Part shown: positions 1 to 64,000 of the stretch, one piece after another
Numbering within the stretch: position 1 is the first letter of the stretch
Layout: the number at the start of each line of letters is the position of its first letter
Origin: Elusimicrobia bacterium UBA5214
GTDB taxonomy: Bacteria > Elusimicrobiota > UBA5214
Direction: 5' to 3'
Length of the DNA stretch: 64,000 bases
Assembly (NCBI GenBank): GCA_002412545.1
Contig: DHVG01000013.1
Location: 129,315-193,314 of the forward strand
Notes under the pieces: model-generated
Told to the model about the DNA's origin: nothing
Databases searched by the model: none
What the model saw: the letters and a program-made list of their open reading frames with translations, nothing else
Translations under genes and position numbers: made by a program

Positions 1-1528
1 AATACAAACCTTTAGATATGAATAACGCAATAATCCAATAATAAGGAACAATTTCTACTGCCCGATAGAAACGGTCCATCCCTGGATTCAATGGCCATAA
101 GAAATAGAGTAACAGAGGATTGACAAAAATGAATAGGACAACTGCTGCGATTGAAAAACAATACAGTGCGCCTGGTTCTTTGCGGAAGAAACAGAACAAA
201 AAAGGTAAAAGCAAATAAGCAAGTGTACGCGGGAAGTTTGTCCATAGTGCCTTAAATGGGTCAATTAACGGGTACGTACCTCCAAGCTTAACGACCGGTT
301 TAAACTCAATAGCCATTGCCTCGGGAGTCAGATAGCATTTATTCACCAAGGGCAGATTAATCTTTGCTGTATAATAAGTAACATAGAAAAATGCCGGAAC
401 TGCAATGAATATTATCGCCAAAAGTATTTTTTTGGGTAGGTTTTCTATCTTGTTTGGTATGAATAAGGAAAACAAAAAGAAACAACCTAAAACAAAAAGT
501 AACATATAAAAATAATAGAAATGGGTCAGTGCTATAACTACTCCTAAAAGGGGAAGAATAAATAGGTATCGTTTGTTCCCTTGATAAATGAATTTGAAGA
601 CAAAAAATAGGATTACCAAGAGAATAATATCCCGGGCTATACTGGCCGGATACTGACTGGTGCTCCAGACCCAAAAAAAGGAAGTAAACTTCCCATCCAG
701 GGTGGAATAACTCATTATCCCATCAAAAAAGACAAAAATTGAAGTTGCCACTGTTGCATAGTTAGCTGAATCAAATACTACACGAGAAACCAACCAGAAA
801 GCAAGAACCATCAAGGAAGTTAAAAAAACCGGTGATAATACCCAAAATTCAACCGGGTCAAGGTGCGTGATTTTACTACCCATTGAAAAAAACAAATACC
901 AAATATTATGTCCGTAGATAGGCCTCGGTAAATCTTTAAGAATATAGTGTCCAAATATTATTTTAGGCAATTCAACTAATTTTCTTATTGCGGTCATATG
1001 ATGGATATAATCTCCAGAAGTGAAACCACCAAAATGAGCGCTGAGCAAAACAACAATTACTAAGAGAAATACAAGCACAAGGATTTGTTTTTTATTTTCC
1101 CATTTTTTCTGATTATTTATTTTTACTTTTTTCTTTTCTTTAGGAGATACGGGAGATTGGAAAGAACCTTTTGAAGAAACTGCAAGATTCACCAAACCAA
1201 ACAAAATGCTTAGAAGCAAATAACCACCAGTCAATTGATTCAAAGTTAGACCTCGCAAGTAGGCAAACAATCCTAAAGGAGTAAATAGTAACAACGAGAA
1301 AACAAATGATAAAGGCCACACTTCAAGTAAGTTAATTTTTTCCTTCGGATAAAAGAGTGCCAGGAGAAAGAATCCTGGTACCAGCGTAATCACTAAATTC
1401 ACAAACACAAAGTTAAACCAAAACAATTCACCCAGAATATTTTTGGCGAATTGCCAATAAATGACTATCAAACTAATCAGACCAAAAACAATTTTTACAG
1501 TTTTATTTTCCACTTTATTAAATTCATT
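1..1528 (-). CDS. polytopic integral membrane protein, 3' end beyond window (partial)
   Basis: Manual minus-strand translation: ATG at 1528..1526 (MNLIKWKIKLVKIVFGLISL...) stays open to position 1, >500 codons with many hydrophobic helices. Not in ORF track because no in-window stop; track ORFs 12..245 and 357..674 are wrong-frame pieces inside it. Confidence 0.6.
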
Positions 1529-1591
1529 AATTTTGTAAAATAAAAAAATTCACTAAACTGTGGGAAAAAGAAACCAAAAATTTTTTTACTA

Positions 1592-2449
1592 TTATTTTGA
1601 ACATTTGAATGTAGTATGCATTCCTGGCCCTGGCACTTTTGCTAATAATTTACCTTCCCAATAAATTATAAAATCTACAGTTAAAATAATGCTAAACCAC
1701 AATATATTTTTTCTTTTACTCACTATTAGAAGATTGGATGTAATTTGAGACAAACCAAAAATATTTGTTAGAAAATCAATGAATAAAAATAGGAGGAGAT
1801 CTGCAATTTGTCCCAACAAATGAAGACTATATTTCCTCTCTCTAGGAATTTCTATAAAACCATACTTCCTAAATATTTTGAGTACCTGTTTTCTACTAAA
1901 AGAGTGGATGTGTCCACCGTATATATTTTTTAAGTTTCTGTAAGGCATGAAATTCCCAATAAACTTCCAAATCGATAAAGAGTCACCTTCACAAGGAACA
2001 AATATATGGAGTTTACCTCCTCGTTTTAGCACACGTCTGCATTCAAAAATGAATTTTTCTGTATCTTTAACATGTTCTAATACATCGAAAAAAATAACAT
2101 AGTCAAAAAAATTATCCGGATAAGGAAATAGGTATTCTCCACATACTGTATAGCTAATGTTGCTCTTGTAATTTTGAGCGATACGAATTCCTGAATGAGA
2201 AATATCACAACCATATGCTTCAATTCTGGGTTTGTTTCTTACAATTGCCCGGATAAATCTTCCCGCGCCACAACCTACCTCGAGTACCCTCCCATTATCA
2301 GAATTAATAGCAGTAAGACAGCGTTCTAATCGCAATTTGGCTATACTATATTCTGAATTAGTAATTTTACCTTGTCCATATATATGAGATTCATAAAAAT
2401 TAGGATTACATATCTCTTTTGGTTTTAATATTTGTGAATTCCCTTCCAT
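1592..2449 (-). CDS. class I SAM-dependent methyltransferase with C-terminal hydrophobic tail
   Basis: Motif I LEVGCGAGRF, post-motif FDVLEHVKD...RVLKRGGKLHIFVP typical of class I methyltransferases. Confidence 0.8.
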   Translation of the reverse strand: MEGNSQILKPKEICNPNFYESHIYGQGKITNSEYSIAKLRLERCLTAINSDNGRVLEVGCGAGRFIRAIVRNKPRIEAYGCDISHSGIRIAQNYKSNISYTVCGEYLFPYPDNFFDYVIFFDVLEHVKDTEKFIFECRRVLKRGGKLHIFVPCEGDSLSIWKFIGNFMPYRNLKNIYGGHIHSFSRKQVLKIFRKYGFIEIPRERKYSLHLLGQIADLLLFLFIDFLTNIFGLSQITSNLLIVSKRKNILWFSIILTVDFIIYWEGKLLAKVPGPGMHTTFKCSK

Positions 2450-2481
2450 ATTAGTTCATATTACCGACATAATAATTTTTT

Positions 2482-3894
2482 TTACACTTTACTTATCCCC
2501 TTTGTTTTAATCATATATATTGCACTGACTCCGCTTAATGTATATCTCAAATTTCTAATGTTTGTTAATTTTCTTACACGTTTCAGAATATACTTGGGTC
2601 TGAAATAAAATTGTGTGTAAGCAATGGTAATCAACTTTTCTAATTCCATTTTCGTCATTGTATAGGGAACAAAAACTATCTCCATTCCTTGAAATTTACT
2701 CAAATCATCACAGACTAATTTACCATAGTCATTTAACTTTTCAGCAAGGTCACCGTAAGGAGTAAGTGGAAAAAAGCGAGCATAATCAATGTCAAGTTTT
2801 TTTACAAGTTTAATCGTTTTTAAACCATCCTCAAATGTTTCTCTTGGAATTCCAAAAATAAAAGACGCTTCTACTTCCATTTTGGCTTCTTTAGTCCACT
2901 TTACAGCGTTGAAATTTTGTTCTACAGTGGTACCTTTTCTTAACATATCCAAATTTTTCTGTAACATTGATTCTAAACCATAATGTATTTTCCAACACCC
3001 AGCCGATGCCATCTCTTTTAGTAACTCTTTATCAACTAGGTTGGCTCTTGCTTGAGCAGACCAGAGAATATCCAATTTATTTTTTTTAAGTAATTTTATG
3101 ATTTCTAATAATCTCTTTCTGTTGAGGGTAAGGGTATCGTCCCAGAATGCTATGTCTTTTATTCCATATTCAACCTTTAAATATTTAATTTCTTCAATAA
3201 CCGCTTCCGGACTTCTATAGCGTATTCTTTTTCCTAATACATCGGGAATACAAAAAATACATTGGTACGGACATCCTCGGGTAGTAAAAATATTTGTAAC
3301 CGGTAATTTCTTATATTGGGAAAAAGCCGGCACATAATCCAAAATGTTTACCAGACTCCGGTCAGGAAAAGAAAGTTCATCTACATTTTCAATAACATTC
3401 CGTGAGGGATTTTCAACAATAAACGAATTATCTCGGAAGATTAATCCTTTAATCTTATTTAAATCTCCTCCGTTTTCAATATAATTAACTAATTCTAAAA
3501 GTGTGTACTCACCTTCACCGTATACTAAAGCATCCAATTGAGCAGATTCCTGAAGACATTTCTTTTTAGAGATGGTAGCGTGAACACCACCAATAACAAT
3601 AAATGTTTCTGGGAATTTGTCTTTCAACATAGCGATCATTTCTTTTACTTTTGGCCAAGTAAAGGTCATCACCGAAATACCAATAATCTTTGGTTTTTCT
3701 TCAAAAATTATTCTTAACATTGAAGGAAAGTCAGTCCTACTTCCATCAAGTATGATTACTTGATGACTTGCTCTTTTTAATATTGTGCCCAAAGAGAGCA
3801 ATCCAAGTGGAGGAAGAGTCCCACCCACCTTTGCTATCGCTTTTCCATATCTTTCTTCCAAGGATATTGGCGGTAAAACTAATGCTATTTTCAT
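2482..3894 (-). CDS. B12-binding domain radical SAM protein
   Basis: N-terminal Rossmann-like B12-binding region followed by CxxxCxxC cluster motif (RGCPYQCIFC); 470 aa. Confidence 0.8.
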   Translation of the reverse strand: MKIALVLPPISLEERYGKAIAKVGGTLPPLGLLSLGTILKRASHQVIILDGSRTDFPSMLRIIFEEKPKIIGISVMTFTWPKVKEMIAMLKDKFPETFIVIGGVHATISKKKCLQESAQLDALVYGEGEYTLLELVNYIENGGDLNKIKGLIFRDNSFIVENPSRNVIENVDELSFPDRSLVNILDYVPAFSQYKKLPVTNIFTTRGCPYQCIFCIPDVLGKRIRYRSPEAVIEEIKYLKVEYGIKDIAFWDDTLTLNRKRLLEIIKLLKKNKLDILWSAQARANLVDKELLKEMASAGCWKIHYGLESMLQKNLDMLRKGTTVEQNFNAVKWTKEAKMEVEASFIFGIPRETFEDGLKTIKLVKKLDIDYARFFPLTPYGDLAEKLNDYGKLVCDDLSKFQGMEIVFVPYTMTKMELEKLITIAYTQFYFRPKYILKRVRKLTNIRNLRYTLSGVSAIYMIKTKGISKV

Positions 3895-4207
3895 TTTGTA
3901 CTTTATAATTGTATTTAGCAGTTCTTAACTTTTTTCCCAATTACTAACATTTCTCCACAAGAACTCCAGAACATTATCCAGCTTATTCGTCGTGGCATTA
4001 CCCTAAACAAGCAATTCACAAATGGTGTAAAAAAATAATTTTAACGTCTCTTTGTATTAAGAACTGCATGTACGTAAAATAAATTAAAGAATTTTCTTAC
4101 TGTTCCTTTATAAATCATTCAAAAACCTGTCTTTTCCAAAAGTTTATCTATGGTAAGTGCTGAAAAATAGTAATAACGCTTTGATATAAAAATATACCTA
4201 TTTTTCT

Positions 4208-4572
4208 TTAAAAAATTTTTGCCCTTAGGGAATCAATATCAGAAGTAACAATTATACAAGGACATTCTTTCTTAATAATTTTGTTTATCTCTTTTAACAA
4301 AGTAGTAGAATCAATTACATACTCAACAAGATCAAACATTGTAACCACATTAAAAAAATTGTCATTATATTTCATTTCTTCTAAAGTTCCAGTAGAAATT
4401 CTATCGTTGAATTTTCTCTTTGCTATTAAAATTGATTCAATTCTTCTTTTCTAGGTTGTGGATACTGTCTGATTAACCCACAGGAGGTGCATTGCACGAT
4501 TTTAAATTTATCTCTCTGAAAAAGTCCTTTATAATTATTTGAACCACAAAGATTACAACCGGTATTTTTCAT
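4208..4572 (-). pseudogene. remnant of a zinc-ribbon class I methyltransferase (internal deletion/frameshift)
   Basis: ATG at 4572..4570 overlaps the TGA stop of the upstream radical SAM gene (ATGA). Frame A gives MKNTGCNLCGSNNYKGLFQRDKFKIVQCTSCGLIRQYPQPRKEELNQF then TAA at 4428..4426; a second frame continues to a stop at 4210..4208 with ...FNVVTMFDLVEYVIDSTTLLKEINKIIKKECPCIIVTSD, resembling the C-terminal half of the 1592..2449 methyltransferase. The SAM-binding motif I region is missing. Confidence 0.5.
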
Positions 4573-5975
4573 CTTCCAGAAAAATATTTTATGCCTACTC
4601 TAATAAAGTATAAAGTCCGTTTTAAAGGAAATATCATTTTTATATAGTAAAAGATTATTTTAGGTCTTAAATAGAATTGAATCATAATCATTTGTTGAAT
4701 CCTTTTCAATTTCTTTATGGATATTGAATCCGGAGAATATACGGGAATAGCAAGGGAACCTTTTGATAGATGAAGAGAGGAATATTCTATTTTTTTTTCA
4801 CTCTTAAGCTGTTCTGTTATTTCAGAACCGGGTAGGGGGCAAAACAAAGAAAAAGTTGCTCCGACGAGATCCAGTTCTAGTGCAAGTTGTTTGGTTTTCA
4901 TAATGTCCTCAATAGTTTCATCAGGATATCCTAAAATAAAAAAAGCATGAATAGGTAAACTGCATCGCCTTACCAACGATACTTTTTCTCTTATCAAATT
5001 TAGGTTTAATCCTTTCTTCATATTGTTAAGAATCTTTTGAGAGCCGGATTCAATACCAAGAACAATCGAGTGACATCCTGATTTCTTCATCCAAGGCAAT
5101 ATTTCTTCGGTTAATGAATTTAACCTAATTCCGTTGTGCATTGTCCACTTTATTTTTATATTATTCTCAATTAGAGATTTACAAAATTCTATTACAAATG
5201 AAGAGTTGTGTATAAAATTGTCATCGGTAATTAAAATTTCTTCTACTTTAAATTTGTAATATAATAATTTAATTTCTGAGATTACACTCTCAAGGGAACG
5301 CGAACGCATTTTTCTCCCTGATATTTTATAACCGACACAGAAAGTACATCTGTATGGACATCCTCTGGTAACCACTATGGGTGCTGATTTCATTGTTCTT
5401 GCCTGAAAAGTCGGCATAAATTTATGATAAAGTGACAAATCCAAAACTGTTCCCCAAGGAGGATGCCCAAAAGAGTCAACATTCTCATAAAATATTGGTT
5501 CATTGCATATAATTCCTTTTTCTGTCCTATAGATTAAACCTGGTATTTTGTTTGCCCATCCAGTGATATCTTTCTTTGATGTAAGGCAATCTATGAACTT
5601 CGGTACACTAATTTCTCCTTCCCCTTGGAAAGCATAATCAATCCATTTTAATTGGTTTAATACTTCATAGGGAGCTGATGAAGGATGGGGTCCTCCTGCA
5701 AGAGTTATGGTATTCGGCCTGTTTCTTTTTATAATTTCTGATATTTTATCTACTACGGAAACATCGGTAGAAAACATCGTAATTCCTAATACATCGGGAT
5801 CGACTTCGTTAATTCGCTTTATTACCGATTGCATATCCAATCTTTCCGCATGAGCATCAAGAATTACAACCTCATACCCTCTTTTCAATAAAGCAGTAGC
5901 AAGATAACCTAATCCTAAAGGAGGCATTACCCAAAAAGAACTTTTTTTTATGGGGACCAATAGAAAAATACGCAT
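4569..5975 (-). CDS. B12-binding domain radical SAM protein (paralog of 2482..3894)
   Basis: CxxxCxxC motif RGCPYRCTFC and N-terminal B12-binding-like domain; same architecture as the neighbouring gene. Confidence 0.8.
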   Translation of the reverse strand: MRIFLLVPIKKSSFWVMPPLGLGYLATALLKRGYEVVILDAHAERLDMQSVIKRINEVDPDVLGITMFSTDVSVVDKISEIIKRNRPNTITLAGGPHPSSAPYEVLNQLKWIDYAFQGEGEISVPKFIDCLTSKKDITGWANKIPGLIYRTEKGIICNEPIFYENVDSFGHPPWGTVLDLSLYHKFMPTFQARTMKSAPIVVTRGCPYRCTFCVGYKISGRKMRSRSLESVISEIKLLYYKFKVEEILITDDNFIHNSSFVIEFCKSLIENNIKIKWTMHNGIRLNSLTEEILPWMKKSGCHSIVLGIESGSQKILNNMKKGLNLNLIREKVSLVRRCSLPIHAFFILGYPDETIEDIMKTKQLALELDLVGATFSLFCPLPGSEITEQLKSEKKIEYSSLHLSKGSLAIPVYSPDSISIKKLKRIQQMIMIQFYLRPKIIFYYIKMIFPLKRTLYFIRVGIKYFSGR

Positions 5976-6026
5976 AAATTTTAAATTCTAGAAAATTTAA
6001 TTTAAGATATTTTTAATAAGCGCTTT

Positions 6027-7181
6027 TTATTTGTTAATTTCCTTTTTGACTGCTTCAAATACTTCGTCAACTTCTATCGCCTGTAAACATTTTGGTTCAT
6101 TATACCGGCAACGACCTGTTTTCTGGTCATACACATGAATACAAGGACTACAAGAAATGTTCTTAAAGAACACTTTATGTCTATTACCTCTCGGACCATA
6201 AATTACTGGTGTTTCCGGACCAAAAAATGAAATGGTTGAAATATCAAGGGCATAAGCAATATGTAAAGGACCAGCGTCATTAGAAATAAATAATCTTACT
6301 TTTGAGATAAAACTTACCAATTGCTTTAAGTCAAGTTTACCTGCAAGATTTATTATTTTGTTTAAACTATTAGTTGCATTAATTATCTCTCCTACATAAT
6401 GTCTTTCATCTTCTGCCCCAATCAAAACAATTTTTACTTTGTTACTAAGATTAGCGATCCTGTCAATTAAACTAACAAATTTTTCTTTTGGCCATCTTCT
6501 TTGAAGACCAAGTGGACCAGCATTCACATTTATTCCAATTATATTATCCGATTTGTTAATTTCATATTCTTGCAATAAATTTTTTATGGTTTCATCAGAG
6601 GGAGTTTTTATTTCTGGATGGTATATTTGGTTAATAGTAGTCACTCCCACTGCGGCATTAATAAAATTTTCAGAAACATGCCAGTAATAATTAAAGGGAA
6701 TGTTAACATCATGAAAATTTCCTCTCCATATATCCCATGCATGAAAACCTACCCTTTTTTTTGCTCCGGCAAGGAAACTGAAAATTGCAGAAAATCGTGT
6801 AAAGAATTCAAAATCAAATAATATGTCATATTTCATTTTTCTTATTTTTATAAGTAGTTTTAGAACGTTTAATATAAAGGGAGTAAAATTTTTTTCTAAT
6901 CTTAATACTAATACATTGTCCAATTCTGGAATTAGTTCACATATTCCTTTATTCTGATGGAAGGTAAGAAAATCAATTCTTACTTCGGGATACCTTTGTC
7001 TCAACAACTTTATAGCAGGTGTAGTTTCTATAATACTTCCAACTCCCCAGAATTTTATTATAAGAATCTTTCCCACTTTTTCTATATTTACTCTTTTCCG
7101 TAGCCAGTTAAATGGCTGCAAAATAAGGCATAACAATTTGCCAACCCATAAATCTATTCTACGCATTGTCCATAATGTCAT
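6027..7181 (-). CDS. glycosyltransferase family 9 (heptosyltransferase-like)
   Basis: GT9 C-terminal signature NDAGPLHIAYALDISTISFFGPETP; 384 aa. Confidence 0.75.
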   Translation of the reverse strand: MTLWTMRRIDLWVGKLLCLILQPFNWLRKRVNIEKVGKILIIKFWGVGSIIETTPAIKLLRQRYPEVRIDFLTFHQNKGICELIPELDNVLVLRLEKNFTPFILNVLKLLIKIRKMKYDILFDFEFFTRFSAIFSFLAGAKKRVGFHAWDIWRGNFHDVNIPFNYYWHVSENFINAAVGVTTINQIYHPEIKTPSDETIKNLLQEYEINKSDNIIGINVNAGPLGLQRRWPKEKFVSLIDRIANLSNKVKIVLIGAEDERHYVGEIINATNSLNKIINLAGKLDLKQLVSFISKVRLFISNDAGPLHIAYALDISTISFFGPETPVIYGPRGNRHKVFFKNISCSPCIHVYDQKTGRCRYNEPKCLQAIEVDEVFEAVKKEINK

Positions 7182-7890
7182 TTCTATTTTTCTCCTTAGA
7201 ACCGAGGTAGAGATAAATGTAAAATTAATCCCATATTTTAAGTATCTTGCTGACCGTTATTGTCCAAGTTAACAAAGTAACCCCAATATTTGGACAGCAA
7301 GGTGTTTTTGGGAACTAGCAATGAAGATTTAAACTTTAAGTTGTTGATTAATAAATCAAAAAATAACTAAACTCGCCAATATTATTTGTAAATCGGGTAC
7401 AGTAGAAATAGAGGAAACTATTAGTAAAAAGTCGTACCACCCTGTCTATTTTGGAATCTTTTGAGTAAATACGGTGCGGTTTGCTTAAAAATTTCTGTTT
7501 AGAATAAAATCCTCTGTTTACGGTGTTAGCGAATAGATGTCCTTTATTATAAAGTTATAAAATTATCCTTAATTATTATTTTAACAAAAATATTGGGAAA
7601 AAACAAGGTTTTAGGTAGGAATTTAATTCAGAAAACTTGTTAAGACCACTCAAAGATTAGGACATAAGTTAGAATTGGTAATTAAAAGTTAAGGTTCTAT
7701 TTGAAAGAAATAAGCAATGATATTCTTTTCGTTCACTTACAGGCAAAATTTTTGTTTATCCGAATATTTATAGGACAAATTGATAACTGTTATTTTTTTA
7801 TTCTTTTTTCAATTTAATCTCTTTTGAATTAAACTTTATACGTCATTTCAGTACAATCATCTTTTTTGTATCCACAAAACTACGGCTTCA

Positions 7891-7937
7891 CCCTCACCTT
7901 TTTCCTCTCCCCTCGGAGGGAGAGGGTCGGGTGAGGG
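7891..7937. repeat. GC-rich nested inverted repeat (two-stem hairpin) just past the stop of the LamG/T9SS gene
   Basis: Outer stem ccctcacc (7891..7898) pairs with ggtgaggg (7930..7937); inner stem cctctccc (7904..7911) pairs with gggagagg (7918..7925). Strongly GC-rich against an AT-rich background; no U-tract follows on the minus strand. Confidence 0.8.
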
Positions 7938-7945
7938 GCAATCTT

Positions 7946-8952
7946 TTACTTCAATACTACCATTTTCTTAGTGTCAACAAAACTACCGGCTTTCACCTGG
8001 TAGTAGTAGATTCCTCTTGAGAGTTCGTCACTTTGATTAAATACAACTTTATGCGGACCAGCCGTTTGCCACTCGTCAACCAAGGTTGCTACTTCCTCTC
8101 CACCAACATTGTATAACTTTATGGTTACCTGACAATCCTGAGCAACGGAATACTCAATTGTTGTTGCTGGATTAAACGGATTTGGATAATTTTGTCCCAG
8201 AGAGTTGACATCTGCAGTTGCTGATGGACTAACTACGATTGTCCGTGGCTTACCGGGTTTCACATTTCCTTCGTAATGTGCTTTAATTTCTTCAGCACTT
8301 AAAGCACGGTTGTAAACCCGAGATTCATCGATTGTTCCTTTGAACCAATTGTAATCTCCGGAAAGACAGTGTGCTCCAATTTGTAAAGGAACATCATTAG
8401 TCACTATATGACCTGAAATTAGTCTGTTGCCTGTTTCAACACCGTTTACATATATTCGCTCAACAGAACCATCGTATGTCCCAACGATATGCGCCCACTC
8501 ACCAAAGGTAAGATTAACTGACGAAACTATGTAATTCCAAGTATTAGTATAAAGTACTAACTGAGGAGTTATTCCATTAGGTTGCAACTCCAGTACATAA
8601 CCACTTCATCCTCCCCACTTTGAACGATTATTTGATGATCTCCCGTTGTTTTAATAGGCTTAATCCACGCTTCAATTGTAATTGCATCTGTAATATCGAA
8701 ATTACTCGAATCATTCACACGTACATAATCATCCACTCCATCAAAACTTAGTGCTTTGCCAACTTTACCATCTACCCAGGTCGCACCGTAGATTGTTCCA
8801 TCATTACTATTTCCTGAATAGTCATGGGCGATTGTTCCTTCCCCTTCATCAAAACTCCAGTAACCAACTAAACCTTCTTCTGCTTTAAGCCGCTGTGTAA
8901 GAAGAAATAGTCCAAATTCTACCATAACCAAAAATCCAAAAATTTTTTTCAT
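7946..8952 (-). pseudogene. secreted LamG (concanavalin-like) domain protein with T9SS C-terminal sorting domain, split by an apparent frameshift
   Basis: Track ORFs 8569..8952 (signal peptide, LamG N-half GLVGYWSFDEGEG...IEAWIKP) and 7946..8587 (LamG C-half ...GEWAHIVGTYDGS..., then NYPNPFNPATTIEY...YYYQV T9SS-type tail) overlap by 19 nt in different frames. The downstream ORF starts at TTG. Frame switch near 8587..8625 beside a C-rich run; could be a real pseudogene or an assembly indel. Confidence 0.55.
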
Positions 8953-9130
8953 CGGTTTCTCTCCCTCCTTTTTTAGAATTTAGCGACTTGAAAGTCAACA
9001 CTTCTTTGGCTTGTCCCGATGAATCGGAACGCTACCTCCCTTTGCGGACTAAAGTCCGCCATTACGGAAAGATAATAAATCTCAAAATGTCGACTTTCAG
9101 AAAATTTCCTTAAACAAAAAACAGATGAGA

Positions 9131-9183
9131 CCCTCCCCCCACCGCTTTGCTTCGCAAAGCGAAGCAGTGAGGATCAGGGTGAC
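9131..9183. repeat. GC-rich palindromic element, degenerate relative of 7891..7937, containing a perfect hairpin
   Basis: ccctccccccacc ... gtgagg...cagggtgac flanks; internal perfect hairpin gcttcgc-aaa-gcgaagc at 9149..9165. Another perfect hairpin gcggac-taaa-gtccgc sits at 9044..9059. Confidence 0.6.
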
Positions 9184-9393
9184 ACACTCAAGGATGGACA
9201 CCTAGCACTTTACCGCTTAACGCTGACAACTGTCTTTATTATACCCCCCCAGAAAATTTGCCAAGAGTTTTTTGAGAATCTTTTAGATTTGAAAAAATCA
9301 GTTGATGAGGTCTACTGAAAGGAAAACTAAGATGTGAGTCAGGTTGGCAAAGAAATTTTTAGACAGGTAAAGGACGAACATAAAGGATTAAAA

Positions 9394-10218
9394 CTATTCG
9401 GATAACCCACTTTTAATTTCTTGAAGAGAGATGCTTTCTTTAAGAATAAAGAAAAGTCCAAGGAGAGTAACTAAAAGAAAATTAAAGAAATGGTGAGTTA
9501 AAGTAAAACTTAAGGCAAGTTCTTTGTTAATTTTATAAAAACTTAAAGCCAACACACCAAAAAATTCCCATGTCCCGATGTAACCCGGAGAAGAAGGAAT
9601 AGTTACACTTACTCCTACAATTCCTAAAAAAAACATCGCCGCGCTAAAAGGTAACTTCATATTGAAAGCGAAAAACATTACATAAACGCCTGAAATGTAA
9701 ATAAACCAAAGAATAAACGAAATAAAAAAAATCTTTAATAGAAGGTGCCCTTGTCGTAAAACTTTAAATCCGCTCACAAAAGAATTAAAAAGTTGGACAG
9801 ATCTCTCAGCAAGTTTTACGGAAAAAAAAGAAATTATTTTCTTCCCTAATTTCTCAGTTTGTTTCTCAAACTTAAGCAAAAAAGTAAAAAAAACTGCTAA
9901 ACCAAAAATAACAATAACCAAAGCAAAAATATTTATCTCTTTAGGAAGGACAAAAAAAAATGAAATGATAAAAAAAATAGAAATTAAGAAAATTAGGTCA
10001 GTCAGCCGCTCTAAAACTACAGTAGAAAAGACCGTACTTTTACTAATTTTTTCTTTTCGTCCTAAAAAATATGCCTGGACTAAATCACCAAAACGAAAAG
10101 GAAAAAGATTATTTGCTGCCTGACCAACACAGGTTGCGGAAACTAAACTAAATAAAGGTACCTTTTTTTGGGGAAGAAGCAAGTAACACCAACGAATACT
10201 ACGGACAAATAAACCCAA
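9394..10218 (-). CDS. flippase-like membrane protein (lysylphosphatidylglycerol synthase TM-region family, UPF0104-like); true start probably upstream
   Basis: Multi-TM protein with FGDLVQAYFL and PSSPGYIGTWE motifs. Track start is TTG; the frame stays open ~50 codons further upstream (..KKALWFGLLISVFFLVLVFYKIDFKEFF..) with no ATG/GTG/TTG. Confidence 0.6.
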   Translation of the reverse strand: MGLFVRSIRWCYLLLPQKKVPLFSLVSATCVGQAANNLFPFRFGDLVQAYFLGRKEKISKSTVFSTVVLERLTDLIFLISIFFIISFFFVLPKEINIFALVIVIFGLAVFFTFLLKFEKQTEKLGKKIISFFSVKLAERSVQLFNSFVSGFKVLRQGHLLLKIFFISFILWFIYISGVYVMFFAFNMKLPFSAAMFFLGIVGVSVTIPSSPGYIGTWEFFGVLALSFYKINKELALSFTLTHHFFNFLLVTLLGLFFILKESISLQEIKSGLSE

Positions 10219-10361
10219 AACACCGATTAGTAAAGCAAAAATTACATAAAAAAAATTGACTTTTTTTAAAGTAGAGAAAAATTCTTTGAAATCAATTTTA
10301 TAAAAAACTAAAACTAAAAAAAATACACTAATCAGTAGTCCAAACCATAAAGCTTTTTTCT

Positions 10362-11270
10362 TTATTTTTTTTCTCCTTCTTTTGAGACAATTTTATCTTT
10401 CTCTTTGAATAATTCAGCAATACCGGAAATCGCTCCTAAAACACCGCTTGTTTCTAAAGGTAAAAATATTTTTGTTGCCTGTCCTTCAGCAATTTTACCT
10501 AATGCCTCAAGATATTTAATCGCAATTAGGTCATTAGTTGGTCTACCTGAATGAATCGCATTAAAAACAGTTTCAATTTGATATTTTTCTGCTTCAGCAA
10601 CTTTTTTAATCGCTTCGGCTTTACCTTCGGCACTGAGAATCGCTGCTTGTTTTTCGCCTTCAGCTTTAGTAATTGCCGCTTGACGAAAACCTTCAGCTTC
10701 TAAAATTACTGCTCGTTTTTCGCGTTCTGCTTTCATCTGTTTAGACATCGCATCAGTTATATCTTTCGGTGGTTCAATTTTTTGGATTTCCACCCGGGTA
10801 ACCTTCACACCCCATTTGTCGGTTGCTTCGTCAAGGACACGGCGCAGTTGGTCATTAATCCTTTCTCTTGAAGTTAAGGTTTGGTCAAGTTCCATATCTC
10901 CAATTACATTGCGTAAATTTGTTTGGGCTAATTTAAGTGCGGCTAAAGCAAAATTGGCTACATTATAAATTACTTTAAAGGGGTCAGTCACCTGAAAATA
11001 AATTACCGCGTCAACCGTAACTAAAACATTATCTCTGGTAATCACATCCTGTGGTGGAACATCAATTACCTGTTCTCTAATGTCTACTTTTCTTATCGTC
11101 TCCAGCATCGGAATAATGAAAGCCAAACCCGATTCTTCGGTACGATTGTATTTACCTAATCTTTCTACTAACCCCTTTTCATAAGGACGAATAATTCTTA
11201 ATGCAGTTCTTGCGAAAATAAGTAAAAAAATTATTGCTAAAAATAAAAATGGCACCGGTAACCCTTCCAT
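10362..11270 (-). CDS. SPFH/band 7 (stomatin/prohibitin-like) membrane protein
   Basis: N-terminal TM helix, SPFH core (RTEESGLAFIIPMLETIRKVDIREQVIDVPPQDVITRDN...), repetitive AEGxxQAAI C-terminal coiled region. Confidence 0.85.
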   Translation of the reverse strand: MEGLPVPFLFLAIIFLLIFARTALRIIRPYEKGLVERLGKYNRTEESGLAFIIPMLETIRKVDIREQVIDVPPQDVITRDNVLVTVDAVIYFQVTDPFKVIYNVANFALAALKLAQTNLRNVIGDMELDQTLTSRERINDQLRRVLDEATDKWGVKVTRVEIQKIEPPKDITDAMSKQMKAEREKRAVILEAEGFRQAAITKAEGEKQAAILSAEGKAEAIKKVAEAEKYQIETVFNAIHSGRPTNDLIAIKYLEALGKIAEGQATKIFLPLETSGVLGAISGIAELFKEKDKIVSKEGEKK

Positions 11271-11290
11271 CTTTTTTCCTCCTTTTTAAC

Positions 11291-12466
11291 CTATAAAATT
11301 TTTTGGGCTGCTTTGTGGAATGTTTCAATAATTCGGTTAATTGTTTCTTCAGACATAATTACTGAAATTGAAATTGCTACACTCTTTTTAAGAATTTCAT
11401 CAGAGTGTGGAAATAATTCTTCTATCTTTTTATATTTTTTATAGCGACTAATCTTTTTGTATATTTGTGGCCAATTAGGAAAATAATGCCAGCCTAAAGC
11501 GGAAGGTAAAATTTTGAGTGGAACTTTTTCTTGATTGAGAAACTGTGCGAATTCTTTTGCTTGTTCAGGGGTCGGTAAAAATACTACCAAAGTGTCTCCG
11601 CCATCACCATCCGGGTCAGGTCGTTCTCTGAATTTAAGCCCTTTAATATTTTTTATCCCATTTTTTATTTTTTCTTTGTTCTTTCTTTGTTCTTGAATTA
11701 CATAATCTAACCGTGAAAGTTGCACTAAACCGATTGCACTTTGTAATTCATTCATCCGATAATTAAAACCGGCGATACTCTTTGTGTCTTCCCCACGAGG
11801 AATATCTGGTTTATGCTCGTGCCCATGGTCAGCATACCAAGAACTTCTTAAATAGAAATCTTTATTATTTGTCACCACCATCCCACCTTCACCGGTAGTG
11901 ATTGTTTTCACAAAGTCAAAACTGTAACAACCAAGATTACCAAGTGTGCCGACTTTTTTGCCAAAATAAGAAGAACCGCAGGACTGACAAGCATCTTCAA
12001 TTATAAACAAATTATACTTGCGGGCAATTTCCATAATTTCTTTCATTTCTGCCGGTACACCTAACATATGTATCGGAATAATCGCTTTTGTTCTTTTAGT
12101 AATTTTTTTCTCTATATCTTCCGGGAGAATATTTAATGTTTCATTAATCTCACAGATTACTGGCTCGGCTCCTGCTTCCAAGATTGCTTCTACCGTAGCA
12201 ACAAAAGTGAAACACGAAGTAATTACTTCATCATCTTTGCCGATATCTAAAGCCGCAAGAGCTACCCTTAATGCCGCTGTCCCTGAACTTACCGCTTGAG
12301 CATATTTTACACTCATATATTGGGCAAATTTTTCTTCAAATTCTTTAACTTTATAGATACCTTTCCTTTCTTTATCAAAACCATAGCGGAAAAATATCCC
12401 ACTCCGATTAATTACATCAAGTAAAGCACTTTTTTCTTCTTCACCGATTAACTCATATCCAGGCAT
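11291..12466 (-). CDS. DegT/DnrJ/EryC1/StrS-family PLP-dependent aminotransferase
   Basis: Fold-type I sugar-aminotransferase pattern with PLP-lysine region SFDFVKTITTGEGG; 391 aa. Confidence 0.8.
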   Translation of the reverse strand: MPGYELIGEEEKSALLDVINRSGIFFRYGFDKERKGIYKVKEFEEKFAQYMSVKYAQAVSSGTAALRVALAALDIGKDDEVITSCFTFVATVEAILEAGAEPVICEINETLNILPEDIEKKITKRTKAIIPIHMLGVPAEMKEIMEIARKYNLFIIEDACQSCGSSYFGKKVGTLGNLGCYSFDFVKTITTGEGGMVVTNNKDFYLRSSWYADHGHEHKPDIPRGEDTKSIAGFNYRMNELQSAIGLVQLSRLDYVIQEQRKNKEKIKNGIKNIKGLKFRERPDPDGDGGDTLVVFLPTPEQAKEFAQFLNQEKVPLKILPSALGWHYFPNWPQIYKKISRYKKYKKIEELFPHSDEILKKSVAISISVIMSEETINRIIETFHKAAQKIL

Positions 12467-12480
12467 TTTTTTATCTCCTC

Positions 12481-13665
12481 TTAACTATGTGCACTAATCA
12501 ATTCTTCAAGAATTTCTCTTGCTGTTTTTTCATCAAAAGGATGAGGATTATTTTCAATTACCGGCTTAAGTAAAAAAGTATTTTCTACTAATCCCGGGAT
12601 TGCAGATTCAGGAATATTGAATTTACTTAAATCTTTTGGTATTCCAATTTTTTCATTTAATTCGACCACTCTCTCCCAAACAAAAGAAACAGCCTTTTCT
12701 TCACTTTCTTCAAGGATGCTCATTTTTTGTGCGAGATGTGCAAACTTTTCTGGTCTATCTGGTCTATTTTTATAGTTATATCTCATTATATAAGGAATTA
12801 AAATACCATTCGCTAAACCATGAGGTATTTTAAAAAAAACACTTAAAGGGTAAGATAAAGCATGTGCTGCACCTACCCCGGCATTAGCAATTGCAATACC
12901 TGCTAAACAACTACCTAAAAGAAGGTTGGTCCGGGCTTGAACATCTTGACCATTTTTTACAGCCAGGGGAAGGTTGTTCCAAATCAACTCAAAAGCTTCT
13001 AAAGCAAACATATCTGAGATTGGTGAACTACGTTTAGCAACATAAGATTCAATGGCATGAGTTAAAGCATCCATACCAGTAGAAGCAGTAATTTCTTTTG
13101 GTAAACTTAAAGTCAATTCTGGGTCAAGTAAAACCAAATCAGTAAAAAGATAAGAACTATTTATACCTAATTTTATCTTTTTTCTACGGTTAATAAAAAC
13201 TGCTGTGGGGGTAACTTCACTACCTGTCCCGGCAGTGGTCGGAACTAAAATTGTCTTTACACCGGGGGCTTTAATTTTACTCCCAAATCCTTGATACTCT
13301 TCCGCTTTACCTTCATTAGTAATCAATATCGCCGCTGCTTTGGCTACATCTAAGACACTCCCTCCCCCGATACCAATAATTAAGTCGCATTTTTCTTTTT
13401 TTCCTAACTGCGCACAAGAATCGGCAATTTCTAATTCTGGCTCCGAACTGACTCCGTCGTAAAGAATAGTCTTCAGATTTTCATTTTTAAGTATTGTTTC
13501 AATTCTATTTATTAATCCCAAACTTTTTAGATTTTTGTCTGTAACAAGCAAAACTGTTTTTGCAGCAAAATTTTTTGCTTCTTTACCTAAATTACTAATT
13601 TTACCGTAACCAAAACTTATTCGTTTTACCGTATGAAAATTAAACTCCATTTGAGTTGACTGCAT
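12481..13665 (-). CDS. iron-containing alcohol dehydrogenase family protein
   Basis: GGGS dinucleotide-binding motif (IGIGGGSVLDVAKA) and metal-binding His region (AHALSYPL...HG) typical of Fe-ADH / DHQS-like superfamily. Confidence 0.8.
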   Translation of the reverse strand: MQSTQMEFNFHTVKRISFGYGKISNLGKEAKNFAAKTVLLVTDKNLKSLGLINRIETILKNENLKTILYDGVSSEPELEIADSCAQLGKKEKCDLIIGIGGGSVLDVAKAAAILITNEGKAEEYQGFGSKIKAPGVKTILVPTTAGTGSEVTPTAVFINRRKKIKLGINSSYLFTDLVLLDPELTLSLPKEITASTGMDALTHAIESYVAKRSSPISDMFALEAFELIWNNLPLAVKNGQDVQARTNLLLGSCLAGIAIANAGVGAAHALSYPLSVFFKIPHGLANGILIPYIMRYNYKNRPDRPEKFAHLAQKMSILEESEEKAVSFVWERVVELNEKIGIPKDLSKFNIPESAIPGLVENTFLLKPVIENNPHPFDEKTAREILEELISAHS

Positions 13666-13666
13666 C

Positions 13667-14143
13667 TCATTTACTTTCCAAAATTTTCTTTACCAATAAT
13701 TTTGTCCCTTCAATTCCGATTATTTCCACCCATTCGTCCCGTAGAATACTTTTACGGGATTCATTTGAGGTAATTATTTCTTTTTCGTCCAATAAAAAGG
13801 CAAGCCATTCTTCTCCTTCTACTTTAACTCTACCTTTCTTATCTACTGGGTTGAAAGATTCTACTACTAACGCTTTTTTGCCAATTAAAGAATCAACTGC
13901 CACTCGGGTAACACCTTTTTTCGTTAATCTTTTTGCTAAAGGACGAGTCAAAATTACAAGCAACAAAGAAGCAAAGAAAAAAATTAGCCAGAGGAAAAAG
14001 TTTTCCTTAACAAATAAAGAAAAAATAAAAGTAATTAAAGCCGCAGTTCCAATGGAAGCAAGAAAAAAAATGGAAGGAGTAAGAATTTCAAGCAGATAAC
14101 AAAGTATGGCAAAAATTAACCAAAAAAAATGTATGTCAATCAT
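13667..14143 (-). CDS. NfeD-family membrane protein (OB-fold C-terminus)
   Basis: Three N-terminal TM helices plus short C-terminal beta-rich domain, 158 aa; ATGA overlap with lepB upstream. NfeD normally pairs with an SPFH gene. Confidence 0.65.
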   Translation of the reverse strand: MIDIHFFWLIFAILCYLLEILTPSIFFLASIGTAALITFIFSLFVKENFFLWLIFFFASLLLVILTRPLAKRLTKKGVTRVAVDSLIGKKALVVESFNPVDKKGRVKVEGEEWLAFLLDEKEIITSNESRKSILRDEWVEIIGIEGTKLLVKKILESK

Positions 14144-14910
14144 TTGATTATTTTTATTCTTTTTATTGGCCAGTAAAGAAATAAGGCACGACCCTTAAGA
14201 TATTTGTCTGCTAACGGTCCCCAAAAACGTGAATCAAAAGAACTATCCCGGTTATCTCCAAGGACAAGATAATATCCTTGGGGAACTTTTACTGGACCAA
14301 AATTATCTCTTACTGTCCCTCCAATCATCTGAGCAAATTTCCCTTCTTCCCAAGATTTCTGGTAATTTTCTGAATTAGGGAAAAAATGTGGTGCGGGATA
14401 AACAACCTCTTGATTATAGTAAGCATGCAATTCGTCTAAAAGTTTACCATTAATATAAATTTTCTTATTTCTAATTTCCACCATGTCACCCGGCAAACCA
14501 ATACACCGTTTGATAAAATCTTTTTGTACTTTTTTTTCTCTTTCTAACGGTGAAAGTGCTTCCGGCGGACAGGAGAAAATGATTATTTCTCCCCGTTTAA
14601 CTTTCTGCAAGGGAAAAATTCTTATTTCCGTAAAAGGTATCCGTAAACCATAGATAAACTTGTTTACAAATAAATGGTCACCTTCAATTAGTGTTGGACG
14701 CATTGAACCGGAAGGTATTTTGAATGCTTGAATAATAAAGTTCATAATTAAGGCAGCTAAAATTACTGCTGAAAATAGAGTATCGATCCAGTCTAAAACT
14801 TGACTAAAGAATTTTTCACTTTTTTTACTCTTTATTCTCGGACGGAAAAGACGTAAAAAAATAGTTAATAAACCAAGAATAACACCAAACCAGATAATTT
14901 TCGTTTCCAT
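14140..14910 (-). CDS. lepB: signal peptidase I
   Basis: Catalytic Ser box SGSMRPTL and conserved GDNRDSSFDSRFWG box. Confidence 0.9.
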   Translation of the reverse strand: METKIIWFGVILGLLTIFLRLFRPRIKSKKSEKFFSQVLDWIDTLFSAVILAALIMNFIIQAFKIPSGSMRPTLIEGDHLFVNKFIYGLRIPFTEIRIFPLQKVKRGEIIIFSCPPEALSPLEREKKVQKDFIKRCIGLPGDMVEIRNKKIYINGKLLDELHAYYNQEVVYPAPHFFPNSENYQKSWEEGKFAQMIGGTVRDNFGPVKVPQGYYLVLGDNRDSSFDSRFWGPLADKYLKGRALFLYWPIKRIKIIK

Positions 14911-14927
14911 TGAGATGATTACCCCTT

Positions 14928-16712
14928 TTATGTTTTGAATATAGAAAAAAATGCTTCCGGTGGAATATTCACTTCACCAAATTGTTGCATTTTCTTTTTA
15001 CCTTCCTTCTGTTTCTGCAATAGTTTTCTCTTCCTTGTAATATCCCCACCGTAACATTTCGCGGTAACATCTTTACGCAACGGTGGTATATTTTCACGAG
15101 CAATAATTTTGTTATTCACTCGTGCTTGTATTGGCACAGAGAAAAGATGCCGCGGGATAAGTTGAGAAAGTTTTTCTACTAATTTATTTCCTTTATTATA
15201 TGCATTATCCCGATGGATAAGAAAAGAAAAAGCATCAACTACTTGATGATTAACCAAAATTTCTAATTTCACAAGGTCACTTTTTCTAAACCCAATTATT
15301 TCGTAATCAAAAGAGGCATAACCTTGAGTAACTGATTTCAATTGGTCATAAAAATCATAAACAATTTCTGCAAGCGGTAATTCATAATAAAGAAGAACAC
15401 GTTCTGAAGAAATATAACGGAGTGTTTTAAATTTCGCTTGCCGATTATCAAGCATATTCATTACTGCACCAACATACTCTTTGGGAGTAACAATCATCGC
15501 TGAAACATAATTTTCTTCAATTTCTTTAATTTCATTTATTGGTGGTAATTGTATCGGATGATTAATTTCTATTACTTCACCATTTATTTTTCTTACCTGA
15601 TAAATAACATTGGGTGAAGTAACCAAAAGTTCTAATCTAAATTCACGTTTTAATCGTTCTTTAACTATTTCTAAATGCAAAACACCTAAAAAACCACAAC
15701 GAAATCCCGCACCAAGAATTTGTGAATTCTCCGGAATAAAGTAAAAAGAACTATCCGTAAGATGTAATTTTTCTAAAGCAAGTTGTAAATGTGGGTAATC
15801 CGCTGGATTTAGAGGATAAAATCCACTAAAAACATAGGGTTTAACTTCTCGGAATCCAGGATAAGTTTTTTTCCTTTCCGAATCTTTCTCTATCAGAAGG
15901 TCACCTATTTTTACTTGATGAATATCTTTAATTCCCGCAATACAATAACCCACTTCACCCGCAAAGAGACTTTTACTTTTTACCATTTTCAGTTGTAAAT
16001 ACCCCACTTCATTTACTTCATAAATTCCACCTGAGGAAATAAATTGTATCTTTTGTCCTTCGAAAATTTTTCCTTCTAAAATTTTTACATACAACACTAC
16101 ACCCCGGAATGGGTCATAAAAAGAATCAAAAACTAAAGCTTCTAAAGAAGTTTCTGTAGAACCATAAGGAGGTCGAATCTTTTTTACAATCGTTTCTAAA
16201 ATTTCTTCTGTTCCTAATCCTTGCTTTGCACTCGCCAAAAGTGGTTCTTCTTCAATTCCTAAGATTTCTTTTATTTGTTTTTTTGTTCCTTCAATATCTG
16301 TCTGCGGCAAGTCAATCTTGTTGACCACTGGAATGACTACCAAATTATTTTTTCTGGCTAACTCAAAATTGGCTAAGGTTTGCGCTTCTACACCTTGACT
16401 TGCATCAATTAATAAAAGACATCCTTCACAAGCGGCTAACGCACGAGAAACTTCATAAGTAAAATCTACATGTCCCGGGGTATCAATCAAGTTGAAAATA
16501 TAATTCTTTCCGTCAAGAGATACATAGTTCAAACGTACCGTTTTTGCCTTGATGGTAATACCTCGCTCCCGTTCTAATTCTAAACCATCAAGAATTTGTG
16601 GTTGATGACTTTTTTGCGAAATCAACCCGGTATATTCTAAAAAACGATCAGCAAGAGTCGATTTACCATGGTCAATATGAGCAATAATCGAAAAATTACG
16701 AATATTTTTCAT
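14928..16712 (-). CDS. lepA: elongation factor 4 (LepA)
   Basis: G-domain NFSIIAHIDHGKSTLADR, DTPGHVDF, NKID; 594 aa; classic lepA-lepB pairing. Confidence 0.95.
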   Translation of the reverse strand: MKNIRNFSIIAHIDHGKSTLADRFLEYTGLISQKSHQPQILDGLELERERGITIKAKTVRLNYVSLDGKNYIFNLIDTPGHVDFTYEVSRALAACEGCLLLIDASQGVEAQTLANFELARKNNLVVIPVVNKIDLPQTDIEGTKKQIKEILGIEEEPLLASAKQGLGTEEILETIVKKIRPPYGSTETSLEALVFDSFYDPFRGVVLYVKILEGKIFEGQKIQFISSGGIYEVNEVGYLQLKMVKSKSLFAGEVGYCIAGIKDIHQVKIGDLLIEKDSERKKTYPGFREVKPYVFSGFYPLNPADYPHLQLALEKLHLTDSSFYFIPENSQILGAGFRCGFLGVLHLEIVKERLKREFRLELLVTSPNVIYQVRKINGEVIEINHPIQLPPINEIKEIEENYVSAMIVTPKEYVGAVMNMLDNRQAKFKTLRYISSERVLLYYELPLAEIVYDFYDQLKSVTQGYASFDYEIIGFRKSDLVKLEILVNHQVVDAFSFLIHRDNAYNKGNKLVEKLSQLIPRHLFSVPIQARVNNKIIARENIPPLRKDVTAKCYGGDITRKRKLLQKQKEGKKKMQQFGEVNIPPEAFFSIFKT

Positions 16713-18435
16713 TTATTTTTTGGGCAATTTCTTCGATTGTTTTTTTATCTTCAGCTGAAGTAATTTCTTCGGCTAATTTCTCTGCTTCAGAATAAGAAAA
16801 TTCACGAATAATTTTTTTCACTTTTGGCACTACACTCGCCGGGACACTTAACCCATTTATTCCCATACCAACAAACATTATTGTAAAGACCGGGTCAGCA
16901 ACCATCTCTCCACAAGTGCCAATCCACTTACTTGCACGCTGTGCTGCAACGATAATCTGTTTAATCAAACGCAAAATTGAGGGATGAGCGGGGTCATATA
17001 AATTAGCAACATTTTCATTACCGCGGTCTACGGCTAATGTATATTGAATAAGGTCATTAGTGCCAATGGATAAAAAATCAACTTCCTCTGCAACCAAACT
17101 GGTGATGAGCGCGGCAGCTGGTACTTCAATCAATACCCCAATTTCAATTTTTTCATCAAAAGGTATATTTTCTTCTCTGAGAGACTGTTTCGTTTCTTCA
17201 AGAATCTTTTTCACCTGATGTAATTCTTCGATGCGACTAACCATCGGAAAAAGTATCTTCAATTTACCTTCCACCGAAGCACGCAAAATTGCCCGCAGTT
17301 GCACTTTTAAAATCTCCGGATAACGTAAACAAAAACGTATTGAGCGCAAACCAAGAAAAGGATTACGTTCTGTTAAAGATATTCCTTTAAGTTCGGCAAT
17401 TTGTGGAAAAAGTTTATCTCCCCCTAAATCTAAAGTACGAATTACTACCGAATGAGGATAGACATTTTTAGCTACTTTTAAATAATTTTCGTATTGTTCT
17501 TTTTCACTTGGCAAATCTATACGGTCAAGATAAAGAAACTCGGTACGGTATAAACCAATTCCTTCTGCACCATAATGAAGGACTAATTCAATCTCTTCTG
17601 GTCGTTCAATATTGGCCGCTAAATTGATTGAACGTCCATCAAGAGTTGTTGCTTTTAACTTAACTAATTTTTGTAATTCTTCTTTTTTATACAGATACTC
17701 CTTAAGTTTTTCTTGATAAATTTTAACTGTTTGGTCATCAGGATTAACAGTTACTACACCTTCATTACCGTCAATGATTAAGGTATCACCATTTCTTACC
17801 TGGCGAGTAATATTTTTCAGTCCAACCACTGCCGGAATTTCAAAAGATTGAGCCAGTAATGCTGTATGACTCGTTCTTCCACCGACATCGGTAGCAAAAC
17901 CAATTACTTTTTCTTCTTTAAGGTTTACGGTATCTCCGGGAGCAAGATTATGGGCAACAACTATTGCATTTCCTGGTAAATTAATTAAAAAAGTCTTTTC
18001 TTTACCTAAGAGATAACGAACAATCTTCCTCCGCAGCGCAAGAATATCCTCGGTTCTTTCCCGAAAATAACTATCTTCTACCGTTTCCAAAGTCTTTATT
18101 ACTTTTTCAGTAACTTCATAAACTACCCAGTCAGCATTAAGGGCGCTGGAGGTAATTTTTTTCGGCACATCACGGGTCAAAAGAGGGTCATCAAGAATTA
18201 AAAGATGAGCATCAATCAGTCGGCTATGTTCTTTTCCTAAAGACCGCAAAACTTTATCTTTTGTCTGGAGTATTTCTTGACGGACAGAACTTACTGCTTC
18301 TCGAAAACGACGTAATTCATTTTTTATTTCTTCCTGACTTAAACTTCGGGGATAAATAGATAAATCTTCTTCCTCAAGGAAGAGAAATACTTTACCAATT
18401 GCAATACCTGAAGATGCCGGTATACCTTTAAGCAT
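16696..18435 (-). CDS. ptsI: phosphoenolpyruvate-protein phosphotransferase (PTS enzyme I)
   Basis: Phospho-His region GGRTSHTALLAQSFEIPAVVG and PEP-utilising TIM-barrel domain; 579 aa. Confidence 0.9.
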   Translation of the reverse strand: MLKGIPASSGIAIGKVFLFLEEEDLSIYPRSLSQEEIKNELRRFREAVSSVRQEILQTKDKVLRSLGKEHSRLIDAHLLILDDPLLTRDVPKKITSSALNADWVVYEVTEKVIKTLETVEDSYFRERTEDILALRRKIVRYLLGKEKTFLINLPGNAIVVAHNLAPGDTVNLKEEKVIGFATDVGGRTSHTALLAQSFEIPAVVGLKNITRQVRNGDTLIIDGNEGVVTVNPDDQTVKIYQEKLKEYLYKKEELQKLVKLKATTLDGRSINLAANIERPEEIELVLHYGAEGIGLYRTEFLYLDRIDLPSEKEQYENYLKVAKNVYPHSVVIRTLDLGGDKLFPQIAELKGISLTERNPFLGLRSIRFCLRYPEILKVQLRAILRASVEGKLKILFPMVSRIEELHQVKKILEETKQSLREENIPFDEKIEIGVLIEVPAAALITSLVAEEVDFLSIGTNDLIQYTLAVDRGNENVANLYDPAHPSILRLIKQIIVAAQRASKWIGTCGEMVADPVFTIMFVGMGINGLSVPASVVPKVKKIIREFSYSEAEKLAEEITSAEDKKTIEEIAQKINEKYS

Positions 18436-18481
18436 TTTTATCTTTCAGTAATCTCAAGATAATTTCAAACCTATTGAAAAG

Positions 18482-18754
18482 CTATTCTTCGCCAAATTTG
18501 TTTTTAATTAGTTCGTCTATTTTATCCAAAAATTTATCTTCTTCTTCTTTTTCACCATCAACAATTACCTTTATCTTTGAACCATATTCCGCAGCTAAGG
18601 TTAACAATCCCATTATTGATTTACCATCAACCTGTTCGTTATCTTTAATTACCTGCACTTTGCCACCAAATTTATTTACCGTTTGAACAAAAAGTGCAGA
18701 CGGACGAGCATGCAGACCAAGTTTATTTTTTATGAGAAAGTTTCGCTCTTGCAT
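18482..18754 (-). CDS. ptsH: phosphocarrier protein HPr
   Basis: Active-site GLHARPSA (His15) and regulatory Ser region KSIMGL; 90 aa. Confidence 0.9.
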   Translation of the reverse strand: MQERNFLIKNKLGLHARPSALFVQTVNKFGGKVQVIKDNEQVDGKSIMGLLTLAAEYGSKIKVIVDGEKEEEDKFLDKIDELIKNKFGEE

Positions 18755-18761
18755 GGTTATC

Positions 18762-20906
18762 TTATTTAAAATGTTCTACCGTTATTGAAAAACTCGTTGA
18801 CCAAGTTTTATCTGGTTTGATGTTCAACTTCCAGTGAGGAAGAAAAATTGTCCCTTGATAGGTGCGTTCAAAACCAGATTCGGAAGAAGAAACTGTCTCC
18901 AAAGGATAATACCAAACATTTACTGGTTTAGGAAAGTCAAATCTTATTTTCATTTTTTGGTTTTCATCAATTCTTTCCCAAGAATTCTTTACTAAAAGTT
19001 CACCACCATCATCTATTTTTTCAGATAAAGCAAGATTAAATTCACAAGCAAACCAAATACCAATTACAGAGGTAGAAAAATTACCAAGACGATAATTAAC
19101 CTGAATTAAAGCCGAATTATCAACTACAATTTCTTTTTCTAAAGAAAGAGGGATTTTTTCTTCACCAGACCAAACTACACCCCGTCTGCGAAAATGAATC
19201 TTAATTTGATTTTTACCCTTTTTTACTTCCAAATTGTAAGATTGATTAACAAAATCACCTTGCTCACCGTATTGACATTTCCGAAAATCATCCCAAGAAG
19301 TATGCGGATGAAGAAAATGGTCAATTAGACAATTACGATTGTACCAATCGTAAAAAAGGTAATTTTCCAATCCTTCTTCTTTAACTTTTACCAGTTCATG
19401 AATAGTTTTTACTGTTTCACTCTCCTTTGGTCGTTCTTTCAAATATTCTTGTAAATGTTTATGATATACTTCTGACCGACGAGTAAGAACATTGACTAAA
19501 TTTACTCCCGCTGGAATAAAATCCCATTCAAAAAGTGTTCCTCCTTGAGCTAAATCAAAATATAAATTATAAGTTGAAGTTTCTACAATAAGTTCTTCTT
19601 TACCATCACAATTAAAATCAATTAAGTCAGAATGTATTTTTTCCTTTTTTATTAAGGAATTAACAATATCTTCGGCTTTAATTAAATTGCGATAAACTGC
19701 TTGTCGTAAATGGGGTAAATAAAGCCCACCAAATACACCGTGCCAATAAGCACAATTACATTGTCCTGCATAGAGCAAATCCAGCGCTTGCTGGATTTGC
19801 GGTGTAAGGTGTAAGGTATAAGGTGTAAGAGTACTTTCTTTACCTTTCACTTTACACTTTACACTTTCAACTGCTTTATTAACTTTTTCACTAACATAAA
19901 GCATTTTTTTATGAATATTATTTGCTTCTGGATATTTAACTAAAAAATTGCGCCAAAAACCACCCTTTAAAAAGGGACGTAATTTTTCTTTAACTACTCC
20001 CGGTAAAACATCTAAATTTTTTAATACTCGAGAAAAATCTTCTCCTATTCTTATATTTGGTATTGCCCATTCCGACATTTCAAAATATGCCGCTGTCGGA
20101 AGATATATCCTTCCACGTGGAGAAAACTGGTCTAAATACTCAGAAAAAGTCATTGAGATTAACCAATCAGCATTCGCTTCTAAAAGAGTAAAAAATTTAT
20201 CCAGCCATCCATCACCATACACATGTTTATGTGTCTCTGGCCAAATACCAAATTTTTCACCGTCATCAATAATAGTTAGACCAATATCTTCTTTTCTCTC
20301 ACTGTAAGAACGTAAATATTCAATTATTTCCTCTGGAATACCAAAAGGGATAAGGTAACGTAAACGTTGACTAATTGGAAAAATTCTTAAAGTTTCTCCT
20401 TCTTCTTCCGTAAGAAAATAACCGGTTAGGTCTTCGGGATGAATACCGGCAGAGAGAAAATGTGTGTCATCAACAATTGTATACTCAATTTTACTTTCGG
20501 CAAGTGATTTCGCTAAATGTGGTTCCCACACTCTTTCCGCTAACCAAACACCACTTGCAGTTATCCCAAATTCTTCCTTCAAGAATTTAGTTTGTTTAGC
20601 AATTTGTCCAAATTTATCTCGGTCAGGTATTACCGGAAGAATTGGCTCGTAATAACCACCGGTAAGTAGCTCAAGCCGTCTATCTTTAAGCAATTTTTTT
20701 ACCCGGTCAAGAAATTCGGGATGGTGTTCTTTTAGCCATTCCCAAAGTATACCACTACAATGAAAGTTAAGTTTAATCAACGGATGTCTGAGTAAAACTT
20801 CAATAAATGGTGCATATGCTTTTTGGTATGCTTTTTCAAAAATCTCCGGGAAATTACCTATTGGCTGATGATTATGAATTCCAAAAAGAAAATATATTTT
20901 TTTCAT
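18762..20906 (-). CDS. glycoside hydrolase family 57 protein (alpha-amylase / 4-alpha-glucanotransferase-like)
   Basis: GH57 hallmark GIHNHQPIGNF near N-terminus; 714 aa. Confidence 0.8.
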   Translation of the reverse strand: MKKIYFLFGIHNHQPIGNFPEIFEKAYQKAYAPFIEVLLRHPLIKLNFHCSGILWEWLKEHHPEFLDRVKKLLKDRRLELLTGGYYEPILPVIPDRDKFGQIAKQTKFLKEEFGITASGVWLAERVWEPHLAKSLAESKIEYTIVDDTHFLSAGIHPEDLTGYFLTEEEGETLRIFPISQRLRYLIPFGIPEEIIEYLRSYSERKEDIGLTIIDDGEKFGIWPETHKHVYGDGWLDKFFTLLEANADWLISMTFSEYLDQFSPRGRIYLPTAAYFEMSEWAIPNIRIGEDFSRVLKNLDVLPGVVKEKLRPFLKGGFWRNFLVKYPEANNIHKKMLYVSEKVNKAVESVKCKVKGKESTLTPYTLHLTPQIQQALDLLYAGQCNCAYWHGVFGGLYLPHLRQAVYRNLIKAEDIVNSLIKKEKIHSDLIDFNCDGKEELIVETSTYNLYFDLAQGGTLFEWDFIPAGVNLVNVLTRRSEVYHKHLQEYLKERPKESETVKTIHELVKVKEEGLENYLFYDWYNRNCLIDHFLHPHTSWDDFRKCQYGEQGDFVNQSYNLEVKKGKNQIKIHFRRRGVVWSGEEKIPLSLEKEIVVDNSALIQVNYRLGNFSTSVIGIWFACEFNLALSEKIDDGGELLVKNSWERIDENQKMKIRFDFPKPVNVWYYPLETVSSSESGFERTYQGTIFLPHWKLNIKPDKTWSTSFSITVEHFK
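19801..19871. repeat. inverted pair of heptamer arrays inside the GH57 CDS
   Basis: GTGTAAG x4 (19802..19829, one variant GTATAAG), 15-nt spacer, then TTTCAC/TTTACAC/TTTACAC/TTTCAAC (19845..19871) in inverted orientation. In-frame; encodes ...VKCKVKGKESTLTPYTLHLTP... Confidence 0.85.
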
Positions 20907-22573
20907 TCCTTCTCCTTTGAAGAAAATAGATAATAGTCAATCTCTGGGAATAGATTGTCAATATCTTCAATCTCTTGCAGATAATTTATTTCCTTTTGAC
21001 CAAATTCACTTTTTTCTAATATACCAATTAAATTACGGAATCTTTGATAATGCAAAAGGAAGCGTTGAGTTGCATATTCTTTCGCTTGTCCAGTAGTAAC
21101 TAAGAAAGGCCAGTCTGAGGATTGAAGAAGCAAAAGTTCACGGGCAGCTTGGTTAAGTAAACCACGGGACACACCTTTTGAATGAGTGTATTTTTTCACC
21201 GCTGATTCCATTAACTTTTCCGCTTCATAGATATATGGCCAGAACCACTCGGTTTCTGAATTATACCAGACATAATGTTTCCCACCATTACCCCAAGATG
21301 ATTCCGGTAAATCAATAACTTCTACTGGATTAGAACAAGTGAAATACTCACTTAAAGTCATCGCTTTAACATTGGGATTCAAATATATTTTTTTAACCAC
21401 TTCTTTTAACCAGAAAATTCCTTCAAACCACCAATGTCCAAAAAGTTCTGTATCATACGGTGAAACAACAATTCCGTATTGCCCATTTCTTTTTCTAAAA
21501 TTAAGAAGGAGGTCTTCTACTAAATGGTTGAAATGGTCAGCGTTCTCGTTAATTTTTAACACTGTATTTTCTGGGACATAGATTTGTTTAAGACCTAAAT
21601 CAATTTTTCGGTCAGTAATTCGCCAATACTGCAATCCAGAATCAGAATCTTTTTTATGAAATTCGCGATAGTTACCATCACCCGGATATCCCCATTCACC
21701 AGACCAAACTTGTAATCCAGTTTCTTTATTCCGGGAAAAAACTGCACAACCACTCTTCAAAAAATAAGGAAGAAAACTCGTCCCTCGACTTTTTCTTTCA
21801 CACTCAATTTTTGGTGCTTTTACTTCACCATACGGACCTATTCTTTTCTCTGCTGAATATGTCTCCATCCCTTCTAAAGCATGTGTATCACAGATAAAAT
21901 ATTCTACTCCTTGTTCAACAAGAAATTCATCCAAAGCTGGTTTATAATACTTTTTCCCTGCCTCTTCAAAATAGTATTCCGGCCGATAACCACATTCTGG
22001 TAACCAAAAACCACGTGGTCTTTTACCGAAATACTTACGATAAGTTTCTATTCCTATCTTAACCTGCGCATAAATTGAAGAATCACATTTTAATAACGGC
22101 AAATAACCATGAGTTGCTGTGCTACATAGAACCTCAATACAGTTCTCATTCTGCAGTTTACGGAAAGCACTAAGCAGATCGCGTTGATATCTTTCATAGT
22201 AACTCTTTTTAACTTTAGAAAAAATCGTTCTATAAAAAATTGCCAAACGTTCATAAGCGTAATCTTTACGAGAAGAAAACTTTCGCGCATCTCTATCTGC
22301 ACGTTCAATTTCTTTATCCATAAAATGTTCAAAACGACTCAGCAAATACTGGTCATTCAGTTGTTCCATAAGTACGGGAGTAATACTGATAGCGAACTTT
22401 GCTTTAATTCCCTCTTCAAGTAAATCATAAATAATATCTAAGAGAGGAATATAAGTTTCCATTAATCCTTCATAGAGCCATTCTTCACCAAAAGGCCATT
22501 CACCTGCCTTCCGGACAAAAGGAATATGACTATGCAACACCAAAGCAAATGCACCTACTGATTCGTTATTCAT
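20903..22573 (-). CDS. GH57-family 1,4-alpha-glucan branching enzyme-like protein
   Basis: GH57 branching-enzyme style N-terminus ALVLHSHIPFV. Track ORF extends to 22636; start preferred at internal ATG 22573..22571 (MNNESVGAF..., AGGAG-like RBS ~9 nt upstream), which removes the 70-nt overlap with the upstream gene. Confidence 0.75.
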   Translation of the reverse strand: MNNESVGAFALVLHSHIPFVRKAGEWPFGEEWLYEGLMETYIPLLDIIYDLLEEGIKAKFAISITPVLMEQLNDQYLLSRFEHFMDKEIERADRDARKFSSRKDYAYERLAIFYRTIFSKVKKSYYERYQRDLLSAFRKLQNENCIEVLCSTATHGYLPLLKCDSSIYAQVKIGIETYRKYFGKRPRGFWLPECGYRPEYYFEEAGKKYYKPALDEFLVEQGVEYFICDTHALEGMETYSAEKRIGPYGEVKAPKIECERKSRGTSFLPYFLKSGCAVFSRNKETGLQVWSGEWGYPGDGNYREFHKKDSDSGLQYWRITDRKIDLGLKQIYVPENTVLKINENADHFNHLVEDLLLNFRKRNGQYGIVVSPYDTELFGHWWFEGIFWLKEVVKKIYLNPNVKAMTLSEYFTCSNPVEVIDLPESSWGNGGKHYVWYNSETEWFWPYIYEAEKLMESAVKKYTHSKGVSRGLLNQAARELLLLQSSDWPFLVTTGQAKEYATQRFLLHYQRFRNLIGILEKSEFGQKEINYLQEIEDIDNLFPEIDYYLFSSKEKE

Positions 22574-23000
22574 TGCTGGGAACTCCTTTTTTAAGGAAGA
22601 AATCTTTAGCGTTGAGAATGTTTTTCCTTCCATCATTAATCACCTGTTCGATTAATTCTTCTAAAGATAAATTTACCCTTTTGCTTAAAACAGAAATAAG
22701 TAGATACAAGTTAAAACCGCTAACCAATCCACATTTAATATTCTTTTTTTCTATTTCTTTGACCACTGAAAGTGCAAGATTACATGGTGTTCCACCACAC
22801 ATGTCCGTCAAAATAAGCACCCCTTCCGGACAATTTAACTCATAGATTTTTTCAATAATTTGTTGTTTAAGTATCTCCGGGTCTTGGTCAGAAAAGAAAG
22901 AAAAGGAATAAGTCTTCTCCTGAGGACCAAGAATTTCTATTGCCGATTCCAACATTTTTTCACCAAAATTACCACGGGTGAGTATAATTACAGTTGTCAT
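22566..23000 (-). CDS. PTS EIIA-Man-family domain protein with His-to-Arg substitution at the expected phospho-acceptor position
   Basis: MTTVIILTRGNFGEKMLESAIEILG and LTDMCGGTPCN match the EIIA-Man fold pattern (IVIGTHG...; LVDTWGGSP), but TRG replaces THG. Confidence 0.55.
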   Translation of the reverse strand: MTTVIILTRGNFGEKMLESAIEILGPQEKTYSFSFFSDQDPEILKQQIIEKIYELNCPEGVLILTDMCGGTPCNLALSVVKEIEKKNIKCGLVSGFNLYLLISVLSKRVNLSLEELIEQVINDGRKNILNAKDFFLKKGVPSNE

Positions 23001-23015
23001 CTAATTAGACACTAT

Positions 23016-23867
23016 CTATTTATCTATATCTCGGTGCAAAAGTTTGAGAACAAATTTTTTCTTTTCTAAAAATTTTTTTAAAGCATTAGCCACTACTACC
23101 GAACGATGTTTACCTCCGGTGCAACCTATCCCAATCGTCAGATAAGATTTACCTTCCTTAATATACCAAGGAATAAGAAACTCAATTAAGGAAAAAAATT
23201 TTTTTAAAAAACTTTTTCCCACGGGGTTATCCAAAACATATCTTTGAATTTTTTCCTCATTACCATCAAGATTGCGTAATAAATTTTCATATTGTGGGTT
23301 AGGTAAAAATCGCACATCAAAAATTAAATCTACATCTGGTGGTAATCCATACTTGTAACCAAAAGATATAATTGACAGATTAAGAATTCCTTTTTCCATT
23401 GGTCTAAGAAATTTAGTAACTACTTCTTTTAACTCACCGGGAGTTAAATTACTTGTATCAATAATTTTATCAGCCCTTGCTTTAATTTCGGTTAATCTTT
23501 TCCTTTCTTCACGAATACCCTCAATAATGCTTTTACCCAGAGGATGTCTCCTGCGTGTCTCGGAATATCGACGAACCAAAATCCGCGTGTTCGCTTCAAG
23601 AAAAATAATTTTATAATTAAACCCTTGCCGTTTTAATTCATTCAAAAAATCAAAAAATGTATCCAAAAATTCACCTTCTCGAATGTCAATGCCTAATGCT
23701 ACTTTGCTTAATTTGCCTTCCGATTGATTTACAATTTCACCAAATTTTGGAATTAAAGTAGTAGGGAGATTATCAACACAAAAGAATCCCATATCTTCAA
23801 AAGATTTAAGTGCTTGACTTTTCCCGGCACCGGAAATACCGGTAATAATAAAAAAATTTGTGCTCAT
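23016..23867 (-). CDS. rapZ: RNase adapter protein RapZ (P-loop NTPase, UPF0042)
   Basis: Walker A GISGAGKS at N-terminus; 283 aa; next to hprK/ptsN. Confidence 0.85.
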   Translation of the reverse strand: MSTNFFIITGISGAGKSQALKSFEDMGFFCVDNLPTTLIPKFGEIVNQSEGKLSKVALGIDIREGEFLDTFFDFLNELKRQGFNYKIIFLEANTRILVRRYSETRRRHPLGKSIIEGIREERKRLTEIKARADKIIDTSNLTPGELKEVVTKFLRPMEKGILNLSIISFGYKYGLPPDVDLIFDVRFLPNPQYENLLRNLDGNEEKIQRYVLDNPVGKSFLKKFFSLIEFLIPWYIKEGKSYLTIGIGCTGGKHRSVVVANALKKFLEKKKFVLKLLHRDIDK

Positions 23868-24841
23868 TTTTGTTTCTTCTGCATTAATTTAATTAAGTAT
23901 TTATCTAATTCTCGGGCAGAATAATATCCTTTACTCTTCAACCGTTGATTCATCGCTGCTACTTCAATCAAAACAGCAATATTTCTTCCTGGGCGCACGG
24001 GAATAACCAATTCTGGTATTTTTACTCCCAAGATTTCTGTATAATTATCTTCCAAACCTAAACGCTCGTATTCTTTAGATTCATTCCATTCTTCTAAATG
24101 GACAACTAATTCAATTCGTGTAGATTCAAGTATCGCACCCATACCGAAAAGTGTGCGCACATCAATTATCCCTAAACCACGAATTTCCATATGATGGGAA
24201 ACAATCCCTTTCCCTGAACCAATAAGTACTCCACCAGGTTTTTGTCGTATTTCTACAACATCATCAGTGACAAGCATATGCCCGCGTTTAATTAACTCCA
24301 ATGCTGTTTCGCTTTTCCCAATTGCACTTTCACCAAGAATTAGAACACCTAGACCATATACGTTGGTCAAAGTTCCATGCATCGTAATAAGCGGAGCAAG
24401 TTTTTCTTCTAAATAAGCAATCAATTCAGTAATAAATGGTGGCGTCCCAAGAGAAGTTAAAAAGAGTGGGACATAGTATCGCTGAGCAATAGTAATTAAC
24501 TCCCTTAATGGTTGTACGTTACGAGTGATAATTGCACAGGGTGGCTCGTAAGAAAAAAATTTATCCAAAATTTCAATTCTTTTTTTCTTGGTTAAAAACT
24601 GTAGATAACTATGTTCACCACCACCAATAATTTGTATTCGTTCATACCGAAAATATTTAAAATAACCAGTTAAAGTCAACCCGGGACGATTTATCTCAGT
24701 CACTGTGATTTGACGATTCAAACCTTTTTCACCTGCTAACAGTTTTAAACATAAATCTTTACCTTTATCTCGGAACAATTCCTCAACAGTAAATTTGGCC
24801 ATTCTTATTGGATAATCCTTTCTAATATTTATCTTCTTCAT
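23864..24841 (-). CDS. hprK: HPr kinase/phosphorylase
   Basis: P-loop GESAIGKSETALELIKRGHMLVTDD and HprK C-terminal signature; 325 aa. Confidence 0.9.
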   Translation of the reverse strand: MKKINIRKDYPIRMAKFTVEELFRDKGKDLCLKLLAGEKGLNRQITVTEINRPGLTLTGYFKYFRYERIQIIGGGEHSYLQFLTKKKRIEILDKFFSYEPPCAIITRNVQPLRELITIAQRYYVPLFLTSLGTPPFITELIAYLEEKLAPLITMHGTLTNVYGLGVLILGESAIGKSETALELIKRGHMLVTDDVVEIRQKPGGVLIGSGKGIVSHHMEIRGLGIIDVRTLFGMGAILESTRIELVVHLEEWNESKEYERLGLEDNYTEILGVKIPELVIPVRPGRNIAVLIEVAAMNQRLKSKGYYSARELDKYLIKLMQKKQK

Positions 24842-25280
24842 TAATAATTCTGATTACCTCCTCAGGGTTTTTTGCCTCTTTTAAATTCTGTCGGAAAAAT
24901 TTATCTTTTAATAGACGTGAGATTTTTGCTAATGCTTTTAAATGTGTTCCAGCGGCTTCTACCGGGGCAAGGAGAAGAAAAATTAAATATACTGGTTCAC
25001 CATCTAAAGCGTCAAATTCAATACCTTTTTTCGAAATACCAAAAGCAGCAACAATTTCATTTACGATTTCGGTTTTACCATGCGGAATTGCTACACCTTG
25101 GCCAATACCAGTAGAACCAAGTTGTTCTCGTTCCATAAGGATTTTCACTATTTCTTCCGAATCTTTCACTTTTTTTGCTTTCACTAAGAGATTAACTAAT
25201 TCTGTAATTGCTTCTTTCTTCCCCCGAGTTTCTAAATCGGTAACAATTGCTTCCCGACAGAGAAAATCCAAAATTTTCAT
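24822..25280 (-). CDS. ptsN: PTS IIA-like nitrogen-regulatory protein (EIIA-Ntr)
   Basis: EIIA-Fru type fold with phospho-His box GQGVAIPHGK; 152 aa. Confidence 0.8.
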   Translation of the reverse strand: MKILDFLCREAIVTDLETRGKKEAITELVNLLVKAKKVKDSEEIVKILMEREQLGSTGIGQGVAIPHGKTEIVNEIVAAFGISKKGIEFDALDGEPVYLIFLLLAPVEAAGTHLKALAKISRLLKDKFFRQNLKEAKNPEEVIRIINEEDKY

Positions 25281-25297
25281 GTTTACTCCTTTTTCAA

Positions 25298-26017
25298 CTA
25301 AAGTTGAAACTTTTCTCCAAAATATAATTTCCTTGCTTCTTGATTAGCCAAAAGTTCTTCTGCACTACCTTGGAAAAGAATCCTACCTTGATGAATCAAA
25401 TAAGCACGAGCTGTAATTTTTAAAGTATCTCTTACATTATGGTCAGTGATTAATATTCCAATTCCTCTTTTTTTTAGAAATGCAATGATATCTTGGATTT
25501 CACTTACAGTAATTGGGTCAATACCGGTAAATGGTTCATCTAAGAGAAGAATTTTTGGTTCAATAACTAAAGAACGTGCTATTTCGCAGCGTCTTCTCTC
25601 ACCACCAGAAAGAAGAAATGCCTTCTGTTTAGCCAAATGAGTTAATCCAAATTCTTCCAGAAGAAGAGACAATCTTCTTTTTCGTTCTTGTCTCGTCAAC
25701 GGTAAAGTTTCAAGTACAGCCAGAATATTTTCTTCAACTGTTAATCCACGAAATATTGATGGTTCTTGAGGTAAGTAACCGATTCCTCTTTTTGCTTTTT
25801 GATAGGTGGGTAAATGAGTAATTTCTCTCTCTTCCAAATAAATCTTCCCTTCAAGTGGACGAACTAACCCGATAAGCATATGAAAAATTGTTGTTTTTCC
25901 GGCACCATTAGGTCCAAGAAGACCAACAATTTCTTTATCTGATAACTCTAAATTAACCCCATTGACAACACGTCTTGAGGAGTATTCTTTAATTAGATTT
26001 TCTGCCCAAAGTTTCAT
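25298..26017 (-). CDS. lptB: LPS export ABC transporter ATP-binding protein
   Basis: Walker A GPNGAGKTT, ABC signature LSGGERRR, Walker B LLLDEP; follows kdsD-kdsC-lptC/A-like genes. Confidence 0.9.
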   Translation of the reverse strand: MKLWAENLIKEYSSRRVVNGVNLELSDKEIVGLLGPNGAGKTTIFHMLIGLVRPLEGKIYLEEREITHLPTYQKAKRGIGYLPQEPSIFRGLTVEENILAVLETLPLTRQERKRRLSLLLEEFGLTHLAKQKAFLLSGGERRRCEIARSLVIEPKILLLDEPFTGIDPITVSEIQDIIAFLKKRGIGILITDHNVRDTLKITARAYLIHQGRILFQGSAEELLANQEARKLYFGEKFQL

Positions 26018-26028
26018 TACAAATATAA

Positions 26029-26991
26029 TTATTCCTCGGAATAAGTAATTGTACCCTGCACATTTTCTTCAAAAGATATACGTTTTTCTCTAAGATAAAA
26101 AATAACCTTTTCTGCTTGATATTCCCCTCTATGTTTCTCTTCATTCTGAAAAACTAAAGGTGGTCCTCCGACAAGAATTAATTTTTCATCTTTATCATAA
26201 TAGTAAGATTCATTACTAATTGCATAATTTTGCCCTTGTTCAATTTTTACATTTCCTTTTGCATATATTTGTTCATCCTTTTCGTAAAAAATAATCTTCC
26301 CCGCATTAATTTTTATCTTTTCACCGGTAGTATTCTCCAAGAGAAGTTCACTATTCCCCTCCGCTTCAGCGATTTGTTCCTTCTCATTATAAGAAAGATA
26401 GTCAGCATTAAGAATAAATTTTTCTTTAGTAAATTTTACCCTGTTTTTGAATTCAACGATTGCTTTATCTTGAAAAATTTCCATTTTTTCACTAGAAATA
26501 TTAAACTTTCTTACTGGATTAAAAGAAGAAGCGTTCTGTTTAATCGCAATATACGCAAAATTGGGTGTCGTCTCTAATCCTTCCCCTTTAATTAAAGTTT
26601 CATTTCTTTTTACATCCACAAACGAGGAAGAAAAAAATTTCTTTTCTTGACTTGAGTATCTAATTTCATCAGTATTTATTTTTATTTTTTCTTTTAATGA
26701 TTCCATCTGGACGTTGTTTCTACCTTCCATTTGTTTATTTCTTTCATCAATTTTGCCATGCTCAGCGGTTAAACGTGAAATTGCTTCATTCCCTTCATAA
26801 AATTTAACTAAAAAATTTTTTAAATAAATTTCATTTTTTTCTTTATTCATCTCCACTTTTTCTGCATTCATTTCCCAAGATTTCTTTCCTTCTTCAAAAT
26901 GAGCAAATTGAAAAGAAGTAATTATCTCTTTCTGCGAAAATACCAAAGTTGTACTTAAAAGAAGCAAGAAAGTAAATATAATTTTTCTCAT
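26029..26991 (-). CDS. LptA/LptC-like (OstA-family) periplasmic LPS-transport protein
   Basis: Signal/anchor N-terminus, beta-rich Lys/Glu-rich body, positioned between kdsC and lptB where lptC-lptA normally sit; one 320-aa ORF in place of two. Confidence 0.5.
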   Translation of the reverse strand: MRKIIFTFLLLLSTTLVFSQKEIITSFQFAHFEEGKKSWEMNAEKVEMNKEKNEIYLKNFLVKFYEGNEAISRLTAEHGKIDERNKQMEGRNNVQMESLKEKIKINTDEIRYSSQEKKFFSSSFVDVKRNETLIKGEGLETTPNFAYIAIKQNASSFNPVRKFNISSEKMEIFQDKAIVEFKNRVKFTKEKFILNADYLSYNEKEQIAEAEGNSELLLENTTGEKIKINAGKIIFYEKDEQIYAKGNVKIEQGQNYAISNESYYYDKDEKLILVGGPPLVFQNEEKHRGEYQAEKVIFYLREKRISFEENVQGTITYSEE

Positions 26992-27521
26992 CGTAAATAG
27001 TCACTTACCGTTTTACGCCACAAACCTTTTGCTTTGAGGATTATTTCAATAACTTCACGGAATACACCTTTCCCACCCGGAAAAGGAGATACATAATCAA
27101 CTATTTTCTTTAAGTCCTCCGGTGCATCATTAGGACAGACGGAGAAACCTACTCGTTTTAACACTGGCAAATCCATCAAGTCATCACCAATATAAACAAC
27201 TTCATCTTGTTTTAAAGAAAAATTCTTTAAAACTTCTTTATATGCTACTAATTTATCATAGCAATTCTGATATACACAATCAATACCAATTTCTTTTGCT
27301 TGTCTTTCTATCTCTTTAGATTCTCTCCCGGTAATCCAGACGAATTTTATTCCACTACCCGATTTACGTGCTAAAACAAAACCAAAACGGTCTTTCACAT
27401 TCCAAAATTTTATTTCTTCCTCTGAATTTAAAACTACTATTTCTCCCTTTGTAAGTACACCGTCAATATCCATACCAACTAGTTTTATTTTTTTTGCTTT
27501 TTCTAATATCTTTTTATTCAT
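26988..27521 (-). CDS. kdsC: 3-deoxy-D-manno-octulosonate 8-phosphate phosphatase (HAD family)
   Basis: HAD motif I VGMDIDGVLT, motif IV YIGDDLMDLP; 177 aa; adjacent to kdsD. Confidence 0.85.
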   Translation of the reverse strand: MNKKILEKAKKIKLVGMDIDGVLTKGEIVVLNSEEEIKFWNVKDRFGFVLARKSGSGIKFVWITGRESKEIERQAKEIGIDCVYQNCYDKLVAYKEVLKNFSLKQDEVVYIGDDLMDLPVLKRVGFSVCPNDAPEDLKKIVDYVSPFPGGKGVFREVIEIILKAKGLWRKTVSDYLR

Positions 27522-27567
27522 TCTCGTATTTCTTCAATACTTCTTTCTATCAACTTCAATATTTACT

Positions 27568-28527
27568 TTACACTATCCCTTCAGCTAAAAGGTCACCTTC
27601 GTCAATTATACCTATTACTTTACCTTTTTTATCTACTACTGGTAAATTATCACAACTTTTTTCTTTAAGAAGCCTCGCTGCTTCAACAGCTAATTTATCG
27701 GGAGTTGTCACCAGTGGTTTTTTTGTCATTACTAAAGAAATCCTTTTCTTTAGTAAATTTCCATCACTTTGCAATCCCCGTCGTAAATCACCATCGGTAA
27801 AATAACCAACCAATTTACCGTTTTTATCAACAACATTTACCGCGCCAAGACCTTTCTCGGTCATCACAAATAGTGCATCTTTTACAGTTTCATTCTCAAA
27901 AATAAGTGGGTTGTCTTCACCAGAACGCATTATATCTTTCACCTGTAAAAAAAGTTTCTTCCCAATTGTTCCCGCAGGGTGAAAATAAGCAAAGTCCTCT
28001 TTTTTTAGTTTTCTTTTTTCTAAAAGAGAAATTGCTAAACTATCACCGAGAGCAAGACAGGCAGTCGTAGAAGCAGTGGGAGCTAAATTATAAGGACAAG
28101 CTTCACGGTTCACTTGAATATCAAGAACAACATCACTAAATTTCGCCAAACGTGATTTTCTATTCCCGGTCATCGTAATTAGTTTCAAACCCATTTTCTT
28201 AACTAAAGGCAAAATTTGAGCTAACTCGGTTGTTTCTCCCGAATAAGAAATTGCTAAAAGGCAATCATCTTTCATTATCATTCCCAAATCACCATGTAAT
28301 CCTTCTGCTGGATGCAAATAGAATGCTGGTGTTCCAGTAGAAGCTAAAGTTGCCGCAATTTTCCTTCCTACTAATCCACTTTTACCCATGCCGGTAACAA
28401 TAACCCGACCACGACAAGAAAAAATTATTCCTACTGCTTTCTCAAAATTAGTATCAAGACGGGGAATTAAATTATAAATTGCCTCGGCTTCAATTTCTAA
28501 AACTTTTTTTGCTCGTTCAATTATCAT
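27568..28527 (-). CDS. kdsD: arabinose-5-phosphate isomerase (SIS + tandem CBS domains)
   Basis: SIS motif VIVTGMGKSGLVGRKIAATLASTG and C-terminal CBS pair; 319 aa. Confidence 0.9.
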   Translation of the reverse strand: MIIERAKKVLEIEAEAIYNLIPRLDTNFEKAVGIIFSCRGRVIVTGMGKSGLVGRKIAATLASTGTPAFYLHPAEGLHGDLGMIMKDDCLLAISYSGETTELAQILPLVKKMGLKLITMTGNRKSRLAKFSDVVLDIQVNREACPYNLAPTASTTACLALGDSLAISLLEKRKLKKEDFAYFHPAGTIGKKLFLQVKDIMRSGEDNPLIFENETVKDALFVMTEKGLGAVNVVDKNGKLVGYFTDGDLRRGLQSDGNLLKKRISLVMTKKPLVTTPDKLAVEAARLLKEKSCDNLPVVDKKGKVIGIIDEGDLLAEGIV

Positions 28528-28573
28528 TTGAGGTGATTATTTTCTTATTCTGTCCCAACGGTAACCGTCGGCG

Positions 28574-28801
28574 TTACCAGTTCTCTATAATTGGTCTGAC
28601 ATATGACTTTAAAAGTATCCTCAGGAGAAAAAAAAGAACAACCAAAATAATATATATAATCCCAAGTGCACGAAGATGCCACTTCCAAGTCGGCATCCAG
28701 AAAGGTAATACTGTTAAACTCGTCCCGCATTTAGAACAATATTTTGCGCTTTCTTTATTTTCCTGACCACATTTTGGACATTTCATTTTCTTCGCTCCCA
28801 A
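28574..28801 (-). CDS. small zinc-ribbon membrane protein
   Basis: CPKCG...CSKCG zinc ribbon followed by a single TM helix; 75 aa. Small ORF, modest support. Confidence 0.4.
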   Translation of the reverse strand: MGAKKMKCPKCGQENKESAKYCSKCGTSLTVLPFWMPTWKWHLRALGIIYIILVVLFFLLRILLKSYVRPIIENW

Positions 28802-28819
28802 TTACTATTTTTAAGTCAA

Positions 28820-29647
28820 CTATCTTTTTATCAATTGGTCAATTGCTTTTAAACTAGTCAAAAGGTTAAATAATTCTTCTAATTTTAGCATTGTCATTTG
28901 GTCAGATAAAGCTCTCTCGGGGTTAGGATGTACTTCCAAAAAAATACCATCTATACCACAAGCAACACCTGCCCGAGCAAGATATTCAATAAATTCACTT
29001 TCTCCACCACTACTTTTACCTTCTCCTCCCGGTAACTGTATACTATGGGTTACATCAAAGATTACCGGATAACCAAATGAACGGAGTATCGGCAAACTAC
29101 GAAAATCAACAACTAAGTTGTTATAACCAAAAAAACTGCCTCGTTCAGTTAAAATTATTTTTCTATTTTTTGTAGTCTCTACTTTCTCAATAACATTTTT
29201 CATTTCTTGTGGACTTAAGAATTGTCCTTTTTTAATATTTACTACTTTACCGGTATGTCCAACTGCCAATAGTAAATCTGTCTGCCGACAAAGAAAAGCG
29301 GGTATTTGAAGAATATCAACCACTTCTGCAACTGGTTTTACTTCCGAAATTTGATGCACATCAGTCAATACGGGGACAGCAAATATTTTTTTTACTTTTT
29401 TTAATATTCTTAGACCTTCTTTCAAACCTACTCCTCTAAATGATTTTATTGAAGAACGATTTGCTTTATCATAAGAAGATTTAAAAATAAACCCAATCCT
29501 AAGTCGCGAAGTAATTTCTTTTAACTTTTCAACAATGGAAAGAATCATCTTCTCCGAATCAATTACACATGGTCCGGCAATAAGAATAAAAGGTTCATTA
29601 CCACCAATGGTAAGATAATCAATTTTTATTTTCTTTGTTTTTAACAT
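28820..29647 (-). CDS. kdsA: 3-deoxy-8-phosphooctulonate (KDO-8-P) synthase
   Basis: DAHP/KDO8P synthase TIM-barrel pattern (FKSSYDKANRSS, GIDGIFLEVHPNP); 275 aa. Confidence 0.9.
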   Translation of the reverse strand: MLKTKKIKIDYLTIGGNEPFILIAGPCVIDSEKMILSIVEKLKEITSRLRIGFIFKSSYDKANRSSIKSFRGVGLKEGLRILKKVKKIFAVPVLTDVHQISEVKPVAEVVDILQIPAFLCRQTDLLLAVGHTGKVVNIKKGQFLSPQEMKNVIEKVETTKNRKIILTERGSFFGYNNLVVDFRSLPILRSFGYPVIFDVTHSIQLPGGEGKSSGGESEFIEYLARAGVACGIDGIFLEVHPNPERALSDQMTMLKLEELFNLLTSLKAIDQLIKR

Positions 29648-29681
29648 TTATGACTTTTTGAGGATTCATCCCGAAGGGTAA

Positions 29682-30413
29682 TTACCTCTCCTCTAATATT
29701 TTTTCTACTAAAGACAAATCAGCAGGTGTTTCTACACTATGGGTATCTTCTTTAACTAAAACAATTCTAATTTTAAAACCGTGTTCAAGTATACGTAACT
29801 GTTCCAAATTTTCAATTTTTTCCAAAGTACCTACCGGAAGAGTCACAAATTTGAGTAGCCGTTCCTTTGGATAAACAAAAATACCCATATGTTTATAAAA
29901 AGAATAATATTCAATTAACCCCCCTTGTGGGTAAGGTATTGGTGCACGAGAAAAATACAACGCATAACCATCGTAGCTGCATACTACTTTCACCATATTT
30001 TCGTCACGGAATTCGTCACGATTTCTTATTTTTACTGCCGCCGTAGTAAGAAATACATTCTTCTCTTTTCTGGCGATTTCAATAACTTTGTCAATTGTTT
30101 TAGCTAAAACTAATGGTTCATCACCTTGCAGATAAACAATTAAATCAGCAGATATTTTCCTTGCTACCTCAGCACAACGTTCGGTACCGCTTCTCCATTT
30201 CTTGGAAGTCATCATCACGTCTGCACCAAATTTCTCTGCCCTTTCTAAAATTTGTCGGTCATCAGTAGCAATAATTAAATCATTCAAAAATTTGACCTTT
30301 TTTGCCTCTTCCCAAACCCATTGTACCATTGGTTTTCCTAGAAGCAAAGCTAAAGGTTTACCCGGATAACGAGTTGAACCGTAACGGACGGGGATAATCC
30401 CGACAATCTTCAT
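29682..30413 (-). CDS. kdsB: 3-deoxy-manno-octulosonate cytidylyltransferase (CMP-KDO synthetase)
   Basis: IIPVRYGSTRYPGKPL N-terminal signature, QGDEPL motif; 243 aa. Confidence 0.9.
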   Translation of the reverse strand: MKIVGIIPVRYGSTRYPGKPLALLLGKPMVQWVWEEAKKVKFLNDLIIATDDRQILERAEKFGADVMMTSKKWRSGTERCAEVARKISADLIVYLQGDEPLVLAKTIDKVIEIARKEKNVFLTTAAVKIRNRDEFRDENMVKVVCSYDGYALYFSRAPIPYPQGGLIEYYSFYKHMGIFVYPKERLLKFVTLPVGTLEKIENLEQLRILEHGFKIRIVLVKEDTHSVETPADLSLVEKILEER

Positions 30414-31441
30414 TTGAAGTAAACACCTCTGGAAATAATTGTTTCTTTCAATTCTTGAGTTGTGACGGTTGCCGTGCCTAATTTGCCGACCACAATACCT
30501 GCTGCATAATTGGCTAGATACGCCGAATCGTGGATGTCCAATCCACTGGCGATACCTAAACTTAAAACACCTACAACAGTGTCTCCAGCACCGGTAACAT
30601 CATAAACTTCCTTTGCAGCTGTAGGTATCTTAGTAATCTGCAATTTAGAACCAGCAAAAGAATACTGGAAAAGAATCATTCCTTTTTCTCCAAGAGTAAT
30701 CAAAACTGCTAAACAATTTAGTTTTTTCAAAATTTTTTTACCCAATTCTTCAATATCTTTTTCTGAACTTATACGATGCCAATGCATTCCTGCCATCGCT
30801 TCCACAAGATTAGGTGTGACAATCGTTACTTTACGGTAACGAAGAAAATGTTCTACTTTGGGATCAACAATTATGACTTTAGAATAAGCATGGGTAAGAG
30901 AAATAATTTTACTAAGTAAAAAAGGATTAACTACACCTTTGCCATAATCAGAAATAATAATACAATCAACTTTGGAAATAATATTTTTTAGATAATTTAG
31001 AATCTTCTTATTTATGGAAAGAGAAAGATGGCTCCTATTTTCCCAATCACAACGAACGACCTGTTGATGATGGGCAATAATTCTTGTCTTCAATGTTGTT
31101 GGACGAGAATCATCTTCAAATATTCCTTCAATATTAATTCCTTGGTTTGATAATTCAGCAATTAACTCTTTCCCAAGATTATCTGTGCCCACCGTACCAC
31201 TTAAAAACACTTCACCACCTAAAGCAGCGATGTTGTTCGCTACATTACCTGCACCACCAGGCATTGTTTTTTCGTTGGTCACTTCAACTACCGGCACTGG
31301 TGCCTCCGGTGAAATACGAGACACTTTGCCGTATATATATTTATCTACCATTAAATCACCGAGAACAAAAATTTTCGTTTTAGAAAAACAGTCAATAGAT
31401 TCATAAAACTTAACTTTTGAGGCAATCATTTTTTTGGTCAT
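30410..31441 (-). CDS. hldE: D-glycero-beta-D-manno-heptose-7-phosphate kinase (HldE kinase domain, PfkB family)
   Basis: PfkB motifs GGAGNVA and DVTGAGDT; kinase domain only, no adenylyltransferase domain seen. Confidence 0.75.
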   Translation of the reverse strand: MTKKMIASKVKFYESIDCFSKTKIFVLGDLMVDKYIYGKVSRISPEAPVPVVEVTNEKTMPGGAGNVANNIAALGGEVFLSGTVGTDNLGKELIAELSNQGINIEGIFEDDSRPTTLKTRIIAHHQQVVRCDWENRSHLSLSINKKILNYLKNIISKVDCIIISDYGKGVVNPFLLSKIISLTHAYSKVIIVDPKVEHFLRYRKVTIVTPNLVEAMAGMHWHRISSEKDIEELGKKILKKLNCLAVLITLGEKGMILFQYSFAGSKLQITKIPTAAKEVYDVTGAGDTVVGVLSLGIASGLDIHDSAYLANYAAGIVVGKLGTATVTTQELKETIISRGVYFK

Positions 31442-31453
31442 TTCTTGAGGGAA

Positions 31454-32419
31454 TTACTTCTTCATTCTTTCAATTAAACAACGATATAACAAAGGTAACA
31501 GAATTTCATGATGTCCAATAAAAATGTATCCTTTACTATCCTTTGATTCACCGGGACGATGAATAATGTTTTCCCGAGGACGATAATGGTTATAGAGGTC
31601 AAAATTTGCGCGGGTAAAATTTTTCACCTCATATTCAAGATTGCGAGTTAAGTTAAACGCTTTAAGAAATATTTCCGGCAAAATTACCGCTGAACCAAAA
31701 TTAAGTACAACTCCACCATTGCCAAGATTGGTTATACTTTGAGTAAACTTTAAAAAATCAAGATAACTCGTTTTACCCCAGGCAGCACCATCACAACTCG
31801 GATGCTGATAAATTATATCTGTGCCAATGGCAATATGTACAGTCACGGGAATACCTAATTTTTTTGCTTGTGCCAAAAGGCTATACCTAGCGTAGGGCAA
31901 TTTTTTTTGCAATATTGCTTCCCCGACTGCTTCACCAAGACCAAGGTTATTTTTTGCCGCTTCAGATATTGTTTGATTTAAAAAAGTTGCTGTCTCTTCT
32001 GCCATACCAAATTTCCCATCTCTAAGGTTTTCCGCAACATCTTCGGAAGTTTCCCCATGATAGGCAATTTCAAAATCGTGAATCGGACCAGCACCGTTTA
32101 GAGCCAGTAAATTAACAAATCCCATCCTCATCAAATCAATAAGTAAAGGCGAAAGACCACACTTGATGACATGTGCACCACACATAAAAATTATTGGTTT
32201 TTTTTTCTTATAAGCTAAAAGAAGTAATTTTATCAAATTTTGCCAATCTTTTCCAGCAAGTATTCTTGGTAAAGAATCAACAATTCTACTCTCCTTTTTG
32301 AAAGGACGAACAAAATCTTCTATTTTCACTTTACTTTTTCTCTCTTTTAGGGAATAAATTTTAACTTTTGATAAATCAATTTTTTTCATTTCAAATTTTC
32401 CAAGAAGTAATTGCCTCAA
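31454..32419 (-). CDS. deoxyhypusine synthase-like (DHS-like NAD-binding fold) protein
   Basis: Pattern CGAHVIKCGLSPLLIDLMRMGFVNLLALNGAGPIHDFE and IPVTVHIAIGTDIIYQHP resembles DHS-family architecture; weak, by-eye assignment. Confidence 0.35.
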   Translation of the reverse strand: MRQLLLGKFEMKKIDLSKVKIYSLKERKSKVKIEDFVRPFKKESRIVDSLPRILAGKDWQNLIKLLLLAYKKKKPIIFMCGAHVIKCGLSPLLIDLMRMGFVNLLALNGAGPIHDFEIAYHGETSEDVAENLRDGKFGMAEETATFLNQTISEAAKNNLGLGEAVGEAILQKKLPYARYSLLAQAKKLGIPVTVHIAIGTDIIYQHPSCDGAAWGKTSYLDFLKFTQSITNLGNGGVVLNFGSAVILPEIFLKAFNLTRNLEYEVKNFTRANFDLYNHYRPRENIIHRPGESKDSKGYIFIGHHEILLPLLYRCLIERMKK

Positions 32420-33711
32420 TTTTTAATTTCAGTTAATTCAGTATCAATTGAGCCCAGCGGTATTTTTGTCCGCATTAGTACAGGTATTTTCTTTTCATCA
32501 GCAGTCAACCAAATAAGAATCCTTCCTTTGTGCTGGAATATTCCTTCATGTCTTAAAAATGGCTCAATTAGCCAGCAATCAAACTTACCGACGGGAACAC
32601 TCACCTCCTCACGATTCAAAATTTTCACTTCCAATTGCCAATTTTTTCCATTATTATTTACATCAAAAAAATAAGTTTTGCCAAGAGTAAAATTTTGTGT
32701 CCGTATAAAATAAAGTCCCGAGAGAACATCATGGGTGTAGGAATTGATCAAAATCCTTTCATTTTTACCTTCAACTAAGGCAAAACCTCCCTCTTGGTCA
32801 TAAATAACTTTTTCATCCTTACTATAATTGCCTTCTCTTAAATGCTTTTCATAACCAAGTGAACATAAACTTTCTGTATCCATCCAAGATTCATTATGAT
32901 CTCTTACTTTATAGAAAATATCAAAAAATGAATTTGTCCAAGCACGAGAAATAATCCGGTAAGCTTGGCGTCCATTGACTGTGACTTCTTGAGGAACTTC
33001 CAAGGTTGCCCAACCACCAGGAATTACCCCCCATTTGACAATAAAAAGCAATTTTTCACCAACTTGAAAACTTCTATTTTCTAATTTTCTCCAGGTAAAA
33101 TTTGACTGTGACTCCCTATATAATTCACCGAAAGCATAGCGCACACTTATAAATATGCCAACGAGCAAGAATCCAATTAAAGCGAGATATTCTTTATTTT
33201 TACGAAATAATTTAAAATCAAAAAAACTGACCTTTTGTCCATCAAATTTCGTTAAACACGGGAAAAAAAGTGGCACTGCTCGGCTATACTGGAGATAATC
33301 TTCCCCAAAAATTTTTTCTAATTTTTTTTCTTCAGCAAGAATCTGAAAAAAATAAATTATACCAAAACTAAATAAAAAAATTAACCAAATTATACTACTT
33401 CGTGCCCAATATTTAAAAGAACTGCCGGCTAAACAAAAACCAAAACCAAGCAAGAAACTACCTAAATATAAAGGATGACGTACATAAGCATATGGACCGG
33501 AGATACACAATTCTTCAGACTTCCGTAAATAACCCGCTGCCCAAAATCTTATAAGTAAACCAAAAAAGGCAATCTCAATACCAACTACTAATAGAAATAA
33601 TGAAGTCGGGCGGACTAACAAAACATATACTAAAGCAAACAAATAACCAAAACTTACCCGCCAATGGATTGTATATTTCTCTATGGAATTGATAATTCTT
33701 TGAGAATCCAT
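32416..33711 (-). CDS. fusion protein: N-terminal isoprenylcysteine-carboxyl/phospholipid methyltransferase-like membrane domain, C-terminal DUF3108-like domain
   Basis: N-terminal TM region with ICMT/PEMT-type motif ISGPYAYVRHPLYLGSFLLGFG; C-terminal ~250 aa beta-rich domain. Confidence 0.55.
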   Translation of the reverse strand: MDSQRIINSIEKYTIHWRVSFGYLFALVYVLLVRPTSLFLLVVGIEIAFFGLLIRFWAAGYLRKSEELCISGPYAYVRHPLYLGSFLLGFGFCLAGSSFKYWARSSIIWLIFLFSFGIIYFFQILAEEKKLEKIFGEDYLQYSRAVPLFFPCLTKFDGQKVSFFDFKLFRKNKEYLALIGFLLVGIFISVRYAFGELYRESQSNFTWRKLENRSFQVGEKLLFIVKWGVIPGGWATLEVPQEVTVNGRQAYRIISRAWTNSFFDIFYKVRDHNESWMDTESLCSLGYEKHLREGNYSKDEKVIYDQEGGFALVEGKNERILINSYTHDVLSGLYFIRTQNFTLGKTYFFDVNNNGKNWQLEVKILNREEVSVPVGKFDCWLIEPFLRHEGIFQHKGRILIWLTADEKKIPVLMRTKIPLGSIDTELTEIKN

Positions 33712-34247
33712 TCTACCGCCTCGTATAAACTGGGAACAATATATTCAGGTTCTTCCTTCCAAGTATGTCGCATATATTCATATTCACCTTTTCCATAACC
33801 AGTAAGGACTAAGATACCTTTCGCTTGCACACGGTGTGCCCATTCAATATCTTTAATCCGGTCACTTACAACATAACAATTTTTAAGGTCAAGATTAAAA
33901 TCCTTGGCTGCTTGTTCAAATATACCTGTTTTTGGTTTACGACAGGAACAATTATCTTCCGGATGATGCGGACAAAAGTATATTTTATCCAAATGTGCAC
34001 CTTTTTCAAGTAGTAATTTCCCCATTTTTTTATTAATTATTCCAATCATCTCCATAGGGAAAAAACCGCGTGCTACACCTGACTGGTTAGTCGTTACAAT
34101 TACCAGAATATTATTTTGATTCAGCCTTTTTATCGCTTCGGCAACATGCGGAAGTAGAAAGAAACGGTCCGGATGATTCAAATAGCCCATTTCTTCATTG
34201 ATTGTCCCATCCCGGTCTAAAAATACCGCAATTCTTTTTTTCACCAT
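33681..34247 (-). CDS. gmhB: D-glycero-D-manno-heptose 1,7-bisphosphate phosphatase (HAD-IIIA)
   Basis: FLDRDGTIN motif I and CxC Zn-site CSCRKPKTG; 188 aa. Confidence 0.85.
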   Translation of the reverse strand: MVKKRIAVFLDRDGTINEEMGYLNHPDRFFLLPHVAEAIKRLNQNNILVIVTTNQSGVARGFFPMEMIGIINKKMGKLLLEKGAHLDKIYFCPHHPEDNCSCRKPKTGIFEQAAKDFNLDLKNCYVVSDRIKDIEWAHRVQAKGILVLTGYGKGEYEYMRHTWKEEPEYIVPSLYEAVEWILKELSIP

Positions 34248-35134
34248 TATCCTCTTTTCCAGCGATTATGTACCCAAAACCAATAATGAGGGTATTTCTC
34301 AATCCAACCTTCTATAATTCTACTAAAAATAACTGTATTAAGCAAAGTATTTTCACGAATATTATTAACCATTTTTATTTTTAAAGGTTCCTCTACATAT
34401 ATTTCTATTATCCCGTCTTCTTTACGAACACTATAAATTGGAATAACCGCTGTTCCCGTTCTTCTTGCCAGCAGGGCAACTATTGGTGAAGTGGCCGCTG
34501 GACGATTAAGAAAATTAACATAAATATCACCCTCGGTTATCCGCTGGTCAAGTAAAACATAAAGTAAACGATTCGTTCTTAACCAGTTTAAAGCTTGTCC
34601 AATACTATTTTTAGCTGAGATAATTTTCGTCCCAAATGATTCACGAATAAGATTAACGAAACGGTCAACCAAAGGATTCTCTAAAGGACGAGCGATAGCT
34701 AAGATAGGATAACCTTTTAAAGAAAGGGCAGCATGCACAATTTCCCAATTACAAAAATGTGCCGAAAAAAGAATACCGCCTTTACCAGTGGCTAAACTTT
34801 CTTTCAAATATTCTTCACCCTGTATTTTTATATAATGCAATAAATTACCATGAGCCAGTTGTTGCATTTTAATAAATTCAGCTGCCGTTATTCCAATATT
34901 ATCCCATACTTTTTTTGCAATTTGTATTCTTTCCTGTTCCTTTTTTTCTGGAAATGCGTATTTAAGATTATCCGTAACTATTTTTCTTCTTCCGGGGAGA
35001 AAATGTCGTACCAACCATCCCAAAAGGAAACCGCCTCGCTGTGCCCAACGCCAAGATAAAACAAAAAAAATATTTTTCCCCAGCCAAGTAAGAAAATATT
35101 CTAACCACAAACTTGCTTTATTTTTTCTTCCCAA
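34247..35134 (-). CDS. lipid A biosynthesis late acyltransferase (LpxL/LpxM, HtrB/MsbB family)
   Basis: HFCNWE catalytic H-x4-E box; 295 aa. The 34-nt overlap with lpxK suggests the real start may be slightly internal. Confidence 0.75.
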   Translation of the reverse strand: MGRKNKASLWLEYFLTWLGKNIFFVLSWRWAQRGGFLLGWLVRHFLPGRRKIVTDNLKYAFPEKKEQERIQIAKKVWDNIGITAAEFIKMQQLAHGNLLHYIKIQGEEYLKESLATGKGGILFSAHFCNWEIVHAALSLKGYPILAIARPLENPLVDRFVNLIRESFGTKIISAKNSIGQALNWLRTNRLLYVLLDQRITEGDIYVNFLNRPAATSPIVALLARRTGTAVIPIYSVRKEDGIIEIYVEEPLKIKMVNNIRENTLLNTVIFSRIIEGWIEKYPHYWFWVHNRWKRG

Positions 35135-36159
35135 ATATTTTTACCTCGGATAATTTTTAATTCTATTTCCAGAATATAAACCCGTGCAAAAAGACTCTCA
35201 AATTCCGGAGAAATAAATTTTTTTAATTTCATTTCGTCTTTTTCTGTAGTTACTATTAACTCTTGTCTTTTAGATAAAAACAACAAATCTTTTTCCTGAT
35301 ACCAATGGTGGTCAGGAAAATTGTACCGATAAACAACTTCTGCTCCAAGTTTTTCTACCGTTTTTTCGAAAGCATATGGATTAGCAAGTGAAGAAAAGAT
35401 TACGACCCTTTCACCCTGCAAAAAATTTGAATCTACTACTAAAGAATTATCACTTAATAAATGCAAACTTAAAGGTTGATGAATACTTTCAACAATTGGC
35501 ACTTGTGGACAAATCTTTCTTAAATAGATATACCATCTTTCTAATTCTTCTAAATTAACTAAATTAACATTGGTTAAAAGAATTAAATGTGCCCGTTTCA
35601 ATGCCGATGCTGACTCACGCCGAGTGCCCAAAGGAAAAGATGGCTCATCTTCTAAAGAGGTCAAACTATCCAAACAGACAATATCTAAATCTCTTTTTAA
35701 AGACCAGTGTTGGAATCCATCGTCAAGAATTACTAATTCCGAATTAAATTTTTCTTTTGCTAAGAGTCCAGTCTTATATCTATCTTTACCAACAATTACC
35801 GGTACACCTTCCAATTTTTTTGTCAAAAGATAAGGTTCATCGCCGGATTCTTCAAGAGTAACTAAAATTTTTTTTCCATCGGAAACAATTACTACCCCTG
35901 ATACCTGATACTTGATACTTGATACTTGTCTTCTATAACCTCTACTTAATACGGTAATTTTCTTACCTTTATCTCTCAACTCTTTCGCGAGAACAATTAC
36001 AGCAGGTGTTTTACCTGCTCCTCCAAGTGTAATATTTCCAATACTAATCACTTTTATTTCTAATTTTTTACTTACCGTAAACAATCTCTTGATTTTTACT
36101 CCTAAAGAATAAAAAAATGAAAGAATATATAAAATAATTTTTAAAAAAGTGGTTCCCAT
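35101..36159 (-). CDS. lpxK: tetraacyldisaccharide 4'-kinase
   Basis: P-loop GNITLGGAGKTP and VLSRGY motif. Track start 36219 is 59 nt inside the upstream GT2 gene; start preferred at ATG 36159..36157 (MGTTFLKII...), 1 nt after the GT2 stop. Confidence 0.85.
   Translation of the reverse strand: MGTTFLKIILYILSFFYSLGVKIKRLFTVSKKLEIKVISIGNITLGGAGKTPAVIVLAKELRDKGKKITVLSRGYRRQVSSIKYQVSGVVIVSDGKKILVTLEESGDEPYLLTKKLEGVPVIVGKDRYKTGLLAKEKFNSELVILDDGFQHWSLKRDLDIVCLDSLTSLEDEPSFPLGTRRESASALKRAHLILLTNVNLVNLEELERWYIYLRKICPQVPIVESIHQPLSLHLLSDNSLVVDSNFLQGERVVIFSSLANPYAFEKTVEKLGAEVVYRYNFPDHHWYQEKDLLFLSKRQELIVTTEKDEMKLKKFISPEFESLFARVYILEIELKIIRGKNIWEEKIKQVCG
35899..35926. repeat. heptamer tandem array TGATAC(C/T) x4 inside lpxK
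   Basis: tgatacc tgatact tgatact tgatact; in frame, encodes ...RQVSSIKYQVSG... in the region after the SRGY motif. Confidence 0.85.
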
Positions 36160-36160
36160 T

Positions 36161-36925
36161 TTACTTTTTTCGTTTCTCCCAGAGTTTGAAATAGATAAAT
36201 ATCTCCGTGAGCAAATCATGAAGGCAAGCTAACAGACCCGGATAACCATCAAGAAAACCCAATTTTAAAAAATAACGACGGAAAAACCGTGTTCCGGGAC
36301 GCCAAAATAAATATCGCCAGGCAACGAATAAATTTGGTTTTACCCCTTTATTGCGGAGATAGCCAACTTGAAAATCAGTGTAGAAAACTAATTTTTTCAA
36401 TAACTCATTAATCGTTGAGTAGGGATAATGTTCAAGATAACCTTTTAGTGTAGCAATTTTGCCGTCAATTTGAATCCGTTCGTGGACATGTTCACAAAGA
36501 AATTTAGCTTTCCCTTTTTTAAATAGCCGCAGTTGCCGGTCAGGATACTGCCCCCCCCAACGTAGCCATTTACCAAGATAATGATTTTTCCGGGGGGTTA
36601 AGTACCCATTGATACTGGATGCCGGATGCTGGATACAGGACAAAATTTCTTCTTTTAATTCTTTACTTACTCTTTCATCAGGGTCAAGATATAAAATCCA
36701 ATCTCCCTTTGTTTGTCCGATGCCAAAAGATTTGTTCAGATTAAGATTAGGTAAATTAGGTCGAGAAAATATTTTATCAGTATACTTCCTTGCTACCTCA
36801 ACCGTATTATCATTACTTTCACAATCAACCACAATAATTTCATCTGCCCAAGAAATACTTTCCAAACATTTATCCAAGTGTTCTGCTTCGTTATGAGCAA
36901 TGATTGATACTGATAGTTTTTTCAT
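36161..36925 (-). CDS. glycosyltransferase family 2 (LPS core-type)
   Basis: GT2 N-terminus SVSIIAHNEAEHL...VVDCESND and DPDE (DxD-like) motif; 254 aa. Confidence 0.8.
   Translation of the reverse strand: MKKLSVSIIAHNEAEHLDKCLESISWADEIIVVDCESNDNTVEVARKYTDKIFSRPNLPNLNLNKSFGIGQTKGDWILYLDPDERVSKELKEEILSCIQHPASSINGYLTPRKNHYLGKWLRWGGQYPDRQLRLFKKGKAKFLCEHVHERIQIDGKIATLKGYLEHYPYSTINELLKKLVFYTDFQVGYLRNKGVKPNLFVAWRYLFWRPGTRFFRRYFLKLGFLDGYPGLLACLHDLLTEIFIYFKLWEKRKK
36610..36637. repeat. heptamer tandem array (TGATACT GGATGCC GGATGCT GGATACA) inside the GT2 gene
   Basis: Period-7 array sharing the TGATAC unit with the lpxK array ~700 bp away; in frame (..SCIQHPASSINGY..). Confidence 0.8.
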
Positions 36926-37018
36926 TTTTTTAGTTATATCTTAAAACAACATTTCGATTTAAATTGACAATTTTATCAGTTTTACTCAAAGGAAAATACA
37001 TACCGTTTTGTCTTTCAT

Positions 37019-38977
37019 CTATTTAATTCCCAAAATATAGTCAGACATCTGTAAGTAAGCTCTCAAATCAGTTTGTAGATTCTGGAGAACATTTTTTTTA
37101 GATAACGCTAAATCTTCAGTCGGATTTTTAGAGTTGTATTCATAAAGTGATGCGTTTACACCAATTCTATCGATGAGAAAAAATCTTTTATCAATCAAAC
37201 CGTTCAATTTACCCTCAGTGAATTGAGCGAATCCTTCGTCTTCTTTCAAAGCGAATAAATTTCTACCTAATGTGTTATCCATATAATTCAATTTCAAAAT
37301 ACCCATTACCGTAGGCAGCATATCTACTTGTCCACCAAATGTATTTATTCGTTTTTGCTTATTACCTAAAATATGAGGTGCATAGATTAAAAGTGGTATA
37401 TGAAATGCTGAAATATCCAAATCGTATTTAGGCTTATATAAAAGACCCGAATCAGCAGCAATAATAAAAATTGTATCCTTGAAATAATTTTGTTTTTGTG
37501 AAAGTTCAATAAACCTACCTAACGCCCAATCCGAATACTTAAAAGCATTAAATTTTTTTGCCTCTGGCAGTTGTGAATCTACTTTCCCAAAATCAACTTC
37601 AGGAACAAGCCAAGGTCCATGGTTAGTTGCGGTAAGGATAAATGCAAAAAACGGTTTATCCTTTATTTCAGATAACACATTTACCGCTTTTTCAAACATT
37701 ATATGGTCCGGTACACCCAGCGTACTTAGAACTAATTCCCGGCTATAATCTTCTTCACCAATAATTTTTTTAAATCCGTTATTTCTCAAAAAACCTGCCA
37801 TATTATCAAATACCGGGTCATGAGTGCAAAAAAATAATGTTTCATAACCATTGTTTCTTAGAATACTGCCAAGTCCCAAGAATTCTTTTTGCCCTGCCGT
37901 TCTTATCATAATCGATTTTCCAGGTGGTGTAGGCATTCCAATTATACTTGAAAATATACCCGTATAAGTATGCATACCATTGGAAAAAAAATTAGTAAAC
38001 AGTATTCCATTTTTACATAGTTTGTTGAAATTCGGGGTTAAATCTATTTCTCCACCCTGAGCACCGATGAAATTTGACCCAAAACTTTCCATTAGGATTA
38101 ATACTACATTATACTTTATGGAATTCTTTGGGTTGAAAATCACCTCTCTGGTAAGTGAGTAATTCGGACTTATCGCCGGTTTTATTTTTAATAATTCCTG
38201 CGTATGTTTAACTGCATCTGAGATACTGTAAAATTTCAACTCAATCCCTTTCTGGTTTTTGGTCTCAATATTTTCAATTATCGCATTCCCAAAAGTAAAA
38301 ACAGGATTCAAAGCCATCTGGTTTGCAAAATTATAGTCACTAAAATATGCATTACCCCAGCGAATAGGTGACTTGTGATGAATTCTACCTCTCATTCCTA
38401 AAAAAACTAAAAAACTAAATATGAAAAAGTATAGTGTTCTCAACATCAAATTAGGTTTATAATTAAACCGGTCTATCTTTTTGAGAATCTTTTTTACTAA
38501 TATTACAAAACCAATCATCGCTAAAGTAAAGAAAAATAAATACCAAACCACCGGATACATTTCCCAGATCATTTTAATAACAAAAAAAGGTGTGTCTAAC
38601 CAACTTACTGCGAAATAGTTCAATCTACTATTGAACTGTCTAAAAAATTCAATATCAACCAGAGTCAAAAAGTAGACAATAATAAATAGTGTTATCAACG
38701 GTATAAATAAAATATTACGGAATAATTTTCGGCTAAAGAGTTCAAATAGAGGCATATTACCAACAATAAAAAATGGAGCAATTACATAACATGTAATAAC
38801 CATGTCAAACCTCAACCCGACTAAAAATGATTCTACTAATACCCAAAAAGGAACTTCATCCGCAAGATTAAAATTTCTTAACAAAAACACCAACCTAAAA
38901 AACTCAAAAAAAACAATTCCAACAATACAAAGCAGTATAAAAAATATAATTTCTTTCTGTGGCCGGTAGTTTTTCAT
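37019..38977 (-). CDS. membrane-anchored sulfatase / LTA-synthase-family transferase (alkaline-phosphatase superfamily)
   Basis: Five N-terminal TM helices then extracytoplasmic domain with VVLILMESFGSNF and TNHGPW motifs; 652 aa. Confidence 0.7.
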   Translation of the reverse strand: MKNYRPQKEIIFFILLCIVGIVFFEFFRLVFLLRNFNLADEVPFWVLVESFLVGLRFDMVITCYVIAPFFIVGNMPLFELFSRKLFRNILFIPLITLFIIVYFLTLVDIEFFRQFNSRLNYFAVSWLDTPFFVIKMIWEMYPVVWYLFFFTLAMIGFVILVKKILKKIDRFNYKPNLMLRTLYFFIFSFLVFLGMRGRIHHKSPIRWGNAYFSDYNFANQMALNPVFTFGNAIIENIETKNQKGIELKFYSISDAVKHTQELLKIKPAISPNYSLTREVIFNPKNSIKYNVVLILMESFGSNFIGAQGGEIDLTPNFNKLCKNGILFTNFFSNGMHTYTGIFSSIIGMPTPPGKSIMIRTAGQKEFLGLGSILRNNGYETLFFCTHDPVFDNMAGFLRNNGFKKIIGEEDYSRELVLSTLGVPDHIMFEKAVNVLSEIKDKPFFAFILTATNHGPWLVPEVDFGKVDSQLPEAKKFNAFKYSDWALGRFIELSQKQNYFKDTIFIIAADSGLLYKPKYDLDISAFHIPLLIYAPHILGNKQKRINTFGGQVDMLPTVMGILKLNYMDNTLGRNLFALKEDEGFAQFTEGKLNGLIDKRFFLIDRIGVNASLYEYNSKNPTEDLALSKKNVLQNLQTDLRAYLQMSDYILGIK

Positions 38978-39016
38978 AATTTTTCTTTCAACAAGTAAAA
39001 CTATCCCATAAATTCG

Positions 39017-40129
39017 TTAGCAACTACTTTGATAAATCTTTTCAATTCCTTGAAGATGTTTTTCCAGAGAGAATTTTTTTTCTACCGTTTCTCGGGCATT
39101 TTGCGACAAGGTCCGGCATAAACTCCAGTCAGAGACCAAATTTCTAATTGCCCGGGCTAAATTCTTATAGTCCCTTGGTGGAACTAAAAGACCACTCTTA
39201 TTATGTTCGATTATCTCCGGTACACCACCAGCATCAGTGCCAATTACCGTTTTCTTCATTGCCATTGCTTCAACTAAAACTAAGCCAAATGCTTCACAAT
39301 AGGAAGCGAGAACAAAAATGTCAATTACAGAAAGCATTTCCGGAATATCATTTCGGAAACCAGTAAAAATTACTCTCTCTTTCAACAGAGGTTCATCAGC
39401 AATTTTTCTTAATTCGTTTTCATAACCAGTAAACCCCGGTTCGGTTGCACCAACAATGAGAAATTTTATTCCCGGGAAATCATTAGCTATTTCTTTTGCC
39501 GCAAGTAAGAATTCTTTTTGACCTTTTTTTGGTTCAATCCTTCCGATAATCCCGACCACCAGGGTGCTGTTTGAAATACCAAATTCCTCGCGTATTTTAT
39601 AGCGTTCATATTTATGAGGGGCAAATTTCTTCAAGTTAATACCATAATATATTGTTCTCGTTTTTTCCGGTAAAAGCGGACAAGAATCAAGCATTTTCTT
39701 TCGTCCGACTTCAGTGGTAGCAATCGCTAAATCTAGACGACGATAAAGAAGACGATGCAAGAAATCTCTTTTCGGATAAATTGAAGCCATATGGTCAGTG
39801 AAAATTATGCGTAGTTTTACTTGACTCAAAAATACCGATGGAATAACATACCAAATATCACCAGCGAGATGCAAATGAATTATTTCACTTTTTAAATGCT
39901 TAATTAGTATAAGAATTTTGCGAATTAGGAAAATATCCAAGTACTTAATTCTCACTACGAAACTAAAATATTCCAAATTTTCTTTTTTTGCCTCTCTCTC
40001 CAAACGGGAATTATGGGCAACTAAAAGAATTACCTGATGTCCCATTTTCTTAAGTTCCTTAACCAGCTCCAAAACATACATTTCCAGTCCACCCCAACTG
40101 TAAGAAAGACATACCTGTAAAATGTTCAT
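39017..40129 (-). CDS. glycosyltransferase family 4
   Basis: GT-B C-terminal motif EAFGLVLVEAMAMKKTVIGTDAGGVPEII; 370 aa. Confidence 0.85.
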   Translation of the reverse strand: MNILQVCLSYSWGGLEMYVLELVKELKKMGHQVILLVAHNSRLEREAKKENLEYFSFVVRIKYLDIFLIRKILILIKHLKSEIIHLHLAGDIWYVIPSVFLSQVKLRIIFTDHMASIYPKRDFLHRLLYRRLDLAIATTEVGRKKMLDSCPLLPEKTRTIYYGINLKKFAPHKYERYKIREEFGISNSTLVVGIIGRIEPKKGQKEFLLAAKEIANDFPGIKFLIVGATEPGFTGYENELRKIADEPLLKERVIFTGFRNDIPEMLSVIDIFVLASYCEAFGLVLVEAMAMKKTVIGTDAGGVPEIIEHNKSGLLVPPRDYKNLARAIRNLVSDWSLCRTLSQNARETVEKKFSLEKHLQGIEKIYQSSC

Positions 40130-40148
40130 CGGAATAATGCTCAGTCAG

Positions 40149-41198
40149 TTACTTGTTTAAAGTTTTATTTAAATTTTCAACGAAGACCCTTACTGCTGAA
40201 AAAACTTTTTCCGGGGTTAATTCAGTTAGACAACGATATTTTATTTTTTTATCGCAATCTCTCGCCTCACAAGGTTGACATTCTAATCCTTCTTGTGTCC
40301 AACCTACAAAAAGATTACCCACGGGTGACCAGTTAACCGGACTCCTTCCGCCATAAATTGTGAAACTTGGCGTCTTTTGAGCAATTGCTACATACACATG
40401 ACCTGAATTTGTCCCGATATGTAAATTTGCCCGCTTAAGCAAGGCAGCAAATTCCTTTAGGGAGAAAGGAGGCGAAAGATAATGTTTATTCTTGGTTAAA
40501 GATACTGTTTGTCTTACATATTCTTCTTCACCGGGACCGTAGGTAAAAACTATTTTTGCTTTAAATTCTTCCCCAAGCATATCAGCTAATCTAGCAAAAT
40601 ATTCTTTAGGCCAACGACAAACATTCCAAATTGATGTTACACTAAGAGTGATTAAGAAATTGTTTCTTTTTATTCCTATATTTGACAGAAAATCAAAAAC
40701 GTTTCTCTCAGCCCAATCTGGGACAGAAAAGAATAGGTTTGTATTTGGATCTTTTATTCCTAACGGTTCCAAAAGTTTAAAACGAACAAATACACTGTAA
40801 CCACGGTTTTCCCAAGGAATATTTAGATTATAAAAAATTTTCCTCAACGGATTATGGAAAGCGATTCTCCATTTTGCACCCGAAAAAAACACATAGTAAG
40901 CGGTACGCGGATTGTGAAGAATATCAATTACTACATCAAATTTATGTCGAGCAATCTCCTTCCAGAGTTTAATTTCTTCAAACAACGAACCCCGGGAATT
41001 TCTCACCAGAACCCCCTCCAGGAAGGGGTTATCTTCCACAACCTCAAGGTAGTCACTTTCTACCATAAAATATACTTTTGATTTCGGATATTTAATTTTT
41101 ATCGCTTCAATTAGCGGTGTGGAAAGAATTACATCACCAAGTTTGCGTAATTGAATTAAAAGAATTTTTTCCTCACCCTGCAATACAATTTGTTTCAT
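40149..41198 (-). CDS. glycosyltransferase family 9 (heptosyltransferase-like)
   Basis: GT9 N-terminus ILLIQLRKLGDVILSTP and C-terminal TNSGHVYVAIAQKTPSFTIYG; 349 aa. Confidence 0.8.
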   Translation of the reverse strand: MKQIVLQGEEKILLIQLRKLGDVILSTPLIEAIKIKYPKSKVYFMVESDYLEVVEDNPFLEGVLVRNSRGSLFEEIKLWKEIARHKFDVVIDILHNPRTAYYVFFSGAKWRIAFHNPLRKIFYNLNIPWENRGYSVFVRFKLLEPLGIKDPNTNLFFSVPDWAERNVFDFLSNIGIKRNNFLITLSVTSIWNVCRWPKEYFARLADMLGEEFKAKIVFTYGPGEEEYVRQTVSLTKNKHYLSPPFSLKEFAALLKRANLHIGTNSGHVYVAIAQKTPSFTIYGGRSPVNWSPVGNLFVGWTQEGLECQPCEARDCDKKIKYRCLTELTPEKVFSAVRVFVENLNKTLNK

Positions 41199-42253
41199 CA
41201 GCTTGAACTAATCTTTCTTTCTATTGTCCTGTATACCTCTTCCGGAATCACCAGTTTCATACAGTCAAAATATTTACATTTTCCAAATATACATTCTCTA
41301 CATTCTTTAATCTCGGGACGGAAGACCCGGTGTTTCTCTTTCTCCAAAGTATATGGACCCCAGCGAACCGGTGAAGTAACCAAAATCGGCGAAAAGAAGG
41401 AAATTGTCGGTATGCCTAAAGCAACCGCAAGATGCAAAGGACCGGTAGAATTAGTAATCAGCAATCGGTATTTGGAAATAAGCGCAACAAGTTCCCGTAA
41501 AGAAAGTTCACCGGCAAAAACAAAAGGTCGAGAAAGTTTATCTGCTATTTTTTGAATAATCCCTGACTCTTCACTGCTACCGGTAAGGAAAATTTTCGCT
41601 TTGAGGTTTTTCTCCAAACTTATCGCAAGCTGAGTAAAATATTCTTCCGGCCAGCGTGGTGCTGAACCTTTACCGCCGGGATGAATCCCAATGATTAAAT
41701 CGTTATTCTTTAAGCCCCGGTCAGAAAAGAAATTGTTTACCCGGTTTTTTTCTTCCGGAGAAATGAACAATCGTGTCTCTCTCGGTTTTGAAGAAGCACC
41801 TAAAGTTTCTACTAACTGAAGATTGTAATCGGCTTCATGCTTCTCAACTTTAGAACGATGTTGCCAAATACGCTGATTGAAAAAAATTGACTCTGGTTTT
41901 GATGCTGGACCAATGCGCAATGGTATTCCACTCAGGAAAACTGCCAAGGCGACTTTGGGATTAACAAAAAAAACTATCGCTGCATCAAACTTTCTTTCTT
42001 TTAATTTTCCAATTAAAGAAAATAATGAACCGTCAGCAGTAATAACTTTATCTATCGCCGGGTTATTTTCTAAGAGCGGTTTTGTATATTCGCGGGCTAA
42101 AAAACTTATTTTTGTTTCTGGGAAATGCTCCTTAATCACAGAAACTGCCGGCGTAGTTAAGATTACATCCCCGATTTTATCAGTTCGGCATAAAAGTATA
42201 TTTTTTATTTTTAACTTTTCATTTTCCATCTTTAGCGATTTATATATCCCCAT
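41198..42253 (-). CDS. glycosyltransferase family 9 (heptosyltransferase-like)
   Basis: ILLCRTDKIGDVILTTP and TNSTGPLHLAVALGIPTISFFSP motifs; 351 aa. Confidence 0.8.
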   Translation of the reverse strand: MGIYKSLKMENEKLKIKNILLCRTDKIGDVILTTPAVSVIKEHFPETKISFLAREYTKPLLENNPAIDKVITADGSLFSLIGKLKERKFDAAIVFFVNPKVALAVFLSGIPLRIGPASKPESIFFNQRIWQHRSKVEKHEADYNLQLVETLGASSKPRETRLFISPEEKNRVNNFFSDRGLKNNDLIIGIHPGGKGSAPRWPEEYFTQLAISLEKNLKAKIFLTGSSEESGIIQKIADKLSRPFVFAGELSLRELVALISKYRLLITNSTGPLHLAVALGIPTISFFSPILVTSPVRWGPYTLEKEKHRVFRPEIKECRECIFGKCKYFDCMKLVIPEEVYRTIERKISSS

Positions 42254-44682
42254 TCTTCAAGCATTGTTTTCAATTCCCGAGGAAGGAACGCTTGTTCTCC
42301 CCCAGAGACAACAATTTTAGATAATCGTCCGAGAAAAACCGTCAGTTCTTTTTCATGCGGCGAAATCCGGCCGATTCCTTTGAGGTAAGCAAAATCTTGC
42401 CTAGTAATTTTGTTTGTGTTACCATCCAACAGAGGTAATCCAAGACCGGAAACCAAAATTTCATTAAGCGGAATTCTGCGATTAACCGCTTTTAGATCTA
42501 AAGTAAATTCAGCGTTATTCGGTTCGGTCTCAAAAGTTAACTCGTCATCAGAAACAAATCTAAACTTAATCTCCGAGCCGGATAATTCCAGACGGTTATT
42601 TTCTGATTTCTTCTCACCGAATTTTACCTTACCGGAAATTTTTATTTCTCCTTCTATCGGACTCCCGAGCACATTTTGGAATACTAACTTATTCTGTTCA
42701 AAAAGAGGAATGAAACTCTCGTTTATCTTCCGCATTTGGAGTAGTCTTTCTTGGTTCATGCCCGCGAGATTATTGTTTTCCAGAGGGTCTTCCTTAAGGT
42801 TGTATAACTCTTCCCGGTCAATTAAACGCCGTTCCCTTTTTCGCGAGTAGGTCCCAAAATTGTAGATGTATTTATAACGGTCATCCACCCGGATTCCGTA
42901 GTTATTTCTCCCGTAAGTGAAGATAACTTTGGGGTGGATATTTTTCTCTCTCCGGAGTAGAGGATAGAGATTACAACCCTGGAAGAAACACTTATCTTCA
43001 ATTCCCAAAATTTCCAGTGCCGTAGGAACTACATCAAGTAACTGTACTGATTCTTGAATTGTCCTGCTTTCCGGTATTTTACCGGGCAAACTAAAAATCA
43101 AGGGAACTTTTATTTCATCATCAGTTAAAGAAACACCGTGGTCATAAAAAACACTTTTGCCTACTTTTTTGCTCTTCTTCTTTTCTACCAAATATTCTTT
43201 AAAAGTATCTCCGTGGTCGGAACAAAGAATCACCAAAGTAGTTCCAGTTAACTTAAGTTGTTCCAAGGTTTCTAATACTTTCCCAATATAATAATCGGTA
43301 TAGGCAACCTCTCCACGATAAAATATCTTGTACCAATCTTTAAAATTAGCAAGTTCACTCCGGTAGGTTTGTTTTAGGAAACGTAACGGTGGACGGTAAG
43401 GACCGTGAGCACCTCCGTAATAAAGTAAAAGGAAAAAGTTCTTTTTATAGTTTTCTTTTAGCCATTTAATTGCTGCATAAGTAGTTTGTGGTTGCTCGTA
43501 ATTCGCCTGTTCAACTATTGTTAAATCATCGAAACCCCAATCTACACCGAAACCGATACCGTCGGATAATAAGGACATACAACCAATCGCCTTAGTTAAA
43601 TACCCGTGATTACTAAGGATTGAAGCGAGTGTAGGAATTTTTTTCTGATAAAAATCATTTTTGGTTTCCTGACTACTGTGATATTCAAAAGCAATTTTTC
43701 CCAATTCTTGCGGATAGCGAGAAGTGAAAAATGAACTCATTGATTGTTCGGTCATATTCCCGTTAGCAAAACATTGCCGGAAATTGACTCCTTTTTTTGC
43801 CAGAGAATCAATGTTCGGACTAATTGTGCCCGGTGCACCATTGATACCCAAATGGTCACTACGCAAAGTATCAACAACAATGAGAACAAAATTGTGCGGT
43901 TGTTTATTTGCTAAATCACCGATTTGATAAAGACGCGGATTAGCCCAGAAAGCATGAGTAAGTTTATTTTCCGGATTAGAAGTGCAAAACTGGATTCTAA
44001 TTCTCTGCCCAGCAAAAGGACTTAAATCCAGAGCAGCCGGTTCCCATTTCCCTTCACGATTTTCGATGTTTACTTTCAAATACTTGTAGAAATTCTTATA
44101 GTAAGAATCGGAATAACGCCAGCGGTAGGGAGGTAGCGGCTTAACTTCTTTTTTGAAAACTGAATGAACTTCATTTTTCTCGTCAATAATTTTGATTTCA
44201 AAAACTGCTGATGCCTGAAGAACACCATTAATTGACGAAATAATCCCGCAGTCAAATTCCAGGATTGTCTCTCCGGGTAAGAAAAGATTATATTCAAAAA
44301 CAGTATTGACCGGTGCATAAAGTGCATTTTTATGTTCCGCAAATAGAGGGAACCAACCCAACGAAAGATGAACATTTTGCGGGTGCAAATGGTAGTCTGC
44401 ACTATTATTCAAAAAGGAATATCCTTTAAGTTCTTTCTGGGCTAAAGACAAATTGGCGATTTGAATCCTTGCTCTTTTTACATTTCTAATGAAATCGTAA
44501 ATAAGAGTTTCCCTCTTTAGGGAATATTCAGTCTTGATTTCTTCGGCTCGGATGCGTTTATCCCAAGGATAAACAAAGAAAATGTAGAAAAATAAAAATA
44601 GCAAAATTATACTCAGCAGAGTAAAAATACAATATTTCAGGAGTTTAAACATTTTAATAATACAATGGTAAAAAAAAGTCAT
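42232..44682 (-). CDS. membrane-anchored sulfatase-family protein (alkaline-phosphatase superfamily) with ~260-aa N-terminal extension
   Basis: NFVLIVVDTLRSDHLG metal-site motif and CSDHGD; 816 aa. Confidence 0.7.
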   Translation of the reverse strand: MTFFYHCIIKMFKLLKYCIFTLLSIILLFLFFYIFFVYPWDKRIRAEEIKTEYSLKRETLIYDFIRNVKRARIQIANLSLAQKELKGYSFLNNSADYHLHPQNVHLSLGWFPLFAEHKNALYAPVNTVFEYNLFLPGETILEFDCGIISSINGVLQASAVFEIKIIDEKNEVHSVFKKEVKPLPPYRWRYSDSYYKNFYKYLKVNIENREGKWEPAALDLSPFAGQRIRIQFCTSNPENKLTHAFWANPRLYQIGDLANKQPHNFVLIVVDTLRSDHLGINGAPGTISPNIDSLAKKGVNFRQCFANGNMTEQSMSSFFTSRYPQELGKIAFEYHSSQETKNDFYQKKIPTLASILSNHGYLTKAIGCMSLLSDGIGFGVDWGFDDLTIVEQANYEQPQTTYAAIKWLKENYKKNFFLLLYYGGAHGPYRPPLRFLKQTYRSELANFKDWYKIFYRGEVAYTDYYIGKVLETLEQLKLTGTTLVILCSDHGDTFKEYLVEKKKSKKVGKSVFYDHGVSLTDDEIKVPLIFSLPGKIPESRTIQESVQLLDVVPTALEILGIEDKCFFQGCNLYPLLRREKNIHPKVIFTYGRNNYGIRVDDRYKYIYNFGTYSRKRERRLIDREELYNLKEDPLENNNLAGMNQERLLQMRKINESFIPLFEQNKLVFQNVLGSPIEGEIKISGKVKFGEKKSENNRLELSGSEIKFRFVSDDELTFETEPNNAEFTLDLKAVNRRIPLNEILVSGLGLPLLDGNTNKITRQDFAYLKGIGRISPHEKELTVFLGRLSKIVVSGGEQAFLPRELKTMLEEWGYINR

Positions 44683-46741
44683 TTTTGAAAACTATGTTTT
44701 TGTCCTGTAATATCCAAACATAGAGTTGTTTTTTCAATTTTTCCATTATTTCTTTGTGCCTGTTGACGATATTTCTGGTTTCTGAAGGGTCATTTTTTAA
44801 ATCGTATAGTTCAAAAATTATACCTTTCGGTGTAGGCATATAAATCAACTTATAATCTTTTGTGCGTAACATCCGATGTTTAGCAGTAATAATTAAAGGA
44901 CGATATTCTTCTTTAATGACAACTTCATTATTATAGGAATTATCAATTTTACCTAAAGAGGTAATATCCGGATAATAAATCCTTTTTTCTTGATAAAATC
45001 CTTCCGCGGTATCACTGAACCAAATACCGGTTTCGGCAAAAGCACTGAGATTTAAAGTTTTATTTTTTCCTACCAGTAAAGGCAAGAGGCTAACTCCATC
45101 TATTTTTCCCGGTACCGGTAAATCCAACATTCCCAAAATTGTCGGCATCAGGTCAACATCACGAACAATTGTATCAACTTTCTTAAGCGGATAGATTCTC
45201 AGTGGATTACATACAATTAAAGGGATATTCACTACATAATCCCCGCGAAAATGCTCTCCATGACCAACATACCACTCATTTTCATATAGATTTTCACCAT
45301 GGTCACTAGTAACAATAATTATCGTTTTGTTTAAAAGTTCTTCTTTTTCTAAAAACCTAATAATCTCACCAAGAGCGTCATCTACACTTTTTACTGCTCC
45401 GTTATAAATACCCCGAATTTGTTTTGTTTCTAAATCACCAATGTTTTCTTTTTCATAAATTGAAGGTGGTTTATGATACTTATATCTTCCTTTATATCCG
45501 GGAACTGTATACATTTGGTAGTAAGGATAAGGTGCCGCATAAGGAAAATGTGGTGTAGAAAAAAAGAGAAAAAGAAAAAATTTTTTCTTTCTTTGGAATT
45601 TCTTCAATAAATCTTTTGTTTCGTCAGCCAGAAGAAAAGGGTCAGCATTATGCGCAAATTCTTTCAAAACTGGGAAAATTTTCCGTCCTAAAGAATTAGT
45701 AATATAGGGTAACAAAAAATAATGCATCTCTAATGAACGCTGTTTGAGAATAGTGTAAAAATTGAAGTAAGGTGCTTTTACTACATCAAATCCAATATTC
45801 ATCCTGCTGAATACATCACCAGCAAAATCGGAAACTACACCAGTAACATAACCTTGCTTACGCAAAATTTCCGGCAAAGAACCGTCGCGATGCTCACGTT
45901 CATCTTTAGAAGGAAACATATGTCTCACCCGATGATTGTGCGGATATTTACCCGTAAGCAAAGTTATAACTTCCGGAAATGTCCGGGGTAAGGAAACATA
46001 AGCGGAAGAAAAAATAATTCCCTCATCAGCTAACTGCTGTATGTGGGGAGTAAACCGAGAGTTTACTCGGTCCTTGCGCAAAGAATCAACACCAACAATT
46101 ATAAGATTTGGTCCTTGGTTATTATTTCTTCTATAAATCACACTTGAGAAGAAAATTACTAACCCAACAAAAATTATACTGCTAATATAAATTTTACCTT
46201 TTCTTTGTAATTTGAAAAAAGCATTAACCAAAGAGATAAGAAATAGAACAAAAAGAAATAGACCAGTAAGTTTCAAAACCATAAATGGAACTTTATCAGT
46301 AAAAAAAATCTGCAGATTTTGTCTCCACCCTGAACGGTCATAAAAGAATTCCGTATATAATTGTGGGTATTTTTTAAGATTGTAAATAAAAAAATATGAA
46401 TTGAGTAAAATTATACCTACTGGGATAGAAAGATATCTAAGCCATTTGAGGTGATTGTCTTTTTTTTCGGAGTAAAAAAAAGGAAAATATGTCCAAAAAA
46501 AATTTAGCACTATACCGAGAAATAAACCAAGGAAAAGGTAAGAAAAAAGTATCTTCAATTGAATAAAAAGAATGTTTTGCCAGAAATTTTTGAGAATCAT
46601 TTTCTCGGCCAGCGGATTTTTTACTCCCATCACTGAGAGACCACTTCTTTCTAAGAGACAGAATAGATAAAGCAAAAAGAAAAAAATCAAACCACTTAAT
46701 ACAGAAAATGAACATTTTTTAACTATTTTACTTATAGGCAT
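44654..46741 (-). CDS. polytopic membrane sulfatase-family transferase (alkaline-phosphatase superfamily)
   Basis: Multiple TM helices then LIIVGVDSLRKDR and VTSDHGE motifs; 695 aa. Confidence 0.7.
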   Translation of the reverse strand: MPISKIVKKCSFSVLSGLIFFFLLYLFCLLERSGLSVMGVKNPLAEKMILKNFWQNILFIQLKILFSYLFLGLFLGIVLNFFWTYFPFFYSEKKDNHLKWLRYLSIPVGIILLNSYFFIYNLKKYPQLYTEFFYDRSGWRQNLQIFFTDKVPFMVLKLTGLFLFVLFLISLVNAFFKLQRKGKIYISSIIFVGLVIFFSSVIYRRNNNQGPNLIIVGVDSLRKDRVNSRFTPHIQQLADEGIIFSSAYVSLPRTFPEVITLLTGKYPHNHRVRHMFPSKDEREHRDGSLPEILRKQGYVTGVVSDFAGDVFSRMNIGFDVVKAPYFNFYTILKQRSLEMHYFLLPYITNSLGRKIFPVLKEFAHNADPFLLADETKDLLKKFQRKKKFFLFLFFSTPHFPYAAPYPYYQMYTVPGYKGRYKYHKPPSIYEKENIGDLETKQIRGIYNGAVKSVDDALGEIIRFLEKEELLNKTIIIVTSDHGENLYENEWYVGHGEHFRGDYVVNIPLIVCNPLRIYPLKKVDTIVRDVDLMPTILGMLDLPVPGKIDGVSLLPLLVGKNKTLNLSAFAETGIWFSDTAEGFYQEKRIYYPDITSLGKIDNSYNNEVVIKEEYRPLIITAKHRMLRTKDYKLIYMPTPKGIIFELYDLKNDPSETRNIVNRHKEIMEKLKKQLYVWILQDKNIVFKNDFFLPLYY

Positions 46742-48185
46742 TTTTCGTTCTTAAAACCTCTTTTACTGTCGAATAAACCTGTTCCGCCGAAATCATCCGC
46801 ATACAATTAAAATGTCCCAAGGGACATTTCTTGCCCCCATGTAAACTGCAGGGACGGCAGGGTAAATCCACTTCTACTATCCGATGTTCTTCACCATAAG
46901 GATAAAAACCTAATTCTTTAGTTGTTGGACCAAAGATTGCTACTGTCGGTACTTTACTTGCTACCGCAATATGCATCGGACCAGAATCGTTGGTTAGAAA
47001 AATATTGCACCCGGAAATAAGTGCAATTAATTCTTTCAAATTAGTTTTCCCGGCTAAGTTAATTATTGGATAGTGAACTTTTTTTTCTATTTCTTCAGTT
47101 GAACCTGTATCTTCTTTCCCACCAAAAATAATGACTTTCACTTTATCTCTCTCAATCAGCAAATCAATCACTTCAGCAAACCTTTCCGGTAACCATCGTT
47201 TTGTTGGCCAGACCGAACCCGGATTGATTCCAACAATTAAATCCTTTTCGTCCAAATTATATTCATGGAGAAATTCCATTTTTGTATTTTCATCCACAGA
47301 TATGGATAATTCTCCGGAATGACCTAATCTTTTTACTCCCAAAGGTTTCAACAATTCTAAATTTCGTTCTGCATCGTGTATTCGCCAATCAAAAGGTACA
47401 AGGTCAGTAAGAAATATTTTCCCTTCACTAGAAATAAAACCAATCCGTCTGGGGATACCCGCTAACCAAACTAGTAATGCACTACGAAAAGAACGATGTG
47501 GTAAAATCGCAAGGTCAAAATTTTCTTTTTTAATTTTTTTTACTAACCGGAAAAAAGGTAATAGACCTTTTTCTTTGTTTCGTTTATCGTAAACAATTAA
47601 GTTATTTACTTCTGGTGATTGAGCAAAAATTTCTTTTATTTCTGGAGTAGAAAGAACAGTAAGAAGAGCATCCGGAAAATTTTCTTTAGTTTCTCTCAGG
47701 AGAAGTGTAGTCAAAACTGCATCACCAAGATACGCAGTTTGAATAATGAACACCCGTAAACCTGCTTTAACCGTGAGTTGGTTCAAAACATCTAAATAGC
47801 GTTCAACTGTATGTTTTTTTAATTCTTCCGTGCGTTTTTTACCATAGACCAAAAGATACCGCGCACGGATTGCTTTATTATATTTAATTTTCTTTTTCAC
47901 TTTAGAAAAGAAACGAATAAGATTACTCCGCAGATTATTATGTAAATCAATTAATAAATCATATTTTCCCGCATTTATCATTCGGATATAAAAAAGTAAT
48001 CCTTTATCCTGTTCAAAGGGTATAATTTCATCTAAATAAGGATTATTTTCAAAAAGAGGAACGAATTCTTTCTTCACCAAAAGAGTAATTCTTGCTTCCG
48101 GGAAGAGTTGTTTCAAATTTTGATAGACCGGGGTAGTTAATACTAAATCACCAAGTGAACTGAGACGAATAATTAATATTTTCAT
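46728..48185 (-). CDS. glycosyltransferase family 9 with an extra (duplicated) GT9 N-terminal half-domain
   Basis: Residues ~1-145 look like a GT9 N-domain (ILIIRLSSLGDLVLTTP...), followed by a complete GT9 (RVFIIQTAYLGDAVLTT ... TNDSGPMHIAVASKVPTVAIFGPT); 485 aa vs ~340 typical. Confidence 0.7.
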   Translation of the reverse strand: MKILIIRLSSLGDLVLTTPVYQNLKQLFPEARITLLVKKEFVPLFENNPYLDEIIPFEQDKGLLFYIRMINAGKYDLLIDLHNNLRSNLIRFFSKVKKKIKYNKAIRARYLLVYGKKRTEELKKHTVERYLDVLNQLTVKAGLRVFIIQTAYLGDAVLTTLLLRETKENFPDALLTVLSTPEIKEIFAQSPEVNNLIVYDKRNKEKGLLPFFRLVKKIKKENFDLAILPHRSFRSALLVWLAGIPRRIGFISSEGKIFLTDLVPFDWRIHDAERNLELLKPLGVKRLGHSGELSISVDENTKMEFLHEYNLDEKDLIVGINPGSVWPTKRWLPERFAEVIDLLIERDKVKVIIFGGKEDTGSTEEIEKKVHYPIINLAGKTNLKELIALISGCNIFLTNDSGPMHIAVASKVPTVAIFGPTTKELGFYPYGEEHRIVEVDLPCRPCSLHGGKKCPLGHFNCMRMISAEQVYSTVKEVLRTKNAYK

Positions 48186-48245
48186 CTAAATAAGATTACA
48201 GTAATTTAGAAAAACCGATTACAGCGATTAAACTTTATTGGTTTA

Positions 48246-49553
48246 TCATTGTAATCGTTGTTCACAATCGTTGTAATCAAGCAGTTTCTTAATTAATTCA
48301 ATATTTTTTTCTACTGCACTTTCTTCATTTCTTACTGCTTGTAAAGCGTTAATCCCAATTTTTTCTCGGAGAGCAGGAGAACCAAGTAAATTCAAAATTT
48401 GTAGTTTCAGTTCTTCACTATTTTTAACCTGTATTGCGGCTGAAGCAGAAAGCAATCTCTCAACTATTTCCTGGAAACTTTCCACATAAGGTCCAAAGAT
48501 TACTGGTTTGCCCAATGCGGCGGGTTCAAAGATATTATGTCCTCCTTGAGGAACTAAACTACCACCAATAAAAACAATAGTAGCTAAGGCATAAGCATTC
48601 ATTAGTTCACCGTAAGTATCCCATAAAATACAGTTTATAGTTGATAGTTCATAGTTAATAGTTAAACTGCTTTTACGGAGGAAAGAAATATTTCTTTGTT
48701 TAAGCAAGTTTTCAATTTCGGGAATCCGTTCTAAATGGCGGAGAGCGAGAATAAGTTTCAAATTCGGATATTTCTTTAAAACTTCTAAATAAACTTCAAG
48801 GATAATTTCTTCTTCACCTTCTCTTGTGCTTCCACAAACCCAGACCACCTCCTCAGGTTTAAAACCCAACCTCTTGAAATTGGTGACTGGGTGAATGGGT
48901 GACTGGGTGACTGCGTCATATTTCATATTCCCGGTTATTTTCACCTTCTCTCTCGGTGCACCTAAGGCAATAATCCTTTCTCCATCAGTATTCTCACGCA
49001 TAGCAAAAAAGTCAATGTATGACAAAACTTCACAAATAAAAGGATAAAAGATTTTATACCGTTGATAACTTTTATTTGAGATACGTCCATTAACTAAAAC
49101 AATTTTTGCTCCAAATATTTTTGTTTGCTGGATAAAATTAGGCCAAATTTCACTTTCAATCAGAATCAATAAAGCCGGTTTTATAAAAGACAATATCTTC
49201 CTTATCGCCCATTTAAAATCTAAAGGTAAATAAATTACCAAGTCAGTTAAATTTTCTTTTTTCGCTAATTCCCTACCCGTCGGAGTAACCGTAGAAAGAA
49301 GAATCATTTTTTCTGGAAAAATTTTTCGCAAACCGATAATTAAATTTGTTGCGGTTCTAACTTCACCTACTGAAGCAGCATGTATCCACAACCAATCTTT
49401 TGACTGATTAATTTTTTTCTTTATCTCTGAAGGAAAAAATCCCAAACGTTGGCTAAAATCAGAAAAGATTTGTCCTTTGTACTCAAAAAAATAAAAAAAG
49501 AAAATAAAAGGGAAACTGAGATAAAGCAGTAGTTTGTAAAACAAGTAATACAT
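48246..49553 (-). CDS. waaA: 3-deoxy-D-manno-octulosonic acid (KDO) transferase
   Basis: GT30 N-terminal signature WIHAASVGEV; 435 aa; adjacent DUF374 gene as is common for waaA. Confidence 0.85.
   Translation of the reverse strand: MYYLFYKLLLYLSFPFIFFFYFFEYKGQIFSDFSQRLGFFPSEIKKKINQSKDWLWIHAASVGEVRTATNLIIGLRKIFPEKMILLSTVTPTGRELAKKENLTDLVIYLPLDFKWAIRKILSFIKPALLILIESEIWPNFIQQTKIFGAKIVLVNGRISNKSYQRYKIFYPFICEVLSYIDFFAMRENTDGERIIALGAPREKVKITGNMKYDAVTQSPIHPVTNFKRLGFKPEEVVWVCGSTREGEEEIILEVYLEVLKKYPNLKLILALRHLERIPEIENLLKQRNISFLRKSSLTINYELSTINCILWDTYGELMNAYALATIVFIGGSLVPQGGHNIFEPAALGKPVIFGPYVESFQEIVERLLSASAAIQVKNSEELKLQILNLLGSPALREKIGINALQAVRNEESAVEKNIELIKKLLDYNDCEQRLQ
48637..48664. repeat. heptamer tandem array ATAGTT(G/C/A) x4 inside waaA
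   Basis: atagttg atagttc atagtta atagtta; in frame (..SLTINYELSTINCIL..). Confidence 0.85.
48882..48913. repeat. octamer tandem array GGTGA(C/A)TG x4 inside waaA
   Basis: ggtgactg ggtgaatg ggtgactg ggtgactg; in frame (..YDAVTQSPIHPVTNFKR..). Confidence 0.85.
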
Positions 49554-49555
49554 TC

Positions 49556-50293
49556 TTAGATAGGTAATTTTACTAAACGGTCAGCTTCCTGAGTAATTGA
49601 ATTAATTTCTTTTTCTAATTGGCTTATTTTATCTTTCCAACGATCCCCTTTTTTGACTTCAATCGGGTTGCCGTAAATTACTACTACACGATTAAAGGGG
49701 AAAGGCAATAGATATTCATCCCAACTGTGAGGAATAATCTTTTTATATCTTGCCGAACTACTTAAAGGCACAATCACGCTACCGGTTAACTGTGCTAAAT
49801 AGATTGCTCCTGGTTTTACTTCATAAACTGGACCTTGAGGGCCATCAACTGCAAAAGCTGCATCTCTACCTGTTTCAATCTTTTCTGCAATTTTTCTTGT
49901 TGCACTAAGCCAACCACGACTACTTGAACCTCGGATACAAAAATAACCAAACTTAGAAAGTATCCCCGTCTGGAGAGCACCGTCACGAGAAAGACTAGTC
50001 ATAATTGTAATTCCTTGGAGTCGGTGAGTGTAAACCAGAAGAAACTGTCGTCCATGCCAGAAACTGTAAATAACATTTTTTCCATTTTCTTTTATCCTTT
50101 TAACAATTTCGTAATTGATGGTTTTTATTCTTGATGTTTTTCCGACAAATTGAATAAACAACCAAGCTAACCAAGAAAGGATATATTCTTTAATCACTTT
50201 TTTTTGTTTTAATTTTTTTCTTAGATAACCAAGGAATAAATCCGCCACAGAAACCAATTTGCTCACCAATAATATTTTCTTTTCCCAAACCAA
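49556..50293 (-). CDS. DUF374-family protein (lysophospholipid-acyltransferase-like, commonly adjacent to waaA)
   Basis: FWHGRQ motif and 245-aa size; overlaps the next ORF by 104 nt, so the start may be internal. Confidence 0.65.
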   Translation of the reverse strand: MVWEKKILLVSKLVSVADLFLGYLRKKLKQKKVIKEYILSWLAWLFIQFVGKTSRIKTINYEIVKRIKENGKNVIYSFWHGRQFLLVYTHRLQGITIMTSLSRDGALQTGILSKFGYFCIRGSSSRGWLSATRKIAEKIETGRDAAFAVDGPQGPVYEVKPGAIYLAQLTGSVIVPLSSSARYKKIIPHSWDEYLLPFPFNRVVVIYGNPIEVKKGDRWKDKISQLEKEINSITQEADRLVKLPI

Positions 50294-50768
50294 GTCGATT
50301 AAAATCTATTAACTTAAAAATTTTTCTTGTTTTTTCATCTATCGGTAAATCTACATTCATACCAAGTAGATAATTTTCTTTTTTTGCCTCTTCATTAACC
50401 AAACGATAAACAAAACGTCTTGCCTGTTCTTGAGCACTTTCAATGATTGCTTGATAAATTTCTGCTTGGTCTCCTTTCATAAATTTTGTTTTTTCACCTA
50501 AAACTATTACATAAATAGTTAAAGATACACAATTATCTTTCTCACTATCATCAGAAAAAAATCCTTTTGGGCTTAACCGAGGAAAGATTTGTTCAGGCTT
50601 AAATGTTTCGTAGACAGTTGCGGGAAGGAGTAATTTCTCTACTTCTTCAATTTTTTCGCTAATTATCTTTTTAATTTCTGGAAGAATTTCCGCATAACTT
50701 TTTTCTTTCAGTTTCTTCTCTACCAAGTACGGACTTATCTTTAATTTGAATTTTTTTATCTTTTTCAC
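50190..50768 (-). CDS. hypothetical protein
   Basis: 192-aa ORF, Lys/Glu-rich, ATGA-coupled to secF stop; no recognisable motif; overlaps 49556..50293. Confidence 0.4.
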   Translation of the reverse strand: MKKIKKFKLKISPYLVEKKLKEKSYAEILPEIKKIISEKIEEVEKLLLPATVYETFKPEQIFPRLSPKGFFSDDSEKDNCVSLTIYVIVLGEKTKFMKGDQAEIYQAIIESAQEQARRFVYRLVNEEAKKENYLLGMNVDLPIDEKTRKIFKLIDFNRLGLGKENIIGEQIGFCGGFIPWLSKKKIKTKKSD

Positions 50769-51673
50769 TTTTTATTCATTGTCTTTTTTCTTATTTCCCA
50801 TTCGTAGACTAAAGGTGCAGCAACAAAAATAGTTGAATAACTACCGACAACCACACCAAATAGTAACGCAAAAGAAAAATCATGAATTACTTTACCACCG
50901 AAAAAGAAAAGTGCCAAAAGAATAAGAAATACAGTCAAAGAAGTAATAACTGTCCGAGAAAGTGTTTCGTTAACACTAAAATTAATTAATTCCCCTAAAG
51001 AAAGATTGCGTCGTAAATGTAAATTTTCTCTCATTCGGTCAAAGATTACTATGGTATCATTTATAGAATATCCGGCTAAAGTTAAAAGTGCAGAAATTAC
51101 TAATATTGTTACTTCTCTATTAAGTAGAGAAAAAATACCTAAAGTAACAAATACATCATGTGCCAAAGCAAGAACTCCAGCGGTACCCCAAACACCAGAT
51201 TTGAATCGGAAAGCGACATAAATAACTATTCCTAATAAAGAGAACAGGATTGCTAAACCAGCACGTTTGACTAAGTGTCTGCCAATAGCTGGACCCACAT
51301 ATTCACTACGTTCGATTTCAAAATATTTCTCATCAAAATTTTGAATGAGCGATTCCCGCAATTTTCCAATTATTTCTGCTTCATCCTGACTGGTTAATTT
51401 TGTTCTAATGAGTATACTGTGATGATAGGGAAAACTCTGCAATTCGGAGATACTTATCCCTTGGTCAGCAAATATTTTTCGTAATTGTTCCAAAGGAGGA
51501 AGTTCTTTAAATTTTATCTCAGTCAATGTACCTCCAGTAAAATCAATACCTAAACGCGGTCCTCCCTTAAGAATTAGAGAAAGAGCGCCCAGGAGAATCG
51601 CTCCCCCGGAAATAGCAAAGAAAATGTATCTTTTACCTATAAAATCAATTTTGGTCTGCTTAAAAAATTTCAT
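50765..51673 (-). CDS. secF: protein translocase subunit SecF
   Basis: SecF signature GIDFTGGT and 6-TM topology; 302 aa; follows secD. Confidence 0.9.
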   Translation of the reverse strand: MKFFKQTKIDFIGKRYIFFAISGGAILLGALSLILKGGPRLGIDFTGGTLTEIKFKELPPLEQLRKIFADQGISISELQSFPYHHSILIRTKLTSQDEAEIIGKLRESLIQNFDEKYFEIERSEYVGPAIGRHLVKRAGLAILFSLLGIVIYVAFRFKSGVWGTAGVLALAHDVFVTLGIFSLLNREVTILVISALLTLAGYSINDTIVIFDRMRENLHLRRNLSLGELINFSVNETLSRTVITSLTVFLILLALFFFGGKVIHDFSFALLFGVVVGSYSTIFVAAPLVYEWEIRKKTMNKK

Positions 51674-51680
51674 TTCCTTC

Positions 51681-53105
51681 TCAAATACTTAAATGTTTAA
51701 TTGTCCTCTCCGTAAGTGTATATTCATAAATGGTCCTGGTTACCACAATGGCAGTAAACATACTAATGACGATTCCTAAAGTAAGCGTTACCGCAAAACC
51801 TCTAACCGGTCCAGTCCCAAATTGAAAAAGAAAGAGAGCCGCAATCAAAGTAGTGAGATTAGAATCAACGATTGCTGAAAAAGCTTTTGAGTATCCCAAA
51901 TCTATCGCTACCCGTACAGTTTTACCCAGTTCCAATTCTTCACGGATACGCTCAAAAATCAGTACATTGGCATCTACCGCCATACCCAAGGAAAGAATAA
52001 TTCCCGCAATTCCCGGCAGAGTCAAAGTTGCTCGTAAATATGCCATTGCTCCTAAAAGTAAAATAAAATTCATTAAAAGTGCGATATCAGCAATTAGCCC
52101 GGAAAGATGGTAATAAACAACAATGAAAACGAATACAAACAAACATCCAAGAATTGATGCTTGTATTCCCTGTTGGATAGAATCTTCACCTAAAGAAGGA
52201 CCAATAGTTCGCTCTTCAATAATTTTTAAAGGTGCGGGTAAAGCGCCACTTCGCAGAACAATCGCTAAATTTTTAGCTTCTTCCAGAGTAAAATTTCCTT
52301 CAATAATGGCGTTCCCATCAGGTATTCTTGTCCGAATTACTGGTGCTGATTGAACAATATTATCAAGAACAATGGCTAAATTCCTTCCTACATTCAAACC
52401 AGTAGTTTGGGCAAAAATTTTTGCCCCCTCTTTATTAAACTTTAATCCCACATAAGGAAACCCGTATTCACCACCAATTTCCACTTTCACCTTATCACCA
52501 ATTAAGTAAGCACCGCTAATTTCCGGTGTCGATTTCAATAAATAATAACTTCCCTTACCGGGTAATAGAACATAGCCGGTAGGAATTAGTGTTTTCAATT
52601 CTTCTTGTATCCTAGGTAGTTCTTCCCAAGAAAGATTAAGTTCCCTTATCTTTTCGGCAATTTTGCTAATTGCACCACTATTATCCACAAGACGAAATTC
52701 TAAAAGTGCTGTTTTCCCAATTATTTCTTTCACTCGTTCTGGTTCCCTTACTCCTGGCAGTTGTAAAGCAATCCATTTCTCACCCTGTCGGACAATCATC
52801 GGTTCGGCTACACCAAACTGGTCAATTCGGTTACGAATAACCTCTAAAGCACGGTCAACCGCATCAGAAACGGATGTTCCCGGCTCCAGTTTCATTGTAT
52901 CTACTTCCAAAACTAAATGCATACCACCACGCAAATCTAAACCTAAATTCAAAATTTTATTTAATATTTTATCTTTACTCTTTTCACGCTGAATCCGTTC
53001 ACTTAAAGGTAAACGATACCAAGTATAAGTGGGATAAAGGAGATAAACCGATAACGCTAAAATACCTAAAATAAGAAATATTTTTATTTTTAATGAAGTG
53101 GACAT
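51681..53105 (-). CDS. secD: protein translocase subunit SecD
   Basis: Large periplasmic domain then SecD/F TM bundle (LGLDLRGGMHLVLEVD...); 474 aa. Confidence 0.9.
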   Translation of the reverse strand: MSTSLKIKIFLILGILALSVYLLYPTYTWYRLPLSERIQREKSKDKILNKILNLGLDLRGGMHLVLEVDTMKLEPGTSVSDAVDRALEVIRNRIDQFGVAEPMIVRQGEKWIALQLPGVREPERVKEIIGKTALLEFRLVDNSGAISKIAEKIRELNLSWEELPRIQEELKTLIPTGYVLLPGKGSYYLLKSTPEISGAYLIGDKVKVEIGGEYGFPYVGLKFNKEGAKIFAQTTGLNVGRNLAIVLDNIVQSAPVIRTRIPDGNAIIEGNFTLEEAKNLAIVLRSGALPAPLKIIEERTIGPSLGEDSIQQGIQASILGCLFVFVFIVVYYHLSGLIADIALLMNFILLLGAMAYLRATLTLPGIAGIILSLGMAVDANVLIFERIREELELGKTVRVAIDLGYSKAFSAIVDSNLTTLIAALFLFQFGTGPVRGFAVTLTLGIVISMFTAIVVTRTIYEYTLTERTIKHLSI

Positions 53106-53122
53106 CTTAGTTAATTTGGTGA

Positions 53123-53455
53123 TTAAGTGGTTGCCTGTTCCTCTGAACCGATAACTTCCGCTACTGCCGAACGGGTAAGTTCTATTTTTATTTCTTCAGC
53201 AATTTTTACTTCTAAAATATTCCCTTTAAGATTAACAATTGTCCCGTATATTCCGCCATTAGTCAGAATACGGTCACCTTTTTTCAACTCCCGTAACAGT
53301 TTTTGATGTTCGCGCATCTTTTTCTGCTGTGGACGGATAAGTAAAAAATAAAAAATAACAAAAATCAAAATCAAAGGAAAAAAACTGGTAAACATTCCGG
53401 CACCGGGTGAAACCGGTTGACTACCCTGGGCAAAAAGAAAATTAAACATTGACAA
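53123..53455 (-). CDS. yajC: preprotein translocase subunit YajC
   Basis: Single TM then conserved IRPQQKKMREHQ...LKKGDRILTNGGIYGTIV; 110 aa. Confidence 0.9.
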   Translation of the reverse strand: MSMFNFLFAQGSQPVSPGAGMFTSFFPLILIFVIFYFLLIRPQQKKMREHQKLLRELKKGDRILTNGGIYGTIVNLKGNILEVKIAEEIKIELTRSAVAEVIGSEEQATT

Positions 53456-53464
53456 CCTCCTCTT

Positions 53465-54697
<1,233 letters not shown>

Positions 54698-54729
54698 TTA
54701 ACTATCCACTATAAACTATCAACCATCAA

Positions 54730-55806
54730 CTAAATTATAAGCATCGCATCGCCGTAACTGTAGAAACGATATTTTTCTTTCTTCGCTTCCTCATAAAGTT
54801 GTAATATTTTTTCTCGTCCAGCAAAAGCAGAAACTAAAATTAAATTCGTTGATTTCGGTAAATGAAAATTGGTAATCAGCGTATCCACAAGTTGAAATTG
54901 ATAACCGGGGTAAATATAAGCATCAGTATATCCTTCACCCGGGTTAAGAATCCCATTTTTAACCTGCAATTCCAACACTCTTACCACTGAAGTACCACAA
55001 GCAATAATCTTTTTCTTCTTTTTTTTAGCCGAATTGATTTCTTTTGTGGTATCCGTAGGAAGAAAAAAGTATTCTTTCTCCAAATTATGTTCACGGATAT
55101 CCGCACTTTTTACCGGTTGAAAAGTTGCTGGACCAATATGCAAAACAAGATAAACAATTTTCACTCCCCGGGCAGATAACTTTTCTAAAAGTTCTTTCGT
55201 AAAATGTAAACCGGCAGTCGGTGCCGCTACCGCTCCTTCTTCTTTAGCATATACGGTCTGGTATCTCTCCCTATCCAACATCCTCTCCGTTCTCCGTTCT
55301 CCCTGCCTCGCCGGCAGGCAGGCGTTTTCCGTTTCTTGCGCATTTCTCTTTATGTAGGGTGGTAAAGGCATTTCACCGATTTCTTTCCAATAAGCACGTG
55401 GTGTTGAACTAAACTCTAAAATTGAATAGTTTTTTTCTTTCCCTTTGAGTACTGCTTTCAAACTATGAGAAAAAAAAATTTCTTTGTTCACTGCAACCTG
55501 AGAATTAACCAACCCTTTCCATAATTTAGGACTGATTTCTTCTAAAAGTAAAACTTCCACTTTACCACCGGTATCCTTTTTACCTTGTAATCTTGCCGGA
55601 ATAACCTTGGTCCGGTTAAGCATTAAACAATCTCCCGGAGAAAAAAAATTAACTATTTCCGAAAAAATTCTATGCTCAATTCTATTTTCTTTCCGGTGAT
55701 AAACCAAAAGCCGTGATTTATCTCTTTCGGCTGAAGGATACTGGGCAATCATTTCTTTCGGCAAAAAATAATCATAACTCTCTAATCTAAAATCTATTTT
55801 CCCCAT
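54730..55806 (-). CDS. queA: S-adenosylmethionine:tRNA ribosyltransferase-isomerase
   Basis: PLPPYI box, ERYQTVYA, AAPTAGLHFT signatures; 358 aa. Confidence 0.95.
   Translation of the reverse strand: MGKIDFRLESYDYFLPKEMIAQYPSAERDKSRLLVYHRKENRIEHRIFSEIVNFFSPGDCLMLNRTKVIPARLQGKKDTGGKVEVLLLEEISPKLWKGLVNSQVAVNKEIFFSHSLKAVLKGKEKNYSILEFSSTPRAYWKEIGEMPLPPYIKRNAQETENACLPARQGERRTERMLDRERYQTVYAKEEGAVAAPTAGLHFTKELLEKLSARGVKIVYLVLHIGPATFQPVKSADIREHNLEKEYFFLPTDTTKEINSAKKKKKKIIACGTSVVRVLELQVKNGILNPGEGYTDAYIYPGYQFQLVDTLITNFHLPKSTNLILVSAFAGREKILQLYEEAKKEKYRFYSYGDAMLII
55284..55322. repeat. heptamer array TCTCCGT x3 plus GC hairpin inside queA
   Basis: tctccgt tctccgt tctccct (55284..55304) then hairpin cctgcc-tcgcc-ggcagg (55302..55318); encodes the extra segment ..ETENACLPARQGERRTERM.. 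between PPYI and ERYQTVY. Confidence 0.8.
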
Positions 55807-55949
55807 TATTTTTTAAATTCGCAATAATTCAGTTCTACTGAGAAATTGATTTTTGAGCGATTTTGATATTTTTAGTAAAAACAAATGAAGAAATCGTTTT
55901 CGCCAGAGGCGAATCTGCCTTGGACAGAAAAAAATTGTCCTGTCTGAAG

Positions 55950-55964
55950 CCGATGTCACATCGG
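55950..55964. promoter_or_regulatory. perfect 7-1-7 palindrome CCGATGTcACATCGG (candidate operator) in the queA upstream / SpoIID downstream spacer
   Basis: Exact dyad symmetry; neighbouring hairpins ttcgcc-aga-ggcgaa (55899..55913) and ccccg-ttctgag-cgggg (55987..56003). Confidence 0.4.
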
Positions 55965-56115
55965 ATGAGTTTGACAATTATACCTGCCCCGTTCTGAGCG
56001 GGGGATTTCCGAATGCAGTTTTTGCGTTAAAAAAATATCACTGAGCGAAAAAATCTAATTTCTCAGGAAACTTACCTTTTTTCCAAACCCACGAATAAAC
56101 CACTTGACTATAAAA

Positions 56116-57282
56116 CTAATCCACTCTCTTTAATTTCGTCCCCGGATAATAATACTTGAGAATTTCCTTGTAATCATGTCCTTTCAAACCCATACCCCGT
56201 GCACCCCACTGGCATAAACCTACCCCGTGTCCCCATCCTTTACCTTTAAACTGGTAAGCATCACTATAAATTTTCATTTCCACAAAAGTACTGCGTTGAT
56301 TTTCCGGATTAAAAAATATCCGGAATTGGTTAGCCAGAATGATGTGTTTCTTTCCCTTTCCATCAATAATTCTCAACTTGCTTACTCTGCCGCCATTTCC
56401 CCTTTTGTCAATTTCCAATTTTTCAACTTCGTCTATCGGGTATCCTTTCTTTTTTAAAACCGCAGCAATTCTTCTTTTACTTAAACTATGTTCCCAATAA
56501 TATCGTGGGTCATCTTCACAGAATTTACATTTTACACCTTCCAAATATTCCGGGTCATTAGCACTACCCCAGACATTGCTTGGTTTATCCGTACAACCTC
56601 CACAGGTGGAATGAAAAAAAGCATTAATCGGTTCACCGTCATAAATAAGAATTTCTCCCCTTGTTGCATCCACTGCTTGATTCGTCAGCACACTTTCACC
56701 CGATAAACCAGCATAAACCTGACAATGAACACGATTACAGAGATTAAAACCGTCACCGGTATGTTTAGTCAAATTCTTCAAAGCATAAGTGCGGGAAATG
56801 ACCGCTTGTGCTTTCAAGGTTTCCTCGGGCCAATTTGGTGAAATTTCCGGCTTCATTACCCCGTAAAGATATTGTTCTAACTCAACCCGATTAACTACAG
56901 TAAACCTATTTTTTGATTTTTTTATTAAAATCAAAGAACCACGATAACCACGTCGATTAACTTTGAGATAGCCGGAAGAAATAATTTCTACCCGGGAAGT
57001 AAAATTTTTCTTTCCAATTTTTAATCCATCTTCAACAGCAGTAACTGAGTAGTCCCCGGCAGAAAAATTCACCGTTTTATCTTTACTTATAATCTTTAAT
57101 TCTTTTTCCCCACTGATACTTACCCGATTTACCCCGGACAAAATACCTATCTCTACCATAACTTCGGGATTAACCGCTAAAGTTTCCCTAAAAGGAAATA
57201 AAATTACCAAATAAAAAATCAGAGATCCCGCTAAAGCGGTGAAAAGAAAATACCAACTTCTCGGTTTAATTTTATGATTCAT
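56116..57282 (-). CDS. SpoIID/LytB-domain protein (amidase enhancer / lytic transglycosylase-like)
   Basis: SpoIID motifs AQAVISRTYA, HCQVY, AFFHSTCGG. Track start is TTG at 57294; ATG at 57282..57280 (MNHKIKPR...) preferred. Confidence 0.75.
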   Translation of the reverse strand: MNHKIKPRSWYFLFTALAGSLIFYLVILFPFRETLAVNPEVMVEIGILSGVNRVSISGEKELKIISKDKTVNFSAGDYSVTAVEDGLKIGKKNFTSRVEIISSGYLKVNRRGYRGSLILIKKSKNRFTVVNRVELEQYLYGVMKPEISPNWPEETLKAQAVISRTYALKNLTKHTGDGFNLCNRVHCQVYAGLSGESVLTNQAVDATRGEILIYDGEPINAFFHSTCGGCTDKPSNVWGSANDPEYLEGVKCKFCEDDPRYYWEHSLSKRRIAAVLKKKGYPIDEVEKLEIDKRGNGGRVSKLRIIDGKGKKHIILANQFRIFFNPENQRSTFVEMKIYSDAYQFKGKGWGHGVGLCQWGARGMGLKGHDYKEILKYYYPGTKLKRVD

Positions 57283-57311
57283 CTTTATCCACAAATCTTC
57301 CCGAATGATAA

Positions 57312-57386
57312 CACGAATTTACACTAATTAAGTCCAAGGAAATTATTCGTGAACATTCGTGTGACTTAAATTCGTGCTCATTCGTG
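57312..57386. promoter_or_regulatory. phased direct repeats ATTCGTG (x4, one inverted copy) upstream of the SpoIID/LytB gene
   Basis: ATTCGTG at 57345, 57355, 57370, 57380 (10-15-10 bp spacing) and inverted CACGAAT at 57312..57318; 60-100 bp upstream of the ATG at 57282. Confidence 0.5.
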
Positions 57387-57391
57387 CATAT

Positions 57392-57625
57392 TTATTTTCG
57401 TCCAAAAAGTTTAAAAAGTAGAGTTAGAATTATACTGATAATAATACAAGTAGTCAACGGAAAATAGAAACGAAAATTTTCTTTCTCAATCCGGATATCC
57501 CCGGGTAATTTTCCCAACTTGTTCAAAAAAGGTATATTAGATATCTTTTCCCCGAAAAGCATAAATATACCAATCAAAACAAATAATAAACCAAGAAAAA
57601 TAAAAATTCTACCCATGTAATTCAT
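57392..57625 (-). CDS. DUF2905-family small membrane protein
   Basis: KLPGDIRIEKENFRFYFPLTTCIIISIILTLL matches the DUF2905 LPGDI...FYFPL pattern; 77 aa. Confidence 0.65.
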   Translation of the reverse strand: MNYMGRIFIFLGLLFVLIGIFMLFGEKISNIPFLNKLGKLPGDIRIEKENFRFYFPLTTCIIISIILTLLFKLFGRK

Positions 57626-57635
57626 TTTCTAATAC

Positions 57636-57731
57636 GATTCAAACAGATAAAATCTCCGATTCAAACGAGATAACAACCAAAATTTAGTCAGGTCTTCCGT
57701 CTGTTCGAATCCGTTTGAATCTGTATGAATC
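57636..57731. repeat. iteron-like array: two direct CGATTCAAAC copies (22-bp period) and three tandem inverted GTWYGAATC copies (10-bp period)
   Basis: cgattcaaac at 57635 and 57657; gttcgaatcc / gtttgaatct / gtatgaatcg at 57703..57731; followed by hairpin gtcgcc-tcttc-ggcgac (57772..57788). Lies between queH stop and DUF2905 start. Confidence 0.8.
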
Positions 57732-57817
57732 GTCTTTTGGATTATCTGTCTGCATCTCGCCTTTTTTATCTGTCGCCTCTTCGGCGACCTGCCGACGAGG
57801 CATGGCGGCAATCTGCG

Positions 57818-58396
57818 TTATTTCTTCTCTGCGTAATCAGCGCTTCTTTTCTGCGTAATCTGCGTTATACTATAGAGACAGCCACAATATTTTTGTGAAT
57901 ATAAACCTAATTCTTTGGCTTTCTTTTTCTCTGGATAATAACTATTCCGCAAATCCTGATAACAAAATTTTACTCCGTTTTTTTCTTCTAATTCTTTACC
58001 AATTCTTTTAATCTCTTCGTGCTTTTGCTGCGGACTGGAAAGAAGCGAACTGCTGAAATAAGTAAAACCATTTCCCCGGGCATATTTTGCCGTCTTCTCT
58101 AAACGCAAACGGTAACAAAAAAGATGTCGTTTTTCCGCATCATCGGCGAAATCTTTCACCGCCTTCAGCCATGCTTCCTGACTATATCCGTCATCATAAA
58201 TCACCGGGAATCCGATTTTTTCACTCAACTGCTTCACTGCTTCCCGCCGTTTCCGGTATTCTTCTTCGGGATGGACATTTGGATTAAACCAGAATACCGT
58301 AACCAATCCCGCCCTTTCAATGAAAGAACGGGATAATTCTTCATAAATTCCTAATCCGCAAATCGCACAACAAAAATGCAAGAGTAATTTTTCCAT
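57818..58396 (-). CDS. queH: epoxyqueuosine reductase QueH (DUF208)
   Basis: LLLHFCCAICG, FWFNPNVHPEEEY, YSQKYCGCLYS Cys motifs; 192 aa. Last ~40 nt hold a ~20-nt direct duplication (GATTACGCAGARAAGAA). Confidence 0.85.
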   Translation of the reverse strand: MEKLLLHFCCAICGLGIYEELSRSFIERAGLVTVFWFNPNVHPEEEYRKRREAVKQLSEKIGFPVIYDDGYSQEAWLKAVKDFADDAEKRHLFCYRLRLEKTAKYARGNGFTYFSSSLLSSPQQKHEEIKRIGKELEEKNGVKFCYQDLRNSYYPEKKKAKELGLYSQKYCGCLYSITQITQKRSADYAEKK

Positions 58397-58405
58397 CAGT
58401 ATATT

Positions 58406-58735
58406 TTACCGCTTTATTCTTGCCGCGTAGCAAAAAACATAAAAATATTTTCGCCAGAATTGGTCAGAGGAAGAGAATTGATTATCAGAATAAAAATAAT
58501 CAACTAATGTTTCGCGTAATCGTGTTAATTCTTTTAAGTGGGATTTGTTTTTTGGATTAGAAATTGTTAAATCCAAAAGTTCCAAGGCGCGTTCAACGGC
58601 TTTGCTGCTGTAATTATTATTCTTGTTTCTCCAGTTGATTGCCCGCTCAACCTCACTCCCGATGTTTGCCATCTGCTCAAAAAAAGTTAACTCAAACCAC
58701 CTGCCGGACGATAGTTGTTTATGCTGATAGTTCAT
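58406..58735 (-). CDS. hypothetical protein (downstream member of overlapping two-gene module)
   Basis: 109 aa, predicted helical; ATGA overlap with the upstream 113-aa ORF; no motif I can name. Confidence 0.5.
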   Translation of the reverse strand: MNYQHKQLSSGRWFELTFFEQMANIGSEVERAINWRNKNNNYSSKAVERALELLDLTISNPKNKSHLKELTRLRETLVDYFYSDNQFSSSDQFWRKYFYVFCYAARIKR

Positions 58736-59073
58736 TGTTTAATTAAGTTGTTTACGATTTCAATTATTTTTTCCCTGATTTCGGGATTATCAATTCCACG
58801 ACTACGGTTCCCTTGCGATGGTCGCAGATTTATCAATGCGTCAAATTCAATCCAACTTTCATCCTTTATTTCAGGATATAGATTAATCCCCCAGAGAGTT
58901 TGTTGATTTGAACCGTTTTCAATTAATAGAGCTTCCTCATCCGAGTGAAGTTCACCGCCAACAACCAAGATTCCTTTTTCCACATCAACCACTGCTTTAA
59001 CCAGGTCGCCAAACATTTCTTCTGCCATTTTCTTTAGCTCAGCAATAGAAATTTTATCCTTAATAATTTTCAT
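58732..59073 (-). CDS. hypothetical protein (upstream member of overlapping two-gene module)
   Basis: 113 aa, contains GILVVGGELHSDEEALLIENG; translationally coupled to 58406..58735; unknown family. Confidence 0.5.
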   Translation of the reverse strand: MKIIKDKISIAELKKMAEEMFGDLVKAVVDVEKGILVVGGELHSDEEALLIENGSNQQTLWGINLYPEIKDESWIEFDALINLRPSQGNRSRGIDNPEIREKIIEIVNNLIKQ

Positions 59074-59114
59074 AAATGTAATTTTTTTCTTTTGGCTTTC
59101 TTTTTGATTTTCTA

Positions 59115-59145
59115 AACTTCTTCTCCTACCCGCAATGAGCAGATA
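59115..59145. promoter_or_regulatory. conserved ~31-bp motif, copy 1, upstream of the two-gene module
   Basis: cttcttctcctacccgcaatgagcagataac; 28/31 identical to the copy at 60424..60454; minus-strand core GTTATCTGCTCATTGCGG lies ~45 nt upstream of the ATG at 59073. Confidence 0.6.
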
Positions 59146-59333
59146 ACATGTTCAGGGAAAAAATAAAACTGCCCCCTTTTTCGTCAAATGCTTAAGTCCC
59201 CATTCTTAGTTTTGCTTATAAATCCCTGCGGTTAGATTTATTTTAATAAATCTGCAGGGATGCAAAACTATGGGGGTCAAGGTTTTACACCTATTTCTAT
59301 TCCTATTTCACCCATTTATTTGAGCCCCGTAAA

Positions 59334-60404
59334 CTAAGTACCATTTGTCAATAATTTCTCCGGTAGTTTAATTCTTTCTAATCGTTGTTGGATAAGTTTT
59401 TTATCCGGCAATTTAGTTTGATAAACTGAAATTTTTATCGGTTTGTGTGTCTTACTTAAGGTCAAACGGACAATACTGTCTCTCTTAGAGCGACATAGAA
59501 TTAAACCGACCGATGGACTTTCCTCTGGTAATTTTATTTGTTCGTCAAGAGCAGCAAGATAAAACTGCATCTTACCCACATATTCCGTTCTAAATTCGCC
59601 TATTTTAAGTTCAACCGGGATAAGACATTTCAGTTCCCGATGAAAAAAGAGCAGGTCAATTCTAAATTCTTCACCATCTATCACCAGAGGATATTCTTCT
59701 CCAACAAAAGATAAGTTTTTACCAAATTCCAGAAAGAAATCTCTGAGATTGTCAAGAATTGCCTTGCGTAGTTCTTTTTCCGAGAAAGTTTTTGTTAAGT
59801 CTAAGAATTCTAAAACATATTCATCTTTTAAATGACGATGAATATCATCAAGCGGTATAGCAAGTTTCCCCTGAGTGGAACGAAGGGTCTCCTTTTCTAT
59901 CTCCATCAGTTTATCTGGTTTTTTAGAGAGAGCAAATCTTTCAAAATAAGCAGAATCAATCTGACGCTGTAATTCCCTCTTACTCCATCGTTCTTTTAAG
60001 CACATTTTGATATAAAACTCTTTTTCTTCAATGGTTCTTGTATGGTCTAAGATAATCACATTGTTTGTCCAGCTAATTTCTCCAGCCAGTGGCTGGAGAA
60101 TTGTTTTGTCTCTGTAAGTTAAATAAAATTTCTTCATATACCATAAATTCTGGACTGAAAATCCGCTCATTTCCGGATACTTCATCCTCAAATCCTGTGA
60201 TAGTTTCTCAACCACCCCATCACCCCATTCGCTCTTCTCTTGAAGACTTACAATACGCTCACCAATAAACCAGTAAAGGTCAATCAGCAGTTTATTTACA
60301 GTAGTGATTGCCTTATGTTTATTTTCTTCAACCTTTTTTATGATAGCTGAAAGTGATTCTCCGTAATCTTGAGTTTGTTTTTTTACAATATTAATTTTTC
60401 CCAT
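59334..60404 (-). CDS. YhcG-family (DUF1016) PD-(D/E)xK nuclease-domain protein
   Basis: N-terminal DUF1016 pattern (LIDLYWFIGERIV...WGDGVVEKLSQDL...GFSVQNLWYMKKFY...WSKRELQRQI) and C-terminal PD-(D/E)xK core (IDLLFFHRELKCLIPVELKIGEF); 356 aa. Confidence 0.8.
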   Translation of the reverse strand: MGKINIVKKQTQDYGESLSAIIKKVEENKHKAITTVNKLLIDLYWFIGERIVSLQEKSEWGDGVVEKLSQDLRMKYPEMSGFSVQNLWYMKKFYLTYRDKTILQPLAGEISWTNNVIILDHTRTIEEKEFYIKMCLKERWSKRELQRQIDSAYFERFALSKKPDKLMEIEKETLRSTQGKLAIPLDDIHRHLKDEYVLEFLDLTKTFSEKELRKAILDNLRDFFLEFGKNLSFVGEEYPLVIDGEEFRIDLLFFHRELKCLIPVELKIGEFRTEYVGKMQFYLAALDEQIKLPEESPSVGLILCRSKRDSIVRLTLSKTHKPIKISVYQTKLPDKKLIQQRLERIKLPEKLLTNGT

Positions 60405-60423
60405 AGGTACATTTTAAATTCTA

Positions 60424-60454
60424 TTTCTTCCCCTATCCGCAATGAGCAGATAAC
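60424..60454. promoter_or_regulatory. conserved ~31-bp motif, copy 2, immediately upstream of the YhcG-family gene
   Basis: tttcttcccctatccgcaatgagcagataac; ends ~20 nt from the YhcG ATG; TAGAAT-like hexamer follows the core on the minus strand. Confidence 0.6.
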
Positions 60455-60537
60455 GATCTCTGGATAAAAGAAGTTGCTGGAGGCAATTTGGGAAAATCTT
60501 TGATTTCCCTTTTGTCCGCTGTTAGGCGATGTGAAAA

Positions 60538-61110
60538 TTATAGTGTTGGCAAAATAACAAGAGCAACAAAAAGAAACAATGAAATTCCATAGATAAAAAG
60601 AACATATTTAGGCATAAGTAAAAATAATCCTCGTTCTTTTCTTTGTTCTGGCGAAAGTTTCAGGCTATATATACAGAAAAAAATAACAGGAATTATTCCA
60701 AATATCGCAATTGCAAAAATTATCTCCAAGACAAATAATATCCATATAGACCATAGCGGACGTTTAACTACCATTTCCTTTATGCCGAATAATGCTGAAT
60801 AGATTCCATAACCTATTGTGCACCAAAATAACCATTTACCAACAAAGTAATAATCTCTCTTTTTGATTGCTTGCTTTAACTTCTTCTCTCCAAATATATC
60901 TCTATCGTTTTTTTGCAATTCTTTTATTTGCATTTTATAGTTTTTAGCCTGCTGCAAAATCTCATTTGAAGGTTGACTTAACCTTCTTTCATCTAAAATT
61001 GATTTAGCAATTTCAATCGCTTCTTCAATATAATCTGAACTGTCAAAATATACCATAACTAAGAGTTCATTATCGCTAAGTTTTGAATACTGATCTTTTA
61101 GTTCATTCAT
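60538..61110 (-). CDS. hypothetical membrane protein (soluble N-terminal domain plus 3-4 TM helices)
   Basis: 190 aa; Lys/Glu-rich N-terminal ~90 aa, then hydrophobic helices; no known motif. Confidence 0.5.
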   Translation of the reverse strand: MNELKDQYSKLSDNELLVMVYFDSSDYIEEAIEIAKSILDERRLSQPSNEILQQAKNYKMQIKELQKNDRDIFGEKKLKQAIKKRDYYFVGKWLFWCTIGYGIYSALFGIKEMVVKRPLWSIWILFVLEIIFAIAIFGIIPVIFFCIYSLKLSPEQRKERGLFLLMPKYVLFIYGISLFLFVALVILPTL

Positions 61111-61183
61111 TATTTGACCTCTTTATATTTTTATGTAGCTTAACTTTTTTGTTTCCAAGCAGGTTTGGATACTTTTCCGGTTT

Positions 61184-62209
61184 TTAGAATAGTTCTTTGT
61201 TTTTTGGTGGAAGTAGCCCTAAATGACGATAGGCGTTTTCGGTAGCGATACGTCCACGGGCAGTGCGAGAAAGGAAACCGACTTGAATCAGATAAGGTTC
61301 ATAGACATCGGTGAGCGTATCCACTTCTTCGGAAACGGCGACTGCCAAAGTTTCTATCCCGACCGGACCACCGGAAAATTTTTCCATTATCGTCAATAAG
61401 ATTTTTCTATCCATTGAATCCAACCCGGCAGTATCTACTTCTAACGAACTTAACGAATCTTCGGCAATCTTACGGGTAATTATTCCTTGTCCTTTGACTT
61501 CGGCAAAATCACGGATTCTCCGTAAAAGACGGTTGGCTACCCGCGGGGTTGCTCGGGAACGGGAAGCAATAATTTCTGCACCGTCATCTTCAATTTTTAT
61601 CTCTAATAGTTTCGCTGAACGGAGAACAATCTTTTTCAATTCATCAAAGGTATAAAAGTTTAAATGTCCGATAATCCCGAATCTTTCTCTTAAGGGACTG
61701 GTGAGCAGACCGGCACGGGTAGTCGCTCCGACTATGGTAAAACGCGGTAAAGGGAGACGCATATTCCGTGCACTTGCTCCTTCACCAATAATGATGTCTA
61801 ATTTGAACTCTTCCATTGCCGGATATAATGCTTCTTCAACTAAACGATTCAGCCGATGAATTTCGTCAATAAAGAAGACATCACCGTCAGTTAAATTGGA
61901 AAGAATTGCCGCAAGGTCACCGACCCGTTCTAAAGCCGGTCCGGAGGTGGGACGAATATTTACATTTAATTCGTGGGCAATAATGTAGGCAAGAGTGGTT
62001 TTGCCTAATCCGGGAGGACTGTAAAATAAACAATGGTCTAAAGGTTCTTTTCTTTGTTTTGCCGCCTGGATAAAGATACGCAGGTTATCCTTTAATTTAT
62101 CCTGCCCGACAAATTCGTCTAATGTCTTCGGACGCAAGGTAATATCAATTTTTTCTTCTTCCGGAGTAATCTCGGTAGTAAGTATACCCCGCACCTTTTC
62201 ATTCTGCAT
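61184..62209 (-). CDS. ruvB: Holliday junction branch-migration ATPase RuvB
   Basis: AAA+ Walker [12 protein letters not shown], Walker B DEIHRL, sensor regions; 341 aa. Confidence 0.95.
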
Positions 62210-62334
62210 TTTGTTTATTTTCCTTCTTTAGTAGTCTTGACGCTAAGCAAACCCCACACTAATAAAGATGCGGGGTAAGCGGTCTTTCAAAGGTGTTCAC
62301 CTTTAAGGGTTAAGTGATTCCACAAAAATGGCTA

Positions 62335-62444
62335 GGCAATTTGTTGAGGGGTTCCTCTTTGAACGACATCAGAGTTTTTGACGACCTTCGATTTTGGTCA
62401 AAAAATCATAAAGTGAAAAGAGGGTTCCCGAGACAAAAATTGCC
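62335..62444. other. structured element in the unusual 327-bp ruvA-ruvB spacer
   Basis: Closing helix ggcaattt (62335..62342) with aaattgcc (62437..62444); internal hairpin tttttgac...gtcaaaaa (62375..62404); direct repeat gagggGTTCC; separate hairpins aaaggt-gttc-accttt (~62290..62305) and gccgagc-aa-gctcggc (62484..62499). No ORF of 60 aa or more. Confidence 0.45.
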
Positions 62445-62536
62445 TACTCAAAACTCTGCTTTAACAAATTCTATTATTTTTTAGCCGAGCAAGCTCGGCA
62501 ACTACAATTGCGATACAACCTCTTAGATAAAGTTAC

Positions 62537-63145
62537 TTAGCGGTTAAATTTTTTTAATGCCTGAGTAACTAAATCTTCAGCCGATAATTTACTTTTCTGC
62601 TGGCTACTTGCGGCACTAAGCACTTCTTCTACTGCTTCCCGTGCCTGGAATTCCCGGTAACCGAGTGCAACTAAACCAGCAATCGCATCCAGTATTTCTT
62701 TTTCTTCGGTGGCTATTTCTCCCTTTTCTTCAGAAATTATCCATTCTTTAATTTTTTCTTTTAATTCCAGAATAATCTTTTCGGCAGTTTTCTTACCAAT
62801 ACCAGGAATAGTGGTGAGATAAGAGATTTCTTTACTGGAGACGGTTTTTTTAAATCTTACCGGCGGGCAATGGGAGACAACCGAAAGGGCAATCTTCGGA
62901 CCGACATCCGGAACATCTAAAAGATAACCGAAGAGTTGTCTTTCTTCCCGGGTAAAAAAACCGTAAATCTGTTGAATATTTTCCCGCACATGAAAGTAAG
63001 TATAAAGTTTCAATGGTTGATTTATTTTCGGTAATTTTTCGTAAGTAGTCAGCGGGACAAAAATCTGGTAACCAATACCGTTCACGGCTAAAGTAACTTC
63101 TTCTCTACTTTTATCGGCTAAAGTGCCTTCTAAAAAATTATACAT
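62537..63145 (-). CDS. ruvA: Holliday junction DNA helicase RuvA
   Basis: RuvA domain I (GIGYQIFVP), helix-hairpin-helix domain II (LLDVPDVGPKIALSVVS, IPGIGKKTAEKI), C-terminal RuvB-binding domain; 202 aa. Confidence 0.9.
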   Translation of the reverse strand: MYNFLEGTLADKSREEVTLAVNGIGYQIFVPLTTYEKLPKINQPLKLYTYFHVRENIQQIYGFFTREERQLFGYLLDVPDVGPKIALSVVSHCPPVRFKKTVSSKEISYLTTIPGIGKKTAEKIILELKEKIKEWIISEEKGEIATEEKEILDAIAGLVALGYREFQAREAVEEVLSAASSQQKSKLSAEDLVTQALKKFNR

Positions 63146-63152
63146 TTGTTAA

Positions 63153-63677
63153 TCACAAATCTAATTTATTCGCTTGAACTTGTTTATTATATTTTGCGTT
63201 ATAAAGGTGACAGAGGGCTACGGCTAAAGCATCACTGACATCATCCGGTCCCTGAATCTGATTACCGCTAACCGGCAAATTAAGACAGAGTTTTACCATT
63301 TTTAGCACTTGCGATTTTACTGCTCTCCCCTGCCCGGTAAGCGCTTGTTTAACTTGTAAAGGGGTATATTCAAATACCGGAATCCCTGCCTCGGCAGCGG
63401 CAAGCATGATAATTCCTTGACTCTGGCCAACTACAATTGCGGTTTTTACATTCTGAGCAAAAAAAAGTTTCTCCATCACTAAACAGGAAGGTTTATCCTG
63501 CTGAATAATTTTTTTTAATTCAGAATAAATCTTTTTTAATCTCTCCGCTGTAGAACTCTTTGTTTCTGTTTCAATACAACCGTAATTTTGAACTCTTAGC
63601 TCCTTGCTCTTTGCTATTTGCTCTATTGTTCCCCACCCACATCGGGCAATACCCGGGTCTATTCCAAGAATTGTCAT
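63153..63677 (-). CDS. ruvC: crossover junction endodeoxyribonuclease RuvC
   Basis: RNase H-like N-terminus ILGIDPGIARCGWG with catalytic Asp. Track start is TTG at 63686; ATG at 63677..63675 (MTILGIDPG) preferred. Confidence 0.9.
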   Translation of the reverse strand: MTILGIDPGIARCGWGTIEQIAKSKELRVQNYGCIETETKSSTAERLKKIYSELKKIIQQDKPSCLVMEKLFFAQNVKTAIVVGQSQGIIMLAAAEAGIPVFEYTPLQVKQALTGQGRAVKSQVLKMVKLCLNLPVSGNQIQGPDDVSDALAVALCHLYNAKYNKQVQANKLDL

Positions 63678-63685
63678 TTTGTTCA

Positions 63686-63775
63686 ACTTATAACTTATGA
63701 CCTATAACTTATAACTATTAGTTGTTGTATGTTATCGGTTATTGGTCATCGGTTATCAGTCATCAGTTATTAGTC
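63686..63775. repeat. two adjacent heptamer arrays filling the ruvC-yebC spacer
   Basis: AACTTAT-type x5 (63686..63720) then ATCGGTT-type x6 (63734..63775: atcggtt attggtc atcggtt atcagtc atcagtt attagtc), ending at the yebC stop codon; TGATAC periodicity continues into the yebC 3' end (63779..63792). Confidence 0.85.
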
Positions 63776-64000
63776 CTACGATACTGATACTACCTTCTCC
63801 ATCACTGCCTTCGGAATATCAAAATTAGCATAAACATTCTTTACATCTTCGTGTTCTTCCAAAGCATTCATTAAGGCAAGCATCGTTTCCGCTTTTTTCT
63901 CATCCAATTTTATGTAGGTCTGCGGGAAAAAAGTTATTTCGGCGCTGCTTAAAGGAATTTTCTTCTCTTCCAGTATCTTTTTTACTTTTTCATATTCTTC
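63776..64000 (-). CDS. yebC: YebC/PmpR-family transcriptional regulator, C-terminal 74 codons (5' end beyond window)
   Basis: Manual minus-strand translation from the window edge: ...MLALMNALEEHEDVKNVYANFDIPKAVMEKVVSVS then TAG at 63778..63776; matches the conserved YebC C-terminal box; yebC-ruvC-ruvA-ruvB is a classic arrangement. Absent from ORF track (edge-truncated). Confidence 0.8.
   Translation of the reverse strand, partial: EEYEKVKKILEEKKIPLSSAEITFFPQTYIKLDEKKAETMLALMNALEEHEDVKNVYANFDIPKAVMEKVVSVS

Follow-up and report, generated by a model that had tools for sequence, protein, structure and literature searches.

Heptanucleotide tandem arrays in loops of conserved enzymes and in spacers of an uncultured Elusimicrobiota lineage

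Several conserved genes of Elusimicrobia bacterium UBA5214 contain short tandem arrays with a unit of seven nucleotides, and the question is how such arrays arise and how the host genes remain readable. The window analysed here is a stretch of 64,000 nt (GCA_002412545.1, DHVG01000013.1:129,315-193,314, forward strand); the analysis covered about 64 kb of this genome, plus about 80 kb from relatives. The arrays that a first-pass annotation had reported were found again with Tandem Repeats Finder and on the sequence (Table 1), the GT2 array being weak (15 of 21 period-7 matches by hand count, and absent from the Tandem Repeats Finder output). Filtered for at least 3 copies, a score of at least 40 and complexity, the program returned nine period-7 arrays and one period-8 array (in two rows) in the window, compared with 0.0 period-7/8 arrays in 40 dinucleotide-preserving shuffles under the identical filter, so the excess over composition-matched sequence that had been set beforehand as a check is present. 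Counting exact runs of 12 or more period-7 matches gave four in the window and zero in 30 shuffles; at periods 4-6 and 8-15 the window has no such runs, and comparison of window and shuffles with Tandem Repeats Finder gave no enrichment at periods 1-24 apart from 7 and 8. About 8 of the 12 arrays lie in frame within conserved enzymes, and every host reading frame is kept open, as annotated. Two arrays, in the queA-tgt spacer and inside ruvC, had been overlooked earlier.

Table 1. Tandem arrays and associated features in the window (units on the + strand where marked)
Feature	Position	Strand	Unit and copies
Array in GH57 4-alpha-glucanotransferase gene (18762-20906)	19801-19829	-	GGTGTAA x4.1 (+ strand)
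Inverted partner array, GH57 gene	19838-19867	-	CTTTACA x4.6, imperfect
Heptamer array, lpxK (35101-36219)	35897-35928	-	TGATACT x4.3 (+ strand) at 35899-35928, Tandem Repeats Finder
Weak heptamer array, GT2 glycosyltransferase gene (36161-36925)	36610-36637	-	below Tandem Repeats Finder threshold
Heptamer array 1, waaA (48246-49553)	48632-48665	-	AGTTAAT-type x4.9 (+ strand)
Octamer array 2, waaA interdomain linker	48878-48913	-	GGTGACTG x4.0 at 48882-48913, period 8
Perfect heptamer array, tgt (53492-54670)	54085-54114	-	CGCTGAA x4.3 (+ strand)
8-9-nt-unit array into tgt start codon	54655-54699	-	looser CACAGATT(T) array (+ strand)
Heptamer array, queA-tgt spacer	54700-54732	-	AACTATC x4.7 (+ strand)
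queA loop insertion (part)	55284-55322	-	TCTCCGT x2.7 (+ strand) at 55284-55302, then GC-rich palindrome
Degenerate heptamer array, ruvC (start near 63677-63686)	63593-63624	-	CTCTTTG x4.6 (+ strand)
Heptamer array directly 5' of ruvC start	63685-63716	-	ATAAGTT x4.6
Heptamer array after yebC stop	63731-63775	-	RACYRAT units x5.7-6

Assembly from short reads can yield a wrong number of tandem units, in one metagenome-assembled genome contigs stop within arrays, and one contig of GCA_003530275.1 begins inside the tgt array. Nevertheless, an assembly or sequencing artefact, which had been offered as one possibility, is refuted to the point of a negligible residual probability: four assemblies, derived from at least two runs, agree exactly on the arrays (two Logan assemblies and one JGI contig match at 100% across the arrays covered), the reading frames stay open, and several other species from other samples have arrays at orthologous sites. 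Close relatives (Tgt 73-82% identical) carry them at the density of the window (7 arrays in 61.8 kb), often at orthologous sites with a different, internally homogenised unit. In 75.8 kb of outgroups, syntenic Elusimicrobia-like loci included, no array was found, more distant Elusimicrobia-like genomes having none in about 55 kb; array occurrence is confined to the clade. Perfect young (tgt), homogenised old (lpxK) and decaying (GH57, L016) stages were observed.

The first-pass annotation had argued for a recurrent process instead of copies of one mobile element, and this is supported by the fact that the units resemble one another only at the random level (P = 0.55 for pairwise similarity) and that no dispersed 11-mer copies of the arrays occur above chance. 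Ortholog alignments and solved structures place the in-gene arrays either in loops that vary or in loop insertions specific to the lineage: they are confined to non-conserved loops or linkers, the residues that they encode never fall on invariant columns of the Tgt, QueA, WaaA and LpxK alignments, and against solved structures these residues map to gaps or insertions. Reading through a heptamer array passes through each of the three frames, so in-gene units must be stop-free; 12 of 15 in-gene unit types have no stop in any frame, the other three are substituted where a stop would be read, and all three intergenic units contain stops. The description of the hosts as essential genes holds for lpxK and waaA, which are usually essential, but was overstated for tgt, queA, ruvC and the GH57 glucanotransferase gene, which are dispensable in model bacteria.

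The lpxK array bears on the reading frame. On the coding strand, CAAGTAT x4.3 and a degenerate fifth unit encode QVSSIKYQVS, an exact 7-residue (21-nt) insertion relative to the A. aeolicus LpxK structure sequence (4EHX). In L020, P0129 and P0130 the array-free allele falls short of it by exactly 7 residues (21 nt, 3 units); the allele of a 75%-identical relative without the array is exactly 21 nt shorter. Since the difference is exactly three units, no compensation by the flanks is needed, and the earlier claim that the flanks of 28-nt arrays must compensate is wrong; an array of about four copies therefore equals about one seed unit and three added units. DNA comparison of this site in five lineages revealed three different units (CAAGTAT, AAGATTC or AAAGTCC, depending on lineage) and one array-free allele. 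The GT2 array reads TGATACT, GGATGCC, GGATGCT and GGATACA on the + strand, and the L022 orthologue has an unrelated peptide at this position.

Array 1 of waaA (coding strand NAACTAT x4.9, encoding LTINYELSTINC) lies in a variable loop of the WaaA alignment, and the variable first base of its unit avoids an in-frame TAA. At the orthologous site the window has TAACTAT, L003 has TCACCAG and L007 has CAACCAT; the L004 array equals that of the window over 39 nt, with five differences in the flanks inside the divergent patch. Array 2 (coding strand CAGTCACC x4, encoding AVTQSPIHPVTNF) occurs where, compared with 2XCI, the window has nine additional residues in gaps of 2 and 7; the same site holds a 7-mer AATTACC array in L006 and L007, broken in L007 by a GC-rich palindrome (+27 nt).

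The species-specific tgt array (coding strand TTCAGCG x4.3) encodes 11 residues of a hypervariable Tgt loop, in which the seed ACAACTAT is single-copy in the window and L003 and present x4.6 in L006 and L009. In the sister assembly GCA_002400355.1 the array counts 3 copies, one unit less, and tgt is frameshifted; either genuine slippage or collapse by a de Bruijn assembler may have caused this, and the slippage hazard pointed out for heptamer-bearing genes is plausible. The array that reaches the tgt start codon (coding strand AAATCTGTG x4) is kept with changes in L003, and related AAATAGTG/AGTGAAAT 8-mer arrays lie upstream of the start codons of different genes in relatives. From the queA stop codon, TAGTTGA x4.7 (coding strand), a unit with stop codons in all three frames, fills the queA-tgt spacer; this array is 32/33 identical in L003 and shorter in L006 and L009. 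In the queA loop, ACGGAGA x2.7 (55284-55304, coding strand) followed by the palindrome CCTGCCTGCC-GGCG-AGGCAGG (55302-55322) forms part of an insertion whose length exceeds that in L003 and L009 by 14 residues (42 nt) and which reaches further upstream within the gene.

In ruvC, AGAGCAA x4.6 (coding strand) encodes IEQIAKSKELRV, and the L003 array is split by a 21-nt in-frame palindrome, TCCCGCCAAAGGCGGGA. No Shine-Dalgarno sequence lies between the array 5' of ruvC and the start codon, and this array belongs to a 52-nt stretch missing from L003. The array after the yebC stop contains TAACCGA, TGACTGA and one literal TAACTGA, and L003 has a shorter AAACGGA-type array at its site. The first GH57 array (coding strand CTTACAC/CCTTACA x4.1, encoding LTPYTLHLTP) lies within a 26-residue insertion relative to chain 1K1W and is present but decayed in L016. 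Its inverted partner, annotated earlier, is there in imperfect form (coding strand AAAGTGT x4.6, encoding ESVKCKVKGKE), its period broken exactly at a would-be in-frame GTG-TAA; together the two arrays fold into an interrupted hairpin (-11.5 kcal/mol, z = -3.4). At the partner site, 10-15 residues are missing from the clade members P0249 and P0250.

The reason for these patterns is probably that the arrays are hepta- and occasionally octanucleotide simple-sequence repeats produced by a clade-specific mutational bias and filtered by selection. Local seeds of 7-8 nt would be reiterated via strand slippage or short-range template switching in replication or repair, and repeated contraction and re-expansion would keep each array internally uniform. 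The molecular cause may thus be slippage or polymerase behaviour, the events would be gains rather than losses, and the arrays presumably have no function of their own. In genes, selection would leave survivors only in unconstrained surface loops or linkers, only where the net change in length comes to three units or a multiple thereof (21 or 24 nt), and only with units in which none of the three frames has a stop codon; spacers lack this stop and frame filter, so arrays there occupy the entire gap and include stop codons. The mutational-bias explanation leaves some features unaccounted for, namely the birth of a four-copy array in an essential gene without frameshifted intermediates of one or two units, the 26/28 identity between arrays of unrelated genes (GT2 and L009 queA), the GC-rich hairpin mini-insertions inside arrays, and the 8-mer arrays up to start codons, and slippage gives no reason for period 7. 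Some arrays replace a loop with little or no net length change (waaA vs L018, tgt vs L003, queA in L009), which simple stepwise slippage does not predict. The L004 waaA array, unchanged over 39 nt amid differing flanks, also speaks against this explanation, and the only direct copy-number variant, in tgt (3 versus 4 units), may be an assembler artefact.

A templated origin deserves consideration here, either as the transfer, through ectopic conversion or through template switching between inverted arrays, of a short patch from one array to a seed that matches it at another site, or as very small mobile elements, with the GC-rich hairpin mini-insertions in the same system, like the small dispersed repeats of Nostoc reportedly described by Elhai et al. 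in 2008, to which our palindromic mini-insertions may be likened. A one-step insertion of several units would remove the problem of array birth. The GT2 array is 26/28 identical to the queA array of L009, with the same order of unit variants and the opposite orientation relative to the gene, and the L009 queA change leaves the length as it was and borders on ancestral GGATGCTGGATAG; in inverted orientation, the queA-tgt spacer array matches the L006 tgt-loop array at 30/33, about 560 nt apart and with an ancestral single seed. These two likenesses suggest copying between arrays, although the second pair has only one unit variant in common. The hairpin of the GH57 pair, the unit TGATACT common to the lpxK and GT2 arrays 711 nt apart, and the in-frame GC-rich palindromes inside the L003 ruvC, L007 waaA and window queA arrays point the same way. 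The P6b element of the Nostoc tRNA-Leu intron is built in the same way: its heptanucleotide repeats form two inverted blocks that pair into a hairpin, as in GH57, and copy number changes alongside short non-repeat insertions and deletions, comparable to the palindromic mini-insertions, but those repeats lie in intron RNA, whereas ours lie in protein-coding loops whose frame must be kept (PMC3488679). However, most units are unrelated, we estimate that roughly five unit-level matches (at most one mismatch) are expected by chance among about 25 arrays, dispersed copies or seeds do not exceed chance, and the window showed neither defined ends nor target duplications nor an associated transposase. 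The hairpin inserts are single copies in the sequence examined, and their mobility is putative. Taken together, the copying and mobile-element versions are possible but rather unlikely.

Phase variation, in which one-unit slips would turn genes, especially those for lipopolysaccharide, off and on, is suggested by the four arrays in lipopolysaccharide genes (lpxK, GT2 and two in waaA), by the frameshifted tgt allele and by the breaks of assembly contigs at arrays. Heptanucleotide repeats are reportedly among the phase-variable tracts of pathogens in a Haemophilus survey, and our arrays share with the contingency loci of host-adapted pathogens a unit not divisible by three inside a reading frame, whose slippage by one copy frameshifts the gene. 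The tracts here are nevertheless short (about four units) and mostly imperfect, they also lie in housekeeping genes (ruvC, tgt, queA, GH57), and array length is conserved between species. Switching off lpxK or waaA normally kills the cell, the sole copy-number variant may be an artefact, and these arrays show no evidence of reversible switching, so we consider this explanation very improbable. Hardly more credible is a role of the intergenic arrays as nucleic-acid elements that influence how translation starts or how stable transcripts are, a role suggested for the TAACTGA repeats of Beggiatoaceae (PMC4679880). The direct TAACTGA repeats known from marine Beggiatoaceae, Cyanobacteria and some Bacteroidetes also stand as 2-6 heptamer copies between genes, directly 5' of start codons without Shine-Dalgarno sequences (here ruvC and tgt), overlap an upstream stop codon, have a unit with stops in all frames, and include a few reverse-oriented in-frame copies at the protein periphery (PMC4679880). 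The literal TAACTGA after yebC, the 8-mers recurring 5' of different genes in relatives and the conservation of the queA-tgt spacer array in L003 agree with such a role. But TAACTGA is a single-unit family, whereas the units here are site-specific, vary from spacer to spacer and are TAACTGA-like in only one array (the closeness is weak, with an uncorrected P of about 0.01 from non-independent units). The same spacers in relatives have a shorter array or none, there is no Rfam match, and in-gene arrays are left unexplained.

The mutational-bias explanation agrees with what is on record. According to PMC4679880, citing Mrazek 2007, and to PMC4692102, heptanucleotide over-representation in some prokaryotes has been known since 2007, heptanucleotides outnumber every other class in those prokaryotic genomes where 5-11-nt repeats abound, and slippage of the polymerase was proposed as the cause. 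As these sources summarise the repeats of Mrazek, Guo and Shah 2007, the lineage-limited heptanucleotide excess with many units per genome is alike, but units not divisible by three were mostly intergenic there, whereas ours lie mostly in frame in conserved enzymes, change in three-unit steps and show concerted evolution at orthologous sites. The GGGAATC / GGGGA(T/C)T repeats of Xanthomonas and Nostoc are likewise heptamers with about four units preferred and some inverted pairs, and vary in length and sequence at the same loci among related species; they have one G-rich, quadruplex-forming unit and show under-representation within coding sequence (PMC4692102), unlike the many AT-rich units here, which have no G-tracts and lie mostly inside genes. 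The heptamer arrays are therefore a real, lineage-specific instance of a tendency, known in some bacteria, to grow heptanucleotide repeats: the phenomenon itself is already known, and what is new is its host clade, an uncultured Elusimicrobiota lineage.

Tandem Repeats Finder reports every array (three to six tandem copies of a 7- or 8-nt unit) that the first-pass annotation had located in the window, except the one in the GT2 gene (36610-36637), which is weak, with 15 of 21 period-7 positions matching when counted from the sequence; it also reports two arrays that had been overlooked (54700-54732 and 63593-63624). The expected excess over composition was borne out: with at least three copies, a score of at least 40 and a complexity filter, the window gave nine period-7 rows and one period-8 array against 0.0 in 40 dinucleotide-preserving shuffles, and in the same test no other period from 1 to 24 was enriched in the window. 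Exact period-7 runs of at least 12 matches numbered four in the window versus zero in the shuffles, and such exact runs of periods 4-6 and 8-15 were not found in the window. Iteration of 7- and 8-nt units beyond composition is a feature of prokaryotic long simple-sequence repeats, whose units measure 5-11 nt. The inverted partner claimed for the GH57 array is present in imperfect form, and the pair makes an interrupted hairpin (-11.5 kcal/mol, z = -3.4). An assembly artefact, which had been raised as one possibility, can be rejected, as the arrays covered by two Logan assemblies, each from its own run, and by a JGI contig match the window at 100% identity; no array lies at the Logan contig ends at 43247 and 53385.

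The arrays sit in an envelope and lipopolysaccharide region, about 90% of which is coding and whose real genes are all carried by the minus strand. It contains kdsA/B/C/D-like genes, lptC/A/B, lpxK, a lipid A acyltransferase gene and waaA, together with GT2, GT4 and GT9 transferases and sulfatase-family genes, and it also encodes GH57 enzymes, phosphotransferase-system (PTS) regulators, secDF-yajC, tgt, queA, queH, ruvABC and yebC. Spacers are favoured per length, since the roughly 10% of the window that they make up contains about a third of the arrays. No tRNA gene or Rfam family was matched in the window, including at or near the arrays. A Laminin_G_3/Por_Secre_tail protein of the window (7946-8952) lies in two overlapping ORFs (8569-8952 and 7946-8587) and looks like a frameshift or a pseudogene; the junction shows no evident repeat.

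The arrays are a clade-level trait, with many different units and no single element. The window comes from an uncultured bacterium to which the sources give the label Elusimicrobia or Elusimicrobiota. The Tgt of the window is 73-82% identical to that of a handful of relatives and about 60% identical to the next, from named Elusimicrobia metagenome-assembled genomes. Syntenic DNA of close relatives (loci L003, L016, L007 and L009; 61.8 kb) carries seven arrays, and 75.8 kb of outgroup DNA carries none; the outgroup sample consists of a Poribacteria locus and of L017 (syntenic), L018 (partly syntenic) and L019, three loci that surround the Tgt genes of organisms at about 60% identity. In the syntenic outgroup contig L017 (3499-5670), ruvB is called in three fragments and ruvC and ruvA are uncalled, a state that may reflect noise in a long-read assembly or genuine decay.

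At orthologous sites the same position is occupied by different units in different lineages. In a protein alignment, exactly seven LpxK residues are absent from three homologs (P0127, P0129 and P0130) and present in the window and in three others (P0128, P0131 and P0132), and the nucleotide states of this site are listed in the table below. The first waaA site carries NAACTAT in the window and L004, TCACCAG in L003 and L005, and CAACCAT in L006 and L007, while the second carries the 8-mer CAGTCACC in the window and L003 and the 7-mer AATTACC in L006 and L007. Each array is uniform internally and different between lineages, a case of concerted evolution by unit turnover. The GH57 array pair is decaying but present in L016 and is missing from the clade members P0249 and P0250, and only the species of the window has the perfect tgt array. 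In the tgt loop, a single ACAACTAT in the window and L003 becomes 4.6 copies in L006 and L009.

States of the lpxK array site and positions of the palindromes and the tgt hairpin
Feature	Locus	Position	Gene	Description
Array site	window and L022		lpxK	CAAGTAT-type units
Array site	L016		lpxK	AAGATTC, five perfect copies
Array site	L021		lpxK	AAAGTCC units
Array site	L020		lpxK	array absent; shorter by exactly 21 nt
Palindrome	window	55302-55322	queA	part of the queA insertion of the window
Palindrome	L003	712-732	ruvC	21 nt; absent from the window
Palindrome	L007	6238-6269	waaA	27 nt added; absent from L006
Palindrome	L006	about 1040-1070	queA	different palindrome at the same queA site as in the window
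Hairpin AGTGGTT-GTAG-AACCACT	window	54332-54352	tgt	21-nt in-frame insertion encoding seven residues, GCRTTAG

It had been supposed that the flanks must compensate for arrays whose length is not a multiple of three. No such compensation is needed, because the LpxK alleles differ by 21 nt, the length of three heptamers and of seven codons. As at LpxK, about four copies amount to a single seed unit to which three more have been added, and three octamers likewise make eight codons. A heptamer array is read in the three frames in turn, so that a unit bearing a stop in any frame cannot be iterated within a coding region. Of the 15 consensus units in genes, 12 lack a stop in all three frames, and the remaining three are altered exactly at the would-be stop, for example by the variable first base of NAACTAT or the broken period of the GH57 array; the intergenic units contain stop codons in three of three cases. 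The proposal that the arrays fall in variable loops of their host proteins also held, as the array-coded residues occupy no invariant column in the Tgt, QueA, WaaA and LpxK alignments. Against solved structures they are insertions or gaps (7 residues in LpxK, where the solved A. aeolicus sequence lacks exactly these residues, 26 in GH57, about 21 in QueA, and 9 and 5 in WaaA), and in RuvC they lie in a loop at which the E. coli protein shows a gap of two residues.

GC-rich palindromes of 21-30 nt (e.g., TCCCGCCAAAGGCGGGA and CTCCTGCCCGCCAAGGCTTGGCAGGCGGGAG) are also inserted in frame, three out of four inside heptamer arrays, and each is carried by one lineage while a near-identical or sister lineage is without it. 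Outside the window, the tgt hairpin insertion occurs only in the closest relative (P0002) and is absent from all other aligned Tgt proteins. Beyond the reported sites, no further copies of this hairpin or of the GC-rich palindromes were found, and short palindromes overall show no notable excess in the window. Judging by their flanks, several of the GC-rich hairpins of relatives resemble ordinary terminators. The Tgt of L003 (10001-11311; P0004) has a C-terminal extension of about 45 residues through the GC-rich hairpin CCGCCTTAGGCGG, probably owing either to loss of the stop codon or to a gene call that continues into a terminator. At different genes (tgt in the window, queA in L006 and kdsA in L021), the spacer is filled as far as the start codon by arrays whose 8-9-nt units are of the AAAT..GTG type. 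In relatives, 8-mers of the AGTGAAAT/AAATAGTG type, in up to 13.5 copies, and AAAAGTT 7-mers fill the whole spacers that precede the start codons of queA, kdsA and kdsC (L006 465-572; L021 7504-7531, 9561-9592 and 10214-10249). Among the L006 and L021 array sites, there is also a CAATCT hexamer in six copies within lptC.

The whole-unit changes observed are the 21 nt (three units) between LpxK alleles and one tgt unit between assemblies, the latter possibly an assembler collapse. Over 11,007 aligned bases, the sole difference between the window and L015, from a sister assembly (GCA_002400355.1), is the loss of one TTCAGCG unit, which breaks tgt into two ORFs, one of 200 and one of 185 residues; the four-copy form is carried by four assemblies. 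A contig from a public metagenome-assembled genome, L013 (DPTL01000202.1 of GCA_003530275.1), starts in the tgt array (window 54106) and ends in the first waaA array (48637), and the partial LpxK P0126 begins within the lpxK array. The unit loss and the contig breaks fit array heterogeneity and, equally, small-k de Bruijn looping on a 30-nt perfect repeat. Since contigs begin or end in the tgt, waaA and lpxK arrays, the arrays fragment assemblies and truncate gene calls; they can give spurious or real frameshifts in metagenome-assembled genomes, and gene calling in this clade needs repeat-aware checking.

The simplest and most likely account is a clade-specific bias to expand and contract 7-8-nt units, filtered by selection that would keep the reading frame, retain units without stops and confine arrays to tolerant loops. 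A single mobile element, or a motif common to all units, was considered and rejected, as the units are unrelated. An 11-mer seed search gave matches at chance level only, no extra window copies of any array or of the hairpin inserts were found, and only two cross-species array pairs are alike; unit diversity and the lack of dispersed copies thus exclude a single mobile element. Presence and absence at orthologous sites is real, both for the hairpin inserts (in L007 and not L006, in L003 and not the window) and for the arrays at LpxK, but for the arrays it is also predicted by slippage. Neither terminal inverted repeats nor target-site duplications were seen next to the arrays, and the annotated ORFs of the window yielded no transposase. 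In L003, a variable insert between ruvB and queH includes a Y1 transposase-like gene (4390-5340) that also has a DnaA C-terminal domain; this gene occurs in L003 only, the ORFs annotated in the window having yielded no counterpart. Phase variation would suit arrays that lie within ORFs, and one frameshifting tgt variant, of uncertain reality, was seen. As a general explanation it is unlikely, because the tracts are short and imperfect, their lengths are conserved between species and the hosts are housekeeping genes. Lipopolysaccharide genes do carry 4 of the 10 genic arrays, but the window itself is a lipopolysaccharide gene cluster, and the other genic arrays are in tgt, queA, ruvC and GH57. 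A role as functional binding sites could apply to the spacer arrays only.

Slippage does not cover everything. It leaves aside the birth of a four-copy array in lpxK or waaA without frameshifted intermediates, and several arrays take up a loop whose net length is changed little or not at all, a replacement that is likewise beyond it. Templated copying, or a mini-element, is a reading kept alive by these two points and by the likeness of arrays across loci, the sharing of waaA alleles, the hairpin inserts and the arrays that abut start codons. The GT2 array is identical at 26 of 28 positions to the queA array of L009 (5569-5596), with the unit variants in like order and the orientation opposite relative to the respective genes; in its 3' half, the L009 array consists of coding sequence that is ancestral. 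The queA-tgt spacer array and the tgt-loop array of L006 agree at 30 of 33 positions, inverted and about 560 nt apart. L003 and L004 are 99.1% identical strains with two short, highly divergent patches (16240-16290 and 20273-20406), one of which holds the waaA array, TCACCAG in L003 versus TAACTAT in L004. The L004 array equals that of the window over 39 nt, and the patch flanks differ from the window at five positions. A window-like origin of the L004 waaA patch was rejected because the second divergent L004 patch is not window-like, and for the same reason the cause appears to be general recombination; these alignments suggest exchange of short patches with diverged donors, and the second patch shows recombination with such donors to be common in L004. 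We consider it rather improbable that the clade has an active, sequence-independent writing process, one that at seeds or breaks places a whole block of about 30 nt of 7-8-nt repeats, along with small GC-rich hairpins, in a single step. Such a process could rely on template switching, on ectopic conversion of short patches or on an unknown enzyme, and would overwrite protein loops and gene spacers with blocks that can be shared across loci and even species.

By their units, the arrays stand apart from the TAACTGA family of Beggiatoaceae and Cyanobacteria, with a mean minimum distance of 2.4 versus 2.9 for random units, and TAACTGA-like units occur only in the array at 63731-63775. The position of that family (intergenic, directly upstream of the start and usually with no Shine-Dalgarno sequence) is matched by the queA-tgt and yebC-ruvC spacers but is not shared by the 8-10 genic arrays; the spacer arrays abutting starts recall the repeats that precede start codons in Beggiatoaceae. 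A 19-nt spacer that separates two GT genes (40130-40148) opens with TAACTGACTGA, a literal TAACTGA at the stop codon, which is probably chance. The arrays and hairpin inserts also recall the small dispersed repeats of Nostoc reportedly described by Elhai in 2008, and, if true, the writing process would be a bacterial counterpart, in coding sequence, of the heptamer-repeat and small-dispersed-repeat phenomenon of Nostoc. The hairpin inserts further recall the heptanucleotide hairpin and non-repeat indels of the Nostoc tRNA-Leu intron (PMC3488679), and Xanthomonas heptamers show a preference for four units and inverted pairs (PMC4692102).

Long repeats of this class were described in 2007 by Mrazek et al.; in the summaries of that work in PMC4679880 and PMC4692102, heptanucleotides are the most abundant class in repeat-rich prokaryotic genomes, and the proposed cause is slippage tied to the polymerase footprint. 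The earlier work placed units whose length is not a multiple of three mainly between genes, whereas here most arrays are in frame within conserved enzymes. This is a new host clade for a known kind of bias, and it shows the three-unit and stop-free rules cleanly. Why some prokaryotes over-produce heptanucleotides has been a standing question since 2007, and because the array-free sister lineages share gene order, they offer a clean comparison for the replication or repair feature responsible. The LpxK, WaaA and Tgt loops form natural series in which the sequence of surface loops is set by a mutational bias and not by selection at the protein level, within two simple, checkable constraints: length changes by three units at a time, and a unit has no stop codon in any of its three frames.

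Follow-up and report, generated by a model that had tools for sequence, protein, structure and literature searches.

A probable ultra-small dispersed hairpin within heptamer repeats of queA in an Elusimicrobia bacterium, akin to cyanobacterial SDRs

Why does QueA, in the Elusimicrobia bacterium UBA5214, carry a GC-rich stretch of tandem heptamers and a hairpin between two of its conserved motifs, and where did this stretch come from? The gene lies in a 64,000-nt stretch of contig DHVG01000013.1, which we call the window. The first-pass annotation, made from the letters alone, had described here a miniature insertion that preserved the reading frame. The features on which the argument rests are the following.

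54730..55806, minus strand: queA (S-adenosylmethionine:tRNA ribosyltransferase-isomerase), the host gene, 358 aa (open reading frame, PF02547, 100% identity to P0001).
55285..55333, minus strand: 49-nt block, A ACG GAA AAC GCC TGC CTG CCG GCG AGG CAG GGA GAA CGG AGA ACG GAG, identical to a stretch of xerC and in the same frame as there, TENACLPARQGERRTE.
55284/55285..55302, minus strand: 2.7 TCTCCGT heptamers, 3' of the hairpin in the coding sense (GGAGAAC GGAGAAC GGAG; TRF, 100% matches).
55303..55323, minus strand: 21-nt GC-rich hairpin element of family A, GCCTGCCTGCCGGCGAGGCAG, exact match, 22 nt with the next G (55302).
55324..55333, minus strand: heptamer remnant (A followed by ACGGAAAAC), 5' of the hairpin in the coding sense, at the left end of the xerC-identical block.
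57776..57816, plus strand: hairpin repeat of family B, core CCTGCCGACGAGGCATG (57788-57804), in an expanded queH-DUF2905 spacer; fold -13.9 kcal/mol.

The host protein has a full-length Queuosine_synth domain (PF02547) with the PLPPYI, YQTVY and AAPTAGLHF motifs, and all 74 invariant columns of our QueA alignment (A1) are kept in the window sequence, as they are by construction. It matches the solved structures of Thermotoga maritima (1VKY, E=5.6e-95) and Bacillus subtilis (1YY3, E=6.2e-85), and both alignments are broken solely at the insert: 23 residues of the window QueA face 2 chain residues of 1VKY, and the protein is longer than 1YY3 by 19 residues. The overall excess over solved structures is 19-21 residues, in keeping with the "roughly 18" that had been estimated against the E. 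coli protein. Compared to the nearest orthologues, P0002 (80% identity) and P0003 (73%), both of which lack the block, the insert adds 13 residues; the open reading frame over it translates as ...PLPPYIKRNAQETENACLPARQGERRTERMLDRERYQTVY. The block is absent from the orthologous queA site of L001 and L002. Loop length varies among the aligned orthologues, none of the distant ones carries the same segment, and the loop of relatives holds different hairpin inserts. In an AF2 model, pLDDT is below 50 at residues 160-195, which is compatible with the surface loop envisaged by the first-pass annotation, and a flexible one, but falls short of proving it. The effect on QueA would probably be a neutral 13-residue extension of the disordered PLPPYI-YQTVY loop, translated with the remaining protein, and the insert marks this loop as a tolerant site.

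The DNA of the insert reads as originally described, with the TCTCCGT repeats directly followed by the hairpin CCTGCC-TCGCC-GGCAGG (55302-55318 in the plus-strand reading). Its contrast with AT-rich surroundings is equally real: 60-nt windows over the site have 58-62% GC versus 34.8% for the whole 64-kb window, and the site is among the two highest-GC 40-nt windows in the 64 kb. The chance expectation is 0.02 for the 17-mer hairpin (with up to 3 mismatches) and 0.01 for the heptamer triplet. Perfect period-7 runs occur four times in the window, compared to none in 20 shuffles, and no perfect run was found in it at other periods from 4 to 12. The family A hairpin has a 6-bp stem and a 5-nt loop, a modest DNA fold (-6.8 kcal/mol, z -1.9) and no stop triplet in any frame of either strand. 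Rfam searches gave nothing meaningful, either with the whole window at gathering thresholds or with 55240-55380 at E values up to 10, and no tRNA was found in the window.

The 49-nt block occurs a second time, in xerC (contig L007). Both copies are identical (49/49 nt in an ungapped comparison) and share the reading frame, while their flanks are unrelated; one MAG, GCA_002400355.1, contains both genes. In two relatives, L011 and L012 (91% and 83% protein identity), xerC has the heptamers ACGGAAA ACGGAAA ACGGAGA ACGGAA and differs by the absence of the 21-nt hairpin alone, a difference that a gain in L007 or, strictly speaking, a loss in L011/L012 would fit. As each of these genes has four heptamer units, this unchanged number indicates that no target duplication accompanied the hairpin. 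Since the ACGGARA heptamers are native to xerC of the relatives and only the hairpin is extra, queA appears to have received the hairpin and the xerC-type heptamers as one block. There is no clear microhomology at the block junctions in queA. The insert is a composite, in which the 21-nt hairpin is the only conserved unit and the heptamers are xerC-type array sequence carried along; without its hairpin, the block has a lag-7 self-match of 0.95. A period-7 structure is also found in the loop DNA of QueA relatives (P <= 0.003). Judging by this period, the relatives' loop is a degenerate heptamer array, and the block replaced part of that older array instead of entering a clean site.

A third copy of the 21-nt unit, which defines family A, is located in an Fdh/NuoG-like gene of the same organism, 19/21 identical and in the same frame, making three copies in about 85 kb. 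It is flanked by GGTTAAC GGTGAAC on one side and GGTGAAC GGTTAAC on the other, heptamers unlike those of queA and xerC. A word-index search for a close empty orthologue of this gene gave only homologues of at most 63% identity. Beyond this organism, a genome scan with the 22-mer yielded at least 120 loci; at least 108 of the copies are unique and have a GC content below 56% at their locus, for an expectation by chance that we estimate at about 0.01 in DNA of about 40% GC. Among the matches listed, the hosts are Bacteroidota, Patescibacteria, Omnitrophota, Elusimicrobiota and others, and some MAGs have the unit on several contigs; most of these loci are MAG contigs, in which binning errors are possible, and the assignment of the single archaeal match is especially uncertain. 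Family A is also present in cultured isolates (Aequorivita, Zunongwangia, Arenibacter, Maribacter and Cyclobacteriaceae YHN15), as well as in records that, judging by their titles, are long-read assemblies. No cyanobacterial (Nostocaceae) match appears among those listed or among plasmids. In viral contigs there is one match, and in the PLSDB plasmids family A is absent, GC-rich chance partial matches being all that was found there; no vehicle for horizontal spread is thus visible. A lineage-specific 33-mer gave 0 matches in the metagenome contig collection, outside which the source metagenomes evidently lie, and no further cosmopolitan 15-mer emerged when the family A loci, a set biased to family A, were searched by k-mers. 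Generic repeat finding in the window did not reveal family A, because its copies are too short or too few. Finally, literature searches for 15-mer strings and encoded peptides retrieved no paper with either, nor one reporting them as an oligo or adapter.

Individual copies are sharply delimited. The unit starts with GCCY and finishes with CAGG, of its free positions E8 is T in 102 of the 105 sites listed and E4 is T or C, and no conserved tag is found in the flanks: upstream positions -1 to -12 are uniform, and downstream there is a weak preference (G at +1, 47%; A at +2, 41%). Copies are almost always single within a locus. In some Acidobacteriota loci the unit forms the tip of a hairpin that is larger and itself conserved. 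Longer inverted repeats were sought in the flanks, and perfect stems of at least 7 bp are found in 4 of about 100.

Many of these copies are coding. About 77 of 125 (about 60%) fall within open frames 150 or more codons long, all six frames and both orientations being used, and hosts are otherwise unrelated genes and spacers. The ten hosts tested are all bona fide proteins, namely UvrB, Era, LigA, a RumA-type methyltransferase, KsgA, a P-type ATPase, a GT4 glycosyltransferase, DinB, a CCA-adding enzyme and TopA. When UvrB and Era are compared with solved homologues, the gap at family A is exactly 7 residues; the empty/filled pairs examined number one at the DNA level (xerC) and two at the protein level (UvrB and Era). 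The exact 7-residue gains and the unchanged xerC heptamer count together point to insertion without target site duplication (TSD). As far as sequence comparison goes, these data show that family A is a dispersed multi-copy unit with sharp ends and precise 21-nt (7-codon) insertion without target duplication, and that, in many phyla, housekeeping genes and spacers contain it letter-for-letter. The first-pass view of a miniature insertion is borne out accordingly: the nearest orthologues lack it, an identical block exists in xerC, and the hairpin core is a dispersed repeat.

Heptamer arrays are a recurrent context of such units. The upstream and downstream heptamers agree (at least 6/7 positions) at 18 of 106 family A sites (17%), versus 0.3% in controls, and they do so for k=7 only; judged by this measure, family A is strongly over-represented in, and in phase with, tandem heptamer arrays. 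Conversely, a metagenome scan anchored on arrays retrieved family A and variants, plus GC hairpins of 15, 18, 21, 24, 30 and 36 nt. In the relative L004, a hairpin of another family, C, occupies the same QueA loop. The core of family B, listed above, differs from the queA hairpin core by 2 mismatches, and a second family B copy lies antisense in topA of the same genome (about L007:9289-9329; about 78% identity over 41 nt). On these comparisons, heptamer arrays are preferred sites of GC-rich hairpin inserts and form variable loops in QueA, Tgt and XerC.

We therefore consider it probable, taking both statements jointly, that the queA insert arose recently, at the DNA level, as a copy of the block also present in xerC of the same genome, and that its core is an ultra-small non-autonomous dispersed hairpin (family A, GCCYGCCTGCCGGCGAGGCAG, with or without a following G) lodged within ACGGARA heptamers and akin to cyanobacterial SDRs.

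One could instead do without a dedicated element and regard the hairpin as a passenger that copies well when replication or repair goes astray (by template switching or ectopic gene conversion) between similar, slippage-prone and often single-stranded heptamer arrays. The queA copy did carry 28 nt of donor flank, unlike what is expected of a transposase that recognises fixed ends, and arrays are the preferred context. When all ORFs of 105 eight-kb family A loci were clustered, neither a transposase nor a recurrent neighbour gene was seen, the recurring families (GT4, histidine kinase, Fpg, tRNA synthetase, AAA ATPase, PF05635) all being common ones. According to the account given in PMC4679880, which cites Mrazek 2007, the long simple-sequence repeats of bacteria most often have heptanucleotide units, and these have been ascribed to polymerase slippage. 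However, about 80% of family A sites are outside heptamer arrays, the ends are sharp and no flank is carried at 105 or more sites, and UvrB and Era gained their 7 residues in non-repetitive contexts. Moreover, copying within a genome cannot give identity across phyla. Accidents of this kind thus seem an unlikely explanation for the family as a whole.

A second possibility is that the 22-mer is a functional motif, such as a host-protein binding site or an RNA/DNA signal, which is kept by selection and would make the queA copy regulatory. Conservation is indeed extreme, even at the free position E8 (which pairs with A20), and the larger Acidobacteriota hairpins would suit such a role. Nevertheless, a signal would be hard to reconcile with both orientations, six frames and unrelated host genes and spacers, with the modest fold and lack of an Rfam match, and with the absence of family A from the same sites in close relatives, so that we regard this explanation as distinctly improbable. 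Two candidate identities were rejected in addition. The repeat of type I-F CRISPRs, which has the same CTGCC/GGCAG stem, is rejected because family A copies are solitary, with no spacer arrays, and a fragment of a conserved RNA (rRNA, SRP, tRNA) because there is no Rfam match and judging by the sequences of those RNAs.

An ordinary lineage-specific expansion of the QueA loop by local slippage or indel, GC-rich and palindromic by chance, would agree with the variable loop length of orthologues and with a genome rich in period-7 arrays, but it is contradicted by the 49-nt identity with xerC and the presence of the 22-mer in many phyla, and has very little to recommend it. Least credible is an assembly or sequencing artefact, whether a repeat-induced misjoin or adapter-like sequence: a public contig (L006) is indeed a xerC-queA chimera misjoined at the family A repeat, with the switch exactly at 55333, but an internal 49-nt block requires read support at both junctions, queA is identical in three assemblies (0 differences in the two others, L009 and L010), conserved genes contain the unit in frame, cultured isolates and probable long-read records have it too, and the string does not occur in the literature searched, whether as an oligo, an adapter or otherwise.

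How does the dispersed hairpin compare with known small repeats? SDR1-8 of Nostoc punctiforme and its relatives are reportedly 21-27 nt long with hairpin potential, and are said to have many near-identical dispersed copies, presence/absence at orthologous sites and no encoded protein; they are also said to be nested in tandem heptameric repeats, with several unrelated families in the same contexts. Family A resembles SDRs so described in being 21/22 nt long, hairpin-forming, dispersed in near-identical copies and devoid of any encoded protein, in occurring in heptamer arrays, in its presence/absence at xerC, queA, UvrB and Era, and in sharing its contexts with unrelated families, the likeness lying in these general features. 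Unlike SDRs, it is found letter-for-letter in many non-cyanobacterial phyla, and more than half of its copies are in protein-coding genes, including essential ones. SDR5 is a short mobile element, and SDRs were not found outside Nostocaceae (PMC5861425).

REP/REPIN sequences are associated with RAYT (Y1) transposases, whose gene the repeats flank, and REPs with GTAG or CGTC tags also occur inside genes (PMC3733652, PMC3116915). Family A is likewise a short GC-rich imperfect palindrome, non-autonomous and dispersed, and some REPs are in frame inside DNA-repair and replication genes such as uvrA, uvrB and polA. It differs in having neither tag, in being mostly singletons instead of inverted pairs, in not being species- or genus-specific, and in having about 60% of its copies in long open frames, whereas REPs are mainly extragenic; association with heptamer arrays is not known as a REP feature. 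No RAYT was seen in the 8-kb neighbourhoods. In contrast to MITEs, which have terminal inverted repeats and a TSD and are usually 50-500 bp, family A is 21 nt and lacks a TSD. Insertion without TSD is shared with hairpin elements derived from IS200/IS605 (PATE-like), which transpose as single strands, but family A has no fixed tetra- or pentanucleotide target upstream. The Rickettsia palindromic elements are reportedly selfish DNA that has entered numerous unrelated housekeeping genes in frame, where it is tolerated as extra surface peptide. Family A is similarly in frame in many unrelated conserved genes, but it is 21 nt and cosmopolitan, while RPE-1, with its about 100-150 bp, occurs in Rickettsia alone. 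These elements are mentioned in PMC3733652.

Heptamer arrays as such have been described before: TAACTGA arrays are common to Beggiatoaceae, Cyanobacteria and Bacteroidetes (PMC4679880), and bacterial heptanucleotide repeats include, as related in the same article, the LSSRs of Mrazek 2007 and cyanobacterial STRRs. The arrays reported here are comparable, with few period-7 units, in distant phyla, in spacers and sometimes in ORFs, and for the known ones horizontal spread was suspected without a known mechanism. Earlier reports concerned arrays alone, whereas here the arrays host GC-rich hairpins and form loops in conserved proteins. Finally, yeast mitochondria harbor GC clusters and 'byp' elements, GC-rich palindromic mini-inserts of AT-rich genomes, coding sequences included. 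Those are organellar and of other size, and byps are skipped by the ribosome, while the queA insert is open in frame and presumably translated.

That 22 nt should be conserved to the letter in different phyla is not easily explained by any known mechanism. If family A is a dispersed mobile hairpin, it would be moved in trans by machinery encoded away from its loci. In the present case, a heptamer array common to relatives would already have been in xerC, the hairpin would then have entered this array, and 49 nt (hairpin plus 28 nt of xerC heptamers) would have been copied into the QueA loop, the likely route being template switching or ectopic gene conversion, with the similarity of the two arrays as its basis. 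A length that is a multiple of three and a stop-free sequence would make family A tolerable in surface loops of essential proteins.

A broader reading, which as a whole we advance only tentatively and a little short of probable, is that family A is a cosmopolitan 21-nt mobile element, at the low end of the sizes reported for the smallest known mobile repeats. Its insertion would be precise, would duplicate no target and would favour DNA prone to become single-stranded (heptamer arrays, hairpin tips); it would have been selected for invisibility in coding sequence (7 codons, six frames stop-free), and a mechanism still to be described would have spread it over at least eight bacterial phyla. 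Family A and sister families such as C, together with the arrays, would then constitute an unrecognised general cause of varying loop length in the essential proteins of Bacteroidota, CPR, Omnitrophota and Elusimicrobiota.

In MAGs, repeats of this kind lead to chimeric contigs and to fused gene calls, as exemplified by the XerC-QueA 'protein' P0010 of GenBank. Inserts of 7 or more residues confuse orthology and structure prediction, and the repeats could act as strain markers. If the reading is true, it becomes testable which machinery can move, or create time and again, an exact 21-mer without target duplication, and why tandem heptamers are preferred. A 21-nt sequence with no coding capacity would then have made its way into genomes as far apart as those of Flavobacteriia and the candidate phyla radiation, sitting in UvrB, Era, LigA, TopA, XerC and QueA without breaking them.

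The first-pass annotation had described a miniature insertion that preserved the reading frame of queA, which is right in substance, the insert belonging to a family of ultra-small hairpin repeats. The host was correctly named, being a 358-codon ORF (54730-55806, minus strand) that matches PF02547 and is identical to a database protein (P0001). The reported TCTCCGT triplet is present at 55284-55302 on the plus strand (2.7 copies, TRF) and the reported hairpin CCTGCC-TCGCC-GGCAGG follows at 55302-55318 on the same strand, with chance expectations of 0.01 and 0.02, respectively. The contrast in composition also holds, as the site is among the two top-GC 40-nt windows (72% GC) of a stretch with 34.8% GC. 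In a multiple alignment of 19 QueA sequences, of the kind the annotation had proposed, the protein is 13 residues longer than its closest orthologues, P0002 (80% identity) and P0003 (73%), which carry KRRMLDTGYRMLDRERYQ where it has KRNAQETENACLPARQGERRTERMLDRERYQ. Alignments with T. maritima 1VKY (23 query residues versus 2 structure residues) and B. subtilis 1YY3 (an excess of 19 residues) both break at the insert. Judged from these alignments, the extra segment is an insertion. It probably leaves QueA function unaffected. The proposed surface loop fared less clearly: an AlphaFold2 model (mean pLDDT 78.5, residues 160-195 below 50) is compatible with a flexible loop without proving it. The queA gene with its insert is identical in two further assemblies.

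A block of 49 nt (55285-55333), which includes the 21-nt GC-rich unit that we call family A (55303-55323; 22 nt with the following G), is 100% identical between queA and xerC of the same organism (L007), with a shared frame and unrelated flanks; assembly GCA_002400355.1 contains both genes. In a relative without the hairpin (L011), xerC reads tca ACGGAAA ACGGAAA ACGGAGA ACGGAA cac, and xerC of L007 shows the same four heptamer units, with 21 additional nt (GCCTGCCTGCCGGCGAGGCAG) cleanly inserted between AAC and GGA. The heptamers that flank the hairpin are native to xerC, as its closest relatives show, so the queA heptamer triplet is xerC-type array sequence. Most probably queA received the block from xerC (or from a third, identical copy) when the hairpin was already inside the xerC array, and perfect identity suggests that the transfer was recent. 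Its likely route is ectopic conversion or a template switch, the two arrays having the AC-GGA pattern in common, and 28 nt of flanking donor sequence would have come along. P0010, deposited in GenBank for another MAG of the organism, is a 402-aa fusion of 205 XerC-like recombinase residues and QueA from TENACLPARQ, and the contig encoding it (L006; GCA_003530275.1, DPTL01000094.1; 4240-5446) matches the window only from 55333 downward. This fusion is an assembly chimera arising from the 49-nt repeat, at which the assembler jumped from xerC to queA; the true XerC (P0121) reads ...LTDS TEN ACLPARQ GERRTE HSLF...

The window contains four perfect period-7 runs, none with periods 4-6 or 8-12, and shuffled sequences contain none. 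Most of its period-7 arrays lie inside long ORFs (about 4-5 units each), one of them in tgt:

54085-54114, perfect CGCTGAA array (x4.3), in frame inside tgt (53492-54670, minus strand)
19801-19867, 35899-35928, 48632-48665 and 48878-48913, period-7/period-8 arrays of about 4-5 units, inside open frames of 724, 375 and 444 codons
54655-54732, tgt-queA spacer with short tandem arrays, CACAGATTT-type units and then AACTATC x4.7

The array at 19801-19829 is roughly an inverted copy of the one at 19838-19867 (GGTGTAA / CTTTACA), and at the position of the CGCTGAA array the Tgt proteins of two relatives, L002 and L003, have a different, longer loop (KFKIESLKFKENKNYQ...).

The QueA loop itself is a heptamer array, repeatedly hit by inserts. 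Its DNA parses into GGCGGAT GCTTGAT ACTGGAT ACCGGAT GCTGGAT in the relative L001, and the relatives L001, L002 and L004 show significant self-similarity at lag 7 (P <= 0.003). The loop that holds the window insert carries GCCGCCAGAGGCGAGCCTCGCCCAGATGGGCGG, a 33-nt GC-rich palindrome, in L004 (about 6797-6829) and CCCCGCACCAAATTTGGTACGGGG, a 24-nt GC-rich palindrome, in L003 (1044-1067), while a 34-nt GC-rich hairpin (-17 kcal/mol) occupies another QueA loop in L005 (about 1000-1070). The L004 insert is a member of another GC hairpin family (family C), with which it has a 13-nt core and outer stem in common; two different families have colonised the QueA loop of two relatives. A metagenome scan anchored on arrays (GGAAATTGGAAATT N{15,30} GGAAATTGG) returned 140 matches, 23 with GC-rich inserts. 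Family A was found twice in exact form and three times as 21-nt variants (e.g. loop GGCAA), and family C three times as a 30-nt form (GCCGCC-NNN-GGCGAGCCTCGCC-NNN-GGCGG), as well as in a 36-nt form in a GGAGTTG array; other array-anchored hairpins measure 15, 18, 21 and 24 nt.

The family-A 22-mer is identical across phyla. A scan with GCCNGCCNGCCGGCGAGGCAGG over one genome per GTDB species located it at at least 120 loci. Among the matches listed, which number at least 125, at least 108 unique ones lie in loci below 56% GC (median locus GC 42%), and about 16 in high-GC genomes are within the chance range; by our own calculation about 0.01 chance matches are expected in DNA of 40% GC. Hosts among the matches listed, assigned by record title, are Patescibacteria (CPR, about 39 loci), Bacteroidota (about 37 loci, with Aequorivita capsosiphonis, Zunongwangia pacifica, Arenibacter, Maribacter and Cyclobacteriaceae YHN15 as cultured hosts), Omnitrophota, Elusimicrobiota, Ignavibacteriota, uncultured Gammaproteobacteria, Bdellovibrionales, Nitrospirae and Planctomycetota, plus one Bathyarchaeota contig. 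Viral contigs gave one match in 2.9 million, and PLSDB plasmids no family-A match. The two free positions of the query are conserved among the matches listed, E8 being T in 102 of 105 (pairing with A20) and E4 being T in 58 and C in 45. As the 12 upstream flank positions are uniform and the downstream ones weakly biased (+1 G 47%, +2 A 41%; same scope), the unit has sharp ends.

Some copies lie within larger structures. In L050, L069 and L060 (Acidobacteriota / Baltobacteraceae, about 60% GC), the 22-mer tips a larger hairpin with flanks conserved between genomes (...ttgtaattagcccggcacgga, 22-mer, gc.gagcggagtgccggg...), and this hairpin may represent a separate structured element. In a Chitinophagaceae locus (L026, about 1230-1310), tandem 22-nt variant repeats (GCCTGCCTACCGGCAAGGCAG) terminate with an exact copy of family A, all within an open frame of 620 codons (GLPTGKAGLPTGKAGLPAGEAG). 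In one Bacteroidales MAG (L017, L044, L090) and one Bacteroidetes MAG (L013, L071, L093), the hairpin forms part of a longer repeat whose flanks are identical between several contigs (e.g. gatttaagaacaa, 22-mer, gaacaacgatttaag), and so also travels within larger repeated units.

On direct reading, the 22-mer has no stop triplet on either strand; the unit is seven codons long and open in all frames. Among the matches listed, about 77 of 125 copies fall within open frames of 150 codons or more, with both orientations and every frame represented, and encode peptides that include PASPAG[RG], xLPAGEAG and ACLPARQG. Each of the ten hosts tested is a genuine housekeeping protein (UvrB, Era-like GTPase, NAD-dependent ligase, RumA-type methyltransferase, KsgA, P-type ATPase, GT4, DinB, CCA-adding enzyme and TopA). 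Solved structures show a gap of exactly seven residues in UvrB (lidffPASPAGGlkdyl vs lidyfp-------kdfl, 9GY7) and in Era (vlnrPASPAGGpegq vs vmtrd-------daq, 9JKP); these gaps and the unchanged heptamer count of xerC indicate a precise 21-nt gain without target duplication. The 7-mers before and after the unit agree at 6/7 or better in 18 of 106 sites among the matches listed, versus 0.3% in controls, and of the values of k between 4 and 12 only k=7 gave such matching at these sites; array heptamers around the unit include GGATATT, GGAAATT, GGACCTT, GGACTTT, GCAGATT and GTACAAA. The fold is modest (-6.8 kcal/mol as DNA, two registers possible). No gene is linked to the unit: among the matches listed, no neighbour family is present at more than 6 of the 105 loci, and the recurring families include no transposase. 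PF05635 ('23S rRNA intervening sequence protein') genes are located no more than about 0.5 kb from the hairpin at three of these 105 loci (L067 617-1027 and two others), too few for an association; the host range of PF05635 looks similar.

A third family-A copy of the organism is located in an Fdh/NuoG-like gene (L007:18433-18453; 19/21 identical; frame ...N A S P P A R Q G...), framed by different heptamers (GGTTAAC GGTGAAC, 21 nt, GGTGAAC GGTTAAC). The protein has 13 more residues than distant homologues at the hairpin site; a database search retrieved no close orthologue. A related repeat, family B, has two copies, one in the queH-DUF2905 spacer (core 57788-57804) and one antisense inside topA near codon 437, which appears to be older, since L012 carries a diverged counterpart of it. 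Close to codons 211-235, topA (L007 7991-9982) differs from L012 by two more inserts, both small palindromes (GCCAAG-T-CTTGGC and CCGAT-GAA-ATCGG). The queH-DUF2905 spacer (57626-57817) is 192 nt long versus about 50 nt in L002 and L004, with decamer repeats in inverted arrangement and two GC hairpins including family B; a 22-nt direct repeat in this region (57822-57864) extends into the queH end. The spoIID-queA spacer (55807-56115; no Rfam match) is 309 nt long (L004, 6 nt; L002, 205 nt), and its several small GC-rich hairpins (e.g. CCGATG-TCA-CATCGG, CCCCG-TTCTGAG-CGGGG) could represent additional mini-inserts, or else a small RNA. Two related long GC-rich spacer hairpins lie at 7880-7950 and 53484-53522 (CACCCTCACC...CCTCTCCCCTC GGA GGGAGAGG...GGTGAGGG; -16 and -11 kcal/mol), and two loci of other phyla (L106 and L113) have similar 'ccctctccc...gggagaggg ttagggtgagggg' sequences adjoining their family-A copies.

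The unit is probably a non-autonomous mobile element moved in trans, for which arrays, and perhaps hairpin tips, would be preferred targets because single strands are exposed there. The main rival reading, namely that the whole spread results from ectopic conversion or template-switch copying with no dedicated enzyme, accounts for the queA event but leaves unexplained both the sharp ends elsewhere and the cross-phylum identity. That the 22-mer is a functional motif is a weakened alternative, as orientation and frame are random and the unit is missing from close relatives. An artefact is excluded by isolates, titles suggesting long-read assemblies, in-frame positions and multiple assemblies.

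Rickettsia palindromic elements behave like family A, although they are five times longer than the 21-nt unit and known only from Rickettsia. The best match in kind is provided by the small dispersed repeats (SDRs) of Nostocaceae; these are reportedly (Elhai and colleagues, 2008) hairpin-forming units of 21-27 nt within tandem heptameric repeats, several families sharing contexts. No SDR has been found outside Nostocaceae (PMC5861425). Repetitive extragenic palindromes (REPs) can likewise have in-frame copies in repair genes (PMC3733652). REPs are lineage-specific, GTAG- or CGTC-tagged and linked to RAYT transposases, whereas family A shows neither the tag nor lineage-specificity, and no RAYT was seen in the family-A neighbourhoods examined. 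The heptamer arrays on record as common to Beggiatoaceae, Cyanobacteria and Bacteroidetes are reported without inserts (PMC4679880), and none of the papers covered by a text search contains the 22-mer sequence or its peptides. The insert family is SDR/REP/RPE-like; its cross-phylum distribution, its stealth design of exactly seven codons and its association with heptamer arrays are unusual. In the RumA-type methyltransferase of L036 (4860-6215), the element lies inside the cysteine motif (CQHFG-PASPAGGH-CGGC), where the seven extra residues might disturb an Fe-S cluster site, and this protein is a good test case for real translation of the insert.

Follow-up and report, generated by a model that had tools for sequence, protein, structure and literature searches.

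The interval between queH and ruvB in Elusimicrobia bacterium UBA5214 raises two questions: how four genes came to lie between two conserved flanks, and why a short sequence is repeated there, once upstream of a two-gene module and once upstream of a gene for a nuclease-fold protein. The window referred to throughout is the whole stretch of DNA that was analysed, 64,000 nt of contig DHVG01000013.1 (GCA_002412545.1, positions 129,315-193,314 of the forward strand). The four minus-strand ORFs that a first-pass annotation had placed between queH and ruvB were all confirmed, and the ATGA overlap described for the two-gene module was seen as 4 nt common to the 113-aa and 109-aa genes. The features of the locus are as follows.

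57818-58396, minus strand: queH, conserved flank (PF02677, E=8e-54), starting 9 nt past the 109-aa gene
58406-58735, minus strand: 109-aa gene, predicted four-helix-bundle partner of DUF5674, from a family without a Pfam model
58732-59073, minus strand: 113-aa DUF5674 gene, modelled alpha/beta fold with no solved relative
59125-59147, minus strand: repeat copy B, GTTATCTGCTCATTGCGGGTAGG, a cassette-type leader 5′ of the DUF5674 pair
59148-59300, minus strand: element upstream of copy B ("U-left"), promoter-like and conserved in sister islands
59334-60404, minus strand: yhcG, 356 aa, YhcG/DUF1016 protein with a predicted PD-(D/E)xK nuclease fold (PF17761 and PF06250; PDC-S02)
60432-60454, minus strand: repeat copy A, GTTATCTGCTCATTGCGGATAGG, the G of the R′ box followed by the cassette leader 5′ of yhcG
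60448-60527, minus strand: attC site, 80 nt, found with covariance models R1 and R2 and by stem covariation
60538-61110, minus strand: 190-aa membrane-protein gene, the cassette cargo, of no known family
61138-61144, minus strand: ruvB-proximal junction GTTAAGC, the 5′ boundary of the 190-aa cassette, with the crossover between G 61144 and T 61143
61184-62209, minus strand: ruvB, conserved flank

The islet had been regarded as accessory, and a comparison of synteny in relatives bore this out. Wholly different genes were found before queH in two sister Elusimicrobia contigs and after ruvB in a third. At ruvB-queH, two sister contigs carry methyltransferases, an ORF6N protein, a TIR protein and a DUF4258 pair, together with attC sites and the repeated motif; the relatives' cargo at this spot thus includes type II methyltransferase, TIR and ORF6N/PDC-S05 genes. 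Since different genes occupy the locus in three Elusimicrobia contigs, the four genes are not a set conserved here in housekeeping roles. No break in base composition was seen at the islet within the window. A tRNA-derived att site was rejected, as the 64-kb window contains no tRNA, and a phage origin was rejected because the motif had no viral-contig match and YhcG was the sole islet protein with a PHROG.

The 31-bp repeat was read directly as two copies identical at 28 of 31 positions (three differences). A search for its 18-nt core, GTTATCTGCTCATTGCGG, gave exactly two occurrences in 64 kb, at 59130-59147 and 60437-60454 on the minus strand, where 0.01 matches are expected by chance; two copies were found in none of 100 shuffled sequences. 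The motif as a whole is GTTATCTGCTCATTGCGG[G/A]TAGG (22-23 nt), and copies A and B, one on either side of yhcG, are direct repeats at a distance of 1307 bp. Upstream of copy A the sequence is unrelated to that upstream of copy B.

Several known kinds of element were considered for this motif and rejected. A riboswitch or other known RNA was rejected after comparison with Rfam, none of whose families matched across the motif, either in the window or in 10 canonical loci (Rfam is without an attC model). A solitary CRISPR-like repeat was dismissed, given that scans of the window and the collection showed no arrays and that each locus has one or two copies. Translation as a mini-ORF (MLSAHCG*) does not hold, because the start codon is present in some copies only and a stop codon directly precedes the motif in locus L009. 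By eye, neither spacing nor boxes fit a sigma-54, sigma-28 or ECF promoter. A REP/RAYT element was discounted by the low copy number, the strict gene orientation and a GTAG on the wrong side of the hairpin; a Y1_Tnp-like gene does occur near the motif in locus L012 and was judged coincidental.

The 80 nt at 60448-60527 are an attC recombination site, as identified by covariance models built for this work and by stem covariation. Model R1 scored the site at 71 bits (E=2e-13), and model R2, a leave-out version built without this site and its close homologues, scored it at 37.9 bits (E=8e-6), with the runner-up in the 64-kb window at 12 bits. The R″ box, GCCTAAC (60521-60527, RYYYAAC type, the inverse core site), begins 10 nt past the stop codon of the 190-aa gene, and the R′ box, GTTATCT (60448-60454), keeps GTT and departs at positions 5-6 from the RRR of GTTRRRY; both boxes lie on the strand of the ORF. 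Between them are an 11-bp L stem, a variable centre (CCCAAA, a hairpin and CTTC) and a 7-nt spacer. The whole forms an imperfect hairpin, and its length fits the attC range of ~57-141 nt. In a family alignment of 20 sites, compensatory changes occurred in 10 of the 11 L-stem pairs and 83.6% of helix cells were paired; the helix covariation score was 0.439 as against 0.150 in shuffles, with none of 500 shuffles equalling it and slid controls at 0.08-0.13. Spacers in this class of attC are asymmetric, with A or AG on the 5′ side and 5-7 nt on the 3′ side, and the bottom-strand fold is the more stable in many, not all, related sites.

The 190-aa gene and the 80-nt attC hairpin together constitute a mobile integron cassette. 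At its 5′ end the cassette begins at a G|TTAAGC junction, 40 nt past ruvB, where the window reads ...aaaaaaG|TTAAGCtACATAAAA. Homologous cassettes, bounded by attC sites, occur in a Patescibacteria metagenome-assembled genome (MAG) (locus L066, 71% protein identity, junction ...caaaacG|TTAGGCaACATAAAA) and in another MAG (locus L022, 62%, junction ...ggaacG|TTATACgACATAAAA), each preceded by an unrelated attC. Homology among the three begins at G|TTA in spite of the unrelated upstream DNA, showing that they share one cassette. In L022 the same attC is followed by a leader other than the motif, so that motif and attC are separable. The 190-aa protein has a soluble N-terminal part followed by 3-4 hydrophobic helices and matched nothing in Pfam, NCBIfam, PADLOC or PHROGs; its homologues number only ~50, spread across scattered phyla and mainly on short contigs.

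The start of the motif coincides with the exact G|TT crossover of the window attC. In ~55 other genomes the motif likewise follows attC sites, and two of these genomes have curated integron integrases beside it; over many genomes it stands at attC 3′ ends or just 3′ of integrase genes. These positions bear on the earlier proposal that a promoter or operator common to both copies co-regulates yhcG and the two-gene module. Both copies do stand upstream of a gene in the sense orientation, and copy B follows U-left, which holds a sigma-70-like TTGACG-16 nt-TATTTT and is conserved in sister islands, aligning with L005 at 1770-1843 and 7150-7225 and with L012 at ~1170-1281. However, this promoter-like element lies outside the repeat, copy A has the attC hairpin in its place, and promoter-like matches in the region are at the level of shuffled sequence (15 observed, 14.8 expected). 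The motif itself is non-palindromic and lacks -10 and -35 hexamers. Moreover, cassette boundaries in dozens of genomes, spread over several phyla, carry the same 22-23 nt, which also stand beside integrases and precede unrelated genes unchanged, at attC 3′ ends, in at least nine phylum-level groups, unlike a lineage-specific regulator site. The proposal of co-regulation was therefore abandoned, and we consider a promoter or operator role very improbable. U-left was in turn considered as a second attC and rejected by both R1 and R2. It is split by a 78-nt palindrome at ~59198-59275 and folds poorly on the bottom strand, and its CAGGGA/TCCCTG pairing is made by the palindromic insert, which is missing from the homologous elements.

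The motif is most likely part of the recombination site, carried at the 5′ end of the cassette, rather than a shared promoter or operator. We read it as the remainder of R′ plus an outer attC arm because it pairs with bases 5′ of the cassette's own attC. A cassette's own leader pairs with the DNA just 5′ of its own R″ at a mean of -9.97 kcal/mol, as against -7.44 kcal/mol (p=0.00015 by permutation over 26 cassettes, and p=0.001 over the 17 whose leaders are non-canonical), and perfect leader/5′-arm complements of 10-11 nt were seen with three different sequences. The leader would thus comprise the R′ remainder TTATCT, a 4-5-nt spacer and TTGCGGGCAGG, with the ribosome-binding site of the cassette presumably lying within a few bases 3′ of it; in the excised circle, TTGCGGGCAGG would pair with CTGCCCGCAA just 5′ of R″ and so add an outer helix to attC, its strands being CTGCCCGCAA and TTGCGGGCAG. 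The precise crossover and the ownership of this helix are only provisional, since in three loci (L033, L031 and L087) the outer 5′ arm matches the leader of the next cassette instead of its own.

The same bases could act mainly as RNA, that is, as a 5′-UTR hairpin (CUGCUC-AUUGC-GGGCAG) that sets or insulates the ribosome-binding site of acquired genes, with the link to attC secondary. The association of motif and attC is indeed incomplete, about two-thirds of motif copies having no R1-detected attC before them, and the motif is always sense-oriented. A Shine-Dalgarno-like tetramer lies within 25 nt of 55 of 63 copies (median 2 nt past the motif), and a tetramer with a start codon follows 30 of the 63, as against 10% of random positions. 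The G-U pairs of the hairpin exist on the sense strand only, and two variable positions keep the pairing. Against these observations, no Rfam family matched, variation in the motif is too small for covariation of a local hairpin, and significant pairing is seen between the 3′ half and the DNA 5′ of the R″ box of the same cassette, as it is for alternative leaders. As this pairing with the cassette's own R″ flank is a DNA-level property of a recombination site, a primarily RNA role seems unlikely, and the two roles are not mutually exclusive. A broader reading of the motif as a recombination-site part is tentative, and we hold it at clearly less than even odds: the motif may belong to an undescribed, extended attC architecture that combines a leader 3′ of the crossover, an outer helix formed with bases 5′ of R″ and a ribosome-binding-site context. 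Such an architecture might range over Nitrospirota, Desulfobacterota, Nitrospinota, Patescibacteria, Elusimicrobia, Firmicutes, other groups and a Methanocellales archaeon, and might be served by both classical IntI and XerA-like recombinases. No description of an outer attC helix was found in our limited search of the literature.

Copy A stands upstream of yhcG, whose first-pass identification proved correct: Pfam DUF1016_N and YhcG_C matched with E=1e-44 and 8e-52, both domains at full length (152 and 176 bits; cut-offs ~33). The protein also matches the PADLOC candidate defence family PDC-S02 (E=2e-116) and phrog_22762, and carries RIDLLFF...PVELK, which fits the D...ExK motif. From its sequence, YhcG is predicted to be a PD-(D/E)xK nuclease of a candidate defence family. 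Its full-length match to both domains and to the PDC-S02 models is as in the known family. DUF1016 genes are known inside or beside restriction-modification loci (PMC9881135), whereas the window yhcG stands alone, with no adjacent restriction-modification genes. The sole PDC-S02 representative tested, with E. coli B as the host, did not protect against T4, T5 or T7 (bioRxiv 10.1101/2024.09.26.614923). The earlier statement that no known defence signature is recognisable in the islet thus stands for the other three proteins and is amended for YhcG.

Copy B precedes the overlapping pair. The 113-aa protein is DUF5674 (PF18924, E=5e-38, 129.8 bits with a cut-off of 27, profile positions 2-109 of 109), and its 109-aa partner had no match in Pfam, NCBIfam, PADLOC or PHROGs. 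Structure models gave a generic four-helix bundle for the 109-aa protein and an orphan alpha/beta fold for the 113-aa protein. Homologues at 65-80% identity are found across phyla (at least 8000 for DUF5674 and at least 2500 for the partner), and the pair occurs in many unrelated genomic contexts, often among housekeeping genes without attC. The toxin-antitoxin-like reading offered in the first-pass annotation was neither borne out nor refuted. In consisting of two small genes that point the same way and overlap by 4 nt, and in being autonomous and found in varied contexts, the pair resembles a type II toxin-antitoxin system; unlike one, it matches no toxin, antitoxin or defence family, neither model has a DNA-binding fold, and the pair is unusually conserved across phyla, with frequent housekeeping neighbours. 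The pair is a conserved autonomous module, in which DUF5674 is predicted to be enzyme-like, with a helical partner. No attC was recognised at the 3′ end of yhcG, where the promoter-like element stands instead, or at that of the pair, which abuts queH, and the integron loci compared contained no homologues of yhcG or of the pair.

As R1 and R2 recognised a single attC, the content of the window amounts to one attC and two cassette leaders. A tyrosine-recombinase ORF was found nowhere in the 64 kb (phmmer with IntI1 and XerD; tblastn with three IntI-like proteins), and the window is thus not a complete integron. The motif-bearing loci contain 58 attC matches on a single strand and at cassette spacing, with canonical GTTRRRY-type R′ boxes. 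ORFs of L041 and L074 score above the TIGR02249 cut-off for integron integrases (375 and 373 bits; cut-off 265), and a recombinase gene or fragment is found 0.1-1.8 kb upstream of the motif in nine loci, and divergently in L041. Locus L005 has two motif copies upstream of queH and two attCs 4.5 kb apart (E=5e-7 and 4e-5 with R1; 2e-4 and 0.009 with R2), and L012 has the order motif, 98-aa gene, DUF4258 gene, queH. In L014, the homologous ruvB flank, ...ataaacaaG|TTAGTG, leads into a 276-aa cassette, past which come a short attC-like hairpin (missed by R1 and R2) and the motif. L005 also has a mosaic junction, which joins an N-terminal fragment of HsdS to the final 35 nt of the DUF5674 gene.

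As a whole, these results lead us to propose, with a probability of roughly 70%, that the islet is a short integron-type cassette array without an integrase of its own, a known kind of mobile-gene platform. Site-specific recombination would have assembled the array at a G|TT attachment point that lies ~40 nt past ruvB on its downstream side, and the cassette-free site would have been the ruvB flank ...aaacaaaaaaG joined straight to TTATCTGCTCATTGCGG. The yhcG and DUF5674 units each start with a leader and are therefore read as older cassettes, or cassette-derived units, whose attC may have been lost or replaced. The inserting integrase was probably encoded elsewhere or has since been lost, and expression may depend on read-through from ruvB and on U-left, with its promoter-like sequence.

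A defence or accessory hotspot of the ordinary kind could arise without an integrase, by homologous recombination between short repeated linkers, much as with the promoter-stem-loop cassettes of T4-type phages, and the attC-like hairpin would then be a fossil that came with one gene. The defence-type cargo, the want of a recombinase in 64 kb, the HsdS/DUF5674 junction of L005 and the recurrence of promoter-like element and leader together in four places agree with such shuffling. However, the exchange points are G|TT junctions in independent strains, further attCs occur in a sister island, and the motif is tied to integrase genes elsewhere; we consequently regard linker shuffling as quite improbable.

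Read as a cassette array, an islet with a shared motif acquires a recognisable mechanism, integrase-mediated insertion at a fixed G|TT beside ruvB, and across this lineage of uncultivated Elusimicrobia the site appears to be a hotspot of variable content. The literature searched yielded no report of integrons in Elusimicrobia. The motif would serve as a precise, searchable boundary tag for the cassettes of a widespread environmental integron class, and the fact that it is complementary to the flank of the cassette's own attC suggests that attC recognition involves an additional structural element. The extended attC, if true, would provide a sequence tag even for attC-less cassettes, such as yhcG and the DUF5674 pair, and a handle on cassette formation and expression. 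The DUF5674 and four-helix-bundle pair is flagged separately, as an autonomous module with no known fold relative or publication.

Among known systems, RfaH ops/JUMPStart and BoxA elements are likewise short, conserved sense-strand elements in the 5′ leaders of acquired genes, and TGCTCATTGCGGGTAGG loosely resembles the consensus sequences of boxA (TGCTCTTTA) and ops (GGCGGTAG). The resemblance is partial, neither the window nor any locus has a NusG paralogue, and an attC boundary, unlike ops or BoxA, accounts exactly for the position of the motif; an antitermination site was therefore rejected in favour of the attC evidence. Attachment-site elements that lack an integrase have been described as CALIN and single attC sites (Cury et al. 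2016, PMC4889954), and cassettes can also be inserted at non-classical genomic attG sites (Loot et al., bioRxiv 10.1101/2022.09.11.507474). As a CALIN is defined by two or more attCs lying within 4 kb of DNA, all on one strand and away from any intI (PMC4889954), the single attC of the window falls outside the formal definition. The window differs from integrons in having one recognisable attC, no intI and two of three units without attC, and its class of site differs from textbook attC in its asymmetric unpaired spacers (1 nt as against 5-7 nt), in its R′ box (GTTATCT) and in a further 16 conserved nt past R′ that pair 5′ of R″ as an outer helix. It resembles integron cassettes in the imperfect 80-nt hairpin 10 nt past a stop codon, with RYYYAAC ... 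GTT boxes and a covarying stem, in the G|TT boundaries and the presence of the same cassette in several genomes, in the same-strand arrays beside TIGR02249 integrases at related loci, and in a cargo of small unknown, membrane and defence-like genes.

The sequence observations of the first-pass annotation were confirmed: the four open reading frames (ORFs) between ruvB and queH, the overlap of the two small genes and the repeat were all present, and its YhcG identification was upheld by Pfam. The window belongs to an Elusimicrobia MAG (GCA_002400355.1, GCA_003530275.1, JGI 3300038308). Matches were obtained for YhcG, which also corresponds to the PADLOC candidate PDC-S02 (E=2e-116), and for DUF5674; the 109-aa and 190-aa proteins matched nothing in profile searches, including Pfam.

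Features of the window, read from ruvB to queH
61184–62209, flank of the islet: ruvB (Pfam RuvB)
61144: attachment junction G|TTAAGC, the first feature from ruvB
60538–61110, minus strand: 190-aa ORF, no Pfam match
60448–60527, minus strand: attC of the 190-aa cassette, the sole complete cassette of the window
60454–60432, minus strand: G|TT and leader A, then yhcG
59334–60404, minus strand: 356-aa ORF, yhcG (Pfam DUF1016_N and YhcG_C)
3′ of yhcG: 150-nt element with a TTGAC-repeat/TATTTT promoter-like core, common to the sister contigs L005 (twice) and L012
59147–59125, minus strand: G|TT and leader B, then DUF5674, its partner, 9 nt and queH
58732–59073, minus strand: 113-aa ORF, DUF5674 (Pfam E=5e-38), ATGA overlap with the 109-aa gene
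58406–58735, minus strand: 109-aa ORF, no Pfam match
57818–58396, flank of the islet: queH (Pfam QueH)

In the 64 kb there are exactly two occurrences of the 18-mer GTTATCTGCTCATTGCGG (0.01 expected), and the extended 31-mer copies are identical at 28/31 positions. These copies, A and B, are direct repeats on either side of yhcG, and their upstream sequences are unrelated to each other. The co-regulation or duplicated promoter/operator first proposed for the repeat was not borne out, because the repeat sits at attC/cassette boundaries across unrelated genomes. Among metagenome contigs scanned for exact matches, the motif turned up in nine stretches, always in sense orientation, 8–100 nt upstream of the start codons of unrelated genes and behind unrelated flanks; two of these are the copies of L005, which precede a methyltransferase gene and an ORF6N gene. 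With relaxed matching in one genome per species, 77 loci were obtained, about 55 of them clearly real, with the canonical form GTTATCTGCTCATTGCGGGCAGG followed by a Shine-Dalgarno sequence. The genomes were labelled Nitrospirota (~24), Desulfobacterota/Deltaproteobacteria (~11), Nitrospinota, Dadabacteria, Patescibacteria, Planctomycetota, Firmicutes, Ignavibacteriota (Melioribacter) and Gemmatimonadota, and one locus was labelled as a Methanocellales archaeon. Many copies lie 150–360 nt away from contig ends, as expected since repeats break assemblies. The motif had no match in Rfam or in viral contigs and was not found in the literature searched.

An element of 61–138 nt that is organized like an integron attC stands ahead of the motif in about 20 loci and at copy A of the window. 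Its R″ box, which is GCCTAAC, GGCTAAC or AGATAAC, and 1–2 bases lead into a stem of 8–13 bp, the sequence of which varies among sites with complementarity kept; the variable centre contains CCCAAA, a small hairpin and CTTC, and the returning stem strand is followed by a spacer, mostly of 4–6 nt (GGAAC or CAAAC; 7 nt in the window), and G|TTATCT. In a 20-site alignment, 83.6% of cells were paired and 10/11 stem pairs showed compensatory changes; the covariation score was 0.439 versus 0.150 in shuffles (0/500 reached it) and 0.08–0.13 with slid partners. A covariance model (R1) detected one site in the window, 60448–60527(−), at 71 bits, 10 nt past the 190-aa stop codon. This site belonged to the R1 training set, and a model rebuilt without it and its three close homologues (R2) recovered it at 37.9 bits (E=8e-6), the runner-up in the window scoring 12 bits. 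The weakest R1 match, at 15215–15301(+) (16.8 bits, E=0.29), was unseen by R2 and is probably noise. Elsewhere, R1 found 58 sites in single-strand arrangement and at cassette spacing (six in locus L033, five in L087, four in L022, three each in L100 and L075, two in the archaeal L028), with canonical GTTRRRY R′ boxes (GTTAGGC, GTTATAT, GTTAGTT, GTTATCT and others). Both models also recognized two attCs, at 1197–1276 and 5813–5892, in the sister island L005, which was in no training set. Contig L028, binned as a Methanocellales archaeon (MAG JAUWXC010000076), gave two attC matches (E ~3e-8) and has a single copy of the motif; this cassette class thus occurs there too, which either fits cross-domain integron cassettes, a known phenomenon, or is a binning error.

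The 190-aa gene has about 50 homologues, in mixed phyla and mostly on short contigs. Two of them, in L066 (Patescibacteria MAG; 71% identity) and L022 (62% identity), follow unrelated attCs, ending in ...caaaacG|TTAGGC and ...ggaacG|TTATAC, respectively, and the attC behind either gene is essentially the same as that of the window. Homology of the three copies starts at G|TTAxxCxACATAAAA, and the window junction reads ...aaacaaaaaaG|TTAAGCtACATAAAA (61144|61143). On these comparisons, the 190-aa gene is a mobile cassette. In the sister contig L014, the homologous ruvB flank ends in ...ataaacaaG|TTAGTG and gives way to another cassette (276 aa), an attC-like hairpin and the motif; this short hairpin was noticed by eye and missed by both R1 and R2. 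The two strains thus carry different cassettes at an identical G|TT beside ruvB, a pattern that classically marks insertion by an integrase into an attachment site, be it attI-like or an attG as described elsewhere (bioRxiv 10.1101/2022.09.11.507474).

The accessory nature first ascribed to the islet was borne out by the suggested synteny comparison: gene content differs among relatives, and three sister contigs carry other genes at the queH or the ruvB side. L005, whose 109-aa protein is 91% identical to that of the window, retains queH-DUF2905-spoIID-queA-tgt, preceded by genes for a TIR_2 protein, two type II DNA methyltransferases, 185-aa and 390-aa unknown proteins and an ORF6N protein (PADLOC PDC-S05), and by an intact 109-aa gene. 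A 42-aa ORF of L005 (7876–8004) starts with an HsdS-like N-terminus (ELPAGWRWVKLGEV) and ends in the final 35 nt of the DUF5674 gene (EIVNNLIKQ); it is a recombination scar, the DUF5674 gene being ancestral there and overwritten by a fragment of an ORF6N/type I restriction-modification locus. L012 has a 98-aa gene and a DUF4258 gene ahead of queH, and L014 has 276-aa and 467-aa genes behind ruvA-ruvB. The 3′ end of queH in the window carries two tandem copies of a 22-bp unit, TTCTTCTCTGCGTAATCAGCGC (57822–57864; 90% identity), which lengthen the C-terminus (...RSADYAEKK). In L002 (GCA_002400355.1), an assembly of the source organism, tgt is called as ORFs of 200 and 185 aa (14404–15575), probably through an assembly frameshift; another assembly (L001) has a single 392-aa ORF.

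The yhcG and DUF5674 units each bear the cassette leader, and neither R1 nor R2 recognized an attC in them; they may be former cassettes. The islet has one attC, two additional cassette boundaries and no integrase within the window, and an integron-type cassette insertion site is the best-supported reading of it. With its single attC it is not a CALIN, for which the published definition asks for two or more attCs inside 4 kb (PMC4889954). Upstream of copy B, the promoter-like element is interrupted by a 78-nt palindrome (~59198–59275, minus strand; ccccatagttttgc ... atccctgcag-atttattaaaataaat-ctaaccgcagggat ... gcaaaactaagaatgggg), which is missing from the homologous elements of L005 and L012, has no other copy in the window, and may represent a MITE-like insertion or the yhcG terminator.

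In L022 the counterpart of the window attC runs into GTTATAT and gaaattgctg..., not into the motif, so the motif is part of what follows the crossover and not of the attC proper. In 26 cassettes with both ends visible, the 18 nt past R′ complement the 24 nt immediately before the cassette's own R″, as in loci L039 (TTGCGGGCAG vs CTGCCCGCAA), L075 (11 nt; TGTGCCGCCAA vs TTGGCGGCACA), L100 (10 nt; TGTGCCAAAC vs GTTTGGCACA) and L087 (CGCTTCGC vs GCGAAGCG). Mean duplex energy was −9.97 kcal/mol for own pairs and −7.44 for mismatched pairs (permutation p = 0.00015 for the 26 cassettes and 0.001 for the 17 with non-canonical leaders). Because leaders complement the R″ flank of their own cassette, we conclude that the motif probably comprises the R′ remainder (TTATCT), a 4–5-nt spacer and the 3′ arm of an extra outer attC helix, of which TTGCGGGCAGG/CTGCCCGCAA is the commonest version; the helix would form on cassette excision, when this arm would pair with the bases 5′ of R″. 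In some arrays (L033, L031 and L087) the 5′ arm matches the next leader, not its own, so the assignment of the outer helix to one cassette is provisional. A Shine-Dalgarno-like tetramer accompanies 55/63 motif copies, at a median of 2 nt past the motif, and is combined with a start codon at 30/63 (10% at random positions); as a ribosome-binding site follows almost directly, an additional role of the motif in translation is possible.

Two ORFs near the motif exceeded the cut-off of 265 bits on TIGR02249 ('integron integrase'): one in L041 (375 bits; divergent, 240 nt from the motif) and one in L074 (373 bits; adjoining the motif on its strand). An ORF of L081 exceeded the NF040815 cut-off ('site-specific tyrosine recombinase/integron integrase'). 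Searches with the L041, L074 and L081 proteins placed recombinase genes or remnants 0.1–1.8 kb ahead of the motif, co-oriented with it, in L026, L057, L067, L074, L075, L081, L087, L096 and L100; the same queries found no ORF of this type in the 64-kb window. Most motif-adjoining recombinases (L081, L075, L100, L026 and L087) pass NF040815 (XerA/integron integrase) and fall below the TIGR02249 cut-off, those of L041 and L074 are classical IntI, and several copies are pseudogenized; two recombinase types seem to serve one site class. A second type of long hairpin, not attC-like, precedes the motif in L057 (~4735–4840), L067, L096, L098, L062, L048, L032, L095 and L009, and reads ...CCCAAA..., ATATCCGAAC...CGGATAT, GAACAA|GTTATCT. 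In L057, L067 and L096 it lies directly 3′ of recombinase gene fragments, and it may be the attI of integrons with the integrase co-oriented to the cassettes.

The 109-aa partner is always a neighbour of DUF5674, usually with the 4-nt overlap (Omnitrophota, Patescibacteria, 'Unc6', Elusimicrobia and other contigs); elsewhere the pair has unrelated, often housekeeping neighbours and no attC. On a Patescibacteria contig (L019), a partial second partner (7348–7434; C-terminal 29 residues, 69% identity) adjoins a zeta-toxin gene ~1 kb downstream of the intact pair. Structure prediction, suggested at first pass, gave confident models of both small proteins and generic relatives or none: DUF5674 is modelled as an alpha/beta fold at pLDDT 92, its acidic/His cluster is invariant, and no solved or viral structural relatives were found for it; the model of the partner (pLDDT 90.6) is a four-helix bundle with generic matches only. 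DUF5674 was not mentioned in the literature searched; its reading as a small enzyme that the helical partner holds or regulates, possibly in a toxin-antitoxin-like manner, is speculative and rather unlikely.

DUF1016 genes are enriched near restriction-modification loci (PMC9881135). The sole PDC-S02 representative tested left E. coli B unprotected against T4, T5 and T7, and a PDC-S05 representative did protect in the same study (bioRxiv 10.1101/2024.09.26.614923). The leads of real interest are the cross-phylum cassette leader with its putative outer attC helix and the DUF5674 pair, which is widespread and has no known function. Integron-type cassette insertion is itself an already known kind of system, and defence genes are already known as integron cassette cargo (bioRxiv 10.1101/2024.07.02.601719).
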